Source of the DNA: Candidatus Binatia bacterium
GTDB taxonomy: Bacteria > Desulfobacterota > Binatia > UBA9968 > CAXXLF01
Assembly: GCA_963664015.2 (NCBI GenBank)
Contig: CAXXLF010000002.1
Location: forward strand, 1,216,001-1,280,000
DNA length: 64,000 nucleotides
Reading direction: 5' to 3'
The notes beneath the pieces were generated by a model that saw nothing but the letters and a program-made list of their open reading frames with translations, was not told the DNA's origin and did no database searches. The translations under genes and the position numbers were made by a program. This document shows positions 1-64,000 of this stretch, piece after piece. Numbering within the stretch: position 1 is the stretch's first letter; every line of letters starts with the position of its first letter.

Positions 1-574
1 CCCACTGATGGGCCATATTGACTGTCAAGTTGATGACGGCAGCCTTCGCCGCTGCGTAGGCCGCCATATCCAAACTGTTTGTCGGGTTCCCGCGGCCCGC
101 ATTGGAACCGATATTGATGATTACGCCTTTACCTTGTTTTTTCATTACCGGTACCACGGCTTTTGAGCACAGAAACACGCTCTTCACGTTAATCTCAAAG
201 ACACCCATGAAGTCTTCCTCGCTCATTTCAACCAGTGGCACCTTCTTAAACTGTGTCGTATATGAGCTACGACTGAAAGATCCGCCGGCCACGTTGGCCA
301 GGATATCGATCCGACCAAACTTCTCCACGCTCTGTTTCACCATTGCTGCAACCTGGTCGGATTTGGACACATCAACCGTCACCCCCAGGGCCTGAACCCC
401 CAACGCCTCGACTTCCGCGACCGCAGGCGGGATCTCCTCCGGTGGAACGGAGGCAATAACAACGTTGGCTCCAGCCTTGGCAAAAGCCCGCGCGCATCCG
501 CGTCCGATCCCTCCACCTCCACCGGTGACAATGGCGGTCTGCCCTTCAAGAGAAAATCGGGATAGATCGGTCAT
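1..574 (-). CDS. SDR family oxidoreductase (3' end outside window)
   Basis: ATG at 574 after GGAGGAG; translates MTDLSRFSLEGQTAIVTGGGGGIGRG (TGxxxGIG); YAAAKAA (YxxxK) near the window start; absent from the ORF track because it is truncated. Confidence 0.9.
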   Translation of the reverse strand, partial: MTDLSRFSLEGQTAIVTGGGGGIGRGCARAFAKAGANVVIASVPPEEIPPAVAEVEALGVQALGVTVDVSKSDQVAAMVKQSVEKFGRIDILANVAGGSFSRSSYTTQFKKVPLVEMSEEDFMGVFEINVKSVFLCSKAVVPVMKKQGKGVIINIGSNAGRGNPTNSLDMAAYAAAKAAVINLTVNMAHQW

Positions 575-702
575 GGTTCTCCTCCTGTATTGACACCGGG
601 GCTCGGCCGCCCGTAATCCGACCCCACGTCAACACGGAGTGCCGAATTGTCAAGCGTTGAACACACCCTAAAACATCCGACTCATTTGTTTTTCTGCGGC
701 GA

Positions 703-1794
703 CTATAGGCCGTAAAGGGTTTTGGGGTTATCCCAGAGTATTTTTCGTTTTGCCCCGTCGCTGATGCCTTCCATGCTTTTGAACTTTGCAATAGCGTTAA
801 GCTCACTCGACGTGTCACCATGGCCATAGTCTGTTCCAATGACGAGGTTTTCTTCACCCGCGTAGGAGATGACGTATGGAAAGTCGTCGTCGGTCTGGGT
901 CGAAACGTAAATATTGTACTCACGCAGTGGATTGCTGGGCGCCGGGTGATCGCCTCCCGCCGTACGTCGGACAGCCTCGTGAATCACCCACGGGACCCAT
1001 TGACTGGATACCTCGATAAACCCCCACCGTAGCTTAGGAAACACACGGGGGATCTCGCTCATGATCAATGCGTAACAAGCGGTTACCGTGGGGATCCGAA
1101 ACGTCGAGAAACCCCCTCCGGCTTCGTTGGCCATGAGCTTGAACAATTCATGGCTTCCATTACCGAGGTGCACGGTGATGGGCATGTCCAGGCGCTGAGC
1201 CTCGTCATAGATCGGATAGAAAAATGGATCCGTCATCATCTTTTCTTTTTCGAACGGCCGCATACAAACGCCAACGGCACCGTGCTCTTTGGCGAAACGA
1301 ATTTGCGGAATTGCCTCGGAAGGTGTCAGTGCGGGGACCACACAAGTGTAGCGTAGTCGGCCTTCGCCCTCCTTCCATACGTCAGCCATCCAACGGTTCC
1401 AACTCCACGATAGGGCGATCTCCGCGTCGGGCCGTTTGGTAACCGGCGTGATCCACATGGAATTGAACACCACCTGCACATCGATCCCCAACTCATCCAT
1501 ATGGCGCAGCCGCTTGGTCACATCGGCAACCTCTCGGGCTTCCACCGGGGTCCCCACGACCCGGCCGTATCTCTTTAAATGCTCCTCGGCTTGTTTTTCA
1601 TCGGGTGCTGGGAATTTACTTCCCAGGTTCTCACCGTCGAGAACCCATTGCTGTCTTTTGGGAGTTTTCGGCGACTGTACCAAAGTCGGACGGTATTTCT
1701 GCTCCGACGGTTCCAGGTAATCCCATACGCGCTCGCTTTCGACAACATGCGCATCAGCGTCAATGACTAAATTACTACCTTCGGTCGATTCCAT
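703..1794 (-). CDS. Amidohydrolase_2 family protein (ACMSD/LigW-like)
   Basis: IDADAH metal motif, VHLG, GTDYGH and ILWDNP C-terminal motif; start placed at the ATG after GGAGGAG. Confidence 0.85.
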   Translation of the reverse strand: MESTEGSNLVIDADAHVVESERVWDYLEPSEQKYRPTLVQSPKTPKRQQWVLDGENLGSKFPAPDEKQAEEHLKRYGRVVGTPVEAREVADVTKRLRHMDELGIDVQVVFNSMWITPVTKRPDAEIALSWSWNRWMADVWKEGEGRLRYTCVVPALTPSEAIPQIRFAKEHGAVGVCMRPFEKEKMMTDPFFYPIYDEAQRLDMPITVHLGNGSHELFKLMANEAGGGFSTFRIPTVTACYALIMSEIPRVFPKLRWGFIEVSSQWVPWVIHEAVRRTAGGDHPAPSNPLREYNIYVSTQTDDDFPYVISYAGEENLVIGTDYGHGDTSSELNAIAKFKSMEGISDGAKRKILWDNPKTLYGL

Positions 1795-1924
1795 AAGCTC
1801 CTCCAAGGCGGCCTGCCCCCTCTTGTTGGCAAATCACCCTACACCGGAAACCTGCCGCTACCTCTATCACCCTTCAAGAAAAAACTCTATACTTCGGGCG
1901 CGGTTTCCATGCAGTCGCCAGGAC

Positions 1925-2046
1925 GGTATGAGTAGGTTGACACAACGGTCACGATCTTTTATAATGGTATGAGTAGGTTGACACAACGGTCACGATCTTT
2001 TATAATGGTATGAGTAGGTTGACACAACGGTCACGATCTTTTATAA
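1925..2046 (+). repeat. Three tandem 41-bp units, each containing a sigma70 promoter
   Basis: Unit ggtatgagtaggTTGACAcaacggtcacgatcttTTATAAT at 1925, 1966 and 2007; TTGACA-17-TATAAT in copies 1-2, TATAAA in copy 3. Confidence 0.9.
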
Positions 2047-2061
2047 ATGAAGGAGAATCAA

Positions 2062-2622
2062 GTGAATCCCATCATGAGAGTTTTCTACAGCACATTGATA
2101 CTTGCATTCGTTTTAAGCGCGGCCGCCATCGCGGATGAAGAATCTCTAGCCCCCCGGGATTTAAAGAAGCTCAAAATTATTTCTTTTGTTCCCCCGGAAA
2201 AGGCATCCGAGTTTTCCCTCCAAAACCTCAAGGGCGAGACCGTCAAGCTCAGCAGCTATCGGGGAAAGCCCTTGATGCTCTATTTCTGGACCACCTGGTG
2301 ACCCGTATGCGCGAGGGAGTTGCCCTCGCTCCAAAAGATCTACCCTAAAATCAAGCAACACGGACTGGTCATCCTCCTCATCAACGTCAAGGAGCCCCCA
2401 GCAAAGGTCCGGAGCACGGTCAAGGAGCGAGGCTACGGTTTGCCGGTCCTTCTTGACATCCAGGGGACTACCGCCCAAGCCTACGGGGCCTGGGGCACCC
2501 CCGCTGTCTATTTGATCGACCCCCGTGGTCGCGTCGTGGCCGGAGGGATGGGGCCACACCATTGGAACACCCCTGAATGGGTCCGGGTGCTCAGTTCCCT
2601 GGGCGGATCGCCAGAAAATTGA
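2062..2622 (+). CDS. TlpA/ResA-like redoxin selenoprotein (UxxC) with N-terminal signal/anchor
   Basis: ORFs 2047-2301 and 2320-2622 are in the same frame, joined by TGA 2299-2301 at the first Cys position (FWTTW-U-PVCARELP); cis-Pro GTP motif; hairpin just downstream; start placed at the GTG after AAGGAG. Confidence 0.85.
2311..2329 (+). promoter_or_regulatory. Putative bacterial SECIS hairpin
   Basis: GCGAGGG-AGTTG-CCCTCGC, a perfect 7-bp stem starting 10 nt after the in-frame UGA. Confidence 0.7.
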
Positions 2623-2722
2623 TTTACGAGTAAAAATGGTGGAACCTGACAATCCATTGATACGTTTAAACAGCACTAGACATCTCATCGGTCACCGTAT
2701 TGAATCTAAAAGGGAGATCTTT

Positions 2723-2851
2723 ATGAAACGTCTCAAAAGGGCAGTGCTCGTTCTAATTCTTCCATTTGCCCTTTTCACGGTTTCAGTCTCGAGTGCTGCC
2801 GCCGTCTCGGTAGGTAATTATTTACCTGGCGTGACCGGGGCTACAATTTGA
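2723..2851 (+). CDS. Small signal-peptide ORF or gene remnant
   Basis: GGGAG RBS; MKRLKR followed by a hydrophobic stretch and AxA; stops after 42 aa. Confidence 0.3.
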   Translation: MKRLKRAVLVLILPFALFTVSVSSAAAVSVGNYLPGVTGATI

Positions 2852-3331
2852 CCCGACATTGAAAAGCTCCACGTATTGGCACCGCAGTTGTTGTGCGTGG
2901 CTGTTAGACTGAACGATTCGCCGCCCCCCCCAACGGTTATGGATAAGGCGACCTGGGCGTTCTGCCTGAATCCAGAGCTTGTCAAAGTGCTTACAGAGCT
3001 CGTATAAGTTTCGTTATCTATAAAAAAGGCCTCTTGATGGAGCGCGCCCTGCTTCCAATTTTGTCGGGAGCCGCCTGAATGCTGATCAGGATGTCTTTGG
3101 CGTGTTTCCTAACCAGCGCCTCGCGGAGCCAAAGTTCGACGGCTAGGAGAGGAGTAGGAACGAGTAGCAAGAGAACAAAGACAGGAATCCGAACCATAAG
3201 AACCGCTTGGACGGGGATCCATCCCTGTCAAATGAGATGTGCTATTACCCGGTCTGGAATTATAGAGAGGGCCCCTAAACAGCGGCCTCGTCCAACAATT
3301 TGTAGCTTCACAATATCACCTTTGCTGCGAG

Positions 3332-4483
3332 CTAACGGTAGACCTCATCGGGCATCTGGAACTTGGCGCCTTCTTTCTCCAGGGCTTCGAGGTAGCTCTT
3401 GCGGATCTGGGGGTCCTCATCCCTGTACTCGATGGTGTTCCCTCCCTTGGATTGGTCCAGATTCCAGGTCGTCTCATCGCCGGGTGCCCCGTAATAGGGC
3501 CGGGGATACCCACCGAGGAAGGCGAGAACCCGGAACTGTCCATTGGCGGTTCCGAAATGGGCGTGATACCAGTTGTCGCCCCCTGGTGCTGCACTCACGA
3601 GTCCGCCTTCAACGTAGTCCTGCCGCTTCACTAGATGGCCCTGTCCCGTTTCCCAAGGACGAATCCCAATCTCCCGGGGCCAGGTGATTGAGTATCCCTT
3701 ACCCCGCACACACACCACCACGGGTCCCGATTCGTGATAGTGGGCTTTGGAATATCGTCCCTGTGGGTACTCGGCTAAAAATCCAAAAAAGCTATTTTCA
3801 GACAGTCGCCATTTGAAATATCGGTGTCCTGCGCCCCTTTGGTTCTCCAGGGGCAACTCACAGTTTAGGGTGTCGGGCACCAGGTTACCGGGATTGACGT
3901 GGCGACCTGACAGGGGATCGATATCCAGCTGATCAGCGGGCTTGAAGTAGTCCGTGTCGGCACCATACCGGTCGTCAAATTCAAAGTGATTCTCGAAGAT
4001 AAATCGCCGGCTGCGGTAGAGCGCCATGATGGGAGGCGCATTGGTCGCAACGAGCAAGAGTGCCGGACTGGAGGCTGCGTTCACTAGACGGTGCCAACTA
4101 TTAAGAGGAGGGGAGAACAAACTACTCTTTTGCCACTCAAAGATCTGTTTCTTCTCGGGATTGCCGTCCGTCCAAATTTCAGTCGTTCCGCGGCCTTCTA
4201 CGACCCAGAAGATCTCCTCGTACATGTGCCTTTCGGGAATAAGGGCACCGCCGGGAGGTATCTCCAGGACGTAAAGGCCCGATTTGCCCCCGACCCCGTT
4301 GAGTTCGAGATAGGCGCCGTTGCCGCCGGTACGTTTCCACGGGCCCAGGGTCAGGTCTCGCACATCATAGACCCCTAATCCCCGGACAATGGGAATACCC
4401 TCTTCCTCGATGAAGGACTCGTAGACCGTGGGAGGCCGTTTCCAGCGAAAACGTCCTACAACTTTTAGATCTTCCTCCGCCAT
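3332..4483 (-). CDS. Bicupin protein
   Basis: Two cupin motif sets: ERHMYEE...WHRL and SKAHYHESG...WYHAHF. Confidence 0.8.
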   Translation of the reverse strand: MAEEDLKVVGRFRWKRPPTVYESFIEEEGIPIVRGLGVYDVRDLTLGPWKRTGGNGAYLELNGVGGKSGLYVLEIPPGGALIPERHMYEEIFWVVEGRGTTEIWTDGNPEKKQIFEWQKSSLFSPPLNSWHRLVNAASSPALLLVATNAPPIMALYRSRRFIFENHFEFDDRYGADTDYFKPADQLDIDPLSGRHVNPGNLVPDTLNCELPLENQRGAGHRYFKWRLSENSFFGFLAEYPQGRYSKAHYHESGPVVVCVRGKGYSITWPREIGIRPWETGQGHLVKRQDYVEGGLVSAAPGGDNWYHAHFGTANGQFRVLAFLGGYPRPYYGAPGDETTWNLDQSKGGNTIEYRDEDPQIRKSYLEALEKEGAKFQMPDEVYR

Positions 4484-5162
4484 GACTGCTCCTCCAAGTT
4501 GCTTTTTGATTCAATCTTGTCTGAATAACAGCACTTCAGTGCCGAATGCGAATCTTCCAACGCGGGGTGCTGAATGCCGTATGAATATGATTTCTGACGG
4601 TAGGTTATAGCGCTCTTAGCGAGAGGATTGCAACCGGACCTTGTCTCGCCTATTTCAAGATTGAGGTGAAACAATTATATCCAACCCAGGCTCAAGGACT
4701 AGAGCTTGGGATCAATATCACATTGCTTGCGGCTGTCAGGATGTTTTGGTTGAAATTCAGGTAAAATTGCAGGTTCGGAACGACTATGAAAACTCTACCC
4801 GTGACGGAAACATAAAGGAGGTCAACAAGGGATTCGACAAAAATATCAAGTTTCCAGTGCAACCGAGGGTCAACTAGCAGAAGTGATTGGCAAAGTTTCC
4901 CCTTCCATATTACCCCTCAATAGGCTAGCTTTGAGTCTACTCTGGCCTCCTCAAAACTTACTAGATTATCCTAATAAGCCAGGCACATCAGGGACCGGAT
5001 TTACTCCTTGTGTTTCGCATAAACGGAGTCTAGATGATGGTGGGGATAGAATTCCTTCAATAGATGAGCTTAATAACTATTTCCAGGGGACATCTTTTCG
5101 GGAAAAACCGTGGAGAAGATGCAAAAGATAAAAGTTCCTAATCACCCTGAAAGAGGTATTCG

Positions 5163-6752
5163 ATGCGCATATTCCTGATCCACATTCGCGACCCCCAGTT
5201 CTACGCGCTGCCGGCAACAACCCGTGCCAAGAACGGAAACATCCGGGTTATGGGGTTCCCGCCCATTGGGATCATGTCACTCTCGGCAGTGCTCAAGCGC
5301 GACGGCCACGAGTGCGTTATATTCGACCAGGCCAATCCGGCGACACCGAACGAGGTGATTATCGAGGAGATCAAGCGGCAGCGTCCGGCGCTGGTCGGCC
5401 TGAGTTTCCTGAGTACCACCAGCTACCCGTATGCGAAGATCCTCGCCCGACAGATCCGGGCGTCCGATGCGGCGGTGCGACTGGCATTCGGTGGGGTGTT
5501 CGCCACCCTTAACGCCCAGCTGGTAAAGCGACAATGCCCTGAAGTGGACTTCGTATGCCGCGGCGACGGTGAGCAACTGCTTCTGGACCTGCTGGATCGC
5601 TTGGAAGACCCTGCCGACGTTGCCGGGCTTACCTGGGCCAAGGATGGAGAGCTGGTGCATAATCCAGACCGGCCGCTGGAGCGCAATCTTGACCAGTGGC
5701 CGTTCCCGGACCGGGAGAGCCTTCCCTTGGACTTCATCGAGTCCATGCCCCTCGATGTACCCGCCGTCCTCTCCATGGATCGATTCACGACCATGCAGAC
5801 TTCCCGCGGCTGCCCGTGGCCGTGCGTGTTCTGCGACATTCCGATCTTCAACGAGGGGAAGTGGCGCTCCCGTTCCCCACAGCACGTTCTAGCGGAGTTT
5901 GACCACCTGCAAGAGATGGGTTACGGAGCAGTGTACTTCGTGGACGACCACTTCCTCCTTCAGCCCAAACGGATCGAAGCCATCTGCAAGGGGATCAACC
6001 GGAACGGGATCACCATTGAGTGGGGCTGTGAAGGGCGCGTCGACTCGGTCGTCCAGCACCTGTTTCCGGCCATGGCCAAGGCTCACTGCCGTACGCTCAT
6101 GTTGGGGATCGAGTCGGGAAGCCAGAAAGTGCTCGATCGACTAAAGAAAGAGCAATCGCTTGCTGAGGTTGAGACAGCCGTGGTCAATGCCAAAGAAGCG
6201 GGGATTGAGATCGTACACGGGTTCTTCGTCCTCGGGAACCCGGACGAGACGGTTGAGGATGTTCGCGCCACCTTCGACTTCGCCGCCAAGCTCCCGCTGG
6301 ACACCTTTGGCTTCAACCGCCTTTGCGTCTATCGCGGAACACCGCTCTGGCACGAGTACGTCCAGCGCGGCCTGGTGAACGAAGTGGACGATTGGTACAA
6401 GTATTTCAAGTGCTCGGAAATCGACCCTACCTGTCTTTCCGGCGAAGCGATCAACATCGAGCGTACCGCCGGGTTGCGGCGGTTGTTTCGCTACAAGTTA
6501 ATGCACTACCCACTCCAGACGTTCCGGCTGCTGCGGCGTTTTCTCCGTCACATGCCCCTGCGCGACGTTGTCTATCTTCTCGCTAAGCCGTTCCTCGGGG
6601 CGAAACGCGGGGCAACGAAGGCCGAGGTACTATCACGCGCCGTCGATCACGGCGAGGCAAAGACGGCGGCAGCAGAGCTCACAAGGGTATCCGACCCCAT
6701 CCTTGCTAAAGTTGCGCATGAGTCACAGTTGGAACGCCAGCGGTTGCAGTAA
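5163..6752 (+). CDS. B12-binding domain radical SAM protein (class B methyltransferase-like)
   Basis: PPIG..SL and GGVFAT B12 domain; TSRGCPWPCVFC (CxxxCxxC); GIESGS. Confidence 0.9.
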   Translation: MRIFLIHIRDPQFYALPATTRAKNGNIRVMGFPPIGIMSLSAVLKRDGHECVIFDQANPATPNEVIIEEIKRQRPALVGLSFLSTTSYPYAKILARQIRASDAAVRLAFGGVFATLNAQLVKRQCPEVDFVCRGDGEQLLLDLLDRLEDPADVAGLTWAKDGELVHNPDRPLERNLDQWPFPDRESLPLDFIESMPLDVPAVLSMDRFTTMQTSRGCPWPCVFCDIPIFNEGKWRSRSPQHVLAEFDHLQEMGYGAVYFVDDHFLLQPKRIEAICKGINRNGITIEWGCEGRVDSVVQHLFPAMAKAHCRTLMLGIESGSQKVLDRLKKEQSLAEVETAVVNAKEAGIEIVHGFFVLGNPDETVEDVRATFDFAAKLPLDTFGFNRLCVYRGTPLWHEYVQRGLVNEVDDWYKYFKCSEIDPTCLSGEAINIERTAGLRRLFRYKLMHYPLQTFRLLRRFLRHMPLRDVVYLLAKPFLGAKRGATKAEVLSRAVDHGEAKTAAAELTRVSDPILAKVAHESQLERQRLQ

Positions 6753-6841
6753 ACGGCCAACAGTGTTTTGGGGACAGGTCTAGCAATCACGCAGCGTAAG
6801 GGCTGGACGGATGGGAGAGAGAGGGTTCGAAGATTATATCG

Positions 6842-6890
6842 AATGGTGGTCGCAGCAGGACTCGAACCTGCGACCTCTTGCATGTGAAGC
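6842..6890 (-). repeat. att site: displaced 3' half of tRNA-Val
   Basis: aatggtggtcgcagcaggactcgaacctgcgacctcttgcatgtgaagc, identical to 41503-41551. Confidence 0.95.
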
Positions 6891-7487
6891 GTATTACTAC
6901 CGTGACGATAACCTAATCCTTCCTACAATACCCAAGCAATCCAATGGATCTGGCCTTCGTGGTTCGTCAGTTGTTGGGGCTTGTATGCTCCAGTACACGG
7001 ACATAAGGCGGTACAGTGGCGTAGACCCATCTATGGGGTCTACCCGCTACCTCAAAAGAGATTCTTACCCCCTACTCCAGGCAATATTAGCTAGGTATCT
7101 GTTGCGTATTATGCAAAAGGTCCCTTCTAACCACTTGAACAGCAAGGCCTATTTCACCCCTGTCCGTGTTCTGTCCGTGGCTTTCACGGGAGGTCCCATA
7201 TAATACGACCAGCCAAAACAAAGCAGGGGAAGCGGGGATAGTAAGAACACCATGGAGAGTGTGTATCAAAATGCCCCGATGTCGAGATCCCAAGGGTCGC
7301 AGCGTCCAGGGCAGAATCCCCAAGGGCAAGGCGGCACACCCCCCACCCCGGCATATGGGCATAGGGGAGGTTGGCGCACGTCCCCACGAAACAAAAGGCC
7401 CCCCCCTGGGGGATCACATGGGGGGCCCCTCTCCCAATTTTTCAAAAATCATAAAAGGGTTCAAATTATTACTAGAGGATAACCAAT

Positions 7488-7946
7488 ATGGCAGGAAAGA
7501 GCAGATTACGGACTAATATACCAGACGCAGCAAGGGCTAAGGCTATGCATGAGGCCGGTATAAGGATAGGCGAGATCGTGGAGGCTACAGGAGTCTCTCA
7601 ACGGGTGATTTATGACATTGTCCATGGGGTCGGTAAATGGGGTCAGATCGTCCATAACGATGAGCGGTTCAAGCAGTATAGAGATGAGGTAAAAAAGCAG
7701 CTACAAACCGGCTCCCTGGAACTTTCCAAAAAGTGCCTAACCCAGATAGAGGATAAGCTACCGCAGGCCAGTGCAGCACAGGCAGCGGTGGTCTACGGCA
7801 TCATCTTTGACAAGGAACGCCTTCAGGCCGGGGAAAGTTCCTTGAATGTAGCCGTCATCAACAAACGTGATCTGGAGGATGAGGACGCCCTTTTAGCCAG
7901 GCTGGCAGCTTCCATGATAGAGGATAAGGTTTCCAAGGGTGAGTAA
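7488..7946 (+). CDS. HTH protein, terminase small subunit-like
   Basis: N-terminal HTH (IGEIVEATGVSQRVIYDIV); C-terminal YGIIFDKERLQAGES resembles phage TerS-type proteins; GAGGA RBS. Confidence 0.5.
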   Translation: MAGKSRLRTNIPDAARAKAMHEAGIRIGEIVEATGVSQRVIYDIVHGVGKWGQIVHNDERFKQYRDEVKKQLQTGSLELSKKCLTQIEDKLPQASAAQAAVVYGIIFDKERLQAGESSLNVAVINKRDLEDEDALLARLAASMIEDKVSKGE

Positions 7947-7987
7947 TCCAATATCGTTAACGCTCTTAATGTGGACTCTCAGCACCA

Positions 7988-8347
7988 CTACCAAAACTTC
8001 CACCAACTAGGTTTGTTCCTTCCACATCCCTTGTATTTCTTCTTCACGCATTCACGGGCAAGTTCTTGTGCGGCAGAGATGTCGGTGGGGGTCATCAGTT
8101 TCGCAATAATGTCTCTGTTTTTGGATGCGCTCTTAGATTTCCCAGATGATACGGCAATATTTGCCCACATATGGGCATAGACATAGTCCTGTAAAACACC
8201 TTGTCCCGTGTGGTACATCAAACCCAGATTGAACTGGGCATCGGCATATCCCTGTTCCGCAAGGGGTGTCCATTCACGCAGAGCGGTTGCGTAGTCACCA
8301 CTTTGGGCAGCAGTTAGACCCTTTTGGAAATCAGCACTCCAACTCAT
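7988..8347 (-). CDS. Sel1-repeat protein (1 repeat); signal peptide detached by frameshift (uORF 8344-8406)
   Basis: ADAQFNLGLMY..GQGV.QDY; upstream MRNLTATICLTIALLLGITG* overlaps the start via ATGA. Confidence 0.8.
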   Translation of the reverse strand: MSWSADFQKGLTAAQSGDYATALREWTPLAEQGYADAQFNLGLMYHTGQGVLQDYVYAHMWANIAVSSGKSKSASKNRDIIAKLMTPTDISAAQELARECVKKKYKGCGRNKPSWWKFW

Positions 8348-8406
8348 CCCGTAATCCCAAGAAGCAGGGCAATCGTCAGGCAGATGGTGGCGGTCAGGTT
8401 TCTCAT

Positions 8407-8460
8407 AGGGAAAAGAGTTACACAGAATGGGGGATTTGGGTAGTCAGAATGAGATTATAC
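8407..8460 (-). repeat. 54-bp conserved Sel1 cassette spacer (other copies 9709-9762, 12266-12319, 23545-23598, 27695-27748, 28565-28618)
   Basis: Consensus gtataattcaattctgactacccaaatcccccattctatgtaactcttttccct between the KGC-stop and the next start codon; all six copies are 54 bp. Confidence 0.9.
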
Positions 8461-9708
8461 TCAACACCCTTTGTATTTCTTACGGACGCATTCACGGGCA
8501 AGGTCTTGTGTTTTTTCAAGTTGGGATGGGGTCAATAACTTCGCAACCAAATCTCTCACCTTCTCCCCTCCCTCATATCCATTAGATGCGGCAATATTCC
8601 CCCACATATGGGCATAGACATAGTCCTGGATGACACCTCGTCCCATGCCGTACATCACACCCAGATTGGACTGGGCAACGGCAAGCCCCTGCTTGGCAGC
8701 AAGTCGGTACCACTTCACCGCAGTCTTATAGTTCTGTGGAACACCTTGTCCCTTGGCGTACATCCAACCCAGATTGAACTGAGCCTCGGCATCCCCCTGT
8801 TCGGCAGCAAGTCTGTACCACTTCAGTGCAGTCTTGTAGTCCTGTGGAACACCCTCTCCTTTGCGGTACATCCAACCCAGATTGTTCTGGGCATCGGCAT
8901 CCCCCTGTTCGGCAGAAAGCGTGTACCACTTCACCGCAGCCCTATAGTCCTTTGGCACATTTTGTCCTTTTGCGTACATCAAACCCAGATTGTACTGGGC
9001 ATCGGCATTCCCCTGTTCGGCAGAAAGTCGGTACCACTTCACCGCAGTCTTATAATCCTGTGGGACACCTCGTCCTTTATCGTACATCACACCCAGATTA
9101 TACTGGGCAATGGCAAGCCCCTGTTCGGCAGCAAGTCTGAGCCACTTCACCGCAGTCTTATAGTCCGGTGGAACACCTTGTCCCTTGGCGTACATCAAAC
9201 CCAGATTGGACTGGGCATCGGCATCCCCCTGTTCGGCAGAAAGCGTGTACCACTTCACCGCAGCCCTATAGTCCTTTGGCACACCTTGTCCTTTTGCGTA
9301 CATAAAACCCAGATTGTACTGGGCATCGGCATTCCCCTGTTCGGCAGAAAGTCGGAACCACTTCACCGCAGTCTTATAGTTCTGTGGAACACCTTGTCCC
9401 TTGGCGTACATCCAACCCAGATTGAACTGAGCCTCGGCATCCCCCTGTTCGGCAGCAAGTCGGTACCACTTCACCGCAGTCTTATAGTTCTGTGGAACAC
9501 CCTCTCCTTTGTCGTACATCCAACCCACATTGTACTGGGCCTCGGCATATCCCTGTTCGGCAAGGGGTGTCCATTCACGCAGAGCAGTTGCGTAGTCTTT
9601 CTTGTTGTACGCATCCCATCCCTTCTGGAAGTCAGCACTCCACGACATCCCCGCACTTCCAAGAAGCACGGCAATGGTCAGGCAGATGGTGGCGGTCAGA
9701 CGTTTCAC
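8461..9708 (-). CDS. Secreted Sel1-repeat protein (9 repeats)
   Basis: Signal peptide; nine 36-aa AQxNLGxMYxxGxGVPQDYKTAVKWYRLAAEQG units; C-cap ARECVRKKYKGC. Confidence 0.92.
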   Translation of the reverse strand: MKRLTATICLTIAVLLGSAGMSWSADFQKGWDAYNKKDYATALREWTPLAEQGYAEAQYNVGWMYDKGEGVPQNYKTAVKWYRLAAEQGDAEAQFNLGWMYAKGQGVPQNYKTAVKWFRLSAEQGNADAQYNLGFMYAKGQGVPKDYRAAVKWYTLSAEQGDADAQSNLGLMYAKGQGVPPDYKTAVKWLRLAAEQGLAIAQYNLGVMYDKGRGVPQDYKTAVKWYRLSAEQGNADAQYNLGLMYAKGQNVPKDYRAAVKWYTLSAEQGDADAQNNLGWMYRKGEGVPQDYKTALKWYRLAAEQGDAEAQFNLGWMYAKGQGVPQNYKTAVKWYRLAAKQGLAVAQSNLGVMYGMGRGVIQDYVYAHMWGNIAASNGYEGGEKVRDLVAKLLTPSQLEKTQDLARECVRKKYKGC

Positions 9709-9762
9709 AGGGAAAAGAGTTACACAGAATGGGGGATTTGGGTAGTCAGAATTGAATTATAC

Positions 9763-9909
9763 TCAACACCCTTTGCATTTCTTACGGACGCACTCACGGG
9801 CAAGTCTCTGTGCTTCTGCGATTTGGGTAGGGGTCATTTGTTTCGCAACCATGTCTTGCAACTTCATTCCCTTCTTACTCCCATTGGACGCACCTAGGTT
9901 TCCCCACAT
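9763..9909 (-). pseudogene. Sel1 gene C-cap remnant
   Basis: Translates MWGNLGASNG...LARECVRKKCKGC*; begins 16 bp after the tRNA-Ser 3' end. Confidence 0.8.
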
Positions 9910-9925
9910 AAAGGTTGGGAAGTCG

Positions 9926-10016
9926 TGGCAGAGGGGGAGGGATTCGAACCCCCGTTACCCAATGGGCAACCTTGATTTCGAGTCAAGCGCCTTCAAGCGG
10001 GCTCGGCCACCTCTCC
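9926..10016 (-). tRNA. tRNA-Ser(CGA), carried inside the island
   Basis: GGAGAGGTGGCCGAG...CTTGA-CT-CGA-AA-TCAAG, long variable arm, GGTTCGAATCC, G discriminator and CCA; one A-C mismatch in the acceptor stem. Confidence 0.85.
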
Positions 10017-10165
10017 CCAATGAAATTGACAACTCCCAGCTTTGTGTAAATCAAATCTATCATTCTATCTTATATTTGATAACACTAAAGGCAGAAGGCT
10101 TACTACCGATAGAACCAACCAAATAATATGAATAGTAGTAGTAATAAAATGGAGGGATTAGAAGG

Positions 10166-11332
10166 ATGATAAGCAGCAGGACTGTGGCCGTCTTGGTGAT
10201 TTTAATATTATCCGGAGTCACTTTGAGTTTCGGGGAATCTATCTATGTTTCTCATAGATTAGAAAATTTGGTCCCTAAGCCAGAAGGAAGTAGACGTGCA
10301 ACGAATCGACATGCAATGATTCCCTTACCAGAAGTTCCATTCAATGTTGATCGACGAATTTTATCTCATAACCGACCGGCTCGTGAGTATGACAAGCCCT
10401 ACCACGGACCTATGATTGATATGCACGTCCACCTAAAATCTAGGTTCCGTAAGCAAACACCCCTCAGAGCTTTGGGTGAGGTTATTGATGGAATTCGCGA
10501 AGCAGGAATAGACCTAGCGATTGTAACGCCTACACCCAATGAGGGACGAAGAAGAGGTGGAAACGAAAAACACCGCTTATACAGAAAGTTACTTAAAGAA
10601 CTCGGTGAGGGAACGATCAAGCTTATGTGCTGCGGCAACTATATAGGTCAATGGATCCATAATGCTTATTACGAGACCTATACAAAGAATAGTTTGTATT
10701 CACTTCTACAGAGAATCAACATGGATCTTGATAGCGGATTATACATTGGTGTCGGTGAGTTGGGGTTATATCATTTCAACAAGAGTGGAAGACAAATGAC
10801 TATTCGATACCCACCAAATTTTGAACCATTTGTGAAAGTAGTAGAAACAATCGCAAATAAGGGGTACTGGATCCTACTGCATGCAGAAACCGTTGATCCA
10901 AATGGAGTATCCTATGAAGAAACGTTTTTCTCTGGCATTGAGCTACTTTATAAACGAATTCCAAATCTCAAATTAATTATTGCCCACACGTCGACCACTA
11001 ATCCTGACAATGTGCGCAGCATGCTCCATCAGTATCCAAATCTCATGATAGATTTTAAGATTGTTAAAAAACTAAAATACTGGTGGTACACAGAACCTGT
11101 GAATAACGCAAATAGAGAATTACATGAGGATTGGGCTAATCTATTTGAGTCAATGCCTAAACGATTTATGGTAGGTACTGATAGGAAATTTTATCGCCGT
11201 CGCATGAATGCTAAAAAATACATAAGAAAAAATAACCGGTTGAGAAATATACTAGGGACATTGAATTCGAATGCCGCACAATTGATTGCTTACGGAAATG
11301 CTAAAAGATTATTTAGTAAAGCTAATCCTTGA
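10166..11332 (+). CDS. Secreted amidohydrolase-fold protein (AT-rich)
   Basis: Signal peptide; IDMHVH, GVGELG, LLHAE, IAH, VGTD, YGNAKRLF. Confidence 0.8.
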   Translation: MISSRTVAVLVILILSGVTLSFGESIYVSHRLENLVPKPEGSRRATNRHAMIPLPEVPFNVDRRILSHNRPAREYDKPYHGPMIDMHVHLKSRFRKQTPLRALGEVIDGIREAGIDLAIVTPTPNEGRRRGGNEKHRLYRKLLKELGEGTIKLMCCGNYIGQWIHNAYYETYTKNSLYSLLQRINMDLDSGLYIGVGELGLYHFNKSGRQMTIRYPPNFEPFVKVVETIANKGYWILLHAETVDPNGVSYEETFFSGIELLYKRIPNLKLIIAHTSTTNPDNVRSMLHQYPNLMIDFKIVKKLKYWWYTEPVNNANRELHEDWANLFESMPKRFMVGTDRKFYRRRMNAKKYIRKNNRLRNILGTLNSNAAQLIAYGNAKRLFSKANP

Positions 11333-11344
11333 ACTTGAGAATAG

Positions 11345-11467
11345 AGTGGTAATAGACAGGCCGTGGACCAGCTGAACGATGTGGAAAAGGTTAAAACTGA
11401 GGATCAGCCTCAGAGTGGTCACAAAACGGTCACAAACCGATTGGAGAGAGAGTCAGACTATGTCTAA
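11345..11467 (+). pseudogene. Probable C-terminal remnant of a tyrosine integrase with arm-type repeats
   Basis: SGNRQAVDQLND...GHKTVTN tail resembles phage integrase ends; GGTCACAAA occurs twice at 11417-11436. Confidence 0.4.
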
Positions 11468-11555
11468 GGCACTCTGAAAGTGTCTCTATGAGGAGATTTG
11501 GAGGTTTGGGGAGGGGTTCTATGGGACTGCGAGGATGGATTATGAGGGGGTTTTC

Positions 11556-12206
11556 TCAACACCCCTTGTAGTTCTTCTTCACGCATTCACGGGCAAGTCT
11601 CTGTGCGGTTTCAATTTGGGATGGGTTCATCCGTTTGGCAATGATGTCTCTGTTTTTAGATGCGTCCTTACTGTCCGCCGATGTTGCGGCGATGTTGTAC
11701 CACATATGGGCTTGAACATAGTCTTGCGGTACACCCTGACCTTCACCATACATGTACCCCAGATTGTACTGGGCAAGGGCATGCCCCTGTCCGGCAGCAA
11801 GTCTGAACCACTTCACCGCAGTCTTATAGTCCTGTGGAACACCCTCTCCTTTGTCGTACATCCAACCCACATTGTACTGGGCCTTGGCAAATCCCTGGTC
11901 GGCAGCAAGTCTGAACCACTTCAGTGTAGTCTTGTAGTCCTGTGGAACACCCTCTCCTTTGCCGTACATCCAACCCAGATTGTTCTGGGCATCGGCATCC
12001 CCCTGTTCGGCAGCAAGTCTGTACCACTTCAGTGCAGTCTTGTAGTCCTGTGGAACACCCTCTCTTTTGCGGTACATCCAACCCAGATTGTTCTGGGCAT
12101 CGGCATCCCCCTGTTCGGCAAGGGATTTCCATTCACGCAGAGCGGTTGCGTAGTCACCACTTTGGAGAGCAGTTAGACCCTTTTGGAAATCAGCACTCCA
12201 ACTCAT
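11556..12206 (-). CDS. Sel1-repeat protein (4 repeats); signal peptide detached by frameshift (uORF 12203-12265)
   Basis: Four Sel1 units; same ACGGGATGA frameshift and ATGA overlap as at 8344. Confidence 0.85.
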   Translation of the reverse strand: MSWSADFQKGLTALQSGDYATALREWKSLAEQGDADAQNNLGWMYRKREGVPQDYKTALKWYRLAAEQGDADAQNNLGWMYGKGEGVPQDYKTTLKWFRLAADQGFAKAQYNVGWMYDKGEGVPQDYKTAVKWFRLAAGQGHALAQYNLGYMYGEGQGVPQDYVQAHMWYNIAATSADSKDASKNRDIIAKRMNPSQIETAQRLARECVKKNYKGC

Positions 12207-12319
12207 CCCGTAATCCCAAGAAGCACGGCAATCGTCAGGTAGATGGTGGCGGTCATGTTTCTCATAGGGAAAAGAGTTACATAGAATGGGGGATTTGGGT
12301 AGTCAGAATTGAATTATAC

Positions 12320-12386
12320 TCAACACCCTTTGTATTTCTTACGTACGCATTCACGGGCAAGTTTCTAGAACTTCAGTGATTTGAAG
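12320..12386 (-). pseudogene. Degenerate Sel1 C-cap remnant
   Basis: LARECVRKKYKGC* directly before a 54-bp spacer. Confidence 0.75.
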
Positions 12387-12407
12387 CAAAACACACATTC
12401 CTAACTA

Positions 12408-13046
12408 TTATCTCAACCCTAGGACTTTTTCCCTCATCGCCTTTCGTTCCTCATCGTTAATGAGGGATTTTTCGTACATATCTTCTATGCGTTGAAGTTC
12501 CGTTTCTTGTCCCGAGGTTTCTTCCACTACCTTGTCCTCGGCTTCGGGCTCAATTGCCCACGACTTCCAAAGTGACGCCAGCGCCACTTGCAAGGGGGAG
12601 AGCGCCGGAACTTGCCTCGGTGTTTGTGATTCTCCATCAGATTTAGCGGGGATATCAATTCCCAACTTGGCAATCACATCTTTCAATTCCCTCTTATCCA
12701 CATCTCTGCCGATGAAACGACACAGTTGATCATCAAAAGAAGACGCACTGGCACAAGAAACAGCGTGGTAACCTTTGGAAATAAGTTCTTTGATATACAA
12801 TTTGTTATAAATAAAACCAAATACCAGATTATTCAAAAAAACAAACACTGGTTCGTTCGGTGCTAAGTTGGAAACAACCGCCCCGGTAATACAGGATAAA
12901 AAGGCGACAATTGCCGCCCACTTCCAATCACGACGGACAACCATCGGAAGGAAACTCCAAAATAGTGCGGTATAAGAAAACCCTACTGGCGCAGATTTTA
13001 CCTCTCCCGTGTTGTCGTTTTTAAAGGTGATTACAGCACTTGCCAT
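12408..13046 (-). CDS. Membrane protein (DUF2628/HrgC-like) with C-terminal SHOCT-like domain
   Basis: KSAPVGFS...FW..P...RRDWKWA, FIYNKLYIKELISKGY; C-terminal ELQRIEDMYEKSLINDEE. Confidence 0.65.
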   Translation of the reverse strand: MASAVITFKNDNTGEVKSAPVGFSYTALFWSFLPMVVRRDWKWAAIVAFLSCITGAVVSNLAPNEPVFVFLNNLVFGFIYNKLYIKELISKGYHAVSCASASSFDDQLCRFIGRDVDKRELKDVIAKLGIDIPAKSDGESQTPRQVPALSPLQVALASLWKSWAIEPEAEDKVVEETSGQETELQRIEDMYEKSLINDEERKAMREKVLGLR

Positions 13047-13100
13047 TTTTTCCTTTCTGAAGGTTAAGTTGCCTACTTATTTCCCACTATTTATCTTAAA

Positions 13101-13142
13101 AAGAGCAATCGTCAGGCAGATGGTGGCGAGGGTACGTTTCAT
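13101..13142 (-). pseudogene. Sel1 gene signal-peptide remnant
   Basis: MKRTLATICLTIAL then unrelated sequence; degenerate spacer upstream. Confidence 0.6.
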
Positions 13143-13242
13143 AGGGAGAGTCTGACAAAAGGCGGGGGATTAAGAAAGAGAAAACTTAATTTCCCTATCG
13201 CGGACTCATGTAATTCAATAATCCGCATACTTTGAATAATAT

Positions 13243-13430
13243 TTAAAACTGGAAAACTAAGTTATTGATGTTCTTAGAAGGTCTAGTTCTTCCACCCATG
13301 TTGGTGCCGCAATGTCCGCACACCATAATGTCTCTTAAAATGTAGAAGTGAGTAGGTCTGTTTACTTGTCCCTTCCGTTTCAAGTGACTCACTCGTCGTT
13401 GCTGGACATTGTGGTAGACAGTCTTGTCAA
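13243..13430 (-). pseudogene. Large serine recombinase zinc-ribbon fragment
   Basis: VDKTVYHNVQQRR...FYILRDIMVCGHCGTNMGGR resembles the recombinase Zn beta-ribbon. Confidence 0.55.
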
Positions 13431-13941
13431 CCAACCTTGGACATGAGACTTCCGCAGGTTCCTCTGTCTTAGAATCTGTAAACACATATCTGCCGTTATA
13501 GTATATGTTGCTCGACGTGCCTATTGTAGTGGTAAATGCGAATGCACTTCCAGCAGTCGAGTATCCAAGACAACTCGTCGTTTTTGAAACATCCACGATC
13601 CCTTGGATCGGATAACCTGATCCTCGCTACGTCCGACTGCATATAAACTTGTTCTTCCTGTTTCCGTGGTCCGGTAAACGACGAATTTTGATCGTACCGA
13701 TGCAGCATTACCTTGAAATTCAATCTGTATATTAGATACAAGATGTAGCCGCCTAGCTGTGTCAAGCACGTAGTTGGGGACCAGATCCATCCTTTTCACA
13801 AACTCGTTCCTTGTGAGTTTCATTACGTAATCGTCGATACCGCCGAGTTCTTTGCTTTCAAACAGCATCTCGTACTCTGATGTCGCAGTAAATAGGCCAG
13901 TCCATTCCCTGATTTGTCCTTCGTCGAGCAACTGAGCGGCT
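13424..13941. repeat. 518-bp direct repeat, copy 1 (copy 2 at 20794-21311)
   Basis: Near-identical sequences; about 7 transition differences counted by eye. Confidence 0.92.
13521..13941 (-). pseudogene. 5'-truncated duplicate of the oxygenase beta subunit
   Basis: Matches 20891-21311; lacks the first ~20 codons and the RBS. Confidence 0.85.
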
Positions 13942-13998
13942 TGCCTTCGGCGCCTTATGAAGCCTTATGCCCCTCTTGTAATCGTAGGCATGAATACC

Positions 13999-15717
13999 TT
14001 AATCCTTCTGCTCAAGCCCCAAACGCATACCTAGAAGGCGACTGGCGAGAACGACGAGGAGAATAAGGAAGACGGTGAAAACGCCGATAATGGCGGCCTG
14101 TTCCAGATTGCCCTCCGGAATGTAATCGAGCATCAGAAGGGAGAGGGTTTTCGTCTGATGGGTAGCCAGGAAAACAACCGAAGATACATCGCGCACCGCC
14201 GCGATGAATAGAATTAGCCCTACGGCCATCAGGGTCGGATTCAAAAGCGGCAACTGGATACGCCGAAAGGTGGAAGTCCAGGACGCCCCTGAAACCGCAG
14301 AAGCCTCCTCCAATTCACTGCTGATCTGCATGACCCCCGCCTTGACGATTTGGATCCCGACGGGCATCTCTTTGATGATGATAGCGAGGATGAGCACAAA
14401 GAGCGTGCCGTAGATGACCCTGAGGATACTACCCGATCCCAGAACTGCCCAGAGAAGGCCCAGACTCAGTAAAATCCCGGGCAGCGCCCAGGGCAACCAC
14501 GAAAGGAGGTCCATTAGCCCACGACCGGTAAAGCGGACCCGCACGATGCAGTAACTGACCAGCGCATAAAAGGTAACGCCCACCGCACTAGCCCCCACCC
14601 CAAGGACAAGGGTGTTCCATAGCGACCGCATGAAAGTCGGATCATCCACGGCTTCGATCCAGTGCCTCGTCGTCCATGTAGATTCCAAGTTGAAAAAGCC
14701 AAAGACCTCCATAAAGGTCCCCAGGAACAGAGCGCTCAAGGGTAAAAGAACCATGATCAGGATGAAGAGAAGGCATATGGAGAAAGTCAGCCAGCGCCAG
14801 GGGCCCAGGCTTAAAGTTCGGGACACATAACCTCGGCCGGTGATGGTGGTGTACTCCCTCCCGTGAAGAAGCACCCTCTGAAGCCATATCAAGACAAAAA
14901 TAACCACGAGAAAGATGCTTGACAGGGCCGTGGCCCGACCATAGAGGGGAGGCTCCCAGTTGATATAGTCGAAAATTTTGGTCGGCACTACGAAGAGCCC
15001 CGCCGGGATTCCTAACACCAGTTCAATCTCAAGTGACTCCAGGCTCTTGATAAAGCCCAGGATCGTGGAAGCCAGGATTGCCGGGGCCAGGAGCGGGACC
15101 GTGATACGCAACAGGGTTCCTAACTTGTTACTCCCGGAGGTTAGAGCGGCCTCTTCCAGGGCCGCATCCATGGCTTTGAAGGCCGGTGTCATCAACAGAA
15201 ACCGTATGGAGGTACTGAAGGCCAGGTGACACCAGACAATGCCCCAGTAAGAGAAAATGTCAAAGGGCGCCCTGGAGAGGCCGAAGATGCCTACGAGAAA
15301 CTTATTGAGTACCCCATTATGAGGATCCAAGAGGAGGATCCACCCCATGGTCATGGGCAACAGGGGCAGAAAAAACCCCAACCAAAGTACCAATTCCAGG
15401 AAACCCCTGAAGGGTGTATCGGTCCGGGTGACGACCCAGACAAAGAAAATGGCCAGAACGGTGGTAATGACTATCCGGACAACGGCTAAGCTAAAGGTAT
15501 TGGCCAGGACCAAGGGGAGGGCTACATCACTAAAGGCTGCAACCCACCCTTGGATACCCCAGGCAACCGGTTGTCCCGGCCGAGTAATAGTAAAACTTTT
15601 GAGGAAAATGAGACTGACAGGATAGAGCGTCAGGAGGGCCATCAGCACCATTAAGAGGGGTAAGAATACCCTTACCCAGGATGGCCCTGACCCTCGCCTA
15701 AACCCCGCCAAAAACAT
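13999..15717 (-). CDS. ABC transporter permease (FbpB/ThiP-like, two TM domains)
   Basis: Two EAA loops (LEEAALTSGS, LEEASAVSGA); strongly hydrophobic. Confidence 0.9.
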   Translation of the reverse strand: MFLAGFRRGSGPSWVRVFLPLLMVLMALLTLYPVSLIFLKSFTITRPGQPVAWGIQGWVAAFSDVALPLVLANTFSLAVVRIVITTVLAIFFVWVVTRTDTPFRGFLELVLWLGFFLPLLPMTMGWILLLDPHNGVLNKFLVGIFGLSRAPFDIFSYWGIVWCHLAFSTSIRFLLMTPAFKAMDAALEEAALTSGSNKLGTLLRITVPLLAPAILASTILGFIKSLESLEIELVLGIPAGLFVVPTKIFDYINWEPPLYGRATALSSIFLVVIFVLIWLQRVLLHGREYTTITGRGYVSRTLSLGPWRWLTFSICLLFILIMVLLPLSALFLGTFMEVFGFFNLESTWTTRHWIEAVDDPTFMRSLWNTLVLGVGASAVGVTFYALVSYCIVRVRFTGRGLMDLLSWLPWALPGILLSLGLLWAVLGSGSILRVIYGTLFVLILAIIIKEMPVGIQIVKAGVMQISSELEEASAVSGASWTSTFRRIQLPLLNPTLMAVGLILFIAAVRDVSSVVFLATHQTKTLSLLMLDYIPEGNLEQAAIIGVFTVFLILLVVLASRLLGMRLGLEQKD

Positions 15718-16865
15718 TATCGGGCAAAGAGTTCCTTCAGGATTTCCTCCTCCTCAGCCGACCGTTTGATGTTTTTCTCCTGATAAAAGGAAGAGTATTT
15801 GCTCCCCGGCTTGGGAATGACGTAAGGGGCCAGGTGAGCCGTAGAAACATCCACCCGCCGGCTTGTATATCCCGACGCCTTGCTCCAGGCCGTCTGTCCT
15901 TCCTTACTCAACAACCAGTTGATAAATACCGTAGCGGCGTTGCGGTGGGGCGCTTTGTTGATCAACAAAACACTTCCGGGGCCCGGAGTGATGTAGCTCC
16001 CATGGTCCTTGAACTCAGACAAAACACCGAACTTGAGTCCACGCCCCTTTAATTGGCGCACCATCCGGTCACTCCCGCCCAGAACGAAGGCATACTTACC
16101 CTGGGCAACCCATTCAATCTGGCGCCGTTCGTTTCGGTCCACGATCCCCGCGTTGGCCCGAATATTCCGGTAATACTCCAATGCCTTTTTAGGCCCCAGC
16201 GCTTGCCATATGTGGCGGAAAGTCACTCCGCCCGATCCGCTTGGAACGGGATCATTGATAATGAATTTCCCTTTCCACTTCGGGTCAATAAGCTCATGGA
16301 GCTCATCTAACTCATTGACCTTCGCTTGATTGAGATTAAAGACCACCGGTGCCTTGACGTTGGTTGAAAAAACCAGGTTCAGGCTGCGCTTCGCGTCGGA
16401 GAACTCGAGGCGGCCGTTGCGCCAGTATTTCCCCAACTTGACCTCGGGTAGCACCAAGACAGGTCCGATGGGATCCAGCGCCCCCATGGGCTTAAAATAG
16501 ACTAGGGCCGTTGTCGTCCCTTGCAAAATGACATCAACTGAATAGATACCGCCGTCTCGCTCCGCCTTAATCTTCGCTGCCAAGCGACCTCCGCGCCCCC
16601 CTGCATATTCGATACTGATATCGGGGAACGCCTTCTTAAACCCGCTGGTTACGGCCTTCCGGATGGCCGCGCCCCCGGGCCCGAAGACCACCACCTTGCC
16701 CTCTTTCTTGGCTCCACTCAGAACCTTCTCCCATCTGTCTTTCCAACCGGCCTCGCCCTGGGCTTGGACCCACTGGGGCAACCCCAGATAAAAAATTCCA
16801 ACTGCAAGTAAACACAGGATTATCAAAAACGACTGGGTCTTGTTCCTTCCGCTTGTCTCGTTCAT
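15717..16865 (-). CDS. ABC transporter substrate-binding protein (Fe3+/thiamine-type fold)
   Basis: Signal peptide; AKKEGKVVVFG, DPKWKGK, APHRNAATVFINWLLSKEGQ. Confidence 0.88.
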   Translation of the reverse strand: MNETSGRNKTQSFLIILCLLAVGIFYLGLPQWVQAQGEAGWKDRWEKVLSGAKKEGKVVVFGPGGAAIRKAVTSGFKKAFPDISIEYAGGRGGRLAAKIKAERDGGIYSVDVILQGTTTALVYFKPMGALDPIGPVLVLPEVKLGKYWRNGRLEFSDAKRSLNLVFSTNVKAPVVFNLNQAKVNELDELHELIDPKWKGKFIINDPVPSGSGGVTFRHIWQALGPKKALEYYRNIRANAGIVDRNERRQIEWVAQGKYAFVLGGSDRMVRQLKGRGLKFGVLSEFKDHGSYITPGPGSVLLINKAPHRNAATVFINWLLSKEGQTAWSKASGYTSRRVDVSTAHLAPYVIPKPGSKYSSFYQEKNIKRSAEEEEILKELFAR

Positions 16866-16979
16866 TATTCTACCCTCCTCATTAATATTTGCCTCCAGAA
16901 CCAGCGGGGGTCCGCCAGTCCCAGTGCAGTTAATTTAAAAACACCATCATTTCATTCGCTTTGTTTTAGAAACTTCTCC

Positions 16980-18044
16980 CTATGCTCCTTCTCCCGGCTC
17001 CTCGCGGTACAGCTTCAGGGCTTCCATCAAGGGCATATCGTTCACCGAGAAGAGGATCGCTTCTTTTTCTTTTGACCGGTTATGGTGACTATGCCAACTC
17101 CACAAGGGAACGACAAAGCAGTCCCCCTTCTCCCAGCTGAACTTCTCCCCATTGATAACCGTCGTTCCGCTGCCCTCAAACACATGATAGACGACACTGC
17201 TGTTATGTCGATGGGTCTTGGTGACCTCCCCCGGCCTGAACGCCTGAATCCAACACGACAAGGTCGGAAAGGTATGGCCCCCTGTCATGGGGTTCACGTA
17301 TTCCAGGGCGACACCGTCGAAGGGGCTTGCGGGGGTATCCATAAGGTTCTTCAACGTCGGGTAGGTATCCTTCCATTTGTAAGCCAATGGACAGTTGTAA
17401 TTTATGAGATTAGAGGATTTCTCCCATACCGGCCTTGCCAGGCCCACCTTGTACCCCGTGTAGTCTGAAGGCTTCTTGATGGTTTGGAAATCTCCGGGAT
17501 AGGGTTCCCAAGAAATAACCTGAAGGGAGTTGATGAGGATATTATCGAGCCCGTCCATCCACACCATGGGCTCGGTTTCGTTCACATGGCCATGCCAGGT
17601 GTTAGGGGGCGTCAAGATCAAATCGCCCTTCTCCATCTCGATCTTTTCCCCTTCCACGACCGTGTAGGCACCATGCCCCTGGATAATAAACCGGAAAGCA
17701 GCGAAGTTGTGCCGATGGCTGCGCGCCTTTTCCCCAGGCTTGAGCATCTGCATCGTCGTTTGCATCGTCTGGGTGGTCCCCCGCTGGCGCTTCATCTTCA
17801 AATCTTTGAGTCCCGGATTCACCAGACAGAGCAGGCGCCGCTCCGCCTGCCCCTCCAGGCCGTGCATTTCCGCGACCATTTGAAGATCCCCGTAGAGGTC
17901 CTGCCATTTCCACAGGTAAGGGACGACGGAGGTTCGAGGGTCCTTACCGACGACGTCGACCTCCGTGAGGCCGTGCCACAAACCTTCCACGTTCCTTTCC
18001 AAGAGCTTCTTGTCGAACTCCTGGAGCTCTCTGTCTTCAGTCAT
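16980..18044 (-). CDS. Gentisate/1-hydroxy-2-naphthoate 1,2-dioxygenase family bicupin
   Basis: PYLWKW, AERR.L.LVNPG, SHRHNFAAFRF, GDLILTP..TWHGH, WMDGLD, HRH. Confidence 0.88.
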   Translation of the reverse strand: MTEDRELQEFDKKLLERNVEGLWHGLTEVDVVGKDPRTSVVPYLWKWQDLYGDLQMVAEMHGLEGQAERRLLCLVNPGLKDLKMKRQRGTTQTMQTTMQMLKPGEKARSHRHNFAAFRFIIQGHGAYTVVEGEKIEMEKGDLILTPPNTWHGHVNETEPMVWMDGLDNILINSLQVISWEPYPGDFQTIKKPSDYTGYKVGLARPVWEKSSNLINYNCPLAYKWKDTYPTLKNLMDTPASPFDGVALEYVNPMTGGHTFPTLSCWIQAFRPGEVTKTHRHNSSVVYHVFEGSGTTVINGEKFSWEKGDCFVVPLWSWHSHHNRSKEKEAILFSVNDMPLMEALKLYREEPGEGA

Positions 18045-18142
18045 GATCGCACCTCCTCTTTCCCGTATCCCTGTCCATGGTCACGTCCAGGCCCCCTATC
18101 CAACTCATAAAACCGACAGCGCGCCCCACGCTCCCAAGGCCG

Positions 18143-19054
18143 CTACGGCACCGTAGGGATTCCAACATTGCGCATGGCGCTCTCGAGCAGGCTCCGATGT
18201 TCCGCGGTAAGTGGCTTAGTGGCGTACCTGGGAAACCTCTTCACCCGTAGGCCCCTAAGCCGCATCGCTTCACACTGAACGGCCTCACCGTAAAGAGGCC
18301 TCAGGTCGCGCATGGTCTTTCGCACCTCGTTCACCTTTACCTGTAATGCCAACGCCTCTTCCAATTTCTTCTCTTCCAGAGCCCGCCAGAGGGCGGCCGA
18401 CAGCTCGGGAAAGGATATCATCGTCGGCACGATGGTCCCCTTGATCCCATAGAGGACACCCGGCATCAGGCCTGACGCAAGACCATAGACCAAAAAATCC
18501 TCTGGCATCTGATTGAGATAGCTCAGAGCCCCATCCAGGTTATCCGCCGAATATTTCATACCGCAGATCTGGGGCACCTGTTCCTTGAGTCGGAGCATCA
18601 TAGGCGGGGTGATATCATAACCTGAGTAGGGGGGATTGTGATAAACCATCAAGGGCATTCCCACCCGAGCGCCTACCTCTCGGTAGTGCTCCGTGATCTC
18701 GAATTCCGTATGATCACTGTAATAATAAGGCCCCACTACGGCGATGGCTTCGCAATCCAGCGATCTGGCATGGAGCCCCAGTTCCACCGTAGAGAACACG
18801 TCTGCGGTACCGACGTGCAGTACGATCGGGACCCTTCCCCGGGTGTGTTTTACGATGACTTCTGCAAACCTTTTTCTCTGATCAATTCTCATGGCGGGAC
18901 CTTGACCGAAAGACCCCAGCAAGAACAACCCGTGGACCCCGCCGTCGATGAGAAAATCGGCAATCTGGCACCCCAAGGACTCATCCAATTCACCGTCTTC
19001 TTTAAATGGCGTCATGATCGGCATGACAATCCCCTTAATCCCATTCAAATCCAT
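18143..19054 (-). CDS. DapA/NAL-family aldolase (hydratase-aldolase-like)
   Basis: TPF..DG.LD, GSFGQG, YHNP, Schiff-base GMKYS; start placed after GGAGGG. Confidence 0.85.
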   Translation of the reverse strand: MDLNGIKGIVMPIMTPFKEDGELDESLGCQIADFLIDGGVHGLFLLGSFGQGPAMRIDQRKRFAEVIVKHTRGRVPIVLHVGTADVFSTVELGLHARSLDCEAIAVVGPYYYSDHTEFEITEHYREVGARVGMPLMVYHNPPYSGYDITPPMMLRLKEQVPQICGMKYSADNLDGALSYLNQMPEDFLVYGLASGLMPGVLYGIKGTIVPTMISFPELSAALWRALEEKKLEEALALQVKVNEVRKTMRDLRPLYGEAVQCEAMRLRGLRVKRFPRYATKPLTAEHRSLLESAMRNVGIPTVP

Positions 19055-19195
19055 CTTCCCTCCATTTAAAATACAAATTTTGGGTCTTCTTGACCGCTCT
19101 TCCCCATCACCTTCATCTAAACCATTTTCTCCCATAGACTTCCATGGGAACAGATGCTCCCGCCGAAATCGTCCTTTGCTTTCCCCGTGCCGTCT

Positions 19196-20638
19196 TTATT
19201 GACTTCCGCTGAGCGATCGAATCAAATCGCCCCACTTCTCGGTTACCCGCCCACGCAGGTCACTGTCAAATTCCACACTCGGCGGGAAACGATCCTTCCA
19301 GGCAAAGGGTTTGGTAGCATCCACGATCGCCCGCGAGTTAAAGGGAGCCTCACCTTGGCGCACGAGCGGGTCAAGCGGACTGCTCCAGCAGTTGCGAATA
19401 ATATCGATATCTCGCTCCGGGTCGCAACGGGTTCCCATAGCCCATATGACCTCTCCCAGGTTGAAGGGATCGATATCCTCGTCCACCACGACGATGAAAC
19501 GGCTTACATATACGCCCCCCGGAAGCTGGCTGGCCAGGAGGGCGGTCTGCTTGGCGTGACCGGCAAAGCGCTGGCGGATCGAGATCACATTGAAAACGAC
19601 CCCGGCTCCCTCCTCATGACAACAAACCCCTCGAATGTCAGTGACTCCTCCATCCTCCAGTGCGTTCCAGAGCACGGATGAACGCATACGGGCCTGAGAA
19701 AAGGTAGCATCTTGCGGAGGTCTCCCGTTGGGAACCCCACAAATGATAGGACTTTCACGATGCATGAGTCGCTTGACCCGCATGACATATTCAGGGTGCG
19801 TGCCGCTGGCATAATAACCAAGAAATTCGGCGAAGGGACCTTCCGGCATCGTTTCGCCCGGGACGATCTCTCCTTCTACTGCTATCTCGGAATGGGCCGG
19901 AATTGGCAGACCGGTATAGCTCCCCTCCAGGATCTCGATCGGTCTCCCCTTTATCCCTCCTGCGTATTCAAGTTCCGAGACGCCGTAGCGCAAGTTAAGA
20001 GGGGCGGCGAGAAAAACCGCCGGGTCATGCCCGAAGGAAAGGGTTATGGGGCAGGGGGAGCCGCGCTCAAAGTATTTGTCACGGTTGATTCGGCCGTGCT
20101 TCCCAGGTGAGATATAGACGGTAAGACGCTGCCGGTCCTGGACCATGACACGATAGGTACCCATGTTGATGACGCCAGTATCCGGGTCACGGGTGAAGGC
20201 AATCGTCGCCGTCCCGATATAGCGCCCGCCATCGAGCTTATGCCATCGTGGGGAGGGAAATTTCCACATATCGATGGCCTCGTTTTCGTACACGTGATCA
20301 AGGACAGGGCCCGTTTTCACTACCTGTGGCGGCTCCATTTTCAGCGCTCGCAAGCGCCGGCGCCATTGTTCGACGAATTCCGATTCGGCTATATCCACGG
20401 GAAGCCCGGTTGTAAGGGCAAGCCGACGAACCGTGTTGAGAATTCCGGTCAGCACACGGTAACCCTGTGGATAGCCTTCGACCCTATCGAACAGGATCGC
20501 CGGAGGAACCTTGCTCTTCCTACGGATGATCTCCGTCAATGCACCGATCTCCAGGTCCCAATGGGCTCCGTCGATATTCGCTAATTCGCCATAGTTGTCT
20601 ACCGTAGCCAGCCAATCCCGTAGATCAGTGTAACTCAT
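19196..20638 (-). CDS. UbiD family (prFMN) decarboxylase
   Basis: DLRDWL, DGGRYI, GTYRVMV, EGPFAEFLGYY, VVDEDIDP, SPLDP. Confidence 0.92.
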   Translation of the reverse strand: MSYTDLRDWLATVDNYGELANIDGAHWDLEIGALTEIIRRKSKVPPAILFDRVEGYPQGYRVLTGILNTVRRLALTTGLPVDIAESEFVEQWRRRLRALKMEPPQVVKTGPVLDHVYENEAIDMWKFPSPRWHKLDGGRYIGTATIAFTRDPDTGVINMGTYRVMVQDRQRLTVYISPGKHGRINRDKYFERGSPCPITLSFGHDPAVFLAAPLNLRYGVSELEYAGGIKGRPIEILEGSYTGLPIPAHSEIAVEGEIVPGETMPEGPFAEFLGYYASGTHPEYVMRVKRLMHRESPIICGVPNGRPPQDATFSQARMRSSVLWNALEDGGVTDIRGVCCHEEGAGVVFNVISIRQRFAGHAKQTALLASQLPGGVYVSRFIVVVDEDIDPFNLGEVIWAMGTRCDPERDIDIIRNCWSSPLDPLVRQGEAPFNSRAIVDATKPFAWKDRFPPSVEFDSDLRGRVTEKWGDLIRSLSGSQ

Positions 20639-20890
20639 TGATTATCCATCTCCTCCGCAAATGCCACCCACCTGACCGTAGAAATGCTTAAGTCCATAAG
20701 AGAATTCCCAAAACACTTTTGAGGGCACAGTATCGACTCTCTGCCTTAAGTGATTTTCGTCTATTTCACGCTTATATTACACCATTTCAAAGATTGTCAA
20801 CCAACCTTGGACATGAGACTTCCGCAGGTTCCTCTGTCTTAGAATCTGTAAACACATATCTGCCGTTATAGTATGTGTTGCTCGACGTGC

Positions 20891-21370
20891 CTATTGTAGT
20901 GGTAAATGCGAATGCACTTCCAGCAGTCGAGTATCCAAGACAACTCGTCGTTTTTGAAACATCCACAATCCCTTGAATCGGATAACCTGATCCTCGCTAC
21001 GTCCGACTGCATACAAACTTGTTCTTCCTGTTTCCGTGGTCCGGTAAACGACGAATTTTGATCGTACCGATGCAGCATTACCTTGAAATTCAATCCGTAT
21101 ATTAGATACAAGATGTAGCCGCCTAGCTGTGTCAAGCACGTAGTTGGGGACCAGATTCATCCTTTTCACAAGCTCGTTCCTTGTGAGTTTCATTACGTAA
21201 TCGTCGATACCGCCGAGTTCTTTGCTTTCAAACAGCATCTCGTACTCTGATGTCGCAGTAAATAGGCCAGTCCATTCCCTGATTTGTCCTTCGTCGAGCA
21301 ACTGAGCGGCTCTAAAAAGCAACTCTTCTACAGCGCGATAGGGGGACAGGTCTGATCGTGTCTTTGCCAT
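20891..21370 (-). CDS. Ring-hydroxylating oxygenase beta subunit (MsmB-like, NTF2 fold)
   Basis: AAQLLD...EW..LF, RLHLVSN, GRSED.V, RRVVLDTR. Confidence 0.8.
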   Translation of the reverse strand: MAKTRSDLSPYRAVEELLFRAAQLLDEGQIREWTGLFTATSEYEMLFESKELGGIDDYVMKLTRNELVKRMNLVPNYVLDTARRLHLVSNIRIEFQGNAASVRSKFVVYRTTETGRTSLYAVGRSEDQVIRFKGLWMFQKRRVVLDTRLLEVHSHLPLQ

Positions 21371-21599
21371 GGTAAAACTTGCTAGGTTCAAGTGCGTACA
21401 GTTGACCCAGCGACTTATAGTTCTGATCCGCAGGCCGTGTCAAGGTCTAGTAAGCTGACGTTGGATTATACCAGGTGGCATTTTACTTTTTGATATATTA
21501 CAGTACTCAAGTTTTCACCTTTGGTACGTAGATTTGTTAGAGATTAAACACCTGGTGCCAGGGGGACTCAGTAGATATAGTATGAATGGAGGGCGTCTT

Positions 21600-22829
21600 A
21601 TGGGTGATCGGAGTCAAGGAATCGGACCCGAGAGGGTCCCTAATCTACCACGGACCCATTTCATTGATACTCGGATTTACACCGACCCAAACCTCTTCGA
21701 AGAGGAACGCTCAAGGATCTTTGCCAACGTTTGGAATTTTGTGGGTCATGAGAGTGAGATACCGAGGCCCGGGTGCTTCCGGACAGTGACCATCGCGGGT
21801 TTCCCCATACTGGTAGTTCGCCAAGAGGACGGTGGCGTCCGGGGTTTTTACAATATTTGCAGGCATCGTCAGGCACAGGTGGTGAGATCATGTAGTGGGC
21901 AGAGCAAGTCATTCCAGTGCTTCTATCATTTGTGGACCTATGGATTAGATGGACGGCTTTTGGGTGTCACGTTACCAGAGGGCTACAAGGATACAGGTTT
22001 CAACGTTGCTGATTTTGGATTGAGGGAGATCCGAGTGGAGTTGGTAGCGGGCTTAATCTTTGTATGTCTCAGTGACGAGACCGTAACTCTTCGGGAGTAT
22101 TTGGGTGAAGTTGCTTCGGTACTCGAAAAGTATGCGCCCCCTGAGGGGTTTGAGGTGTTTCACTACCACCAGGCAGAGATCAAGACCAATTGGAAGCTTT
22201 TTTTCGAGAACAATTCGGAAAGATATCATACGGCGCTACATTGGGCTCACAGAAACCGGGCGAATTGGGGTAAGCCCGGCGGACCTGCCGATGGGTGGAT
22301 ATTTGTGGGTAATGGCCACAATTATACCCCGTTTAATCGTGGAAAACACATGGGGCGAAGCAAGAATATTGGCCTTGAGGAAAGGGATCGATTTACTTTA
22401 CCGGGGCACCAGGGGAATGTTACGAGCTCTCATCATCTGTTCCCAGATGTGCTCCTAGTCACGATTTCAACAGTCCTAAGAATTGATCATCTCATACCTT
22501 TAAGTCCAGGTCGCACGTTAGTCGAGTGGCGCGGACTTGGAGTGAAAGGCGAGGCAGCGGATGTACGTGCTCTCCGAGTTAAACATCATAATGAGTTTTG
22601 GGGCTATTCAGGCTCTAATTTGCCCGAGGATATTACCGCTGCAGAATCCCAATGGCCAATGATGGCATCAGGAGCGGTAAGGTATAGTATCGTGGCGAGA
22701 GAAGGAAATGCCTTCAGCGACGAATCCTTGCGACACTACTATAAAGAGTGGAGTCGCCGTATGGGGCGGCAATATTGGGACCCCTTTGGAGAGATTGATG
22801 GCGCAGCTACAGTTGGGTCAGAAGTGTAA
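21600..22829 (+). CDS. Rieske oxygenase alpha subunit (MsmA-like)
   Basis: CRH-x17-CFYH Rieske motif; NWK...ENNSERYHTALH; EWRGLG...HNEFWG...NLPED. Confidence 0.88.
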   Translation: MGDRSQGIGPERVPNLPRTHFIDTRIYTDPNLFEEERSRIFANVWNFVGHESEIPRPGCFRTVTIAGFPILVVRQEDGGVRGFYNICRHRQAQVVRSCSGQSKSFQCFYHLWTYGLDGRLLGVTLPEGYKDTGFNVADFGLREIRVELVAGLIFVCLSDETVTLREYLGEVASVLEKYAPPEGFEVFHYHQAEIKTNWKLFFENNSERYHTALHWAHRNRANWGKPGGPADGWIFVGNGHNYTPFNRGKHMGRSKNIGLEERDRFTLPGHQGNVTSSHHLFPDVLLVTISTVLRIDHLIPLSPGRTLVEWRGLGVKGEAADVRALRVKHHNEFWGYSGSNLPEDITAAESQWPMMASGAVRYSIVAREGNAFSDESLRHYYKEWSRRMGRQYWDPFGEIDGAATVGSEV

Positions 22830-22911
22830 CTCAAAAATGACTTGGCTACTCTAACTCAAGTATTGAATCTCCATTCTTGTAGAGGCACGCTCGAGTGGGT
22901 TACGACCACCA

Positions 22912-23544
22912 CTACCAAAACTTCCACCAACTAGGTTTGTTCCTTCCACATCCCTTGTATTTCTTCTTCACACATTCACGGGCAAGTTTTTGTGCTTTTT
23001 CAAGTTGGGATGGAGTCATTTTATTCGCAATCCTATCTCTCAACTGCCCCGCTTGCTCACTTCCATTAGACGAAGCAAGGTTCCCCCACATATGGGCATA
23101 GACATAGTCCCGTAGAACACCTCGTCCTTGGAGGTACATCCCACTCAGAAATAACTGGGCATTAGCATACCCCTGTTCGGCAGCAAGTCTGTACCACTTC
23201 GCCGCAGTCTTATAGTCCGGGAGACCGCCTTGTCCAAGATAGTACATCAAACCCAGATTGAACTGAGCATCGGTATTCCCCTGTTCGGCAGCAAGTCTGT
23301 ACCACTTCAGTGCAGTTTCATAGTCCTGTGGAACACCTTCTCCGTTGCGGTACATAAAACCCAGATTGTACTGGGCATCGGCATCCCCCTGTTCAGCAAG
23401 AGGTGTCCATTCACGCAGAGCAGTTGCGTAGTCCCAACTCTGGTATGCAGTTAGACCCTTTGGGAAATCAGCACTCCACGACATCCCCGCACTTCCAAGA
23501 AGCACGGCAATCGTCAGGCAGAGTGTGGCGGTCAGGTTTTTCAT
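22912..23544 (-). CDS. Secreted Sel1-repeat protein (3 repeats, WWKFW tail)
   Basis: Signal peptide, three Sel1 units, C-cap extended by GRNKPSWWKFW. Confidence 0.9.
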   Translation of the reverse strand: MKNLTATLCLTIAVLLGSAGMSWSADFPKGLTAYQSWDYATALREWTPLAEQGDADAQYNLGFMYRNGEGVPQDYETALKWYRLAAEQGNTDAQFNLGLMYYLGQGGLPDYKTAAKWYRLAAEQGYANAQLFLSGMYLQGRGVLRDYVYAHMWGNLASSNGSEQAGQLRDRIANKMTPSQLEKAQKLARECVKKKYKGCGRNKPSWWKFW

Positions 23545-23598
23545 AGGGAAAAGATTTACATAAAATGGGGATTTGGGGTAGTCAGAATTGAATTATAC

Positions 23599-24201
23599 TC
23601 AACACCCTTTGTATTTCTTACGTACGCATTCACGGGCAAGGTCTTGTGCTTTTTCAATTTGGGATGGAGTCATTTTCTTCGCAACAAAATCTCTCAACCC
23701 CCCCGCTCCCTCATATCCATTAGATACGGCAATGTTCGACCACATATGGGCATAGACATAGTCCTGTAAAACACCTTGTCCCTTGTAGTACATCACACCC
23801 AGATTGGACTGGGCATCGGCATCCCGCTGTTCAGCAGCAAGTCTGTACCACTTCAGTGTAGTCTTGTAGTCCTGTGGAACACCCTCTCCTTTGCCGTACA
23901 TCCAACCCAGACTGTTCTGGGCATCGGCATCCCCCTGTTCGGCAGCAAGTCTGTACCACTTCAATGCAGTTTCATAGTCCTGTGGGACACCTCGTCCTTC
24001 GTGGTACATCAAACCCAGATTGAACTGGGCCTTCGCATCCCCCTGTTCGGCAAGGGGTGTCCATTCACGCAGAGCAGTTGCGTAGTCTTTCTTTTCGTAA
24101 GCGACGAATCCTTTTTGATAGTCATCCGCGTGGGCCGTCACTCCCACGAGCAAGGCGATACCGAGGATTGCGAAAAACAGTTTATGGTGACTTTTGACCA
24201 T
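23599..24201 (-). CDS. Secreted Sel1-repeat protein (3 repeats, different signal peptide)
   Basis: MVKSHHKLFFAILGIALLVGVTAHA leader followed by three Sel1 units. Confidence 0.88.
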   Translation of the reverse strand: MVKSHHKLFFAILGIALLVGVTAHADDYQKGFVAYEKKDYATALREWTPLAEQGDAKAQFNLGLMYHEGRGVPQDYETALKWYRLAAEQGDADAQNSLGWMYGKGEGVPQDYKTTLKWYRLAAEQRDADAQSNLGVMYYKGQGVLQDYVYAHMWSNIAVSNGYEGAGGLRDFVAKKMTPSQIEKAQDLARECVRKKYKGC

Positions 24202-24208
24202 TTCGCCA

Positions 24209-24288
24209 CCATCCTCCTACGTCACAGCCATGCTGTCAAATGCCGGGATTGACGTCCTATGGCTTAGCGTTATAATCCGCGCTGGGGG
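24209..24288. repeat. 80-bp direct repeat with promoter and RBS (copy 2 at 29451-29530)
   Basis: 76/80 identical by eye; TTGACG-16-TATAAT on +, AGGAGG on -. Confidence 0.85.
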
Positions 24289-24629
24289 CCTGCCCACCCC
24301 TAGCGCGAATAAATCCGCCTGGTGGCAATACATATTAGGGTAGGCCCGAAACAATTATCGATGTTGGAACAAATATTACGCAGAGGGCAAAAGAGAATGA
24401 GCAAAAACGCAAAATATGAAATCTCCAAAGTCACCCGGGGTTGCCCTGGTCCGCCCAATGATGCTTTCGGAAATCCGCCGCTAGTCGATCGTAGTTTGTC
24501 AATCTCTACGTACGAAAGTCGTTCTTCCCCCTCTTTCTGCCTTTTAAGATATGAAAATACTTGAGTGTTTCTCCATTGGTTTCCTTTGCTCGCACTTATA
24601 GTATATGCAAGAAACGGATAGGGTGTTGG

Positions 24630-27011
24630 ATGGATCAGATAACCTCTGCGAATTGCTGGAAAGACTTTGAGCAATCCCTTGAATCTCTCGGGGATAAGGA
24701 GAAAGGTGACGCATTTGAAGAACTGACCCACCTTCATCTTCTAACTGACCCAACGTTTTCCACCAAGCTTAAGAATGTTTGGCACCACTCCGTTGTTCCT
24801 CAGCTAATAGTCGACGAACTTGGGTTGCAACGACCTGAGATCGGTGTGGATCTTGTAGCACAAGACCGAGACGGCAAATACTGGGCAATTCAGTGCAAGT
24901 TTCATCAGGACAGAACTAGGAATGTTAGATATGAAGAACTAAACAGTTTCTTCAGTCTTACTGAACGGGATAAAACGTATCAAAAACTCTCTCATCGACT
25001 GGTATGTACCTCAGCAAATGGGGTCAGTCCTGCAGTCAATAAGGTGCATGGAGAAAAACTTGGTTATCTCACCTCCTTAGAATTCTCAAAACTCGGTCAG
25101 GAGGAGTTTGATGCCTTTAGAAAGTTTCTCGCCGGAGGTCATCCTGTACCGGAACCCAAGGTTCCACGAAAGCACCAAGGAGTTGCATTGGACAAATGCG
25201 AGACCTTCTTCAAAGACCCAAACAATACCCGTGGAAAACTTATTCACCCATGCGGGTCGGGTAAAAGTCTCATTGGATACTGGGCCTCTCAGAGACTGAA
25301 CGCAAAGACCGTCCTGATTGCCGTCCCTAGTCTTGCATTGGTTCGTCAGACGTTGGGTGATTGGACACGAGAGGCAGTAGCAAACGGAATCAATATGGAC
25401 TGGATCGCCGTTTGTAGTGATGATGATGTTTCGAATTCTGATGACCCTGCAATGCAATCTGTCGATCTTGGAATTGAAGTTGATACAGATCCAGAGATCA
25501 TTTCTAGTTTTCTTCGAAAACCATCAACAGGAACGAAGATAGTTATTACGACATACCAGAGCGCCCTTGCAGTTAGTGAGAGTGCCCAGAAGGCAGGGAC
25601 CGTATTCGACCTTGGTGTCTACGATGAAGCACATAAGACCGTTGGACAAAAAGACAAAGCATTCGCTCATCTTCTCTATGATAAGAATGTCGAGGTCAGG
25701 AAACGGGTTTTTATGACTGCTACAGAACGTCAGTTCCAAGGGAACTCTGACGAATACCTATCGATGAATGATGAAGGTATCTATGGAACGATTATTGATG
25801 AACTATCATTCAAGGCGGCGTTGGCACAAGATCCACCAATTGTCAGCGACTATAAGATCGTTTCAACGATTGTTACAGAATCAGAAATAAAAGAACTTAT
25901 AGATAATAACAAGTTTGTTAAATGCGATGGAAAAGAGTGGACGATTGAAGGTGATGCATCGACCTTAACGTCACTGATTGTACTTAGAAAATTGATCAGA
26001 GACCGTGATCTTAAACATGTTGTCTCCTTTCATAGCAGCATCAAACGATCCCGCGATTTTCAGAAACTTAATTCAGATTTTAATAAAGGGGATGGTACCT
26101 TTGATGATCTGACTTCTTTTCATGTTTCGGGGAAAGATAGTACCGGAATTCGAGCGCAGGAGCTTGAGCGGTTTGTAAATGTTGAACCGAGTTTGATTAC
26201 CAATGCACGGTGTTTAACGGAAGGTGTTGATGTTCCGGCAATTGATGCCGTTCTCTTTGCGGATCCAAAGCAGAGTAAAATTGATATTGTTCAGGCAGCG
26301 GGACGTGCATTGCGGAGATTCGATGGTAAGGACTTCGGGTATATCATCGTCCCCGTAGTTTTGGATGAAGAGTCAGAAGACCCAAGTGATGATGCCTTCA
26401 AGCAGATCATTACAGTAATATCTGCACTTGGGATGAGTGATGACCGGATCATTGATGAGTTTAGGACAATCGCAAATGGGGGGAATCCTGGTAAGGAAAG
26501 AATAAATGATATCGTTCTCCCTGAGATCTACCGAGCGAAGTTTGCGCACTTGATTTCAAATATTGGAATTCGAATCTGGGATCGTTTGAGTTTTGGTTGG
26601 GCAAAGGGGTTTGAAAAATTAAAGAGGTATGTGGAACAGAACGATAATCCCCGAGTTCACAACCGTTACACCGATGAGGATGGGTTCAAATTAGGTGGTT
26701 GGGTTAGCAATCGGCGCATGGAGTACAGAAAAGGAAAGTTGGCACGGGATCGTATTCAACAATTAGAATCGATTAAAGGTTGGGTCTGGGATCCGATCGA
26801 AGCGGACTTTCAAGAGGGTTTGGAGAAACTAAAGAGGTATGTGGAACAGAACGATAATCCCCGAGTTCCTACTAGTTACACCGATGAGGATGGGTTCAAA
26901 TTAGGTACTTGGATTAACAATCGGCGCATGGAGTACAAAAACGGACAGTTGGAACCGGATCGTATTCAACAATTAGAATCGATTAAAGGTTGGGTCTGGA
27001 AGTCGCGGTAG
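24630..27011 (+). CDS. Mrr-like nuclease + DEAH (SF2) helicase + two helicase-associated (HA) domains
   Basis: GVDLVA...AIQCK; PCGSGKS; DEAH; TAT; CLTEGVDVP; QAAGRALR; C-terminal 70-aa repeats (26621-26789 and 26831-26999). Confidence 0.85.
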   Translation: MDQITSANCWKDFEQSLESLGDKEKGDAFEELTHLHLLTDPTFSTKLKNVWHHSVVPQLIVDELGLQRPEIGVDLVAQDRDGKYWAIQCKFHQDRTRNVRYEELNSFFSLTERDKTYQKLSHRLVCTSANGVSPAVNKVHGEKLGYLTSLEFSKLGQEEFDAFRKFLAGGHPVPEPKVPRKHQGVALDKCETFFKDPNNTRGKLIHPCGSGKSLIGYWASQRLNAKTVLIAVPSLALVRQTLGDWTREAVANGINMDWIAVCSDDDVSNSDDPAMQSVDLGIEVDTDPEIISSFLRKPSTGTKIVITTYQSALAVSESAQKAGTVFDLGVYDEAHKTVGQKDKAFAHLLYDKNVEVRKRVFMTATERQFQGNSDEYLSMNDEGIYGTIIDELSFKAALAQDPPIVSDYKIVSTIVTESEIKELIDNNKFVKCDGKEWTIEGDASTLTSLIVLRKLIRDRDLKHVVSFHSSIKRSRDFQKLNSDFNKGDGTFDDLTSFHVSGKDSTGIRAQELERFVNVEPSLITNARCLTEGVDVPAIDAVLFADPKQSKIDIVQAAGRALRRFDGKDFGYIIVPVVLDEESEDPSDDAFKQIITVISALGMSDDRIIDEFRTIANGGNPGKERINDIVLPEIYRAKFAHLISNIGIRIWDRLSFGWAKGFEKLKRYVEQNDNPRVHNRYTDEDGFKLGGWVSNRRMEYRKGKLARDRIQQLESIKGWVWDPIEADFQEGLEKLKRYVEQNDNPRVPTSYTDEDGFKLGTWINNRRMEYKNGQLEPDRIQQLESIKGWVWKSR

Positions 27012-27203
27012 GCATCCAATCCTAATGAAAGTCTCAGACACCCAAGAGTTCGTTAGGAGAATATTCTATTCCCACAGCGAATAGGTTAATGCGTACTTGG
27101 GTGACTTTAGACGCTACAAACGCAATGCCAACTAGCAAATACGCTATAAGTGCGACGCCATAGATTGAACCAGTTAGAAACCACTCCAAAATACCCTGCA
27201 AGC

Positions 27204-27694
27204 TCAACACCCTTTGTATTTCTTACGGACGCATTCACGGGCAAGTTTATGTGCTTCAGCGATTTGGGCAGGGGTCATCAGTTTCGCAATAATGTCTCTG
27301 TTTTTGGATGCGCTCTTAGATTTCCCAGATGATGCGGCAATATTCGTCCACATATGGGCATAGACATAGTCCTGTGGAAGACCTTGTCCTTCTTTATACA
27401 TCCAACCCAGATTGAGCTGGGCAACGGCAATTCCCTGTTCGGCAGCCAGTCTGTACCACTTCACCGCAGTCTTATAGTCCTGGAGAACACCTAGTCCTTC
27501 ATCGTACATCCAACCCAGATTGTACTGGGCCTTGGCACCCCCCTGTTCGGCAGCCAGTCTGTACCACTTCACCGCAGCCTTATAATTCTGTCGAATGCGG
27601 CACGTCCCTTCTGGAAGTCAGCACTCCACGACATCCCCGCACTTCCAAGAAGCACGGCAAGGGTCAGGCAGATGGTGGCGGTCAGGTTTCTCAT
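27204..27694 (-). pseudogene. Sel1 gene with out-of-frame internal deletion (2 repeats left)
   Basis: ATG 27694 gives MRNLTAT...FQKGRAAFDRIIRLR*; Sel1 units resume in another frame from GTG 27572. Confidence 0.8.
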
Positions 27695-27748
27695 AGGGGA
27701 AAGAGTTACATAGAATGGGGGATTTGGGTAGACAGAATGGAATTCTAC

Positions 27749-28564
27749 TCAACACCCCTTGTAGTTTTTCTTCACGCAATCACGGGCAAGGTCTTGTGCT
27801 TTTTCAAGTTGGGATGGGGTCATTTTCTTCGCAACCAAATCTCTCAACTCCCCCCCTCTCTCATATCCATTAGATGAAGCAAGGTTCCCCCACATATGAG
27901 CATAGACAGAGTCCAGTGGAACACCTAGTCCTTGGTGGTACATCACACCCAGATTGAACTGGGCAGTGGCATATCCCTGTTCGGCTGCAAGTCTGTACCA
28001 CTTCACCGCAGTCTTATAGTCCTGTGGAACACCTTCTCCCCTGCGGTACATCAAACCCAGATTGTTCTGGGCCTTGGCATGTCCCTGTCCGGCAGCAAGT
28101 CTGTACCACTTCACCGCAGTCTTATAGTCCTGTGGAACACCTTCTCCATTATCGTACATCAAACCCAGATTGTACTGGGCATTGGCAAATCCCTGTTTGG
28201 CAGCAAGTGTCCACCACTTCACCGCAGTCTTATAGTCCTGTATAACACCTTGTCCCTTGTAGTACATCACACCCAGACTGTACTGGGCAGAGGCCTGCCC
28301 CTGTTCGGCAGCAAGTCGGTACCACTCCACCGCAGTCTCATAGTCCTGTGGAACACCCTCTCCTTTGTCGTACATCAAACCCAGAAAGAGCTGGGCAGCG
28401 GCATCTCCCTGCTCGGCAAGGGGTGTCCATTCACGCAGAGCAGTTGCGTAGTCGCCACTATCGTATGCGGTAACTCCCTTTTGTAAATCAGCACTCCAAC
28501 TCACCCCCGTACTTCCAAGAAACACGGCAATCGTCAGGCAGATGGTGGCGGTCAGGTTTCTCAT
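27749..28564 (-). CDS. Secreted Sel1-repeat protein (5 repeats)
   Basis: Signal peptide, five Sel1 units, C-cap ARDCVKKNYKGC. Confidence 0.92.
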   Translation of the reverse strand: MRNLTATICLTIAVFLGSTGVSWSADLQKGVTAYDSGDYATALREWTPLAEQGDAAAQLFLGLMYDKGEGVPQDYETAVEWYRLAAEQGQASAQYSLGVMYYKGQGVIQDYKTAVKWWTLAAKQGFANAQYNLGLMYDNGEGVPQDYKTAVKWYRLAAGQGHAKAQNNLGLMYRRGEGVPQDYKTAVKWYRLAAEQGYATAQFNLGVMYHQGLGVPLDSVYAHMWGNLASSNGYERGGELRDLVAKKMTPSQLEKAQDLARDCVKKNYKGC

Positions 28565-28618
28565 CGGGAAAAGAGTTACATAGAATGGGGGATTTGGGTA
28601 GTCAGGATGGAGTTCTAC

Positions 28619-28657
28619 TCAACATCCTTTGTATTTCTTACGGACGCATTCACGGGC
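28619..28657 (-). pseudogene. Sel1 C-cap remnant
   Basis: ARECVRKKYKGC* only, directly before a 54-bp spacer. Confidence 0.75.
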
Positions 28658-28746
28658 TTTGTATTCATAGCATTTCCATCTGACGCTCGACCTCTACTGA
28701 TGCCTTACCCCACCAAATGCCTTCCCTTGTGTAGACACTGAGCGGG

Positions 28747-29112
28747 CTACTTCTGATACCTTTTCAAACCTGGATTATAATACGGGCTAAGCTGATTAGT
28801 GGTACTGTTAGGGCTTAGCTGGTTCCCGTATTCCCCCAAGGGGTTAAAGGGGCTTTCAGGACTCAGTTGACTCCCGTACCTTCCGAGTGGGTTGGATAAA
28901 CTATCAGGATGCAACGGGCTCCCTACTCCCAACTGGTTATTGGGGCTCTCCGGGCTTAATTGGCTCCCATATCTACCGAACGGATTGTTTAGGCTATCGG
29001 GATGGAATTGATTTTCGTTTGTCTGGCGGGTCTGATGCCAATAGGTATGCTCGGCAAAAGCCGGGACCGCTATCATAAAGGCAATTACGAACGTAACGGT
29101 TGAAACTCTCAT
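28747..29112 (-). CDS. Secreted small protein with NPxGxYGSQLSP repeats
   Basis: Signal peptide ending AFA; five S(P/L)xNPxG-type repeats; GGAG RBS. Confidence 0.7.
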   Translation of the reverse strand: MRVSTVTFVIAFMIAVPAFAEHTYWHQTRQTNENQFHPDSLNNPFGRYGSQLSPESPNNQLGVGSPLHPDSLSNPLGRYGSQLSPESPFNPLGEYGNQLSPNSTTNQLSPYYNPGLKRYQK

Positions 29113-29154
29113 AGGATCTCCTCGTATATGAGCCTGGACCTACATATGATAACC

Positions 29155-29340
29155 CTACAACCTCACCTCCTGATTGCCTTCCTTTGGGCAGGAACGAATT
29201 AGCCGCCACTCTAATCTAAACCCGCATACGGTACAATGGGCATCAATGGCAACCTCCTCCTTCGGCTCAGGCGGGTTAGGTATAACCACGCCGAAATAGT
29301 CACCACACCTGGGGCAATCACGGGAAAGGTATCGGGCCAT
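29155..29340 (-). CDS. Small zinc-ribbon protein
   Basis: CPRC...HCTVC. Confidence 0.55.
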   Translation of the reverse strand: MARYLSRDCPRCGDYFGVVIPNPPEPKEEVAIDAHCTVCGFRLEWRLIRSCPKEGNQEVRL

Positions 29341-29559
29341 GGCCGGATTATCCGTAAGGTCGGTACGACTGTCAACCCTTGACCTAATTTGACCTAAAGC
29401 CGAACAGAAACTATGATTGACTGAAGGAGGTGGGATGAAAAAAGTCCCCGCCATCCTCCTACGTCACAGCCATGCTGTCAAGTACCGGGATTGACGTCCT
29501 TTGGCTTAGCGTTATAATCCACGCTGGGGGGTTGGTCGCTGAAGTGAATGCATATTAAC

Positions 29560-30255
29560 TCAAATCACTAATTCCCGTGCATGTTCCTTCAACCATTCCC
29601 GAAAGACCTCATAGTCTGAAACCTCACGTCTCACAGACCTCCAGTATGCCGGTGAATGGTTGGGGTGCTTGAGATGACAGAGTTCATGCACCACCACATA
29701 GTCCACGATGTGATGCGGTGCGATGATGATTCTCCAGTTGTAGGAAATCTCTCCCTTTGAGGAACATGACCCCCATCTCGCTTTGTAGTCTCGAACAGTG
29801 ATCGAGTTGGGTGAAACACCCATGATTCCTGCGTATCGACTGGTCTTTTCGGTTAGACGGTCGAGTGCGTGTTGCTCATACCATTCGGCCAATGCACTCC
29901 GAATGTCGCCATCCTTGGGTTTTTTCGGAAGACCCACCTCAAGATAACCGCCGTTGAGTTTGACCTTAGGATCAGTTCCCCGTGAAACCTTCAGACGGTA
30001 GTTGCGTCCAAGGTAGGTGAAACTCTCACCGCTGACGTATTCCTTGGGTTTTGGAGTGACTATCTGTGATTGCTCACGCAGTTTCTTGCGTATCCAAGGA
30101 GTGCGCTTCTGTATGAGTGCTTCGACCCTGCCATCCGAGAGTTGGTCAGGAACGATTGCTTGGACCAAACCGTCAATCACTTTAATCGATGCGGTCTTGC
30201 GTCTCTTGGTGCGAACCACCTCAATCGATAAGTCTTTATCGAAAGTAAGGTTCAC
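29560..30255 (-). CDS. M48/YgjP (DUF45) metallopeptidase associated with type I R-M
   Basis: RWGSCS, YVVVHELCH, NHSPAYW; overlaps the hsdR stop. Confidence 0.9.
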   Translation of the reverse strand: MNLTFDKDLSIEVVRTKRRKTASIKVIDGLVQAIVPDQLSDGRVEALIQKRTPWIRKKLREQSQIVTPKPKEYVSGESFTYLGRNYRLKVSRGTDPKVKLNGGYLEVGLPKKPKDGDIRSALAEWYEQHALDRLTEKTSRYAGIMGVSPNSITVRDYKARWGSCSSKGEISYNWRIIIAPHHIVDYVVVHELCHLKHPNHSPAYWRSVRREVSDYEVFREWLKEHARELVI

Positions 30256-33248
30256 CGGAATTTGACCTCTGCAAGTTCCATGAATCTATCAGTGACGGGT
30301 ATCACCAGATTGAGGTCATCAAACTCCTCAAGAATTGCCCGCTTGATATTCCGCCGAACACGCTTCTGCTCATCCCATTTCTGGAAGAAATCAACGATCT
30401 CGGTTGCTTCGTCCATCATTGAGACGAGTTGCTGGACGACACTCTTGATCTTGAGGTGCATCTCTTCATCGATTGCTTCGACACCTTCACCCTTGGTGAT
30501 CTCTGCCATCAGAATGCCGTGGAATGCGAACTCCGTCTCAGTCAGTCCCAGTTCCTCTGCTCGTGCTCCGCGCTCTTCCTCGATAGTGCCACGGAAGTCC
30601 ATGAGCAACTGAACCAACTCCTCCCACTTCTCCTCGTGCTTCCGAATAATGGATTCCAGTTTCTCGGAGAGGGATTTGTAATATTCGGGGTCATCCTCGA
30701 GTTTGATCTTGATGTGATGCTTGATTGCATTCTCAATCTCGGATGCCTTTGCCCGATTGGATTTATGGTCGTTAAGTTTTTCTATGAAGTCTGCCGCTAA
30801 GAGATCGACAGGGGGAATCTTGGGATCAACACCTGTTGAGAAAATATGATCCTCGATGAGTTTCCGGACCTTCTCACCTGCACCCGCAATGGATAGTTGC
30901 TCATCTCGAAAGAGGTTCTTCGCACCATGAGAGATCTTACCCAGTTTTCTTAGGTCGGAGACGTAGGGGACTGCTGCAGGGTCAGGAAACACGATATCCA
31001 TCTGCTGTGAGAACTTCTGGAAGTCCAACTGGAACGTCTGTCTCTTGGTCTCATCCTCAAGAGAAAGGATACAGGTATCGAGGTCATCGAGATCCATACC
31101 CTTGAAGTGCTGCATCACGCGCGTGTGCGCACTCTGTAGTTTGGGGATCTCGTCCTTGAGGTCTCGCAACGCCCCTTCGATATCGTCTGACGAGAACATC
31201 TCCAGTGCTTCGGTGAGGTAATCGCTCAGTCCGAAATAATCGACAATATACCCACGGTGCTTGTTCTTATTGGTGCGGTTCACCCGCGCAATTGCCTGAA
31301 GGAGAGTGTGGTCTGTCAGTTTACGGTCGAGATACATCACCTGCGCGATGGGTGCATCGAACCCCGTCAACAACATGTCTTTGACGATCAGGATAGACAG
31401 GTTGGATTGCCCGTCACCTGACCCTATGGGTTTCTTGTAGTTCTCTATCTGGGTCTTGTGCTTGGTGCTGTCGGTGTATTCCCAATACCGTTGCTCGTCA
31501 TTGTGATCCTCAGAGATGATGACTGCAGATTCCGGTGCCTCCAGTTCATCCATCATTTCTTTGTAGGTGATCGCTGCATATCGCGATGAGGTCACTATCA
31601 TCGCCTTGAACCCATTGGGTTGAATGAACTCGCGATAGTGCTTGAGAATATCGATGCAGACCCTGCGAATGCGCTGTGGTGCCTCTAAGACAGATCTCGC
31701 ATTCGCATATTTGCGTTTGATCGCTGCCTGCTCTTCTTCCGTCCGATCTCCGAAATACTCATCGAACAGACTGTCCAGAGAGTCTCCTGTGACATCTACT
31801 CGTGCTTCACGTCCCTCATAGAGGATCTGAACCGTCGCACCGTCCTCTACGGACTGCTCGATGGTGTAGGTGTCGATGTAGGAACCAAACTCATTGCTGG
31901 TCTTCTCAGCCTTGATTAGAGGGGTTCCTGTGAACGCAATCTTGGGTGCGTTGGGGAGTGCGACATTGATTGCTGCACCCAGAGTTCCGTATTGGGTTCG
32001 ATGTCCCTCGTCTGCAAGAACGATAATTTTGTCGGACTCGTTCAGGACAGGGAATTCACTCTCGTCTGCGCTCTCCTGAAACTTCTGAACCATCGCCGTC
32101 ACGATGTCAGAAGAGTCTGTCTGCAGGAGTTCCTTCAGGTCTCGAACGGACTCCGCATGGTGAATGGTCTCACTCTGGGTGTTCTGGAAGGTTGCCGTCA
32201 GTTGGGTGTCGAGTTGAGTGCGGTCGGTGATGAAGACGAGTTTGTAATCTCGGAGTGCTGGGTCACGTCTAATCTTGAGAGTCAGGAACACCATGGTCAG
32301 AGATTTACCCGAACCCTGCGTATGCCAGATAACACCGCTCTTACTCTTGCGGTCGGTTCCTGCCTTGATGCGTTCAATGGATTTATGGACTGCACGGAAC
32401 TGCTGATACCGCGCAATCTTCTTCACTGTGCGTCCATCGACAGGTTCAAACACGGTGAAGTTCTGAATGAGATCGAGGAAGTTCGTTTTGTTGAACATTC
32501 CTGCGATCAAGACGTCTTGAGACTCAGGGGTCTCTCCCACTTCATTAATCTTCAGAGGATACGGATCTTTCCATTCTAGAAAGTGCTCCATGCGTGACGT
32601 GATAGTGCCTACACGCGCCTTATCGCGATGGGTGGAGACCATGAGTTGGTTGTAGTGAAAGAGTTTTTCTGCACCTTCATTATCTTGATGAGTTCTGCGG
32701 TTTGCATACCGCATCAACTGATCAATCCCTGATTCCATGGGGTTGGTGATGTAGGGGGATTTGCACTCGATCACTGCAAGGGGAAGACCATTCACGAACA
32801 GAATGATGTCGGGAATGATGTTCTGGTTAACCCCTGAGACCTTGAACTGGTTCGTGCAAAGGAACTCGTTGTTCTCAAGGTTATCGAAGTCGATGAACTT
32901 GACGGTTTGTCCCCGATTGCCCTTGCCCACGTCCTGCATGACGGAGGTGTATTGCGTGAGGGTGTTCCAGACGGATTGGTTTGCTTCAATCAGGTTCGGA
33001 AACTGCGCTCTGGTGAACTCACTGATGACCCTTCGCAGGTTGTCTTCACTGATCCATGGGTTGATGCGTTGGATTGCTTTCTCAAGACGATGTTCGAGAA
33101 CCACGTCCTTGAAGGAACTGCGTTCATCTGAATCTTTAAGGGTTGGTTCCGATGGAGAGAGTTTAGAACCCTCGAGGTATGTCCATTCCAGTGACTGAAG
33201 TTGTTCCAGTGCGGGGAGTTCTACCTTGTCGAGTTCATCGGATGCCAT
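30252..33248 (-). CDS. hsdR: Type I restriction enzyme R subunit
   Basis: PDIILFVNGLPLAVIECK; HTQGSGKS; DEGHR; FTGTP; MLLTGFD; QAIARVNR. Confidence 0.95.
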   Translation of the reverse strand: MASDELDKVELPALEQLQSLEWTYLEGSKLSPSEPTLKDSDERSSFKDVVLEHRLEKAIQRINPWISEDNLRRVISEFTRAQFPNLIEANQSVWNTLTQYTSVMQDVGKGNRGQTVKFIDFDNLENNEFLCTNQFKVSGVNQNIIPDIILFVNGLPLAVIECKSPYITNPMESGIDQLMRYANRRTHQDNEGAEKLFHYNQLMVSTHRDKARVGTITSRMEHFLEWKDPYPLKINEVGETPESQDVLIAGMFNKTNFLDLIQNFTVFEPVDGRTVKKIARYQQFRAVHKSIERIKAGTDRKSKSGVIWHTQGSGKSLTMVFLTLKIRRDPALRDYKLVFITDRTQLDTQLTATFQNTQSETIHHAESVRDLKELLQTDSSDIVTAMVQKFQESADESEFPVLNESDKIIVLADEGHRTQYGTLGAAINVALPNAPKIAFTGTPLIKAEKTSNEFGSYIDTYTIEQSVEDGATVQILYEGREARVDVTGDSLDSLFDEYFGDRTEEEQAAIKRKYANARSVLEAPQRIRRVCIDILKHYREFIQPNGFKAMIVTSSRYAAITYKEMMDELEAPESAVIISEDHNDEQRYWEYTDSTKHKTQIENYKKPIGSGDGQSNLSILIVKDMLLTGFDAPIAQVMYLDRKLTDHTLLQAIARVNRTNKNKHRGYIVDYFGLSDYLTEALEMFSSDDIEGALRDLKDEIPKLQSAHTRVMQHFKGMDLDDLDTCILSLEDETKRQTFQLDFQKFSQQMDIVFPDPAAVPYVSDLRKLGKISHGAKNLFRDEQLSIAGAGEKVRKLIEDHIFSTGVDPKIPPVDLLAADFIEKLNDHKSNRAKASEIENAIKHHIKIKLEDDPEYYKSLSEKLESIIRKHEEKWEELVQLLMDFRGTIEEERGARAEELGLTETEFAFHGILMAEITKGEGVEAIDEEMHLKIKSVVQQLVSMMDEATEIVDFFQKWDEQKRVRRNIKRAILEEFDDLNLVIPVTDRFMELAEVKFR

Positions 33249-33249
33249 C

Positions 33250-34497
33250 TCAGTTCACCGACACTCTGACTTTACCCGTCAGGAGATCCTGCATGAGGGA
33301 TTTTTTGAGAGATTGGGTTTGGTGGAGTTTTTGTTTTTTATCTGACAAACATTTATTTATGGGACTGATAATCCTGATAATCCCATCCTGTTCTATATCT
33401 GGGGGCACGGGGATCCTGATATCTTTTACGATTTGGGAATTAAGTTTTACCATGGTCTCTGAGGTGCCTTGTGCAAGTCTAGAGATTTGAGTCCTTAACG
33501 CTGAACTCAATAACATTTGCAAAATGAAATCTACGTTCGCCGATTTTTTGAATGTTAAGCGCATCATTAAGTCGGGGTAGATGCACCCACGTCCAAAATC
33601 CCGAAATATTCCTACTAATCCAACAAGTTCTCTAGTATTTGACCTGCTCATTAAAAAATCACCGTCTTTTAATAAAAAATCTTTATTTCTCTCAGATGGT
33701 TCAATCGATTTTAGTTGGGTTGGCAAAAAACCGTCTTTTCTTAAACATCCTAGACCCAGACTTAAGTCCCCATTTTCAGTTTCCTTTGGACTAAATCCGT
33801 TTTTCGGGTTTTTAGATAAAAGTTCTGATAATTTTTTAACCTCCCAACTCTTCGGAATTCTCCCCAACTCACTGTCTTTGAACTCTGTGTGACCAATCCC
33901 TTTGGTCAACAACTCGTTCATCGTTCCTTTTTTCAGATCTTGGAGTTTGTCGATTTGCGATTGGGTTTTCTCAATTACCTCATCAACAGAGGTGAGAATG
34001 GATGCGATTTTCTTCTGTTCTGGGAGGGGTGGTGTAGGTATCGGGATTGATTTCAAATCCCCCAAAACCACTCTACGGATCGCTGAACCAGATTTCCGAT
34101 TTTCAAGTTCTCCAATAAAAATGGGAGAAGAAAGGAATTGTTCTAGAAAATGAGGAAGAAGTTTTGAGTTTTCGGTTCGAATAATTGCAATTGAAGAAAG
34201 TACAACAATATTATCAGATTGTTGAAAAACAAGGGTTTTGCCGATTGTACCGTCTTTTGAAAACAGCACATCGCCGATTTTTGGATTGCACGAGTTTGCA
34301 GTTAGATTTGTGAATTCTTCTTCAGAAATTGATCTGCAACTGGAGATATCGATGGTACTATGTCTCATGTTTTCAACAGTCGCAATCGGACACCCATTTT
34401 CCACTGTCGGGGGAGAATAGTGAGAACCATCAGTTATTTTTTTTGATAGGTCGGATAAAGAGTTTACACCCCAACCCTCTGGAACCTGCTCACTCAT
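33250..34497 (-). CDS. hsdS: Type I R-M specificity subunit
   Basis: Two AT-rich TRDs; [13 protein letters not shown]; [16 protein letters not shown]. Confidence 0.93.
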
Positions 34498-36211
34498 ACC
34501 CAAGTTCCTTCAGATAACCCCGCATCACCTCTTCTGACTGTTTCACCTCTGCATCCAGTTCGTGCAGGGAGACACGATACTTGTCCCACCATCTCTCGAA
34601 CTGACTGATGACGGACTGCTCATCCGTGTTAAGGAACTCTCGTATCTGTTCCTTGGTCTCAATCTCGGGTTTGAACTCGTAGTATTCGTTGTCCCTTCGA
34701 ACGAACACACCGCTGACATCCATTCCCTGCAGAGTTTCCTGAATATACTCGTCCTCAATCTCACTGACGGGTATTCCACCTCGAAGGATCGCACGGACAT
34801 CAAACTGCTCTGGTGGGGGTGATGTGTCCGCGTATCTGCGGATGTTCAGGTTGTAGTCATTCTCACGAATCTCATCGATCGAGACCACCTTCGCATACCG
34901 CTTCTCATCCTCGTATCCGTCAAAGGTTTCGAGGATCCGCTGAATGTCTGACTTACGGAGTTTGGTCTGACTCTTACTTTCTTCGAATCCTAATTCACCG
35001 TTGATGAAGAAGACCTTCCCTTTGCGTTCAGGAGACTTCCGTTTGTTGATAATCAGGAGTGCTGCAGGAATGCCTGTGCCGTAGAACAATCCCGAGGGTA
35101 GTCCGATGACACCCTCGAGAAGATCGTCCTCCAGAATCCCCTTACGAATCTCCTTCTCACTGGAACCGCGGAACAGAACACCGTGAGGAACGACAACACC
35201 CATCATTCCCTCTGCGTTCAGTGACGCAATCATGTGCTGAATGAATGCGAGATCCCCCGAATCCTTGGGAGGGGTGCCATAGGGAAACCGTCCATAGGGA
35301 TCGTTATCTGCCTGTTCCTTACCCCATTTTGCGAGGGAGAACGGTGGGTTTGCGATCACTCGGTCAAAGACCTGCAACGCACCTCCTGAGATGTGCTGAG
35401 GATCTCCCAGAGTGTCACCCTTACGGATATCTGCATTGAACACTCCATGCAGGAACATGTTCATCTTGCAGATTGCCCATGTGTTCAGATTCATCTTCTG
35501 ACCGTAGAGGGACAAGTTGGACGGGTTCTCTCCGTGATCGATCAGGTAGTTTCGTGTGGTGACCAACATGCCGCCGGAACCAACCGTGGGATCGTAGATC
35601 TTCATACCCGCACGAGGTTTGATGAGTGACACCAGAAGTTTCACCACCTCAGTCGGGGTATAGAACTCTCCACCCTTCTTACCTGCAGAGTCTGCGAACT
35701 GCTTGATGAGATATTCGTATGCACCGCCCATCAGGTCTGCATCTGCAAAGTCCTCATTCCTCAATCGATGCCGAGAGAAGTGAGACAGGAGATCCTGCAG
35801 TTTCTTGTCTGAGAGTTTATTTTTGATATTGAAGTCGATGGAGACCAACACGCCCTCGAGACTGGGGTTGTGCTCCTCGATCGTCTCGGTTGCCTTGTTC
35901 AGTTCCGCACCGATGTCGTGCTTGAGATCCTTGAGTTGATCCCATCGTGCACGTTCAGGGACAAAAAACGTCTTGTCGTACTCGTCCTCATCGGATGCGA
36001 GTTGCTCTGCTTGTTGCTGGTTCTTGCCCGTGGAGAGGTAGTGCTGAATGACCTTCTCTTGCTCTTCCTCAAACGAGTCCGAGAGACGCTTCAGGAACAT
36101 CATCCCGAAGATGTAGTCCTTGAACTCAGACGCATCCATGTTGCCGCGTAGGATATCTGCGGTTTCCCAGAGGAAGGACTCAAGTTGCGAAAGAGTGAGT
36201 TTTTCCGTCAT
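34490..36211 (-). CDS. hsdM: Type I R-M methyltransferase
   Basis: [39 protein letters not shown]; GQK where GQE is usual. Confidence 0.95.
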
Positions 36212-36387
36212 TTTTACCCCTATTCGGTTGCAGACTCCTCAGTGAACGGTATCCGAGCAATCCCAGGGTGTCAACGAACTCGTGGGACCGGTAAGAAATT
36301 CCCTTAATACTGGCGAAGAACGATTGGCACACGCTAAAGATTTTTCTTGCCTTTTTTCACCAACGCCTTACCTTAGAAATTACCATT

Positions 36388-36440
36388 GGGGCATAGCCTG
36401 ATCAGCGAAAAGCCGGTGCCCTCCTGCCCGGCCTGGCCCC
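36388..36440 (+). ncRNA. Putative c4/CI-like structured antisense RNA
   Basis: GGGGC/GCCCC closing stem, GC-CTGATCA-GC loop and GCCGG/CCGGC hairpin whose loop is complementary to downstream GCAGGAG and CAGGAGG; TTGCCT-16-TACCTT upstream. Confidence 0.4.
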
Positions 36441-36477
36441 TTCATCTCAAAGCAGGAGTCCCTACAGGAGGTGGGAG

Positions 36478-37194
36478 ATGCCACGCAATAAAAGGTCAGC
36501 TGGTAATGAATACCCCGCTCGCGCTGACCGCCTTCTCAGCCGGTCAGGTCAATGGGGTCAAGGTGTTAATGAGAAGCGCGTGAAAGAGTTTGCGACGGAA
36601 ATCAAAAAACGTGAGCACCTACCGGGAATTATGCTTGAGACAGATACCCCTCTTTGGTTGGCCCGTTACCTCACTTGGATCGAGCTTGAAGAGAAATTCC
36701 ATAGAGAGTGGCTGACCGTTAAAAAGCTCCTGCGGAAGAGAAGGGAAAAACTTCGGGCTAGAATTAAAGCCAAAAGAAAGGTGAGTAACTCACTGAAGAT
36801 AGAGCTTGCAGAGATCAATAGATATATAGACTGGATGCGGCTTGGCCCCCGAACCCCAGGGGGGGCAAGCAGTCCTGGGACTAGACCTTTTCTTCATTCA
36901 CGCTGGGATACACTGTGGCAGATGGATCAACTCTTAATCAACGATTACCGAGACGCCGTGATGCGAGGGATACGACAAAAATTCAACGCACTAGCCTTGG
37001 AGCGTAAGAGCAATCCAGGGCTTCCTATCCCCAATTGGGCCTCTATAAAAAACCTTCAACGTATAGCCAATAAAGAAATAGGCCGAAAAGAACGCGCCCA
37101 GATCCTTGCCAGAGTTATGGTGCTCTCCCCTTACACAACCATGTCGGCAGCCTCGATCCTTAGAGGACTGCAACGGCATTACCCCACAAATTAG
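36478..37194 (+). CDS. Hypothetical basic protein
   Basis: 238-aa ORF after an AGGAGG RBS; first gene of the replication/integration run. Confidence 0.55.
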   Translation: MPRNKRSAGNEYPARADRLLSRSGQWGQGVNEKRVKEFATEIKKREHLPGIMLETDTPLWLARYLTWIELEEKFHREWLTVKKLLRKRREKLRARIKAKRKVSNSLKIELAEINRYIDWMRLGPRTPGGASSPGTRPFLHSRWDTLWQMDQLLINDYRDAVMRGIRQKFNALALERKSNPGLPIPNWASIKNLQRIANKEIGRKERAQILARVMVLSPYTTMSAASILRGLQRHYPTN

Positions 37195-37322
37195 GTCTCA
37201 CTGATCTCTCACCCTTAGCTGAAGCCCCCACTTTAATTGGGGGGTGGGATATGTCGTTCCATAGGCCCAATTTCCTCAACTTTGCTATTTTTTAGACCGA
37301 TCAGCGAGTTAAGCTTAGAAAC

Positions 37323-39200
37323 ATGCAGACACGTTCATACTCGGTTTTGGATAAACTCGATTCCGCTATCCGTCTATTAAAAGCGGACAAGCCCCCTTTC
37401 CCCTTATGCTGGACCAGTGAGGGTGTTTGTGTCCGCCACGGTCCTAGGTGCGAGCATCCCGGGAAGCAACCCCTAGTAAGGGGGAGGGCCTATCAAGAAC
37501 ACTTGCCCACAGAGCAAGAGGTGACAGACTGGTGGACTCAGTGGCCACATGCAAACATCGGAATGGCCACAGGGCAGATATCAGCCATAATGGTTGTCGA
37601 CTGTGACTCAGCAGGGGCCACTAACCGATTTGAGGATAACTATCCTGAAGCGGAGGATACTCTTCAAGTCCAAACAGCACGTGGGAAGCACTACTATTTT
37701 CAATTTGAGGAAGGTATCCGCAACGATGCTGGCAAACTGCTAGGGCCAGGGATAGACGTAAGGGGGGAAGGCGGCTTTGTTATTATTCCGCCGTCAATCC
37801 ATGCCTCCGGCAAGCCTTATCAATGGCTCAACCGGAGCAAGCCGAGTCCTTTATCAACTAGTTTAAGAGAGGTCTTAGTCAGCCGTAATAAAGTCGGCCC
37901 TTTCGATGGTTCCGTGGCAGAGAGCTTTCAAGAGCGATTCGACACAGCTAAAGCCCTGGCCGGAGTCCCGGAGGGGCAGAGAGATGAAACCCTTTTCAAA
38001 CTGGCCGGTAAGCTACGGAACGCAGACGTACCCCAAGAAATGGCAGAAAAGCTGGTATTAGAAGCTGCCCAGAACTGCCAGCCTTCGTTTTCAGAGTCCA
38101 TAGCACTAGAGAAAGTAGGTAGGGTCTATGAACGATACCAGACCGGTACCGCTCCGTCAGATCCAAAAGTCGTTTCCGCACTAGGGGAAGAAACCGTGCG
38201 GAAAGACATTAAGCTCCAAACCTGGGAGGAATTTCTATCTACTACCCCGGAAGAAAGGGAATACACCATCAACGGGATTCTCCCCGATTCGGGTTTGGCT
38301 GTCCTGTTGGGGCGTGGAAAGCACGGAAAATCAACCCTAGTCACCCATGCCTGTAGGGCCATTGCCTCAGGTCAGGGGTTCTTGGACCGGGGAACCAAGG
38401 TCAAGCCTGTTGTTTATGTTAACTACGAAATGGCAGAGGATTATCTCCAAACCCTTCTTAGGGCCGGGGATTGTCCAACGGGTGCCTATATTATCAACCG
38501 ACCTGAACCAATTTTAACCCTGAAGGCCATCGAAAACATTATGGGCCAAGTGGAGAACGGTCCGGGGATGATGGTTATCGACTCCTTCAGGGGGGCTTTC
38601 AAACTCCAGGGTGAGGCAGAAAATCTATCGGGAGGGGCAGGTGTACTTCTCCGTCAACTCCAGGACTTAGCTATCAACAAAGGCTGGCTTATCATTCTGA
38701 TTCACCACAGCAACAGGGGTAGTAGGGAAGGAACAGATAGCGTTTCAGGAACTAGCGACTGGATAGCGGCTCCTGATGTTCTTTGGAGTTGGTCAAGGCC
38801 GGACCCAGATAAGAGCGGCACCTTGATAATAGAGGGACGAATCCCTCCATTGGACCCGATGGCAGTACAGTTAAGCCTAGAGAGCTGCGAGTACGTTGGA
38901 ACGGTAAAGGAGGATCAGGAAAAGGCCGACAAGGGGGCAATCCAAGGATTTTTAACCGAGGATTGGCAAATCACCAAAGATATTGTGGCACTTACTGGGC
39001 TAGCAGAGGGAACTATCAGAACACGATTAAACTCACTCCACAAGGATGGACTGGTTGAGCGGGATGGAAAGGGGGTGAGTAAGAACCCATTTAAATGGAG
39101 GGAAATTGTTTCCGCACAGGATAATCCCCTAAGTGCGGAAACGAATAATGGGGATAATCAAGCAGAGGAAGGGGCTCAATGCCAGACGTTCAATCTCTAA
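37323..39200 (+). CDS. Bifunctional DNA primase/polymerase + AAA_25 (RepA-like) helicase + wHTH
   Basis: C..HG..C.HPGKQP, WW..WP.ANIGMATG, VVDCD, GKHYYF, GIDVRGEGG..IPPSIH; EGQRDETLF; GRGKHGKS; VIDS; IHH. Confidence 0.9.
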   Translation: MQTRSYSVLDKLDSAIRLLKADKPPFPLCWTSEGVCVRHGPRCEHPGKQPLVRGRAYQEHLPTEQEVTDWWTQWPHANIGMATGQISAIMVVDCDSAGATNRFEDNYPEAEDTLQVQTARGKHYYFQFEEGIRNDAGKLLGPGIDVRGEGGFVIIPPSIHASGKPYQWLNRSKPSPLSTSLREVLVSRNKVGPFDGSVAESFQERFDTAKALAGVPEGQRDETLFKLAGKLRNADVPQEMAEKLVLEAAQNCQPSFSESIALEKVGRVYERYQTGTAPSDPKVVSALGEETVRKDIKLQTWEEFLSTTPEEREYTINGILPDSGLAVLLGRGKHGKSTLVTHACRAIASGQGFLDRGTKVKPVVYVNYEMAEDYLQTLLRAGDCPTGAYIINRPEPILTLKAIENIMGQVENGPGMMVIDSFRGAFKLQGEAENLSGGAGVLLRQLQDLAINKGWLIILIHHSNRGSREGTDSVSGTSDWIAAPDVLWSWSRPDPDKSGTLIIEGRIPPLDPMAVQLSLESCEYVGTVKEDQEKADKGAIQGFLTEDWQITKDIVALTGLAEGTIRTRLNSLHKDGLVERDGKGVSKNPFKWREIVSAQDNPLSAETNNGDNQAEEGAQCQTFNL

Positions 39201-39661
39201 TCGAGTCAGCCAGAGCGAAAGGGCTTAGGCTTTCCCTGGCCGATGGCAAGGTAAAGGTTCAGGCACCACAAGCCTTAGATGGGAATGCCAAGGCCCTCCT
39301 CCAGGAGCTTAGGGAGCATAGGGAAGAGGTTAAAAAATTTCTAAACGAATCTGACCCGATCCTTACCCTTTACCAGTGGTATCCAGACTTCCGGGACTTC
39401 CACCACAAGGTCATAGCTGAGACCGTCGACTTTGAAAACGGCTGGCTTCGTGTCAACAGACCGGACCTATTCCAGGCCATAAAGGCCAAAGAGAACGAAT
39501 TGGACTCTCTACAGGAGGCCAAGTTATCAGAGGTCATGAGCATCATACAGGTGTGGCGAGAACTTGTCTTAAAAGCCGAATTTGAGCGCGAGAGGCTAAT
39601 CTGGAGCCTAGAGCAATATTTTCCCAATGGACGAGCAAGGCGACAAGATAAATCCCCTTGA
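39179..39661 (+). CDS. Hypothetical satellite/phage protein (TubC_N-like N terminus)
   Basis: LIESARAKGLRLSLADGKVKVQAP...LLQELREHREEV; overlaps both neighbours. Confidence 0.6.
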   Translation: MPDVQSLIESARAKGLRLSLADGKVKVQAPQALDGNAKALLQELREHREEVKKFLNESDPILTLYQWYPDFRDFHHKVIAETVDFENGWLRVNRPDLFQAIKAKENELDSLQEAKLSEVMSIIQVWRELVLKAEFERERLIWSLEQYFPNGRARRQDKSP

Positions 39662-39908
39662 GGGCCTTGAAGGGTGGCTCAGGAATGTCATTCGGGAAGA
39701 GATCCGGGCGGCTATGGGGCAGAACGGCCACAAGGAAGAGGACAAGCTATTCAATGCAGAGGACGCCGCAAAGATCCTATCCGTCTCTAAAGACTGGTTA
39801 TACCGTAATGCCCACAAATTGCCATTTACCCTGAGAGTACCCCCAAACATGCTGCGCTTTTCCTGTCAGGGCATACAGAAGTATCTGGCTACCAGAAAAA
39901 CCTACTGA
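39627..39908 (+). CDS. Excisionase-like HTH protein
   Basis: LFNAEDAAKILSVSKDWLYR...LRF...IQKYL. Confidence 0.8.
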   Translation: MDEQGDKINPLEGLEGWLRNVIREEIRAAMGQNGHKEEDKLFNAEDAAKILSVSKDWLYRNAHKLPFTLRVPPNMLRFSCQGIQKYLATRKTY

Positions 39909-39923
39909 TCCATCATTATGTTA

Positions 39924-39952
39924 TTGACATATCTATGGCACATTACTAGCAT
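39924..39952 (+). promoter_or_regulatory. sigma70 promoter for the RHH-integrase pair
   Basis: TTGACA-17-TAGCAT. Confidence 0.6.
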
Positions 39953-39994
39953 CCCTCCATGCCCAGAATCTATTTTGGAAAGGGGGTAAAGATC

Positions 39995-40144
39995 ATGAAA
40001 ACCATGATCTACTTGGATGAGAAGATCCACAACCGGCTTAAACACATAGCTGCTGATGGTCGAGTCTCTATGGCAGAACTCATCCGTAGGGCAGTGGATG
40101 AGTATTTACAGAAACCATCAAAGAAAGGAGGGGGTAAACGATGA
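39995..40144 (+). CDS. CopG/ribbon-helix-helix protein
   Basis: KTMIYLDE....LK..A....VSMAELIRRAVDEYL; ATGA-coupled to the integrase. Confidence 0.8.
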   Translation: MKTMIYLDEKIHNRLKHIAADGRVSMAELIRRAVDEYLQKPSKKGGGKR

Positions 40145-41409
40145 ATGGATTATTATACTCAGACGCTGTCACCAAAGCTGTCGAGACAGGCGACCTAAGC
40201 GGACTTACGAAGTTCGCCAAGGATGCAGACAAGCGAATAGCAGAGCTACAAAAGGGAACACCGTCCCAGGCAGCTATAAAAGCAGATACGGGAGAACCCG
40301 AGGCAACTAAGAAGAAAACAGCCAGAGGAGTAGGAAGAGTATTCAAGCGCAAGATGCGTAATGCCAATGGAGAGACAGTTGAGGACCCAATCTGGTGGAT
40401 TGCCTACTATCACAGAGGTAAGGAGTACCGTGAAAGTTCTAGCTTTACGAGTGAGGAAAAAGCCAGAAGGAAACTTAAGAAGCGGCTACAGGATATTGGT
40501 AACCGGAGATTTGTGCCCAATGAGGACAGGGTGAGCTTCGATAACATCGTGGTGGATCTTGAAAACGAGTACCGAGTAAACGGCAGGCGGTCCCTGTCCA
40601 CTGCGAAGAACCATATACGGCATCTAAAGGGATACTTTGGTATGGATCGGGCAGTTGATATAATCCCGGATCGAGTTATGGCCTACCAGCTTCACCGCCA
40701 GGATGAGAGGGCTTCCAAAGCTACCACTAACCGTGAGATAGCCTGCCTAGGACGGATGCTCTCTCTAGCAGTGGAACTTAAGAAGATCTCATTCAAGCCA
40801 AAGTTCAAAATGCTGGATGGGGAAAAGATAAGGCAGGGTTTCTTAGAGCATGGAGATTTCCTAACTCTCTTGAACAACCTTCCTGATTACCTCAAGCCAA
40901 CGGTGGAGTTTCTCTACTACTCTGGTTGGCGAAAGGGAGCAGCGGGTAATCTTGAGTGGAAAGACATTGATATGGAGGGGAAAATGGCAAGGCTCAGGAT
41001 CGAGAACAGTAAGAATAAAGAGCCTTGGGTAGTCCCCCTTGCCGGAAGGTTATGGGACATTGTCCAAGGACGCCACCAGGACCGTCGTCTAGATTGCCCC
41101 TATGTCTTTCATCGGGATGGGAAAAGGATAGGCGACTTCAAGAAGGCGTGGAAGACAGCATGTAAAAAAAGTGGCCTTACGGAAACACTGGTTCACGATC
41201 TGAGACGGTGTACTGCCCGTAACTTATCCAGAGCCAATGTCCCCGAAGTTCTGGCAATGAAGATCACAGGCCACAAGACAAACTCTATGTATCGCCGCTA
41301 CCGGATTGTGGATGAGGATGAACTCAGGGAAGCTCAGGAGCGGCTACAGGCTCATCTAGAAAAGCAGTCCAATGCCCCAAGGGTAGTTCCTATCCGGGTA
41401 GCTAAATGA
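40141..41409 (+). CDS. int: Tyrosine recombinase/integrase
   Basis: SGWRKG, KN, HDLRR, ITGHKT, MYRRY catalytic set; next to att. Confidence 0.93.
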   Translation: MNGLLYSDAVTKAVETGDLSGLTKFAKDADKRIAELQKGTPSQAAIKADTGEPEATKKKTARGVGRVFKRKMRNANGETVEDPIWWIAYYHRGKEYRESSSFTSEEKARRKLKKRLQDIGNRRFVPNEDRVSFDNIVVDLENEYRVNGRRSLSTAKNHIRHLKGYFGMDRAVDIIPDRVMAYQLHRQDERASKATTNREIACLGRMLSLAVELKKISFKPKFKMLDGEKIRQGFLEHGDFLTLLNNLPDYLKPTVEFLYYSGWRKGAAGNLEWKDIDMEGKMARLRIENSKNKEPWVVPLAGRLWDIVQGRHQDRRLDCPYVFHRDGKRIGDFKKAWKTACKKSGLTETLVHDLRRCTARNLSRANVPEVLAMKITGHKTNSMYRRYRIVDEDELREAQERLQAHLEKQSNAPRVVPIRVAK

Positions 41410-41504
41410 GCGCACACGGACAGTACACGGTACAGTGGGGGCATTTTAGGCCATGTGGGGTAAGTTTGGAGTGTTTACTTGAGGTGCAAGGGGCTGATTT
41501 TAAA

Positions 41505-41581
41505 TGGTGGTCGCAGCAGGACTCGAACCTGCGACCTCTTGCATGTGAAGCAAGCGCTCTAACCAGCTGAGCTATGCGACC
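41505..41581 (-). tRNA. tRNA-Val(CAC), integration target
   Basis: GGTCGCATAGCTCAGCTGGTTAGAGCGCTTGCTTCACATGCAAGAGGTCGCAGGTTCGAGTCCTGCTGCGACCACCA forms a cloverleaf. Confidence 0.95.
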
Positions 41582-41614
41582 ACGGCTTAAACCTACTCAG
41601 GCAATCGCTCAAAG

Positions 41615-42424
41615 TCAACTGGGCTTCCCGCATATCACAGCGTAGGAAAGCCCGCCCTTTACATGGGCCTTGCCCCCGGTTTTCCAGGACCGGAAGTAGT
41701 GCTCTTCAAACCGTGTCTTCATCTCGTCTGATTTAGTATCCAACTCCTCGGCTACTTCCAACCAATGGCGGCCGGTGGGGACCCCTTCCATATTATCCTG
41801 GTCGAAAGAGATGCGGTGGACGTCCGAGTTGGTTACTGTGAACCGTTCCTGTTCGAGCAGCTCCTGAATCTCCTGAGCCGAATGGAAACGAAAAATCCCG
41901 CCATGGGAGCGGCCAAAGACCTGATTGACCAGATCATTCACCGAGCGGTCCACGGCGTCGTTAACCTGAACCACCACTGGATCCAGGACCGACAGGCTTC
42001 CCTTGGGCTTGAGGACGCGTCTGACCTCGCGCACCACCAGGGCCGGATCACGGAAGTGATGCAGGCTGAAGGCTACAAAGGCCCGGTCAAAGACGCCGCT
42101 ACGAAAAGGCAACAGACTTGCATCGCCGGCGGCCTGGAGGTATCTGGACTGGGGCCCACTAAGGCCCTTCTCTCTACCAACGCTGAGCATGGCCAGCGCC
42201 TCATCCAGACCTACGATCTTCCCATGGCCCAGGCGTTCTGAAACCGGCTCCGCATACCGTCCTGTCCCTGTAGCGACATCAAGCACCCATTCGCCACCCT
42301 GTAGCCGGAGACTTTCGATCATGCTCAGTCCGAGTTTTGCCCGGATATCTGAAACCTGCCGCCGATCAAACTCCAGCGCATGCTGATAGTCGTGGAATGG
42401 TGTCCCGTGGCTTTTTTGTTCCAC
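41615..42424 (-). CDS. Class I SAM-dependent methyltransferase (UbiE-like)
   Basis: VLDVATGTG, GDASLLPF...FD, LHH, RVLKPKG. Confidence 0.88.
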   Translation of the reverse strand: MEQKSHGTPFHDYQHALEFDRRQVSDIRAKLGLSMIESLRLQGGEWVLDVATGTGRYAEPVSERLGHGKIVGLDEALAMLSVGREKGLSGPQSRYLQAAGDASLLPFRSGVFDRAFVAFSLHHFRDPALVVREVRRVLKPKGSLSVLDPVVVQVNDAVDRSVNDLVNQVFGRSHGGIFRFHSAQEIQELLEQERFTVTNSDVHRISFDQDNMEGVPTGRHWLEVAEELDTKSDEMKTRFEEHYFRSWKTGGKAHVKGGLSYAVICGKPS

Positions 42425-42831
42425 TATTTCGCTAACTCCGTAATAATCTTCCACTGCTCGTCGTTTACCGGCATCACCGAGAGACGGGATATACGAACAA
42501 GGTCAAACTTAGCAAGTTTGGACTGAGCCTTAATCTCTGCGAGAGAAACCGGTCGGGGAAGAGGCTTTGACGCCTCAATATCAAAGACCAGAAACCTCGG
42601 GTTTTTCTCTTCAGGATTCGGATAGGCCCCACTCAACGTTCGCCCTATGCCGACGGCGGCCTTTTCCTTCCCCGTATGATAGATCAGGACCCAGTCGCCT
42701 TTACGGACACCGGTCATGTGTTTTAAAGCTAAATTGTTCTTCACCCCGTCCCATACGGTTTGCTTATCCTTTTGCAGTTGCTGAAAAGAATACACAGTGG
42801 GTTCGGTCTTCACCAGCCAACGGTTTGCCAT
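42424..42831 (-). CDS. EVE domain protein
   Basis: WLVKTEP, WDGVKN, YHTG, SRLSVMPV. Confidence 0.92.
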   Translation of the reverse strand: MANRWLVKTEPTVYSFQQLQKDKQTVWDGVKNNLALKHMTGVRKGDWVLIYHTGKEKAAVGIGRTLSGAYPNPEEKNPRFLVFDIEASKPLPRPVSLAEIKAQSKLAKFDLVRISRLSVMPVNDEQWKIITELAK

Positions 42832-42945
42832 GATTTGTTCTCCCGCCGTTATTTATCCTGATTCGACCACCACATGTCAATGGGCCTTTTTCAACAGGCT
42901 GCAGGAAATTGAACTTCCCCGGGCGGCATGATATGACGGGACACG

Positions 42946-44556
42946 ATGTCCTCCTTCGACGATTTCTGCGGCGCCTTTTTTGACAAATACTTTTCTCTTT
43001 ATCCCACCAATGCGATCCATTACGGGATAGAAGGATACGATCACCTATTAAAAGACTATAGCGATGAGGCCTTCGAGGCTGAAAAGGCCTTTGCCCAAGA
43101 ATCGTTCCAGAGCTTGAGACAGGTATCCGTCAAAGGGCTGAGCCGTGACAAAACCATCGACTACGCCCTGCTAGAAGGGCAGCTCACCATAGAGAACTAC
43201 GAATTCAACAAGGAAGACTATCGGCTCAGGCAGCCGGATCTCTATCTTCCCGTATCCGACATCTACATTGTAACCGTGCGACCCACTAAAGACCGATTCG
43301 GAAGTATCGTCAGCCGACTGGAAGCCGCACCCCGAGTCCTCCGCCGGGGGATCGAGAATCTAAGCCGTCCCGATGCAATGCCGCCCCGGCTCTGGACCGA
43401 GATGGCCATCGAGGCATCCGAGGGGGAGATCAGTTTTCTGGACCGGCTCAACCGCATTCCGTCGGTTAAGGAGAGCATAACCGACCCGGCACGCCTGAAC
43501 CGGGCTGTCGAGAAGACCAAGGACGCCGTGCGGGACTATACCGAGTTCCTCCAGAAGGAGCTCCTGCCCCGCAGTCAGGGTACCTACGCCGTAGGAGCCG
43601 AACACTACCACCTGCTTCTCAAGAAACGACATTTTTTGAATCAAGACGCCGCAGAACTCCTGGCCCAGGGAGAGTGCCTATTTGAAACGACCAAACGCGA
43701 GTTATCCCAACTGGCCGAGAAGATTTTACCCGGCAAGAGCATTCTGGAGGTGACGCAGAAAATTCAAGAGCGCCATCCCCCTGCTGAGGACGTCCTGTCG
43801 GCCTACCAGAGCGCCATGGAGAAAGCCCGCGCATTCGTTTTTGAACGGAAGCTCGTAACCTTTCCACCGGCTGAGAAACTACGCGTGGGCCCCACACCCG
43901 AATTCGAACGCCATGAAGTCCCCTTTGCGGCCTATCTTCCGCCCTCTCCCAAAGACCCCGAACAGGTTGGACACTACTACGTGACACCGGTGACGGACCC
44001 AGAGCTGTTAGGTGAGCACAACTGGGTAGGCCTGGAGAACACCTCGGTACACGAGAGCTACCCGGGACACCATCTCCAATTCACGATCGCCAATTCCAAC
44101 CCGGCAAGCTGTACGCTGCCGCGGCTCATGAACGAGTCCTCGGTATTTTACGAAGGCTGGGCTCTGTACTGCGAACAGCTCATGCAGGAGCAGGGATTTC
44201 TCCAGTCCCAGGAACATCGATTTGTGATGCTGAAGGACCGTCTCTGGCGTGCTCTGAGGATTATTATTGACGTCAAAACCCAATCGGGACAGATGTCCTA
44301 TAACGAAGCCGCTGAACTCATGACACGCGAGCTAAACTTCCCCTTGAGCCAGGCCCAGGGGGACCTGAACTGGTATAGCCAATCTCCATCCACCCCCATG
44401 GGTTACGCCCTGGGCTGGTCCATTATCAACCGCCTCCGAGTCACTGAGCAAAACAGATTGGGTTCAAGTTTCAACCTGTGCGACTTCCACGACCGCCTCC
44501 TCAGCGCCGGTAGCATTTCCCTGCCGCTGGTTGAGAAGAGACACTTCTCCACATGA
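42946..44556 (+). CDS. DUF885 family protein
   Basis: HESYPGHHLQ, EGWALYCE, RALRIIID, Y..G, FHDRLLSAGS. Confidence 0.9.
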   Translation: MSSFDDFCGAFFDKYFSLYPTNAIHYGIEGYDHLLKDYSDEAFEAEKAFAQESFQSLRQVSVKGLSRDKTIDYALLEGQLTIENYEFNKEDYRLRQPDLYLPVSDIYIVTVRPTKDRFGSIVSRLEAAPRVLRRGIENLSRPDAMPPRLWTEMAIEASEGEISFLDRLNRIPSVKESITDPARLNRAVEKTKDAVRDYTEFLQKELLPRSQGTYAVGAEHYHLLLKKRHFLNQDAAELLAQGECLFETTKRELSQLAEKILPGKSILEVTQKIQERHPPAEDVLSAYQSAMEKARAFVFERKLVTFPPAEKLRVGPTPEFERHEVPFAAYLPPSPKDPEQVGHYYVTPVTDPELLGEHNWVGLENTSVHESYPGHHLQFTIANSNPASCTLPRLMNESSVFYEGWALYCEQLMQEQGFLQSQEHRFVMLKDRLWRALRIIIDVKTQSGQMSYNEAAELMTRELNFPLSQAQGDLNWYSQSPSTPMGYALGWSIINRLRVTEQNRLGSSFNLCDFHDRLLSAGSISLPLVEKRHFST

Positions 44557-45431
44557 GTCCCAAAGCAAGGAAGAAGTGGCGCGGTCCGCTTCTGGGAGCC
44601 CATATGTCTATCGCGGGAGGCCTGGAACAGGCCCTGCTGGCAGGGGAAAAAGTTCAATGTGATGCGGTCCAGATCTTTACCAAGTCTTCCCGCCAATGGG
44701 ACGCCCAGCCCTACACACATGAGGAGATCGACTGCTTCAAGCGTCAGAAAAAGAAGTCCGGCATAACCCGCGTGATTGCCCATAATTCATACCTTCCCAA
44801 CCTGGGCACACCTGACCTCAAACTGAGAAAAAAATCAGTCAATGCCTTGATCGACGAGGTGAAGCGCTGCGAGAGCGTGTCCATCCCTAATCTGATTGCC
44901 CACCCAGGCGCTCATATGGGTGAGGGTGAAAAGAAAGGAATCCAAAGGATCGCCCGTTCGCTAGATGATATTCACAGGTCCTGCCCCGGCTATAAAGTCA
45001 AAATCACCCTGGAGATCACCGCCGGGCAAGGTACGGCGCTGGGCTGGCGTTTCGAGCAGATTCGCGGCATTCTGGATGCCGTAAAGGAGAACCAGCGCCT
45101 TCGGGTCTGCTTCGACACGGAGCATGCCTTCGCAGCCGGCTACGATATCAGGACCAGGGAGGGCTATGAGAGAACATTCTCCGAATTCGATGAACGGATC
45201 GGCATCGGTTTGCTAGCTGCCTTCCACCTGAACGACTCCAAGAAGGAGTTGGACTCGAGGGTAGACCGCCACGAACACATTGGGAAGGGATTCATCGGCG
45301 TGGAGGCCTTCCGGCTACTCATGAATGACCAGCGCTTCTGGGGTCTCCCCATGTGTTTGGAAACGGCTAAGGGACCGTATCTCAACGAAGACCGGGAGGG
45401 CCTGACACTACTGCGTAGCCTCATCCGCTAA
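44553..45431 (+). CDS. nfo: Endonuclease IV
   Basis: GAHMSIAGG, AHPG, LEITAGQG, CFDTEH, HLNDSK, DRHEHIG, LET. Confidence 0.95.
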   Translation: MSPKARKKWRGPLLGAHMSIAGGLEQALLAGEKVQCDAVQIFTKSSRQWDAQPYTHEEIDCFKRQKKKSGITRVIAHNSYLPNLGTPDLKLRKKSVNALIDEVKRCESVSIPNLIAHPGAHMGEGEKKGIQRIARSLDDIHRSCPGYKVKITLEITAGQGTALGWRFEQIRGILDAVKENQRLRVCFDTEHAFAAGYDIRTREGYERTFSEFDERIGIGLLAAFHLNDSKKELDSRVDRHEHIGKGFIGVEAFRLLMNDQRFWGLPMCLETAKGPYLNEDREGLTLLRSLIR

Positions 45432-45462
45432 CAACCGGGCGGCAATGGGTACCCAAAATAGT

Positions 45463-46146
45463 CTAGGGAAGCTTTTGCCAGAGGGCAAAGGTGTCTTTTG
45501 ACTTCTTCGAATCCGGAGAAGTCAACCATGGCTCTTTAGTCCCAGCACCCTTGGGCAGGCCAAAGAAATAGATCCTCAGCAATTGGTCGATCAGGTTGGG
45601 AAGAGATGCGTCCCGTTTCGGGTTGTACCAGGTATAGATCCAGTTCATCATCCCAAACAGGGAAAACGTGGCCACCCTCAAGTCTAATTTTTTGCCCCCC
45701 TCACCTTTCTGGAGCTCCTCGAGCAAATCCATCAGCACCTTCACATAACGTCGCTTCGCATTTCGGATCTTGTCCTGGAGTTTTCCGGTCAGGGACTCAT
45801 CCTCATGGGACATGACCTTCATCTCGCACATATTGTGAAGAAAAAAACCGACGTGATTACCCACAAAGGTACATATCCTTACTCGCACGTCCGCCTTGGG
45901 ATCGGCGGTTTTCTCCCAGCGCTGCAAAAGAGTTAAAAAGCACTGTTCCTGGATCAAAAAGAGGAGTTCCTCTTTGGTAGGAAAATAATAATAGAGGCCG
46001 GCCAGGCTCATGCCCGTCGCACGTGAAATGTCACGAATCGAAGTACGGTGAAATCCCTTCTCAGCGAAAATCTGGGCAGAACTTCTCAGGATTAGTTGAA
46101 GTTTTTCGTCGTAATGGCGAGTCGAGGACTCTAAACGTTTGGCCAT
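45463..46146 (-). CDS. TetR/AcrR family regulator (KstR2/PaaR-like)
   Basis: FAEKGFHRTSIRDI...LYYYFPTKEELL; GMMNWIYTWY. Confidence 0.9.
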   Translation of the reverse strand: MAKRLESSTRHYDEKLQLILRSSAQIFAEKGFHRTSIRDISRATGMSLAGLYYYFPTKEELLFLIQEQCFLTLLQRWEKTADPKADVRVRICTFVGNHVGFFLHNMCEMKVMSHEDESLTGKLQDKIRNAKRRYVKVLMDLLEELQKGEGGKKLDLRVATFSLFGMMNWIYTWYNPKRDASLPNLIDQLLRIYFFGLPKGAGTKEPWLTSPDSKKSKDTFALWQKLP

Positions 46147-46194
46147 GGAGCAACCTATGTAACCGGTTGACCCTAAGTGTGTCAACTGTTTACC

Positions 46195-46378
46195 CAGGCC
46201 GGCCAAAAAGGCCCATCGGCCATCAGCCCGCCCAGAGCCGGTGTTTAAGATAGCTGCGCTCGATCGCTACGGAAATCATTTCCACTCCTAACGAAGTCGC
46301 TCCAACGTACTGATCAAGTACGCTTACGCTCGTCGATTTCTCGTGCGCCTCGCACCTGGAACCTTTTTGACCGGCCTG
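46195..46378. repeat. MITE/REP-like element with 17-bp terminal inverted repeats
   Basis: caggccggccaaaaagg ... cctttttgaccggcctg (16/17 match). Confidence 0.5.
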
Positions 46379-46513
46379 AAAGAGGAAAGAAGATTGAGGA
46401 TTGAAGATCTAAAAAGGACTGAATAAGAAGATCCGGACGCTTTGTGTCCATGCGCTTTGCCGTTCGCTAATCTGCGATAATCGGCGTAAATCTGCGGCTA
46501 ATTACTCTTTGCG

Positions 46514-47461
46514 CTATGCTCCTTTCGCTTTGCCGCCTAGATGGGGAAGAACGTTCTGACCGAAACGCTCGATCTGTTCTAATCGATCGGGCCAACGGGG
46601 TGCCATGAATTGTAGCGCCACGTGTTCGACGCCCACCCCCTCGTAGGCCCTCAACGCTTCGACCAACTGCGCAGGATCCCCCTTCAGTCGACCCTCTTCC
46701 TGATAAACCGGCTCACGGGTGAGCTGTACGGGCAAGCAGCAGCACAGGTGCACATCCGACTCGCCTCTTCCCGCTTCCACCGCCCAATATCGAACTCGAT
46801 CAAACCGTGCAGCTAACGCTTTCGGCGTTATAGCCACAAAGTACGGGAACCAGGCGTCGCCGTAGCGACCGGCCCGCCGCTGAGCCTGAATACCCTCCCC
46901 GCCGACCCAAAGGGGGATACGAGGTTTTTGCAGAGGCTTGGGATAAAAAGCCACATTGTCGAATCGATAGTAACGCCCCTGGAAGCGTGGATGGCGACGG
47001 TCCCATAACTGCCTCAAGATCAGAAGCTGCTCATCGGACCTGGACCCGCGATCCTCAAAGGGAACGCCAAGGGCATCAAACTCCTCTTTCAGCCACCCAA
47101 CCCCCACTCCAAGGACTGTACGGCCCCGGGACAAGTGGTCAAGGGTCGACATTATTTTGGCCCAATGGAGCGGATGGCGGTAGGGTAGAACCAATACGCT
47201 CATCCCCAGCACGATCTTTTCTGTGCAACCGGCTAGAAAGGCAAGGCATGTCAAAGGATCCAAAAAAGGCCGGTCGGGAGGCACGATAAATTGGTTATCA
47301 TCGCTATAGGGATATGACGTGTGGATCTCCCACGGGATGATGACGCGGTCCGCAGCCCAGACCGAATGATAGCCTGAGGCCTCAGCCTTTCGAGCGGCCT
47401 CCATGAGCGTAGCGGGACCCGCTGCGCGCCCCGAGATCGGTAAAAACACCCCCAACCGCAT
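46514..47461 (-). CDS. LLM-class (luciferase-like, F420/FMN) oxidoreductase
   Basis: AEASGYHSVWAAD, LDHLSRGR..LGVGVGWLKEEF, PKPLQKPRIPLWVGG. Confidence 0.9.
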   Translation of the reverse strand: MRLGVFLPISGRAAGPATLMEAARKAEASGYHSVWAADRVIIPWEIHTSYPYSDDNQFIVPPDRPFLDPLTCLAFLAGCTEKIVLGMSVLVLPYRHPLHWAKIMSTLDHLSRGRTVLGVGVGWLKEEFDALGVPFEDRGSRSDEQLLILRQLWDRRHPRFQGRYYRFDNVAFYPKPLQKPRIPLWVGGEGIQAQRRAGRYGDAWFPYFVAITPKALAARFDRVRYWAVEAGRGESDVHLCCCLPVQLTREPVYQEEGRLKGDPAQLVEALRAYEGVGVEHVALQFMAPRWPDRLEQIERFGQNVLPHLGGKAKGA

Positions 47462-47662
47462 GGCTCGATTGACCTCTTTAATCCTCTAGCCTTGTGCCGC
47501 TATCCCGGTGGCGGCAAATGCCATCGAATCCTTCATAGCCTACCCTCACAGCCACGTCCAGCCACCTTCCAGGCGGAGCTAGATTAAGCGCCCAATACCT
47601 GCTAAAAGCATAAAACTATTAAGCTCTTTCCTGCCATGAGGCAACCAAAGGAGGATAAATCA

Positions 47663-48253
47663 ATGGCTCTGCGAATCTATCAATTCCCAACCTCGATGTT
47701 TTGCGAAAAGGTGAGAATCACTCTTTCTCTTAAGAATATCCCCTATGAAATTGTCGATGCCAGGCAAGATGATCGTAAGGCACTGATAGAGTTTTCCGGT
47801 CAGAAAAAGGTCCCTGTGCTCGATTTCAACGGCCAACCGGTGATCGACTCCACTGTGATTTGTGCCTTCCTCGAAGAAAAGTATCCCCAACCCAGCCTCT
47901 ATCCCTCGAATCCCACCGACAAAGGACTCTGCCTTGTACTGGAGGACTGGGCAGATGAAATTCTATTTAAATCGGTGCACATGATGCGTTCCAAAGAGCT
48001 CCCTGAGGTCCAGAAGGAGGGCGAGAGATTACTCCATATCAACCTCCAGATGTTGGAACAGTGGTTCTCCGGCGATAAAGAATTTATCTTCGACCGGATC
48101 ACCCTTGCGGATATCGCCGTCTTTGTGGAACTGCATTACCTCTATACCTCTGTTAAAACCGAGGTCCCAGCCCAATACAGGAACGTCCATGCCTGGATGG
48201 ACCGGGTGTGTCGAACCTTGAATCTCTCGTCCTTGGACGATATCGCGGCATAG
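47663..48253 (+). CDS. Glutathione S-transferase family protein
   Basis: SMFCEKVR, KVPVL, DSTVI..FLEEKYP, TLADI. Confidence 0.88.
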   Translation: MALRIYQFPTSMFCEKVRITLSLKNIPYEIVDARQDDRKALIEFSGQKKVPVLDFNGQPVIDSTVICAFLEEKYPQPSLYPSNPTDKGLCLVLEDWADEILFKSVHMMRSKELPEVQKEGERLLHINLQMLEQWFSGDKEFIFDRITLADIAVFVELHYLYTSVKTEVPAQYRNVHAWMDRVCRTLNLSSLDDIAA

Positions 48254-48307
48254 CGTTCCCCTGCCCCGATTGATCAACCGGCGAGAGCAATTAGGGCGCA
48301 CACACCC

Positions 48308-49504
48308 ATGACAACCAGCCCATCGGATAATATCTGGACCCGTACGTTTCTCATCCTGTGTTTGGCCGAGTTCCTGGGATATGCCCATAACGCGTTGCTT
48401 ACCCCGACGCTTCCCCTTTATGTAATCCAACTGGGCGGGTCGCCCTTCCTATTCGGTGTGATCCTCGCCTCCTTTAGTGTCACGAGTGTCTTTCTCCGGC
48501 CTCTGATTGGATCGTGGGCGGATTCCTGGAGTTACGCAGGTATCCTTTCCATTGGGGCCTCGTTGCTGGGCCTTAGCGTCCTTATTTACCTCTTCCCTTT
48601 TACCCTGGTACTGGTATTCGCCAATGCACTTCGCGGTATAGGCTGGGCCGGGCTCAACACTGGCGGCTATTCCCTGCTCGCCAACAGTGCGCCCCCGAAT
48701 CGCAGAGGAGAGGCCTCGGGATTTTACGGGGCATTTCAAAGCAGCCCCCATATCATATTTCCCGCCATGGCCCTCTGGCTCATCGATGCACCGCTGGGAG
48801 GCTTCAGAGTGGTGTTTATCCTATCTGCCGCACTGGCCTTTACGGGAAGCGGAATTGCCCTGGTCCTCAAGAGTCGAACCGAACAGACTAGGCCCCAACA
48901 ATCCTCTTCGAGTAGCGCGAGACCAGGTCGCCCGAAAATCTTTACCTCTGTCGACTCAAATGTGATGGTCGCATCGGCTTTGTTGTTATGCTTGCATGTC
49001 GCCATGCCCGTCACCACAGGATTTCTGGTGCTATACACGCGCGAGATCGGTATCGAAGGGATGGGCTGGTATTTTCTTGCAAGCGGTATCACTCAAGTGC
49101 TGACCCGCCCTACACTAGGGCTGCTCTCGGACCGAATCGGCCGTGGCCGCTCCGTTGCAGCCTCCTATGTGCTGGAACTCGCCGGACTCCTACTGCTCAT
49201 GATGGCCCCCAACCTTATGGTCATTGTCATGGGTGGTATGCTCTATGCCGCCGGCACCTCCATGGGCACCGCAACGACAATGGCTATGGCCATAACCCTG
49301 GCGGATCCCGCACGCCGCGGTGCGGTGATGGCGACCTTTTCAACCGCTCTACCCATGAGCATGGGTATCGGGGCCATGGTGGCCGGAACTATCGTCGATC
49401 TCGCGGGTTACAAATGGATGTTCGTCGCGGCTATGGCGATGGTGTCCATGGGCCTTATCCTCACGCTCGTAAAATGGTCGACCCTCGACCCTCCCCGCCG
49501 ATGA
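48308..49504 (+). CDS. MFS transporter
   Basis: 12-TM pattern; G.LSDRIGR; RRGEASG. Confidence 0.9.
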   Translation: MTTSPSDNIWTRTFLILCLAEFLGYAHNALLTPTLPLYVIQLGGSPFLFGVILASFSVTSVFLRPLIGSWADSWSYAGILSIGASLLGLSVLIYLFPFTLVLVFANALRGIGWAGLNTGGYSLLANSAPPNRRGEASGFYGAFQSSPHIIFPAMALWLIDAPLGGFRVVFILSAALAFTGSGIALVLKSRTEQTRPQQSSSSSARPGRPKIFTSVDSNVMVASALLLCLHVAMPVTTGFLVLYTREIGIEGMGWYFLASGITQVLTRPTLGLLSDRIGRGRSVAASYVLELAGLLLLMMAPNLMVIVMGGMLYAAGTSMGTATTMAMAITLADPARRGAVMATFSTALPMSMGIGAMVAGTIVDLAGYKWMFVAAMAMVSMGLILTLVKWSTLDPPRR

Positions 49505-50704
49505 CGCACAACGAGTCCGAGACAATCTGGACCCGACCGTTTGTTCTATTGTGCCTTACCGAATTTTTGAGTTACGGCCACAACTCGTTACTCACCCCCA
49601 CGCTTCCCCTCTACATAACGCACATGGGAGGAACCCCTATTTTAGTCGGTGTCATGCTGGCCGTTTTCTGCGCTACGAGTGTTTTAGTCAGACCCAAGAT
49701 CGGCTATTGGGCTGATACCTGGAGCTACGCCGGGATTCTTTCCCTGGGTTCGTTATTACTCGGCATCAGCGTTCTTCTCTATCTCTTTTCCGTCACAACC
49801 GCGCTCATTATATCCAACGGGTTTCGTGGCATCGGCTGGGCGGGACTCAATACCGGCGGGTACTCTCTCCTGGCTCACAGTGCACCTGACAAGCGCCGCG
49901 GAGAGGCTTCAGGCTACTATTCAAGTTTTCAAAGTTGTGCCCACGTCCTCTTCCCGGCTCTGGCCCTTTGGATCCTCGATGCCCATTGGGGGGGATTCAA
50001 TGCCGTGATCTTCTTATCGGCCACACTCGCCCTGCTTGGGGGCGGTATCGGATTCATCCTCAAACCCATGACCGAGCAGGCCGCTGCAAAGTCGTCCGCT
50101 TCCCCGTCAACAAGGCAAGGCCAACGGGCGACCTCAACTCTGGTGGATAGAAACGTTCTGGTCGCAGCCGCGTTGCTCTTTTGCATGTACCTTATCTATG
50201 CCGACTACCACGAGTTTTATTATTCTCCACGCAAAGGAGTTGGGGATCGAGGGTATGGGTTGGTATTTCGTTGCCAGTGGCCTCACTCACGTTTTGGGTC
50301 GACCTATCTTCGGTCGGCTCTCTGATCGGATCGGTAGGGGCCGGTCCGTCGCAATGGCCTTCGGTCTGGAACTGGCAGGATTGTTCCTGCTAATGATGGC
50401 ACCGGACCTAGCCGTTATCGTTTTAGGTGGGGTTCTTTACGCTGTCGGTACTGCACTGGGAACGGCAACCACGATGGCCATGGCCATTGAGGTGGCCGAT
50501 CCAAAGCACCGAGGGGTAGCCATGGCAACCTTTTCGACCGCCTATCCACTCAGCGTCGGACTGGGTGCCATCCTCACGGGAACCGTAATAGAAATAGCTG
50601 GCTTCACCTGGATGTTTATGACTTCGATGATAACAACGGCATTGGGGTTGATAGTCACGATGCTATATTGGTCGAGCCTTGACGGTCACAGCCGTGCTGT
50701 TTAA
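49501..50704 (+). pseudogene. MFS transporter paralogue, frameshifted at ~50191
   Basis: Extra C in TAC-C-TTA-TCT-ATG; removing it restores CMYLSMPTTTSF, matching the paralogues. Confidence 0.8.
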
Positions 50705-50734
50705 TCGTACTCCAAGATATTAACTACGGGCGCT

Positions 50735-51937
50735 ATGATCCAAGGAAATTCTGATACCATCTGGTCCCGGTCCTTTATCATTCTGTGTGTGGCAGAGTTC
50801 CTCGGTTACGCCAATCACGCGTTGCTCATCCCTACCCTTCCCCTGTATGTAAGCCAAATGGGTAACTCCCCCTTTATGGTGGGGGTTGTCCTGGCATCCT
50901 TCAGTATTTTTAGTGTTTTACTTCGGCCGACTATCGGTACTTGGGCGGATTCCTGGAGTTATGGAGGGGTCCTCACCATCGGGGCGCTCATTACGGGCCT
51001 GAGCGTTCTTCTCTTCTTCTTCCCCGTGACGGCAATGCTCATGGCAGCCAACGCCACTCGGGGTGTCGGTTGGGCAGCCCTCAATACGGGCGGCTATTCG
51101 TTGTTGGCCCACAGTGCACCGGATCGGCGCCGTGGCGAGGCCGCCGGCTACTACTCGGGATTTCAAAACGGTGCCCATATCGTCTTTCCGGCCTTGGGCT
51201 TATGGTTGATTGAAGCTCCTTGGGGCGGCTTTCATAGAGTCATCGCCATGGCAGCTTCCGTCGGATTGATGGGCAGTATGATGGGATTTTATCTCAAACG
51301 CCTCACCGAACGGGCCACGCCAAAAACGCAACCGGCAACCGGTGCGAGGCAAGGGCGACCGGGGTCCATCGCCGTGGTTAATCCAAAGATAGTGCTCGTT
51401 GCCGCCCTGCTCTTCTGCCTGCACATCTCGATGCCTGTTGCGGCCGGCTTTCTTCCCCTCTATGCCAAGTCCGTAGGCATCGAAGGCGTGGGGTGGTATT
51501 TCGTTGCCAGCGGCCTGACCCAGGTTTTGGCCCGTCCGTTCCTTGGACTGGTCTCGGACCGGATCGGCCGAGGCCTATCGGTTGTCATAGCCTTCGTATT
51601 GGAACTCATCGGATTGTGTGTACTCATGATTGCACCTAACTTGATGATCCTGATGGTCGGTGGTGTTTTTTTTGCCACTGGAATCGCCATGGGAACTTCA
51701 AGCACAACGGCCATTGCCATAACCCTGGCCGAGCCTCGACACCGGGGTGTCACGATGGCAACCTTTTCAACCGCCTATCCATTGAGCATGGGGCTGGGTG
51801 CCATTCTCATAGGGTCCGCTATAACCATGGGAGGATTTCCTTGGATGTTTGTCGTCGCAATAATGGCAGGGACGTTAGGGTTGACGATGACACTCCTCTG
51901 TTGGTCCAGACTCGACCGGATGAGCCCGACTACCTAA
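50735..51937 (+). CDS. MFS transporter paralogue
   Basis: Colinear with 48308-49504. Confidence 0.9.
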   Translation: MIQGNSDTIWSRSFIILCVAEFLGYANHALLIPTLPLYVSQMGNSPFMVGVVLASFSIFSVLLRPTIGTWADSWSYGGVLTIGALITGLSVLLFFFPVTAMLMAANATRGVGWAALNTGGYSLLAHSAPDRRRGEAAGYYSGFQNGAHIVFPALGLWLIEAPWGGFHRVIAMAASVGLMGSMMGFYLKRLTERATPKTQPATGARQGRPGSIAVVNPKIVLVAALLFCLHISMPVAAGFLPLYAKSVGIEGVGWYFVASGLTQVLARPFLGLVSDRIGRGLSVVIAFVLELIGLCVLMIAPNLMILMVGGVFFATGIAMGTSSTTAIAITLAEPRHRGVTMATFSTAYPLSMGLGAILIGSAITMGGFPWMFVVAIMAGTLGLTMTLLCWSRLDRMSPTT

Positions 51938-52107
51938 TCTGATCGCAAGCACGAGCACCCTTGTCAGCAATCTATTCTGTACCACCGGATTAACGAGCCC
52001 TTACCTTAATAGGTATTTTCGTCCAACTTTCGCCTACCAAACCTATCGAATCGGCAGAGGGTCGATCTTGAAAGACCACCCTCCATGGTGTATAGGTCTG
52101 TTTTACA

Positions 52108-52881
52108 ATGAAATTTCAGCATGTTCTGGTCGAAAAAGAGGGCCCTGTTGCATTGGTTACCCTGAACCGTCCCAAGCAACTGAATGCCTTGTCCTACGAG
52201 CTTATAAAAGAGCTGAGCATCGCTATGGAGGCATTCGATCAGGATCCGGAGGTCCGGGTCATGATTCTGACAGGAGGGGAGCGGGTTTTTGCAGCAGGGG
52301 CGGATATCAAGGAGATGGCCGATGCAACTCCTTTCGATGAAGTCCTTACGGGTCGATTAGCTAATCGCGACAAGATTAACAAGCTTTCCAAACCCGTCAT
52401 CGCAGCTGTAAGCGGTTACGCCTTGGGTGGTGGATGCGAACTGGCCATGAGCTGTGATCTCATTATTGCTTCCGAAACGGCGAGGTTTGGCCAGCCCGAA
52501 ATTAACATAGGCACTATTCCCGGTAGCGGGGGAACTCAATGTTTGCCCCGAACCGTTGGAAAGTACCGTGCCATGGAATGGGTCTTAACCGGCGAACCCA
52601 TAGGTGCCATGGAGGCCGAACGTTGCGGCTTGGTCAATCGAATCGTTCCAGTAGAGAACCTGTTAGAAGAAGCCAAGACCCTGGCAAAAAAGATCGCTGC
52701 CAAGTCTCCTTTGGCCGTTAAATTGGCCAAGGAGGCTATCCTTAAATCCCTGAACACACCCCTGGACGAAGGGCTCGAATTCGAAAGAAAATCCTTTTAT
52801 GTCCTCTTTGGGTCCGAGGACAGAAAAGAAGGGATGCAGGCGTTTACGGAAAAACGCAAACCCGAGTTCAAGGGAAAGTAA
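52108..52881 (+). CDS. paaF: Enoyl-CoA hydratase (PaaF-like)
   Basis: FAAGADI, GGGCELAM, FGQPE. Confidence 0.8.
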   Translation: MKFQHVLVEKEGPVALVTLNRPKQLNALSYELIKELSIAMEAFDQDPEVRVMILTGGERVFAAGADIKEMADATPFDEVLTGRLANRDKINKLSKPVIAAVSGYALGGGCELAMSCDLIIASETARFGQPEINIGTIPGSGGTQCLPRTVGKYRAMEWVLTGEPIGAMEAERCGLVNRIVPVENLLEEAKTLAKKIAAKSPLAVKLAKEAILKSLNTPLDEGLEFERKSFYVLFGSEDRKEGMQAFTEKRKPEFKGK

Positions 52882-52893
52882 GGAGTCGAGGCC

Positions 52894-53673
52894 GTGAGCT
52901 ACGAAACCATCCTGTACGATAAAACCAACGGTGTCGCTACCGTTACTTTAAACCGCCCCCAGGCGCTGAATGCCTTCACGCCCCAAATGAACAGCGAAGT
53001 TACCGCTGCGCTCAAAGAGGCAGAACGGGACGAGGAGGTTCGATGCGTGGTTCTTACCGGCGCCGGTCGCGCCTTTTGTTCCGGCCAAGATCTAAAGGGC
53101 CGCACACACGAGCAACGGGGTTCCCTCGGACAATCCCTGAGGGAGCGGTATAATCCCATCATCCTCCGTATTCGAAAAATGGAGAAGGTGGTACTCGCCG
53201 CTGTCAACGGTATCGCTGCCGGTGCCGGATGCAATCTGGCTCTGAGCTGCGACCTCCGCATCGCCTCAGAGGGAACTCGATTTGTACAGGCCTTTGTTCG
53301 GGTAGGGTTAGCACCCGATTGCGGGGGTAGCTTCTTTCTTCCTCGGCTCATCGGGTTGAGCAAGGCCATGGAACTGCTACTGCTTGGCGAACCGGTGGAT
53401 GCTCAACAGGCTCTCAATCTCGGGCTGGTCGCCAAGGTTGTTCCGACCGGAGAGTTTGCCGAAGCGACTCGTCAAATGGCGGAGCAGATCGCGAGGGGTC
53501 CGCGGAGCGTCGGTTTGATCAAACGAGCGGTCAACCGGAGCCTCAGCGCCGACCTGGAAAGCCAACTCGAATACGAGGCCCAGTTGCAAGAGATTGCCGG
53601 ACGAAGCACAGATTTCGATGAAGGCGTTCAAGCCTTTTTGGAGAAACGAACCCCGGTATTTACGGGAAAGTAA
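52894..53673 (+). CDS. paaG: Enoyl-CoA isomerase (PaaG-like)
   Basis: FCSGQDL, YNP, AAGAG.NLAL.CD, GL.PD.GG. Confidence 0.78.
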   Translation: MSYETILYDKTNGVATVTLNRPQALNAFTPQMNSEVTAALKEAERDEEVRCVVLTGAGRAFCSGQDLKGRTHEQRGSLGQSLRERYNPIILRIRKMEKVVLAAVNGIAAGAGCNLALSCDLRIASEGTRFVQAFVRVGLAPDCGGSFFLPRLIGLSKAMELLLLGEPVDAQQALNLGLVAKVVPTGEFAEATRQMAEQIARGPRSVGLIKRAVNRSLSADLESQLEYEAQLQEIAGRSTDFDEGVQAFLEKRTPVFTGK

Positions 53674-53692
53674 GCATTCCAACTCCGAACCA

Positions 53693-54559
53693 ATGGCCAT
53701 AAACAAATCACTGATCGGTGTTGTCGGTGCCGGAACCATGGGGGCGGGAATTGCCCAGGTTGCAGCGCAGGCGGGTTTCGAAACCCTGCTCTACGATGTC
53801 AAACAGGAGTTCATCGACAAGGGACTGGGAAGAATCCGGACCTTTATTCAAGGTAGTAAGGATCGGGGGAAAATATCCGCGGAGGAAGCAGAACGGGTTT
53901 TAGCCCGCCTCACGGGCACCCTCAAACTAGAGGACCTTGGCCCGGCACGGATCGTCATCGAGGCGGCGCCGGAGAATCTTGATCTCAAGCGTGAGATCTA
54001 CCAAAAACTGGACACTGCCAGTGAACCTGAAACGTTACTTGCCAGCAACACTTCATCCCTATCCGTTACAGCTATCGCGGCAGCCATTAAAAACCCGGGC
54101 CGCGTCCTGGGCATGCATTTCTTCAATCCCCCGCCACTCATGGCCCTGGTGGAGGTTATCCAAGGGGAACAAACGAGTTCCCAAACCATGGATGAGGCCG
54201 TCGAATTAGTACGATTGTTAAAGAAGACCCCTGTCCGAACCAAAGACACACCAGGATTCGTTGTTAACAGGATCGCCCGGCCCTTTTACAATGAAGCGCT
54301 GCGAATTCTGGAAGATGGACAGATCACGGTGGATGTAATTGACCACATCATGAAGGGCGCCGGAAAATTTCGCATGGGACCTTTTGAGCTCATGGATCTC
54401 ATCGGCATCGACATTAACTTCACGGCGACGGAATCCATGTACCGGGCCTTTTTTCTCGATCCACGATTTCGCCCGAGCCCCATTCAACAAAAGATGTTCC
54501 AGGCAGGCCATCTGGGAAGAAAAACGGGGCGGGGGTTTTACAAATATGAGTCCAAATAG
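53693..54559 (+). CDS. 3-hydroxyacyl-CoA dehydrogenase (PaaH N-terminal half)
   Basis: GAGTMGAGIA, IEAAPE, SNTSS, HFFNP, MGPFELMD. Confidence 0.88.
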   Translation: MAINKSLIGVVGAGTMGAGIAQVAAQAGFETLLYDVKQEFIDKGLGRIRTFIQGSKDRGKISAEEAERVLARLTGTLKLEDLGPARIVIEAAPENLDLKREIYQKLDTASEPETLLASNTSSLSVTAIAAAIKNPGRVLGMHFFNPPPLMALVEVIQGEQTSSQTMDEAVELVRLLKKTPVRTKDTPGFVVNRIARPFYNEALRILEDGQITVDVIDHIMKGAGKFRMGPFELMDLIGIDINFTATESMYRAFFLDPRFRPSPIQQKMFQAGHLGRKTGRGFYKYESK

Positions 54560-55292
54560 CCCAGTTCAAGTGGCCATCGTCGGGACCAATCGGCTGGCGG
54601 GGGAGTTACTGCGTCTGTGCCAGGGCCACGGATTGCAGGCAAGCCCCTATTCGGGAGCCGAGAAGGTAACGGCCTCCACCAGCCTAGCCATAGAGACCCT
54701 TGCTGGGACTGAAGCGGAAAAGAAACGGAATATCGAAAAGCTAGACCAAAAGCTATCGGCGCCTGCGGTCATTGTTAGCTCGTGCCTCGGATTCTCGGCC
54801 ACACACATTGCTTCCTGGACGAGCCGGCCGGAACGAGTTGTCGGATTCGCGACTTTCTATCCGGCGGAAGAGAAAAAGGTCATTGAGCTCACCGCAGGGT
54901 TGAGGACTGATGAACCGTCCTTGGCCCAAACCGAAAACTTTTTTCAAGCACTGGGGAAGGAGACGGCTCGCGTCAAAGACATGCCTGGTCTGATTTTCCC
55001 CCGCATCCTAAGCCTCATCATCAATGAAGCGGCACGGAGTCTTGACGAAGGAGTCGCAGCAGCAGAAGACATCGATACGGCGCTGCGCCTTGGGACAAAT
55101 TATCCGCTGGGTCCCCTTCGCTGGGCAGACCAAGTGGGATTGGATGAAGTCCTTACGGTGCTCGAAGGCCTGCAACGGGAAACCGGCGACGATCGTTATC
55201 GGCCAACCCCGTTACTCAAGCGGATGGTGTTGGCAGGTCGCCTGGGCGAATTCAGCGGAGAGGGTTTTTATCAATACAACAAGGAACCGTAA
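54546..55292 (+). CDS. 3-hydroxyacyl-CoA dehydrogenase-like (PaaH C-terminal half)
   Basis: INEAA, DID.A..LGTNYPLGP, DDRYRP; lacks the catalytic HFFNP. Confidence 0.8.
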   Translation: MSPNSPVQVAIVGTNRLAGELLRLCQGHGLQASPYSGAEKVTASTSLAIETLAGTEAEKKRNIEKLDQKLSAPAVIVSSCLGFSATHIASWTSRPERVVGFATFYPAEEKKVIELTAGLRTDEPSLAQTENFFQALGKETARVKDMPGLIFPRILSLIINEAARSLDEGVAAAEDIDTALRLGTNYPLGPLRWADQVGLDEVLTVLEGLQRETGDDRYRPTPLLKRMVLAGRLGEFSGEGFYQYNKEP

Positions 55293-55349
55293 AGTCGATC
55301 ATCAGCCGATTCAGGAGCTGCGCCTGATGGATCTCCTAGAGAAAAAATA

Positions 55350-56552
55350 ATGAGCAAAGCAGTCATCATTGACGCCATTCGCACACCCATGGGTCGTCAT
55401 GGGGGCATCCTCAAAGAAATCCGCCCCGACGACCTGGCCGCCTTCTTGATTCGGAAACTCGTTGAACGAACCGGCATCAACCAGGATGAAATCGAGGACG
55501 TCTATCTCGGGTGTACGAACCAGGCAGGTGAGGATTCACGTAACATTGGTCGGAACGCAGCACTCCTGGCAGGCCTGCCCTATACGGTTCCCGGGACGAC
55601 GGTCAACCGCCTGTGCGGGTCAGGACTGGAAGCGATCAATCAAGTCCAGCGGGCCATTGAAGCGGGGGATGGGGATCTCTTTATCGCCGGGGGCGTCGAG
55701 AATATGACGCGTTCCCCCTGGGTCATGGGAAAAAACGCCGTTCCTTTCAAACAGGGAAATGTCACGGCCTACGATAGCACCTTGGGGTGGCGCTTTCCCA
55801 ACCCCAGCCTAGGAGAACTCTACCCCCTGAACAGCAATGGGGTAACCGCGGAAAACATTGCTGAGAAATATAAGATCAACCGTGAGGATCAGGATACCTT
55901 CGCACTGGAAAGCCATCAGTGGGCCATTCGCGCCCATGAGCAGGGACTCCTCAAGCATGAAATCATCCCCGTCGAAGTTCCGCAACATAAAGGTCCGGCG
56001 ATCATCCATGATAAAGACGAAGGCCCCAGACCCGACACTTCATTGGAAAAACTCAAGGCGCTGAAATCGGTTTTCAAGGAGAACGGTACGGTCACTGCGG
56101 GCAACTCTTCTCCCCTTTCCGATGGAGCGGCCGTCCTGCTCATGGCCAGTGAGGACAGGGCAAGGAGTTTAGGCCTAAAACCATTGGTGCGCATCCTGTC
56201 GTCGGCTGTTGCCGGTGTTCACCCCTCCTACTTTGGTATCGGCCCCGTACCGGCCACCCAGAAAGCGCTAACGAGGGCCCAACTCACGATCGATCAACTG
56301 GACCGGATCGAGATCAACGAGGCCTTTGCCTCCCAATCCCTTGCGTGTATTCGGGAGTTGGGCATAGACAGGAAAAATGTCAACGTCCATGGCGGGGCGA
56401 TTGCCCTAGGCCACCCCCTGGGTTGCAGCGGGGCACGGATCATGACAACCCTGGTCCATGAGCTAACGAGACAGAGACACCGATATGGCCTGGCCACATT
56501 ATGTATCGGTGTTGGCCAGGGTATTTCAACTATTGTAGAGCGTGTGGATTAG
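55350..56552 (+). CDS. Thiolase (PaaJ/PcaF-like)
   Basis: NQAGED.RN, NRLCGSG, NEAF, GHPLG, CIGVGQG. Confidence 0.92.
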
Positions 56553-56579
56553 ACGGCCCTTCGGTCTTCTCCCAACACC

Positions 56580-59198
56580 ATGAAGAAAAAGACGCAGACG
56601 GCTCTCACCCTTATTTTCGCCGCTGTCGTTCTCCTCATCGTTTTTCTCACTGTCACGCTTAACGCCCTGGTGGATAAGAACCGGGAGAATATCCGGTTGG
56701 AGATCCAACGGCACCTGGGTAGGAATCTATCTTTTAAAAACGTTACGTTGGATCTTTGGGCTGGACCCGGGCTATCCGCCACCGACTTACGCATCGCAGA
56801 CGATCCACGCTTTGCAGCCACACCTCTGATCCAGACAAAAGAACTAAAAATGCAGGTCCGTTGGTTACCTCTTCTTTTAGGAAAAGTCGAGATCAAGACA
56901 TTGATACTGAGCGAACCCGAATTCCAAATTATCAAAAACGAGGAAGGGAAGTTCAATATCTTCGCGACCCCGGAACCGGGCCCAACCGGAACCGAAAGTA
57001 GGCCAAGGCCAACGGCCAAACGCTCATTTTCCCTGTCCTTTCCTGTATCCGGTTTAAAGATCAACGGCGGGTCCATTCACTACGTCGACCGATCCACGAA
57101 GGAACCAGTGGTGCTGCGGTTGTACAACCTGGATCTGAACCTTTCCGCCGTTGGACCTTCAAGAGAGGCTGACATTGAACTCTCCGCAAACTTTCTCAAT
57201 GGAAACGAACCAAACGTAAGACTCAAGGGCCAACTGGGACCGCTTCAATCGGTTAAGAATTGGAATCGATCACCGGTCAATCTGCAGGTGCTCATTGAAG
57301 CATTGCCCTTCCCCAAGTTGACCAGCGCCATTCCCATACTCAGAGAGAGAATACCATCCTACCTAAACATCAACGGGCCATTGGCGCTCGAGACCAGGGT
57401 GACCGGTACCCTCGGACAACCACATATGACCGGGCTAACCTTGACGGGAGCCTTCTTCGGTTCTTCAACTAACAATGTGAAGCTCACCGCCGACCTGGAT
57501 ATGTCCCAGGGACTGCAGGAACAGGCTTCCATCAAGGGAGAAGTTATCGTTGAGTCGGTCCTTCTGGAGCGACTCAGGGAGATCCCTATAGTGGAACGGA
57601 TGCTTCCCAGTGCCCTGACTGCCAAGGGACCGCTAGTTCTGTTTGGCGAAATCAATGGGAATGCACAGGAGTTTCAGGTTTACGCGTCGCTCGATGGGGC
57701 TGGCAGCGAGATCGCATACGGGAAGTGGCTGACTAAACCCAAAGGCATTCCTGCCAAGGTGGAGATTCGAGCCACACGCAAGGAGGGCCGAATCTCCTTA
57801 TATAACTCCACCTTTACGATCCATAACGCCAAAGTGGGTTTCTCCGGTTTGCTGGAAGAGAAACCAGAGCGGCTCCTCCGGCTTCAACTTCAAACTGAAT
57901 TCCTGGACATATCGGGATGGGATCAGTTTTTAATTCCGGTATCGGACTACGATATGGCGGGTAAGGTAAGATTGGACCTATCGATTCAGAAGACCTTCTC
58001 CCCCCAGCGCCACGATTGGAATCTTCAAGGTTTTGTGACCCTAAACGATTTACGCCTTCAGAAGAAGGGAAGCAAAAGCGCCGTGGAAGGGATCACGTCG
58101 CAAATTACCTTCTTGGGCCAAGAGGCCAGAGTGGATAAATTACAGTTTCGCGTGGGGGCAACCGAATTCACTCTTCAAGGGAACCTGAGAGACCTGGCTA
58201 AGCCTACGGTACGGTATCGACTGAGTTCTCCCAGGGTCAACCTCTCCGACTTTACCAGTCTTCCCGAATACAAGGCCGACTGGATCAGGAACCTTAGCAG
58301 TGAAGGGTCATTTCAATTCACAAGCACGACTACAACAATGAATGCCGGGTTTCGCTTGGCTGAAGGCCAATTGCAGGAATTGCCCTATCGAAATCTCCAG
58401 GGACAGATCCTCTGGGACTCTAAACAACTGACCGTCAAAGAATTTGCCTTCGAAGCGTTGGGCGGGAACTTCAAAGGGCAAGGAGTATGGGAAAAGGAAA
58501 ACGACCAATGGTCCCGCTTCACATTTTACTCCAAGGTTGAGGGTGTTGACATGAAGGAGCTGCTACCCCGCCTCTCTCCAGAATTTCCCGACGGGTTTGA
58601 AGGGAAACTCAACTTTGAGGCCAAGCTCAAAGGGTGGGGAGAGAATTGGGAAACGATTCAAAAGACCCTCGTGGGGCAGGGCCAAGCGGAAGTCAAAAAC
58701 GGTGCGCTCAGAGATGTCAATTTAATTAGGCGAGTGCTCTCCCGGGTCACTGGATTACCAGGAGTAGGCAGCCTCACTTCATCCTCCCTTTCGTCCCGAT
58801 ACGGGAGCATCTTTAAGAGGCAGAACACTCCGTACGATACCATGACGGCCTCTTTCCAAGTCGAGGAGGGACGCTTCCGGACCCGAGACTTTTTCCTTAC
58901 CGCTGAAGATTATTCGATCAGAGCTGAAGGCTGGATTGGATTCGATAGTAGCATGGGGTGGGATGCAGACCTCTCTCTCTCCCGTCCCCTCACGAGAGAA
59001 CTAACGCGAAGCCATAAAAACATTCGCTATCTAGCAAACAAGAAAGGCCGGTTGGCAGTTCCATTCGGGCTAACAGGCTCCCTACCTCGCATGGAACCCA
59101 AACCCAACTTAAAAAGATTGGCAGGCCTCATCCAGGAAGGACTGAACCAAGCGACAAAAGAGGAGGCCACTAAAGCCAGGAAAACCGAGGCCAAGTAG
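56580..59198 (+). CDS. AsmA family protein
   Basis: N-terminal anchor; PLLLGKVEI; beta-rich; C-terminal AsmA-like segment. Confidence 0.8.
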   Translation: MKKKTQTALTLIFAAVVLLIVFLTVTLNALVDKNRENIRLEIQRHLGRNLSFKNVTLDLWAGPGLSATDLRIADDPRFAATPLIQTKELKMQVRWLPLLLGKVEIKTLILSEPEFQIIKNEEGKFNIFATPEPGPTGTESRPRPTAKRSFSLSFPVSGLKINGGSIHYVDRSTKEPVVLRLYNLDLNLSAVGPSREADIELSANFLNGNEPNVRLKGQLGPLQSVKNWNRSPVNLQVLIEALPFPKLTSAIPILRERIPSYLNINGPLALETRVTGTLGQPHMTGLTLTGAFFGSSTNNVKLTADLDMSQGLQEQASIKGEVIVESVLLERLREIPIVERMLPSALTAKGPLVLFGEINGNAQEFQVYASLDGAGSEIAYGKWLTKPKGIPAKVEIRATRKEGRISLYNSTFTIHNAKVGFSGLLEEKPERLLRLQLQTEFLDISGWDQFLIPVSDYDMAGKVRLDLSIQKTFSPQRHDWNLQGFVTLNDLRLQKKGSKSAVEGITSQITFLGQEARVDKLQFRVGATEFTLQGNLRDLAKPTVRYRLSSPRVNLSDFTSLPEYKADWIRNLSSEGSFQFTSTTTTMNAGFRLAEGQLQELPYRNLQGQILWDSKQLTVKEFAFEALGGNFKGQGVWEKENDQWSRFTFYSKVEGVDMKELLPRLSPEFPDGFEGKLNFEAKLKGWGENWETIQKTLVGQGQAEVKNGALRDVNLIRRVLSRVTGLPGVGSLTSSSLSSRYGSIFKRQNTPYDTMTASFQVEEGRFRTRDFFLTAEDYSIRAEGWIGFDSSMGWDADLSLSRPLTRELTRSHKNIRYLANKKGRLAVPFGLTGSLPRMEPKPNLKRLAGLIQEGLNQATKEEATKARKTEAK

Positions 59199-59318
59199 AC
59201 GTAAATCACCGAGAGGCGCTATCCACCTCCTCCAGCAAGAGCACTATCAGGGATTACCTTAGGCCTTTCCGCTCTGATCAACTGACTGAGAGCTGACGGG
59301 TGGTCGCTATGGTTGACA

Positions 59319-59594
59319 ATGAATCTGTGTAACATTTTTCTAAAGATCCGTACCGAAGACATCGCCTATCTGAAGTTTATTCTGGAATCCTACGAAGGTA
59401 TCGGTATTGTTCGAACCCTAGACCAGAGCCAAGCCATCGTTGTCATGATGGTTGCGGAAGATTTCCAGGACACCGCCCAGTCTATCCTCAGTTCCCTGCG
59501 TCGGGAAATCCCTCTAGTCGAGGTACCCCAGCCTCAAGATGTAAAGGACGATTGGCTCTTCAAGGAAATAAGCGAAAAAGAGACTTCAAGCTAA
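59319..59594 (+). CDS. DUF4911 family protein
   Basis: DIAYLKFILESYEGIG.VRTLD. Confidence 0.75.
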   Translation: MNLCNIFLKIRTEDIAYLKFILESYEGIGIVRTLDQSQAIVVMMVAEDFQDTAQSILSSLRREIPLVEVPQPQDVKDDWLFKEISEKETSS

Positions 59595-61726
59595 TGGACC
59601 CCACATCAACAACTCTCAAACAAAGAATCCTTTCCTTATTTTTCTCGAAGCCACGCCACCGTTTGAATCTTAAAGAGATTCACAAAGCGTTAGAATCTGA
59701 GGGTCAAAGAAACACAGGGGTCCTTTTGGCTATCAAAGAGTTGACCAAAGAAGGCACCCTCGTAAGGCTCAAGAAAGACCATTATGCCCTTCCGCGAGGC
59801 CAAAACATCGTGGTCGGTAAGGTCCAGGGACATCCCGACGGTTTTGGTTTCCTGATCCCGGAAGAAAGCGGGGTAGAGGACGTTTACTTGAACCGCCGCG
59901 AGATGCGGCGCGTTATGCACGGTGACCGTATTGTAGTCCGCATTCAAAAAAAGAAGCGAGGTGCCCATGAGGCGCATATAGTCCAGATCCTGGAGTGCGG
60001 CCAAAGTCGGCTCATTGGGACCTACCAATCCCTTTACGGGAGGAAAGCCATCGTCCCCATGGAACCACGGATGGGTCTGCCCCTTCAACTCAAGGGAGAA
60101 ATACCCGCACTGGGGGAAGGCGATGTAATCGCGGCGGAGATTGTGCGCTACGGCACGTCGCTTTCTCGTCCCGAGGCAACACTTATCGAGGTTCTGGGCG
60201 ACCCGGACCATCCTGAGGTACAAGCCAAGGCCGTTATTTTTCGCTATGGTCTGCCAACGGTCTTTTCACCCGAATCACAACGGCAGGTCAACTCTTGCCC
60301 ATCAGCCATTGGTCCCGCCGGGCTTGCATCCCGGATGGATCTTCGGTGGCTGCCTACGGTTACCATTGATGGAGAGCAAGCCCGCGATTTTGACGATTCG
60401 GTCAGTGTCCAAAGGAAAAAAGATCACTATCTTCTCTACATTTCCATTGCCGACGTGGCTCATTACGTAGCGCCGGGAACTCCCCTGGACCAAGAGGCTT
60501 ACGAGAGGGGGACCAGCGTCTACTTCCCCGACCGGGCCATCCCCATGCTTCCGGAAGTACTTTCCAATGGGATCTGCAGTCTCAATCCGGATGTGGACCG
60601 TCTAACAAAAACGGCCCTCCTCGAATTCAACTCGAAGGGTGAGGTCGTAAACGCCGAATTCTTCTCGTCCATCATTCATAGCCGCAAACGCTTGACCTAT
60701 ACCCAGGTCGCCCGCATTCTAGTCGAAAAAGATCCCCAAGAGAGCGAAAGCTGCAAGGATCTACTCGACCAGCTGCACCTCATGGAGGAACTGGCCTCCA
60801 TCCTGCTTGAAACCCGCAGGGAGAGAGGGAACTTAGACTTTGACCTACCAGAGGCGGAGATCGTCCTGGACCTCCAGGGTACGCCGGAAAATATCATCCG
60901 CTCGGAACGCAATATCGCCCATCGGATCATCGAGGAGTTCATGATTGCGGCCAATGAGGCCGTAGCCCGCCACCTGACGCAGCGGGGGATTCCTATTCTG
61001 TATCGCATTCATGAAGAGCCCAAGCGGGACACCCTGGAGGCTGTGGCCCCGTTTCTCCTAACCCTGGAATACCATTTACCGCTTGGACGGGGGGAAACGT
61101 CGCCCAAAGATATTCAGAAGATCCTGGAATCATGCCAGGGCAAACCGGAGGGAAGGGTGCTGAATCGGATCCTATTGCGATCCATGAAGAAGGCCTGTTA
61201 CGCCCCGAAAAACTCGGGTCACTTTGGTCTGGCCTCGACTTGCTACACCCATTTTACTTCTCCCATCCGGCGTTACCCAGACCTCCTCGTGCACCGGGCG
61301 CTCGAGCAAGCCATAGCCGGGACGATATTGAAGCCCAAAGAGAAAGACGATCTCACACACGAACTGGTGGAGACCGGGAGGCATACCTCCGAGCGTGAAC
61401 GCATCGCCACGAATGCCGAACGGGAAATGGTGGACTTGAAGAAGGCTCAGTTCATGATGGATAAGATCGATCAAGAATTTGCCGGGTGGATCGTCGATCT
61501 GGTTCCTTTTGGTTTTTTCGTAGAGCTGGATACCTTTTTCGTCGAAGGCCTGGTCCCCATGAAGTCACTTTTGGATGACTCCTATAACTATTATGAAAAG
61601 GAACACATCATTAAAGGTCGAAGGCACGGCCGGACATTCAGGATCGGCGACGTGGTTCAGATACGGCTCAAGCGCATCCATGCATTTCGCGGCGAGCTGG
61701 AATACGAGCTGCTCCGGAACAAATAA
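59594..61726 (+). CDS. rnr: Ribonuclease R
   Basis: GHPDGFGF, TIDGEQARDFDD, SIADV, IEEFM, HFTSPIRRYPDL, S1 domain. Confidence 0.95.
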   Translation: MDPTSTTLKQRILSLFFSKPRHRLNLKEIHKALESEGQRNTGVLLAIKELTKEGTLVRLKKDHYALPRGQNIVVGKVQGHPDGFGFLIPEESGVEDVYLNRREMRRVMHGDRIVVRIQKKKRGAHEAHIVQILECGQSRLIGTYQSLYGRKAIVPMEPRMGLPLQLKGEIPALGEGDVIAAEIVRYGTSLSRPEATLIEVLGDPDHPEVQAKAVIFRYGLPTVFSPESQRQVNSCPSAIGPAGLASRMDLRWLPTVTIDGEQARDFDDSVSVQRKKDHYLLYISIADVAHYVAPGTPLDQEAYERGTSVYFPDRAIPMLPEVLSNGICSLNPDVDRLTKTALLEFNSKGEVVNAEFFSSIIHSRKRLTYTQVARILVEKDPQESESCKDLLDQLHLMEELASILLETRRERGNLDFDLPEAEIVLDLQGTPENIIRSERNIAHRIIEEFMIAANEAVARHLTQRGIPILYRIHEEPKRDTLEAVAPFLLTLEYHLPLGRGETSPKDIQKILESCQGKPEGRVLNRILLRSMKKACYAPKNSGHFGLASTCYTHFTSPIRRYPDLLVHRALEQAIAGTILKPKEKDDLTHELVETGRHTSERERIATNAEREMVDLKKAQFMMDKIDQEFAGWIVDLVPFGFFVELDTFFVEGLVPMKSLLDDSYNYYEKEHIIKGRRHGRTFRIGDVVQIRLKRIHAFRGELEYELLRNK

Positions 61727-61924
61727 ACTTCCACCCTGCACAGTAAAATTCCACTTGACTAGGGGTGGGTCGCCGCAACTATTTCACAATCTTACTCTTG
61801 CGAATCCGGCTTATCGGTTCACAGATGCCAGCGTACCGTCAGAAACGACCAGAGAAACACGGAAGCTCAAGGCAGGTTCCGAGTTGAAATGGAACAAGTT
61901 GAATACGAAGAATCGATCTAAGGA

Positions 61925-62404
61925 CTAGATCGGCTCTTGACGGACGGCCTGGAAGACCTTTTTCGACACTTCAAGGGATTCTGTCTTCTCAGGACGAGTA
62001 AAAGTCATCCCACTGGTAATGGGAAAACCCGGTTCTTGATCCTCAAGGAGTTGATCCACTTCAACTCGGAAAAGGGACATGAAGGGAACTCCCTCGATGG
62101 ATTCTTTGAGTTCCCGCGCGTTCCCCTTGACGTAATAATTAACTCCAGCGTCGGTTACCAGGAAGGTTATCTTCCCTCCTCGCCTCAGATTCTTACCCGT
62201 GGTACTGGTTTTTCCCACAGCTACGTCCACCCTCTTCTCATCCTTGGCGACGATCTCGTAATAAGACAATACAGCCGGATGAGACCATTCTTGCTCATCC
62301 ACCGTGACGACAACAATGGCCTTACCCTCCTTTGAGCCTATATCTTTACCGCTGAGTCGACCTAATAAGTCTTCGTTGATCACCTTACCCAAAAGTTTCG
62401 ACAT
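61925..62404 (-). CDS. Pyridoxamine 5'-phosphate oxidase-like FMN-binding protein
   Basis: TVDEQEWSH, S.T.KNLR. Confidence 0.7.
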   Translation of the reverse strand: MSKLLGKVINEDLLGRLSGKDIGSKEGKAIVVVTVDEQEWSHPAVLSYYEIVAKDEKRVDVAVGKTSTTGKNLRRGGKITFLVTDAGVNYYVKGNARELKESIEGVPFMSLFRVEVDQLLEDQEPGFPITSGMTFTRPEKTESLEVSKKVFQAVRQEPI

Positions 62405-62413
62405 CTTTCCTCC

Positions 62414-62884
62414 CTAACTAAGTTCCAGTTCCTGCCTTTTACCAAATCCCTGTTCGTTGTCGATGTAGCAGACGCGCTGAGGCTGGACGCGGTAGAACTT
62501 CACCTTGAGAAACGCTTTATAGAGCACCCCACCTGCCGGATCGGTGAAGATTTTAATAATGCTAGGGTATTTCCGCGTGTAGGCCGCCATCGCTTTGGCC
62601 TTTTCCCTTATGGAATCCACCGTCGCCACCTCCCCTTCCAGCTGAATACCCTTAATCTTGGCCCAATCTGCATAGTCCTCCTGGATCGTTACTGCCACCT
62701 TGGAATTGGCCATCAGATTCTGACAATGGCGTGTCTTGGGATCGGAAAAAAAATAGAGATCTAACCCATTGCTTGCGTAAAACACCGTGGCCGCCCACGG
62801 CCCCCCATCACCGCAAGTCGCCAGCGTCATGGTATTGTGGCTTTCCATGTAATTTAGGATTTGCTGTTTTAACTCTTGAGCCAT
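62414..62884 (-). CDS. Pyridoxamine 5'-phosphate oxidase family protein
   Basis: TLAT....PWAATVFY, TRHCQN, IKGIQLEG, DNEQGFG. Confidence 0.8.
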   Translation of the reverse strand: MAQELKQQILNYMESHNTMTLATCGDGGPWAATVFYASNGLDLYFFSDPKTRHCQNLMANSKVAVTIQEDYADWAKIKGIQLEGEVATVDSIREKAKAMAAYTRKYPSIIKIFTDPAGGVLYKAFLKVKFYRVQPQRVCYIDNEQGFGKRQELELS

Positions 62885-63257
62885 AAATAAGTCTCTAGGC
62901 CCTTACTTATCAGACCCTCAACCGGACGACTTTATCAATTTTTATCATACCAAGATACCCTCAAGTTAAAATCCAAGATCCGAAGCACGAAACCTTAAAC
63001 AATTCCAAAATCTCAAATCATTAATGCTCAAACCATTTGAGAACGCCCTAGCCCCTCTCGAAAAGACGAAAATCCGAGCCCTTAGGACAATCCGGCAGAT
63101 GCTTTTGTTTTACATTTTGGTTACTCGAAATTGTTTCGATCTTCGGATTTCGAGTTTCGAATTTGTAGTCTATCTATACTTGGCGTCCTCTGCGTCTCTG
63201 CGGTGAAATGTCCGAATCCCAATCTGCAATAATCTGCGGTTAATAGCTTTAGACACT

Positions 63258-64000
63258 TTAATTGACCTTTTGCCAGCCCAAGGCCGACCTGCGTATGAGC
63301 GGGGCCTGACGCAAGGCCTCTACATTTCGAGCTCCAACGCAAAGCATGGCAATTTTGATCTCATGAATAATAGGTTCTAAAAAATTAATGACCTTTTCCG
63401 CTGACTCAAGGGCGGGACCCAGAAGCGGTTGGCCCAGGCCGGAAATGGTGGCACCCAAGGCTATCGCCTTAGCTACATCGAGGCCGTCGCGAATACCTCC
63501 AGACGCGATCAACTCCATTCCGGGGAGGGCCTCGGCCACCATGACAAGAGACTCGGCGGTGGGGATTCCCCAACCGGCAAAGGTGTCATCAGGCTTCTGG
63601 CCCTTTTGTGCGGCGCGTTTGGCCTCCACTGCATACCAGGATGTCCCCCCAGCCCCGGCAACGTCGATGGCCCTGGCCCCCGCTTTTTTGAGCCGCACCG
63701 CAACATCAGCCGAAATCCCGTTACCCACTTCCTTGACCACCACCGGGAAATCCAATCCGGCGCAAACATCTGCAATTTTCTCTGTGAGCCCCTTGAAATT
63801 ACGATTTCCCTCGGGCTGCACGGCTTCTTGCAAGACATTGAGATGGAGCACCAAACCATTGGCCTGGATCATCTCCACCGCCTTTCGGCACTGGTCGATG
63901 CCGTACCCATAGTTCAGCTGTACAGCACCCAGGTTGGCCAGGAGTAGAACATTCGGAGCTACATCTCTGACTTGAAAAGACCTGGCCGCCTGTGGCTCTT
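63258..64000 (-). CDS. fni: Type 2 isopentenyl-diphosphate isomerase (5' end outside window)
   Basis: HLN.LQE..QPEG, VVKEVGNG, DVAGAGGTSW, ASGGIRDG. Confidence 0.92.
   Translation of the reverse strand, partial: EPQAARSFQVRDVAPNVLLLANLGAVQLNYGYGIDQCRKAVEMIQANGLVLHLNVLQEAVQPEGNRNFKGLTEKIADVCAGLDFPVVVKEVGNGISADVAVRLKKAGARAIDVAGAGGTSWYAVEAKRAAQKGQKPDDTFAGWGIPTAESLVMVAEALPGMELIASGGIRDGLDVAKAIALGATISGLGQPLLGPALESAEKVINFLEPIIHEIKIAMLCVGARNVEALRQAPLIRRSALGWQKVN

What the first reader, a model, noticed from the sequence alone, without database searches (positions are those of the whole stretch)
7988..28657. Cassette-like, combinatorially shuffled Sel1-repeat gene system spread over four arrays
Seen: seven genes with 1, 9, 4, 3, 3, 2 and 5 repeats, plus four fragments, all on the minus strand. 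They follow one grammar: 54-bp spacer, leader, SADFQKG..DYATALREW N-cap, n x 108-bp module, DYVYAHMW..ARECVRKKYKGC C-cap. Near-identical DNA modules recur at different positions in different genes: 8791-8914 vs 11997-12120 differ at 1 nt; the NVGWMYDKGEG module is repeat 1 of the 8461 gene and repeat 3 of the 11556 gene; the WMYGKGEG..TTLKW module is shared by the 11556 and 23599 genes. Variation concentrates at a few residues (AQ[YFSNL]N[LV]G[WFLVY]MY[DARGHY][KNETLQ]G). C-caps are also mixed (SSGKSKSASKN, SNGYEG, with or without the WWKFW tail). Inference: a recombination-diversified family of secreted binding scaffolds, loosely analogous to VLR/TALE repeat shuffling, carried by a mobile element. 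No reverse transcriptase or integron integrase is present in the window.
Basis: partly seen in the sequence, partly recalled or inferred. Interest (0 to 1): 0.82.

Follow-up and report, generated by a model that had tools for sequence, protein, structure and literature searches.

The report
Mosaic Sel1-repeat gene family on island
A mobile genomic island carries seven related genes for secreted Sel1-repeat scaffold proteins whose 108-base repeat units have been swapped among copies by ordinary recombination, a pattern already described for such gene families in other bacteria.

Summary
There are 27 in-register 108-bp Sel1 modules in seven minus-strand genes (1, 9, 4, 3, 3, 2, 5). Six junctions are conserved: C-cap end, TGA, 54-nt spacer, leader. 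There are also three C-cap relics and one leader relic. Module cores cluster neither by gene nor by position, and caps are incongruent. Tracts of 80-180 nt that are 96-100% identical link different positions of different genes. All arrays lie in a 34.7-kb island integrated at tRNA-Val, with a 49-bp direct repeat, a tyrosine integrase, a primase, type I R-M and an Mrr-type nuclease/helicase. Variation sits on one face of helix A, but the same positions vary across the whole family. No RT, adenine bias, attC-like structure, G4 motif or single expression site was found. The protein grammar is widespread (at least 7888 database relatives; tandem arrays in 21 of 79 fetched loci). The same evolutionary pattern is published for H. 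influenzae SlrV/msf. Verdict: a paralogous secreted SLR family evolving by unequal crossing-over and gene conversion. It is a new member of a known kind, not a dedicated cassette system.

The parts
6842..6890 (-). Distal island border: 49-nt exact copy of the 3' part of tRNA-Val (att-type direct repeat)
   Evidence: D13, 100% identical to 41503-41551
7983..8347 (-). g1 body: 1 Sel1 module, type-A C-cap and the GRNKPSWWKFW tail. It starts at an internal ATG because the leader is out of frame.
   Evidence: Four-part chimera by nearest relative (g3 5' end, g5.r3, g6 cap, g4 tail)
8344..8406 (-). g1 leader stub (20 codons plus stop). A 1-nt deletion in a short G run uncouples it from the body.
8407..8460 (-). 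54-nt spacer between g2 and g1
8461..9708 (-). g2: GTG start, in-frame leader, 9 modules with a 324-nt higher-order duplication, type-B C-cap
9766..9912 (-). Relic 1: a complete but frameshifted C-cap without repeats. It starts about 14 nt after the 3' end of tRNA-Ser and is followed by the TGA, spacer and g2.
9926..10016 (-). tRNA-Ser (CGA) inside the island, abutting relic 1
11556..12206 (-). g3 body: 4 modules and a divergent type-A C-cap. It has the same leader frameshift as g1 (leader stub 12203-12265).
12321..12375 (-). Relic 2: the last ~50 nt of a C-cap upstream of the g3 spacer
13105..13142 (-). Leader relic (MKRTLATICLTIA...) with no Sel1 body behind it
   Evidence: D8
22907..23544 (-). 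g4: in-frame leader, 3 modules, type-B C-cap and the GRNKPSWWKFW tail
   Evidence: identical to database protein P0074
23599..24201 (-). g5: a different leader (MVKSHHK...AHA) and its own upstream region, 3 modules, type-B C-cap
27204..27572 (-). g6 body: 2 modules and a type-A C-cap, with no in-frame leader (pseudogene by internal deletion)
27569..27694 (-). g6 leader stub: leader plus the start of the N-cap, 41 codons then a stop, out of frame with the body
27749..28564 (-). g7: in-frame leader, 5 modules, type-B C-cap. Modelled at pLDDT 94.1.
28621..28662 (-). Relic 3: the last ~40 nt of a C-cap upstream of the g7 spacer
40141..41409 (+). Tyrosine integrase of the island
   Evidence: PF00589, E 1.6e-18
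41505..41581 (-). tRNA-Val (CAC), the integration target. Its 3' 47 nt are repeated at 6842-6890.

Best explanation
This is a lineage-specific expansion of a very widespread subfamily of small Sec-exported Sel1-like-repeat (SLR) solenoid proteins. Each has a signal peptide, a two-helix N-cap, n x 36-aa SLR units, and a C-cap ending in Cys-x8-Cys. The genes are cargo in the distal half of a 34.7-kb island integrated at tRNA-Val.

The whole unit is copied each time: end of the preceding C-cap, stop, 54-nt upstream region, leader, gene. This gave head-to-tail arrays. The host's general homologous recombination then acts on the many exact shared stretches of 25 nt or more. Unequal crossing-over changes repeat number. 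Ectopic gene conversion and non-allelic crossover move sub-module to multi-module tracts between paralogues, so each gene is a patchwork. Insertions and deletions have split the arrays and left relics, and 3 of 7 copies have lost the link to their leader.

The proteins most likely act as periplasmic or extracellular protein-binding scaffolds. Their specificity would be set by the exposed face of helix A, where nearly all variation lies.

Shown: anatomy, mosaicism, the island, the fold. Inferred: the recombination pathway, export, binding function, and any adaptive value of the variation.
For: Anatomy.

Mosaicism:
- Only 5 of 27 modules have their nearest neighbour in the same gene, and all five are in g2.
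- On the module tree, gene labels need 17 changes against a shuffled mean of 16.5.
- With junction columns removed, modules cluster neither by gene (16 changes; 238 of 500 shuffles as low) nor by position (10 changes; 200 of 500).
- Near-identical tracts are out of positional register: 129 nt with 1 mismatch, 130 with 2, 182 with 6, 65 with 0.
- Low-divergence segments are sharply bounded. Examples are 2/127 mismatches inside vs 47/197 outside, and 4/166 vs 32/158. Permutations reached the observed value 0 of 1000 times in 7 of 8 comparisons.
- g1 changes its nearest relative four times along 460 nt.
- g1 and g3 differ by 4.8% at the 5' unit but 24% in the C-cap. The g2 5' unit is nearest the g6 leader (9.6%), yet their C-caps are of different types (28%).

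Substrate: all 21 gene pairs share exact 25-mers.

Island.

Fold:
- AlphaFold gives pLDDT 94.1 and pTM 0.85, with regular helix A / helix B pairs.
- The best structural match is LpnE, 6deh, TM 0.84, rmsd 1.8 over 249 columns.
- PDB sequence hits are SLR proteins.

Variation:
- The hypervariable codons are 9, 11, 14, 18, 21 and 22. Their pN/pS is 1.38 against 0.60 for the rest.
- They map to the residue before helix A and to helix A positions 2, 5, 9, 12 and 13. By my hand calculation this is a 100-degree arc of the helical wheel.

Generality:
- 504 relatives in genome contigs.
- At least 7888 proteins at E<=1e-20.
- The same leader and caps occur in L001, L002, L004, L023, L026, L028 and P0109.
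- 21 of 79 loci hold two or more SLR ORFs.
- 211 plasmid records hold relatives.

Precedent: H. influenzae SlrV/msf (PMC4792463, abstract, sections 5 and 7, and passages read).
Against: - The PHI test for recombination within the 108-nt module is not significant once first and last modules are removed (1374 of 2000 permutations as low). The significant all-module result (0 of 2000) came from the cap-adjacent columns. Exchange is therefore shown by tracts and incongruence, not by intra-module compatibility.
- The core-module tree is poorly resolved (17 of 23 inner branches below 80). Lack of clustering is partly lack of signal.
- Several comparisons pair internal with last modules, which inflates contrast at the ends.
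- pN/pS of 1.38 is crude: the modules are non-independent and no model was fitted. It does not separate diversifying selection from relaxed constraint.
- Solvent exposure and the concave face were not computed, because no coordinates were available to scripts.
- Signal peptides were judged by eye, and no sigma-70-type promoter was found in the junctions.
- No ligand, expression or population data exist.
- The frameshifts of g1 and g3 lie in a short G run and could be sequencing errors.
Confidence: 0.75

Rival explanations
1. Programmed cassette variation. The leaderless or truncated copies (g1, g3, g6) and relics would be silent donors whose modules are copied into expressed genes at elevated frequency. 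This would give population-level variation of a secreted binding or antigenic scaffold, in the style of pilE/pilS, vlsE or msp2.
For: - 3 of 7 copies keep intact repeats but lack an in-frame leader.
- g3 shares its repeats 1, 2 and 3 with intact g2 and g5 at 0-1 mismatches.
- The minimum cross-gene module distance (1 of 108) is lower than in any of 21 other multi-gene loci, where it is 4-36.
- All copies are in direct orientation on a mobile island.
Against: - Four intact genes each have their own leader and upstream region, so there is no single expression locus.
- No dedicated factor was found. There is no RT and no other recombinase besides the island integrase in 57 ORFs scanned.
- No G4 motif lies near the arrays, and the junction has no conserved structure.
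- Direction and rate of transfer cannot be read from one genome.
- The shared frameshift of g1 and g3 is equally explained by decay plus conversion.
Confidence: 0.09
2. Assembly or sequencing artefact. Repeat numbers, module order, mosaic tracts or the frameshifts would come from mis-assembly or homopolymer errors in a repeat-rich region.
For: - 108-nt repeats at 80-99% identity, and 117-168-nt near-identical tracts within g2, are hard for short reads.
- The g1/g3 frameshift is a one-base change in a G run.
- Frameshifted SLR ORFs also appear in other MAG loci, L026 and L028.
Against: - g4 is recorded on a contig of 3,357,617 bp, which suggests a chromosome-scale assembly.
- Each array is anchored in unique flanks.
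- All 27 modules are in frame and in register.
- The mosaic also involves unique cap and tail sequences.
Confidence: 0.07
3. An array of periplasmic SLR immunity proteins against a type VI phospholipase-D effector (Tli5/PA5086-5088 type), accumulated as orphan immunity genes on an island.
For: - The genes encode tandem paralogous exported SLR proteins.
- PA5087 and PA5086 appear among the structural and sequence hits (5jkp, 6lch, 5jjo).
- The island also carries defence genes.
Against: - The matches to the immunity proteins are weak: E 1.5e-06 to 4.8e-06 by sequence and TM 0.45 by structure. Generic SLR proteins score 1e-109 to 1e-42 and TM 0.74-0.84.
- No T6SS, PLD or other effector gene is among the 57 ORFs scanned.
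Confidence: 0.04
4. Simple tandem duplication and divergence, with no exchange between copies.
For: - Within g2, repeats r2/r8 (1 difference) and r3/r6 (4 differences) are recent internal duplicates with a 324-nt period.
- Several other loci show mostly within-gene nearest neighbours, for example L015 34 of 37 and L073 17 of 18.
Against: - 22 of 27 modules have their nearest neighbour in another gene.
- Near-identical tracts lie at different repeat positions in genes 3-15 kb apart.
- The caps are incongruent.
Confidence: 0.03
5. Diversity-generating retroelement or integron cassette array.
For: - Variation at the hypervariable codons is mostly in the first two codon positions, for example NNT at codon 9 and NNC at codon 14.
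- A conserved element lies between the genes.
Against: - No RT is present.
- No module has adenine at the variable sites. The A share of mismatches is 0.17-0.40 for all 27 candidate templates.
- The only tyrosine recombinase is tRNA-adjacent and 11.6 kb or more from the arrays. It scores 47 bits against a cut-off of 220 on the XerA/integron-integrase model.
- The junction has no predicted hairpin.
Confidence: 0.01

Closest known systems
Variable Sel1-like-repeat family SlrV / msf of Haemophilus influenzae (Kress-Bennett et al. 2016, PMC4792463; abstract, sections 5 and 7 and search passages read; figures and supplements not seen)
   Same: - N-terminal signal peptide.
- A variable number of 36-aa SLR motifs per gene.
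[quoted passage not shown] - Motifs of one protein scatter over the motif tree and often sit nearer to motifs of other proteins.
- The authors propose motif duplication and contraction, rearrangement of modular units, and horizontal transfer.
   Different: - Here the genes lie on a tRNA-Val island of an unidentified, probably environmental bacterium, not at a chromosomal locus of a naturally transformable pathogen.
- In H. influenzae the whole-gene, signal-peptide and C-terminus trees agree. Here the N-side and C-side caps are themselves incongruent.
- Exchange here is more recent (1-2 mismatches over about 130 nt).
- Pseudogenes and relics are described here.
- Direct sequence relationship to SlrV was not tested, because no SlrV sequence was on hand.
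Helicobacter pylori SLR / Hcp (Helicobacter cysteine-rich protein) family (Ogura et al. 2007, PMC1941758, passages read; HcpC structure 1ouv)
   Same: - A paralogous family of secreted SLR proteins, expanded in one lineage.
- Repeat units said to be 'prone to duplication'.
- Positive selection reported, with sites mapped onto convex and concave surfaces.
- HcpC is a structural match (TM 0.69).
   Different: - The Hcp genes are dispersed and have a disulfide in every repeat. Here cysteines occur only in the C-cap, and the genes are in tandem arrays with a conserved junction.
- Identity to HcpC is only 23%.
Solved bacterial SLR proteins: LpnE (6deh), LceB (8sxq), Oxalobacter formigenes Sel1 proteins (6ok3, 6ur7, 6ork), EsiB/c5321 (4bwr)
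   Same: The same alpha/alpha solenoid: TM 0.74-0.84, 33-39% identity, and phmmer E down to 1.7e-109. From my own knowledge, not from a call, these are described as protein-protein interaction modules.
   Different: None of these is reported, in anything I read, as part of a mosaic tandem array. Their ligands say nothing specific about this family's ligand.
MerG (phenylmercury resistance protein, NCBIfam NF033786)
   Same: It is the best NCBIfam model for g7 and g5 (162 and 102 bits), and the match covers the C-terminal cap. It is a small SLR protein of the same size class.
   Different: The scores are far below the 350-bit cut-off, and no mer genes are in the window. These genes are not MerG equivalogs.
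Programmed variation systems (pilE/pilS, vlsE, VLR assembly, TALE repeat recombination)
   Same: Repeat or segment donors in the same genome, mosaic products, and variation at binding positions.
   Different: No single expression site, no dedicated machinery, and no evidence of elevated rate or direction. The resemblance is in the outcome only.

Membership tests
Sel1-like repeat (SLR) proteins, Pfam PF08238 | Tandem ~36-aa repeats matching the Sel1 model above its gathering score | tested here: met
   All 7 genes match, at 34.3 to 367.1 bits against a cut-off of 30.7. The matched stretches number 1, 9, 4, 3, 3, 2 and 5.
Sel1-like repeat (SLR) proteins, Pfam PF08238 | Alpha/alpha solenoid fold like solved SLR proteins | tested here: met
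   The g7 model has pLDDT 94.1. Foldseek gives 6deh at TM 0.84 and rmsd 1.8, and 6ok3, 6ur7, 8sxq and 1ouv at TM 0.69-0.79.
Exported (Sec) SLR subgroup | Cleavable N-terminal signal peptide in frame with the repeats | tested here: inconclusive
   By inspection, 4 of 7 genes (g2, g4, g5, g7) have a basic n-region, a hydrophobic core and an SWS/AHA site in frame. g1, g3 and g6 do not. No signal-peptide predictor was available.
SlrV/msf-type variable SLR gene family (PMC4792463) | [quoted passage not shown] | tested here: met
   All seven C-caps end ...A(R)(E/D)CV(K/R)K(K/N)YKGC.
SlrV/msf-type variable SLR gene family (PMC4792463) | Several genes in tandem at a non-core locus | tested here: met
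   Four arrays inside a tRNA-Val island.
SlrV/msf-type variable SLR gene family (PMC4792463) | Motifs do not cluster by gene | tested here: met
SlrV/msf-type variable SLR gene family (PMC4792463) | Strain-to-strain variation in gene and repeat number | not testable with these tools
   No close relative was found: the best is 74% identical and no database hit exceeds 73% apart from the window's own g4.
SlrV/msf-type variable SLR gene family (PMC4792463) | Sequence relationship to H. influenzae SlrV proteins | not tested
   No SlrV sequence was available from a tool, and the paper's supplements are closed.
tRNA-integrated genomic island | Tyrosine integrase next to a tRNA gene, with a direct repeat of the tRNA 3' end at the far border | tested here: met
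   Integrase at 40141-41409 (PF00589). tRNA-Val at 41505-41581. A 49-nt exact repeat at 6842-6890 (D13).
Silent-cassette antigenic variation (pilE/pilS type) | One expression locus plus promoterless partial donor copies | tested here: not met
   There are four full genes with leaders. Three leader-uncoupled copies exist, but each keeps the same upstream junction.
Silent-cassette antigenic variation (pilE/pilS type) | Cis element or dedicated factor that raises the conversion rate (for example a G4 motif) | tested here: not met
   No G4 motif lies within or next to the arrays. The one motif in the island, at 15669-15693, is unrelated.
Diversity-generating retroelement | Reverse transcriptase and a template repeat with adenine-specific mismatches | tested here: not met
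   No RT was found among 57 ORFs. The A share of mismatches is 0.17-0.40 for every module taken as template. The rest of the genome was not seen.
Integron cassette array | IntI-type integrase adjacent to cassettes separated by attC hairpin sites | tested here: not met
   The integrase is tRNA-adjacent and 11.6-33 kb away, scoring 47 bits against a cut-off of 220. The junction alignment gives zero predicted pairs.
T6SS Tli5-type SLR immunity proteins | Close similarity to PA5086-5088 and a neighbouring Tle5/PLD effector | tested here: not met
   E 1.5e-06 to 4.8e-06 by sequence and TM 0.45 by structure. No effector gene is in the window.
MerG (NF033786) | Score above the equivalog cut-off | tested here: not met
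   161.9 and 102 bits against a cut-off of 350.

The most novel reading that the evidence does not exclude
The island-borne array could be a working diversity generator. Leaderless copies and relics would serve as a module library, and frequent RecA-dependent conversion into the four exported genes would give a clonal population a changing repertoire of secreted binding scaffolds. The island would move that repertoire between hosts. This would be a pilS-like logic in a non-pathogen SLR family.
Probability: 0.09. Interest if true: 0.6.

Novelty: new member of a known kind. Interest (0 to 1): 0.35.

Why it matters
This is a clean, well-bounded example of how repeat-protein families evolve in bacteria. 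It holds seven paralogues, relics, two cap types and dated conversion tracts, all inside one mobile island. It could serve as a test bed for measuring ectopic conversion rates, and for asking whether helix-A variation changes ligand specificity in SLR scaffolds. Such scaffolds are widely listed as 'eukaryotic-like proteins' of symbionts but are rarely given ligands. It does not reveal a new mechanism.

Tried and rejected
1. PHI test on all 27 modules was significant (0 of 2000). Restricted to the 15 internal modules it was not (1374 of 2000; thinned set 1813 of 2000). I no longer use it as evidence for intra-module recombination.

2. The first max-chi-square run included out-of-register flanks and merely outlined the homologous region. 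I discarded it and repeated it on in-register repeats.

3. DGR idea: no adenine bias and no RT.

4. The spacer as an RNA or attC-like element: RNAalifold gave zero pairs on 6 window copies plus 3 homologue upstreams. Rfam gave only the two tRNAs.

5. Junction promoters: the sigma-70 scans found none on the minus strand in the junctions, and counts did not exceed shuffles.

6. The spacer 23-mer was found in 0 of 79 fetched loci.

7. A second att repeat for tRNA-Ser: none.

8. Synteny with the closest homologue loci: only 1 blastn HSP lay outside the arrays (a YgjP-like gene, L008).

9. PADLOC: the Sel1 proteins gave only a spurious low-complexity-type match to PtuA with no matched stretch.

11. 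The organism could not be named. The window's genome is not among the fetched loci, and the nearest homologue is in an Alphaproteobacteria MAG (74%).

The supplements of PMC4792463 (motif tables) could not be seen.

Full report
**What is there**

The minus strand between 7983 and 28662 holds seven genes of one family, in four arrays. Call them g1 to g7:
- g1 7988-8347
- g2 8461-9708
- g3 11556-12206
- g4 22912-23544
- g5 23599-24201
- g6 27204-27572
- g7 27749-28564

A six-frame scan for the Sel1 core finds 27 modules. All are on the minus strand, all lie in these genes, and none lies elsewhere in the window. They number 1, 9, 4, 3, 3, 2 and 5 per gene, in one 108-nt register. Tandem Repeats Finder reports period 108 in every array, and an additional 324-nt period in g2. 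All seven match Pfam Sel1 (PF08238) above its cut-off, with the same numbers of stretches.

**Junctions, relics and broken copies**

Six junctions share one unit: the end of a C-cap, TGA, exactly 54 nt, then a leader (alignment). The spacer core occurs five times, against none expected.

Upstream of three arrays the unit begins with a C-cap that has no gene in front of it:
- a complete but frameshifted cap at about 9766-9912, starting some 14 nt after tRNA-Ser
- about 50 nt at 12321-12375
- about 40 nt at 28621-28662

A leader without a body lies at 13105-13142 (D8).

- g1 and g3 share a one-base deletion in a short G run. Their leader (20 codons) ends in a stop, and the body starts at an internal ATG.
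- g6 has a 41-codon leader stub that is out of frame with a two-repeat body after an internal deletion.
- g5 has an unrelated leader and upstream region.

So four of the seven genes are intact exported-protein genes.

**Setting**

tRNA-Val (41505-41581, minus strand) has its 3' 47 nt repeated exactly, within a 49-nt repeat, at 6842-6890 (D13). A tyrosine integrase lies next to the tRNA (40141-41409, PF00589).

Between the repeats lie:
- a Prim-Pol/AAA_25 primase-helicase
- a type I restriction-modification system with a YgjP-like gene
- an Mrr_cat-helicase protein that matches restriction-enzyme models
- an aromatic-acid type catabolic and transport block
- the four Sel1 arrays

The arrays are therefore cargo of a 34.7-kb integrative island, so 'carried by a mobile element' is right. 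Among 57 ORFs scanned with Pfam (17, 18, 22) there is no reverse transcriptase and no second recombinase.

**Is the family really shuffled?**

Yes, at the level of tracts.
- Only 5 of 27 modules have their nearest neighbour in the same gene, and all five are internal duplicates within g2. Mean distances within genes (21.7 of 108, n=59) and between genes (24.0, n=292) barely differ.
- On a maximum-likelihood module tree, gene labels need 17 changes against a shuffled mean of 16.5. First and last modules do form clades (2 changes; 0 of 500 shuffles as low).
- That positional signal comes from the cap-adjacent columns. With columns 1-12 and 88-108 removed, modules cluster neither by gene (16 changes; 238 of 500) nor by position (10 changes; 200 of 500). 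Supported pairs then cross both gene and position: g2.r1 with g3.r3, and g3.r1 with g2.r7, g3.r2 and g5.r2. The tree is weakly resolved (17 of 23 inner branches below 80), so this is partly absence of signal.

Direct evidence comes from long near-identical tracts that ignore module borders and positions:
- 129 nt with 1 mismatch (g2 repeats 7-8 vs g3 repeats 1-2)
- 130 nt with 2 mismatches (g3 vs g5)
- 78 nt with 1 mismatch (g2 repeat 1 vs g3 repeat 3)
- 182 nt with 6 mismatches (5' units of g1 and g3)
- 105 nt with 3 mismatches (C-caps of g1 and g6)
- 82 nt with 1 mismatch (3' tails of g1 and g4)
- 65 nt with 0 mismatches

These tracts are sharply bounded against a background of about 20% divergence. 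Examples are 2/127 mismatches inside vs 47/197 outside, and 4/166 vs 32/158. Permutation reached the observed value 0 of 1000 times in 7 of 8 in-register comparisons, and 88 of 1000 in the eighth.

A sliding-window painting shows g1 changing its nearest relative four times: g3, then g5.r3, then g6, then g4. It also shows g3 built from g2.r7, g5.r2 and the g2.r1 core, plus a unique 3' part that is more than 20% divergent.

The caps are incongruent too. g1 and g3 differ by 4.8% in the 5' unit but 24% in the C-cap. The 5' unit of g2 is nearest the g6 leader (9.6%), although their C-caps belong to two types about 28-36% apart.

One caveat applies. A PHI test was significant on all modules (0 of 2000) but not on internal modules alone (1374 of 2000). 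I do not claim recombination inside the 108-nt unit from it.

**What varies**

Amino-acid entropy peaks at module positions 9, 11, 14, 18, 21 and 22 in my register, which is G-x-A-x-AQ-x-NLG-x-MY-x-x-G. These codons have pN/pS 1.38, against 0.60 for the other 30.

The AlphaFold model of g7 is confident (pLDDT 94.1, pTM 0.85). It shows a regular helix A / loop / helix B pattern. The six positions are the residue before helix A and helix A positions 2, 5, 9, 12 and 13. On a helical wheel they span about 100 degrees, opposite the conserved A, L, G, M and Y. This is my hand calculation. In SLR and TPR solenoids helix A lines the concave groove, which I state from established knowledge and did not compute here.

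The same positions are the 'x' columns in the consensus of 18 homologues from other sources. The pattern therefore belongs to the family, not to this locus. The crude ratio cannot separate selection from relaxed constraint.

**No dedicated mechanism**

- No module behaves as a DGR template. The adenine share of mismatches is 0.17-0.40 for all 27.
- The junction has no consensus structure (0 pairs).
- No G4 motif lies by the arrays.
- Rfam finds only the two tRNAs.
- All 21 gene pairs share exact 25-mers (4 to 166 start positions). That is ample substrate for general homologous recombination.

**Comparison outside the window**

The best 79 loci come from many phyla, and the best is 74% identical, in an Alphaproteobacteria MAG (L001). 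The window's own genome is not among them.

The protein database holds at least 7888 relatives at E<=1e-20, and the candidate list was saturated. g4 itself appears as P0074 on a contig of 3,357,617 bp.

The whole protein grammar recurs in L001, L002, L004, L023, L026, L028 and P0109. It includes a leader of the type MRNLTATICLTI.VLLGS, an N-cap ...DFATALREWTPLAEQG, and a C-cap ...MTP.QI..AQ.LARECV.KKYKGC.

The 23-nt spacer core is absent from all 79 loci. However, the proximal ~45 nt of the spacer can be recognised upstream of single-copy homologues in L001 and L023. The spacer is therefore largely the gene's own upstream region, copied with each duplication.

Of the 79 loci, 21 hold two or more SLR ORFs. 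The share of modules whose nearest neighbour is in the same ORF ranges from 2 of 11 (L026) to 34 of 37 (L015). The window (5 of 27; minimum cross-gene distance 1) is at the mixed, recent end. Relatives also occur on 211 plasmid records, all below 60% identity.

The closest solved structures are LpnE (TM 0.84), the Oxalobacter Sel1 proteins, LceB, EsiB and HcpC. The best NCBIfam model is MerG, far below its cut-off.

**What is known**

Kress-Bennett et al. 2016 (PMC4792463; I read the abstract, sections 5 and 7, and search passages) describe the H. influenzae SlrV/msf family. [quoted passage not shown] Motifs of one protein are dispersed over the motif tree, often nearer to motifs of other proteins. 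The authors attribute this to motif duplication and contraction, rearrangement of modular units and horizontal transfer.

Ogura et al. 2007 (PMC1941758; passages read) report lineage-specific expansion and positive selection in H. pylori SLR genes.

I searched the paper library four times:
- Sel1-like repeat with gene conversion and paralog
- Sel1 with sponge symbiont and eukaryotic-like proteins
- Sel1-like with H. pylori, positive selection and Hcp
- Sel1 with tandem, repeat number, recombination and genomic island

I found no description of an island-borne SLR array with dated conversion tracts. These searches cover open-access text only.

**Verdict**

It is wrong in suggesting a special cassette system.

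The most likely mechanism is unit duplication, followed by unequal crossing-over and ectopic gene conversion by the general recombination machinery, with decay of some copies. The likely function is periplasmic or extracellular protein binding through the helix-A face. The ligand is unknown.

This is a new member of a known kind, of moderate interest as a tidy model locus.

**Left open**
- read-level validation
- the rest of the genome
- solvent exposure
- expression

Noticed in passing
window 6842-6890 and 41503-41551; island 6842-41551: A 49-nt exact direct repeat of the tRNA-Val 3' end bounds a 34.7-kb island. The island carries an integrase, a Prim-Pol/AAA_25 primase, type I R-M with a YgjP-like gene, and an Mrr_cat-helicase nuclease.
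   Followed up: yes
window 9926-10016 and 9766-9912: A tRNA-Ser (CGA) lies inside the island. A full, frameshifted C-cap relic starts about 14 nt after its 3' end. No second copy of the tRNA-Ser 3' end exists in the window, so how the two came to abut is unexplained.
   Followed up: partly
window 13424-13940 and 20794-21310: A direct repeat of about 0.5 kb at 98-99% identity. One copy is a truncated ring-hydroxylating dioxygenase beta-subunit gene and the other is full length. They bracket a 7.4-kb block holding an ABC permease, a solute-binding protein, a gentisate/5-aminosalicylate-type dioxygenase, a DHDPS-like gene and a UbiD-family decarboxylase. It looks like a duplication-insertion scar.
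   Followed up: partly
window 24203-24288 and 29445-29530: An 86-nt repeat (93%) lies immediately upstream of g5 and of a 99-aa ORF with two CxxC pairs (29155-29454). It contains a Shine-Dalgarno-like GGAGG on the minus strand and a TTGACG-16-TATAAT match on the plus strand.
   Followed up: no
window 1925-2055: Three tandem copies of a 41-nt unit. Each contains TTGACA and TATAAT-like hexamers, giving a triplicated promoter-like element.
   Followed up: no
window 48308-51937: Three tandem MFS transporter paralogues whose 5' ends share a 236-nt repeat at 68-74% identity.
   Followed up: no
window 26605-26999: A 210-nt tandem duplication (about 90%) encodes two helicase-associated (HA) domains at the C-terminus of the Mrr_cat-helicase gene.
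   Followed up: no
window 28493-28564 vs L001 4901-4972: Between g7 and its closest homologue in another genome, the leader is the best conserved part at the DNA level (67 of 72 nt, 93%). The repeats are 84% identical, the N-cap 76% and the C-cap 69%. This is unusual for a signal peptide. The cause could be nucleotide-level constraint or a recent 5' exchange, and it is open.
   Followed up: partly
window 12408-13046: A 212-aa predicted membrane protein with no Pfam match sits directly behind the orphan leader relic. Its only match is a weak one (E 5.5e-4) to an Erum7620/ECH_0207-family model.
   Followed up: no
L026 9842-13123; L028 8045-11388: Other genomes (Gammaproteobacteria and Oxydemutatoraceae MAGs) also hold tandem SLR genes with overlapping out-of-frame ORFs. 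Frameshifted copies may be common in such arrays, or may be common assembly errors.
   Followed up: partly
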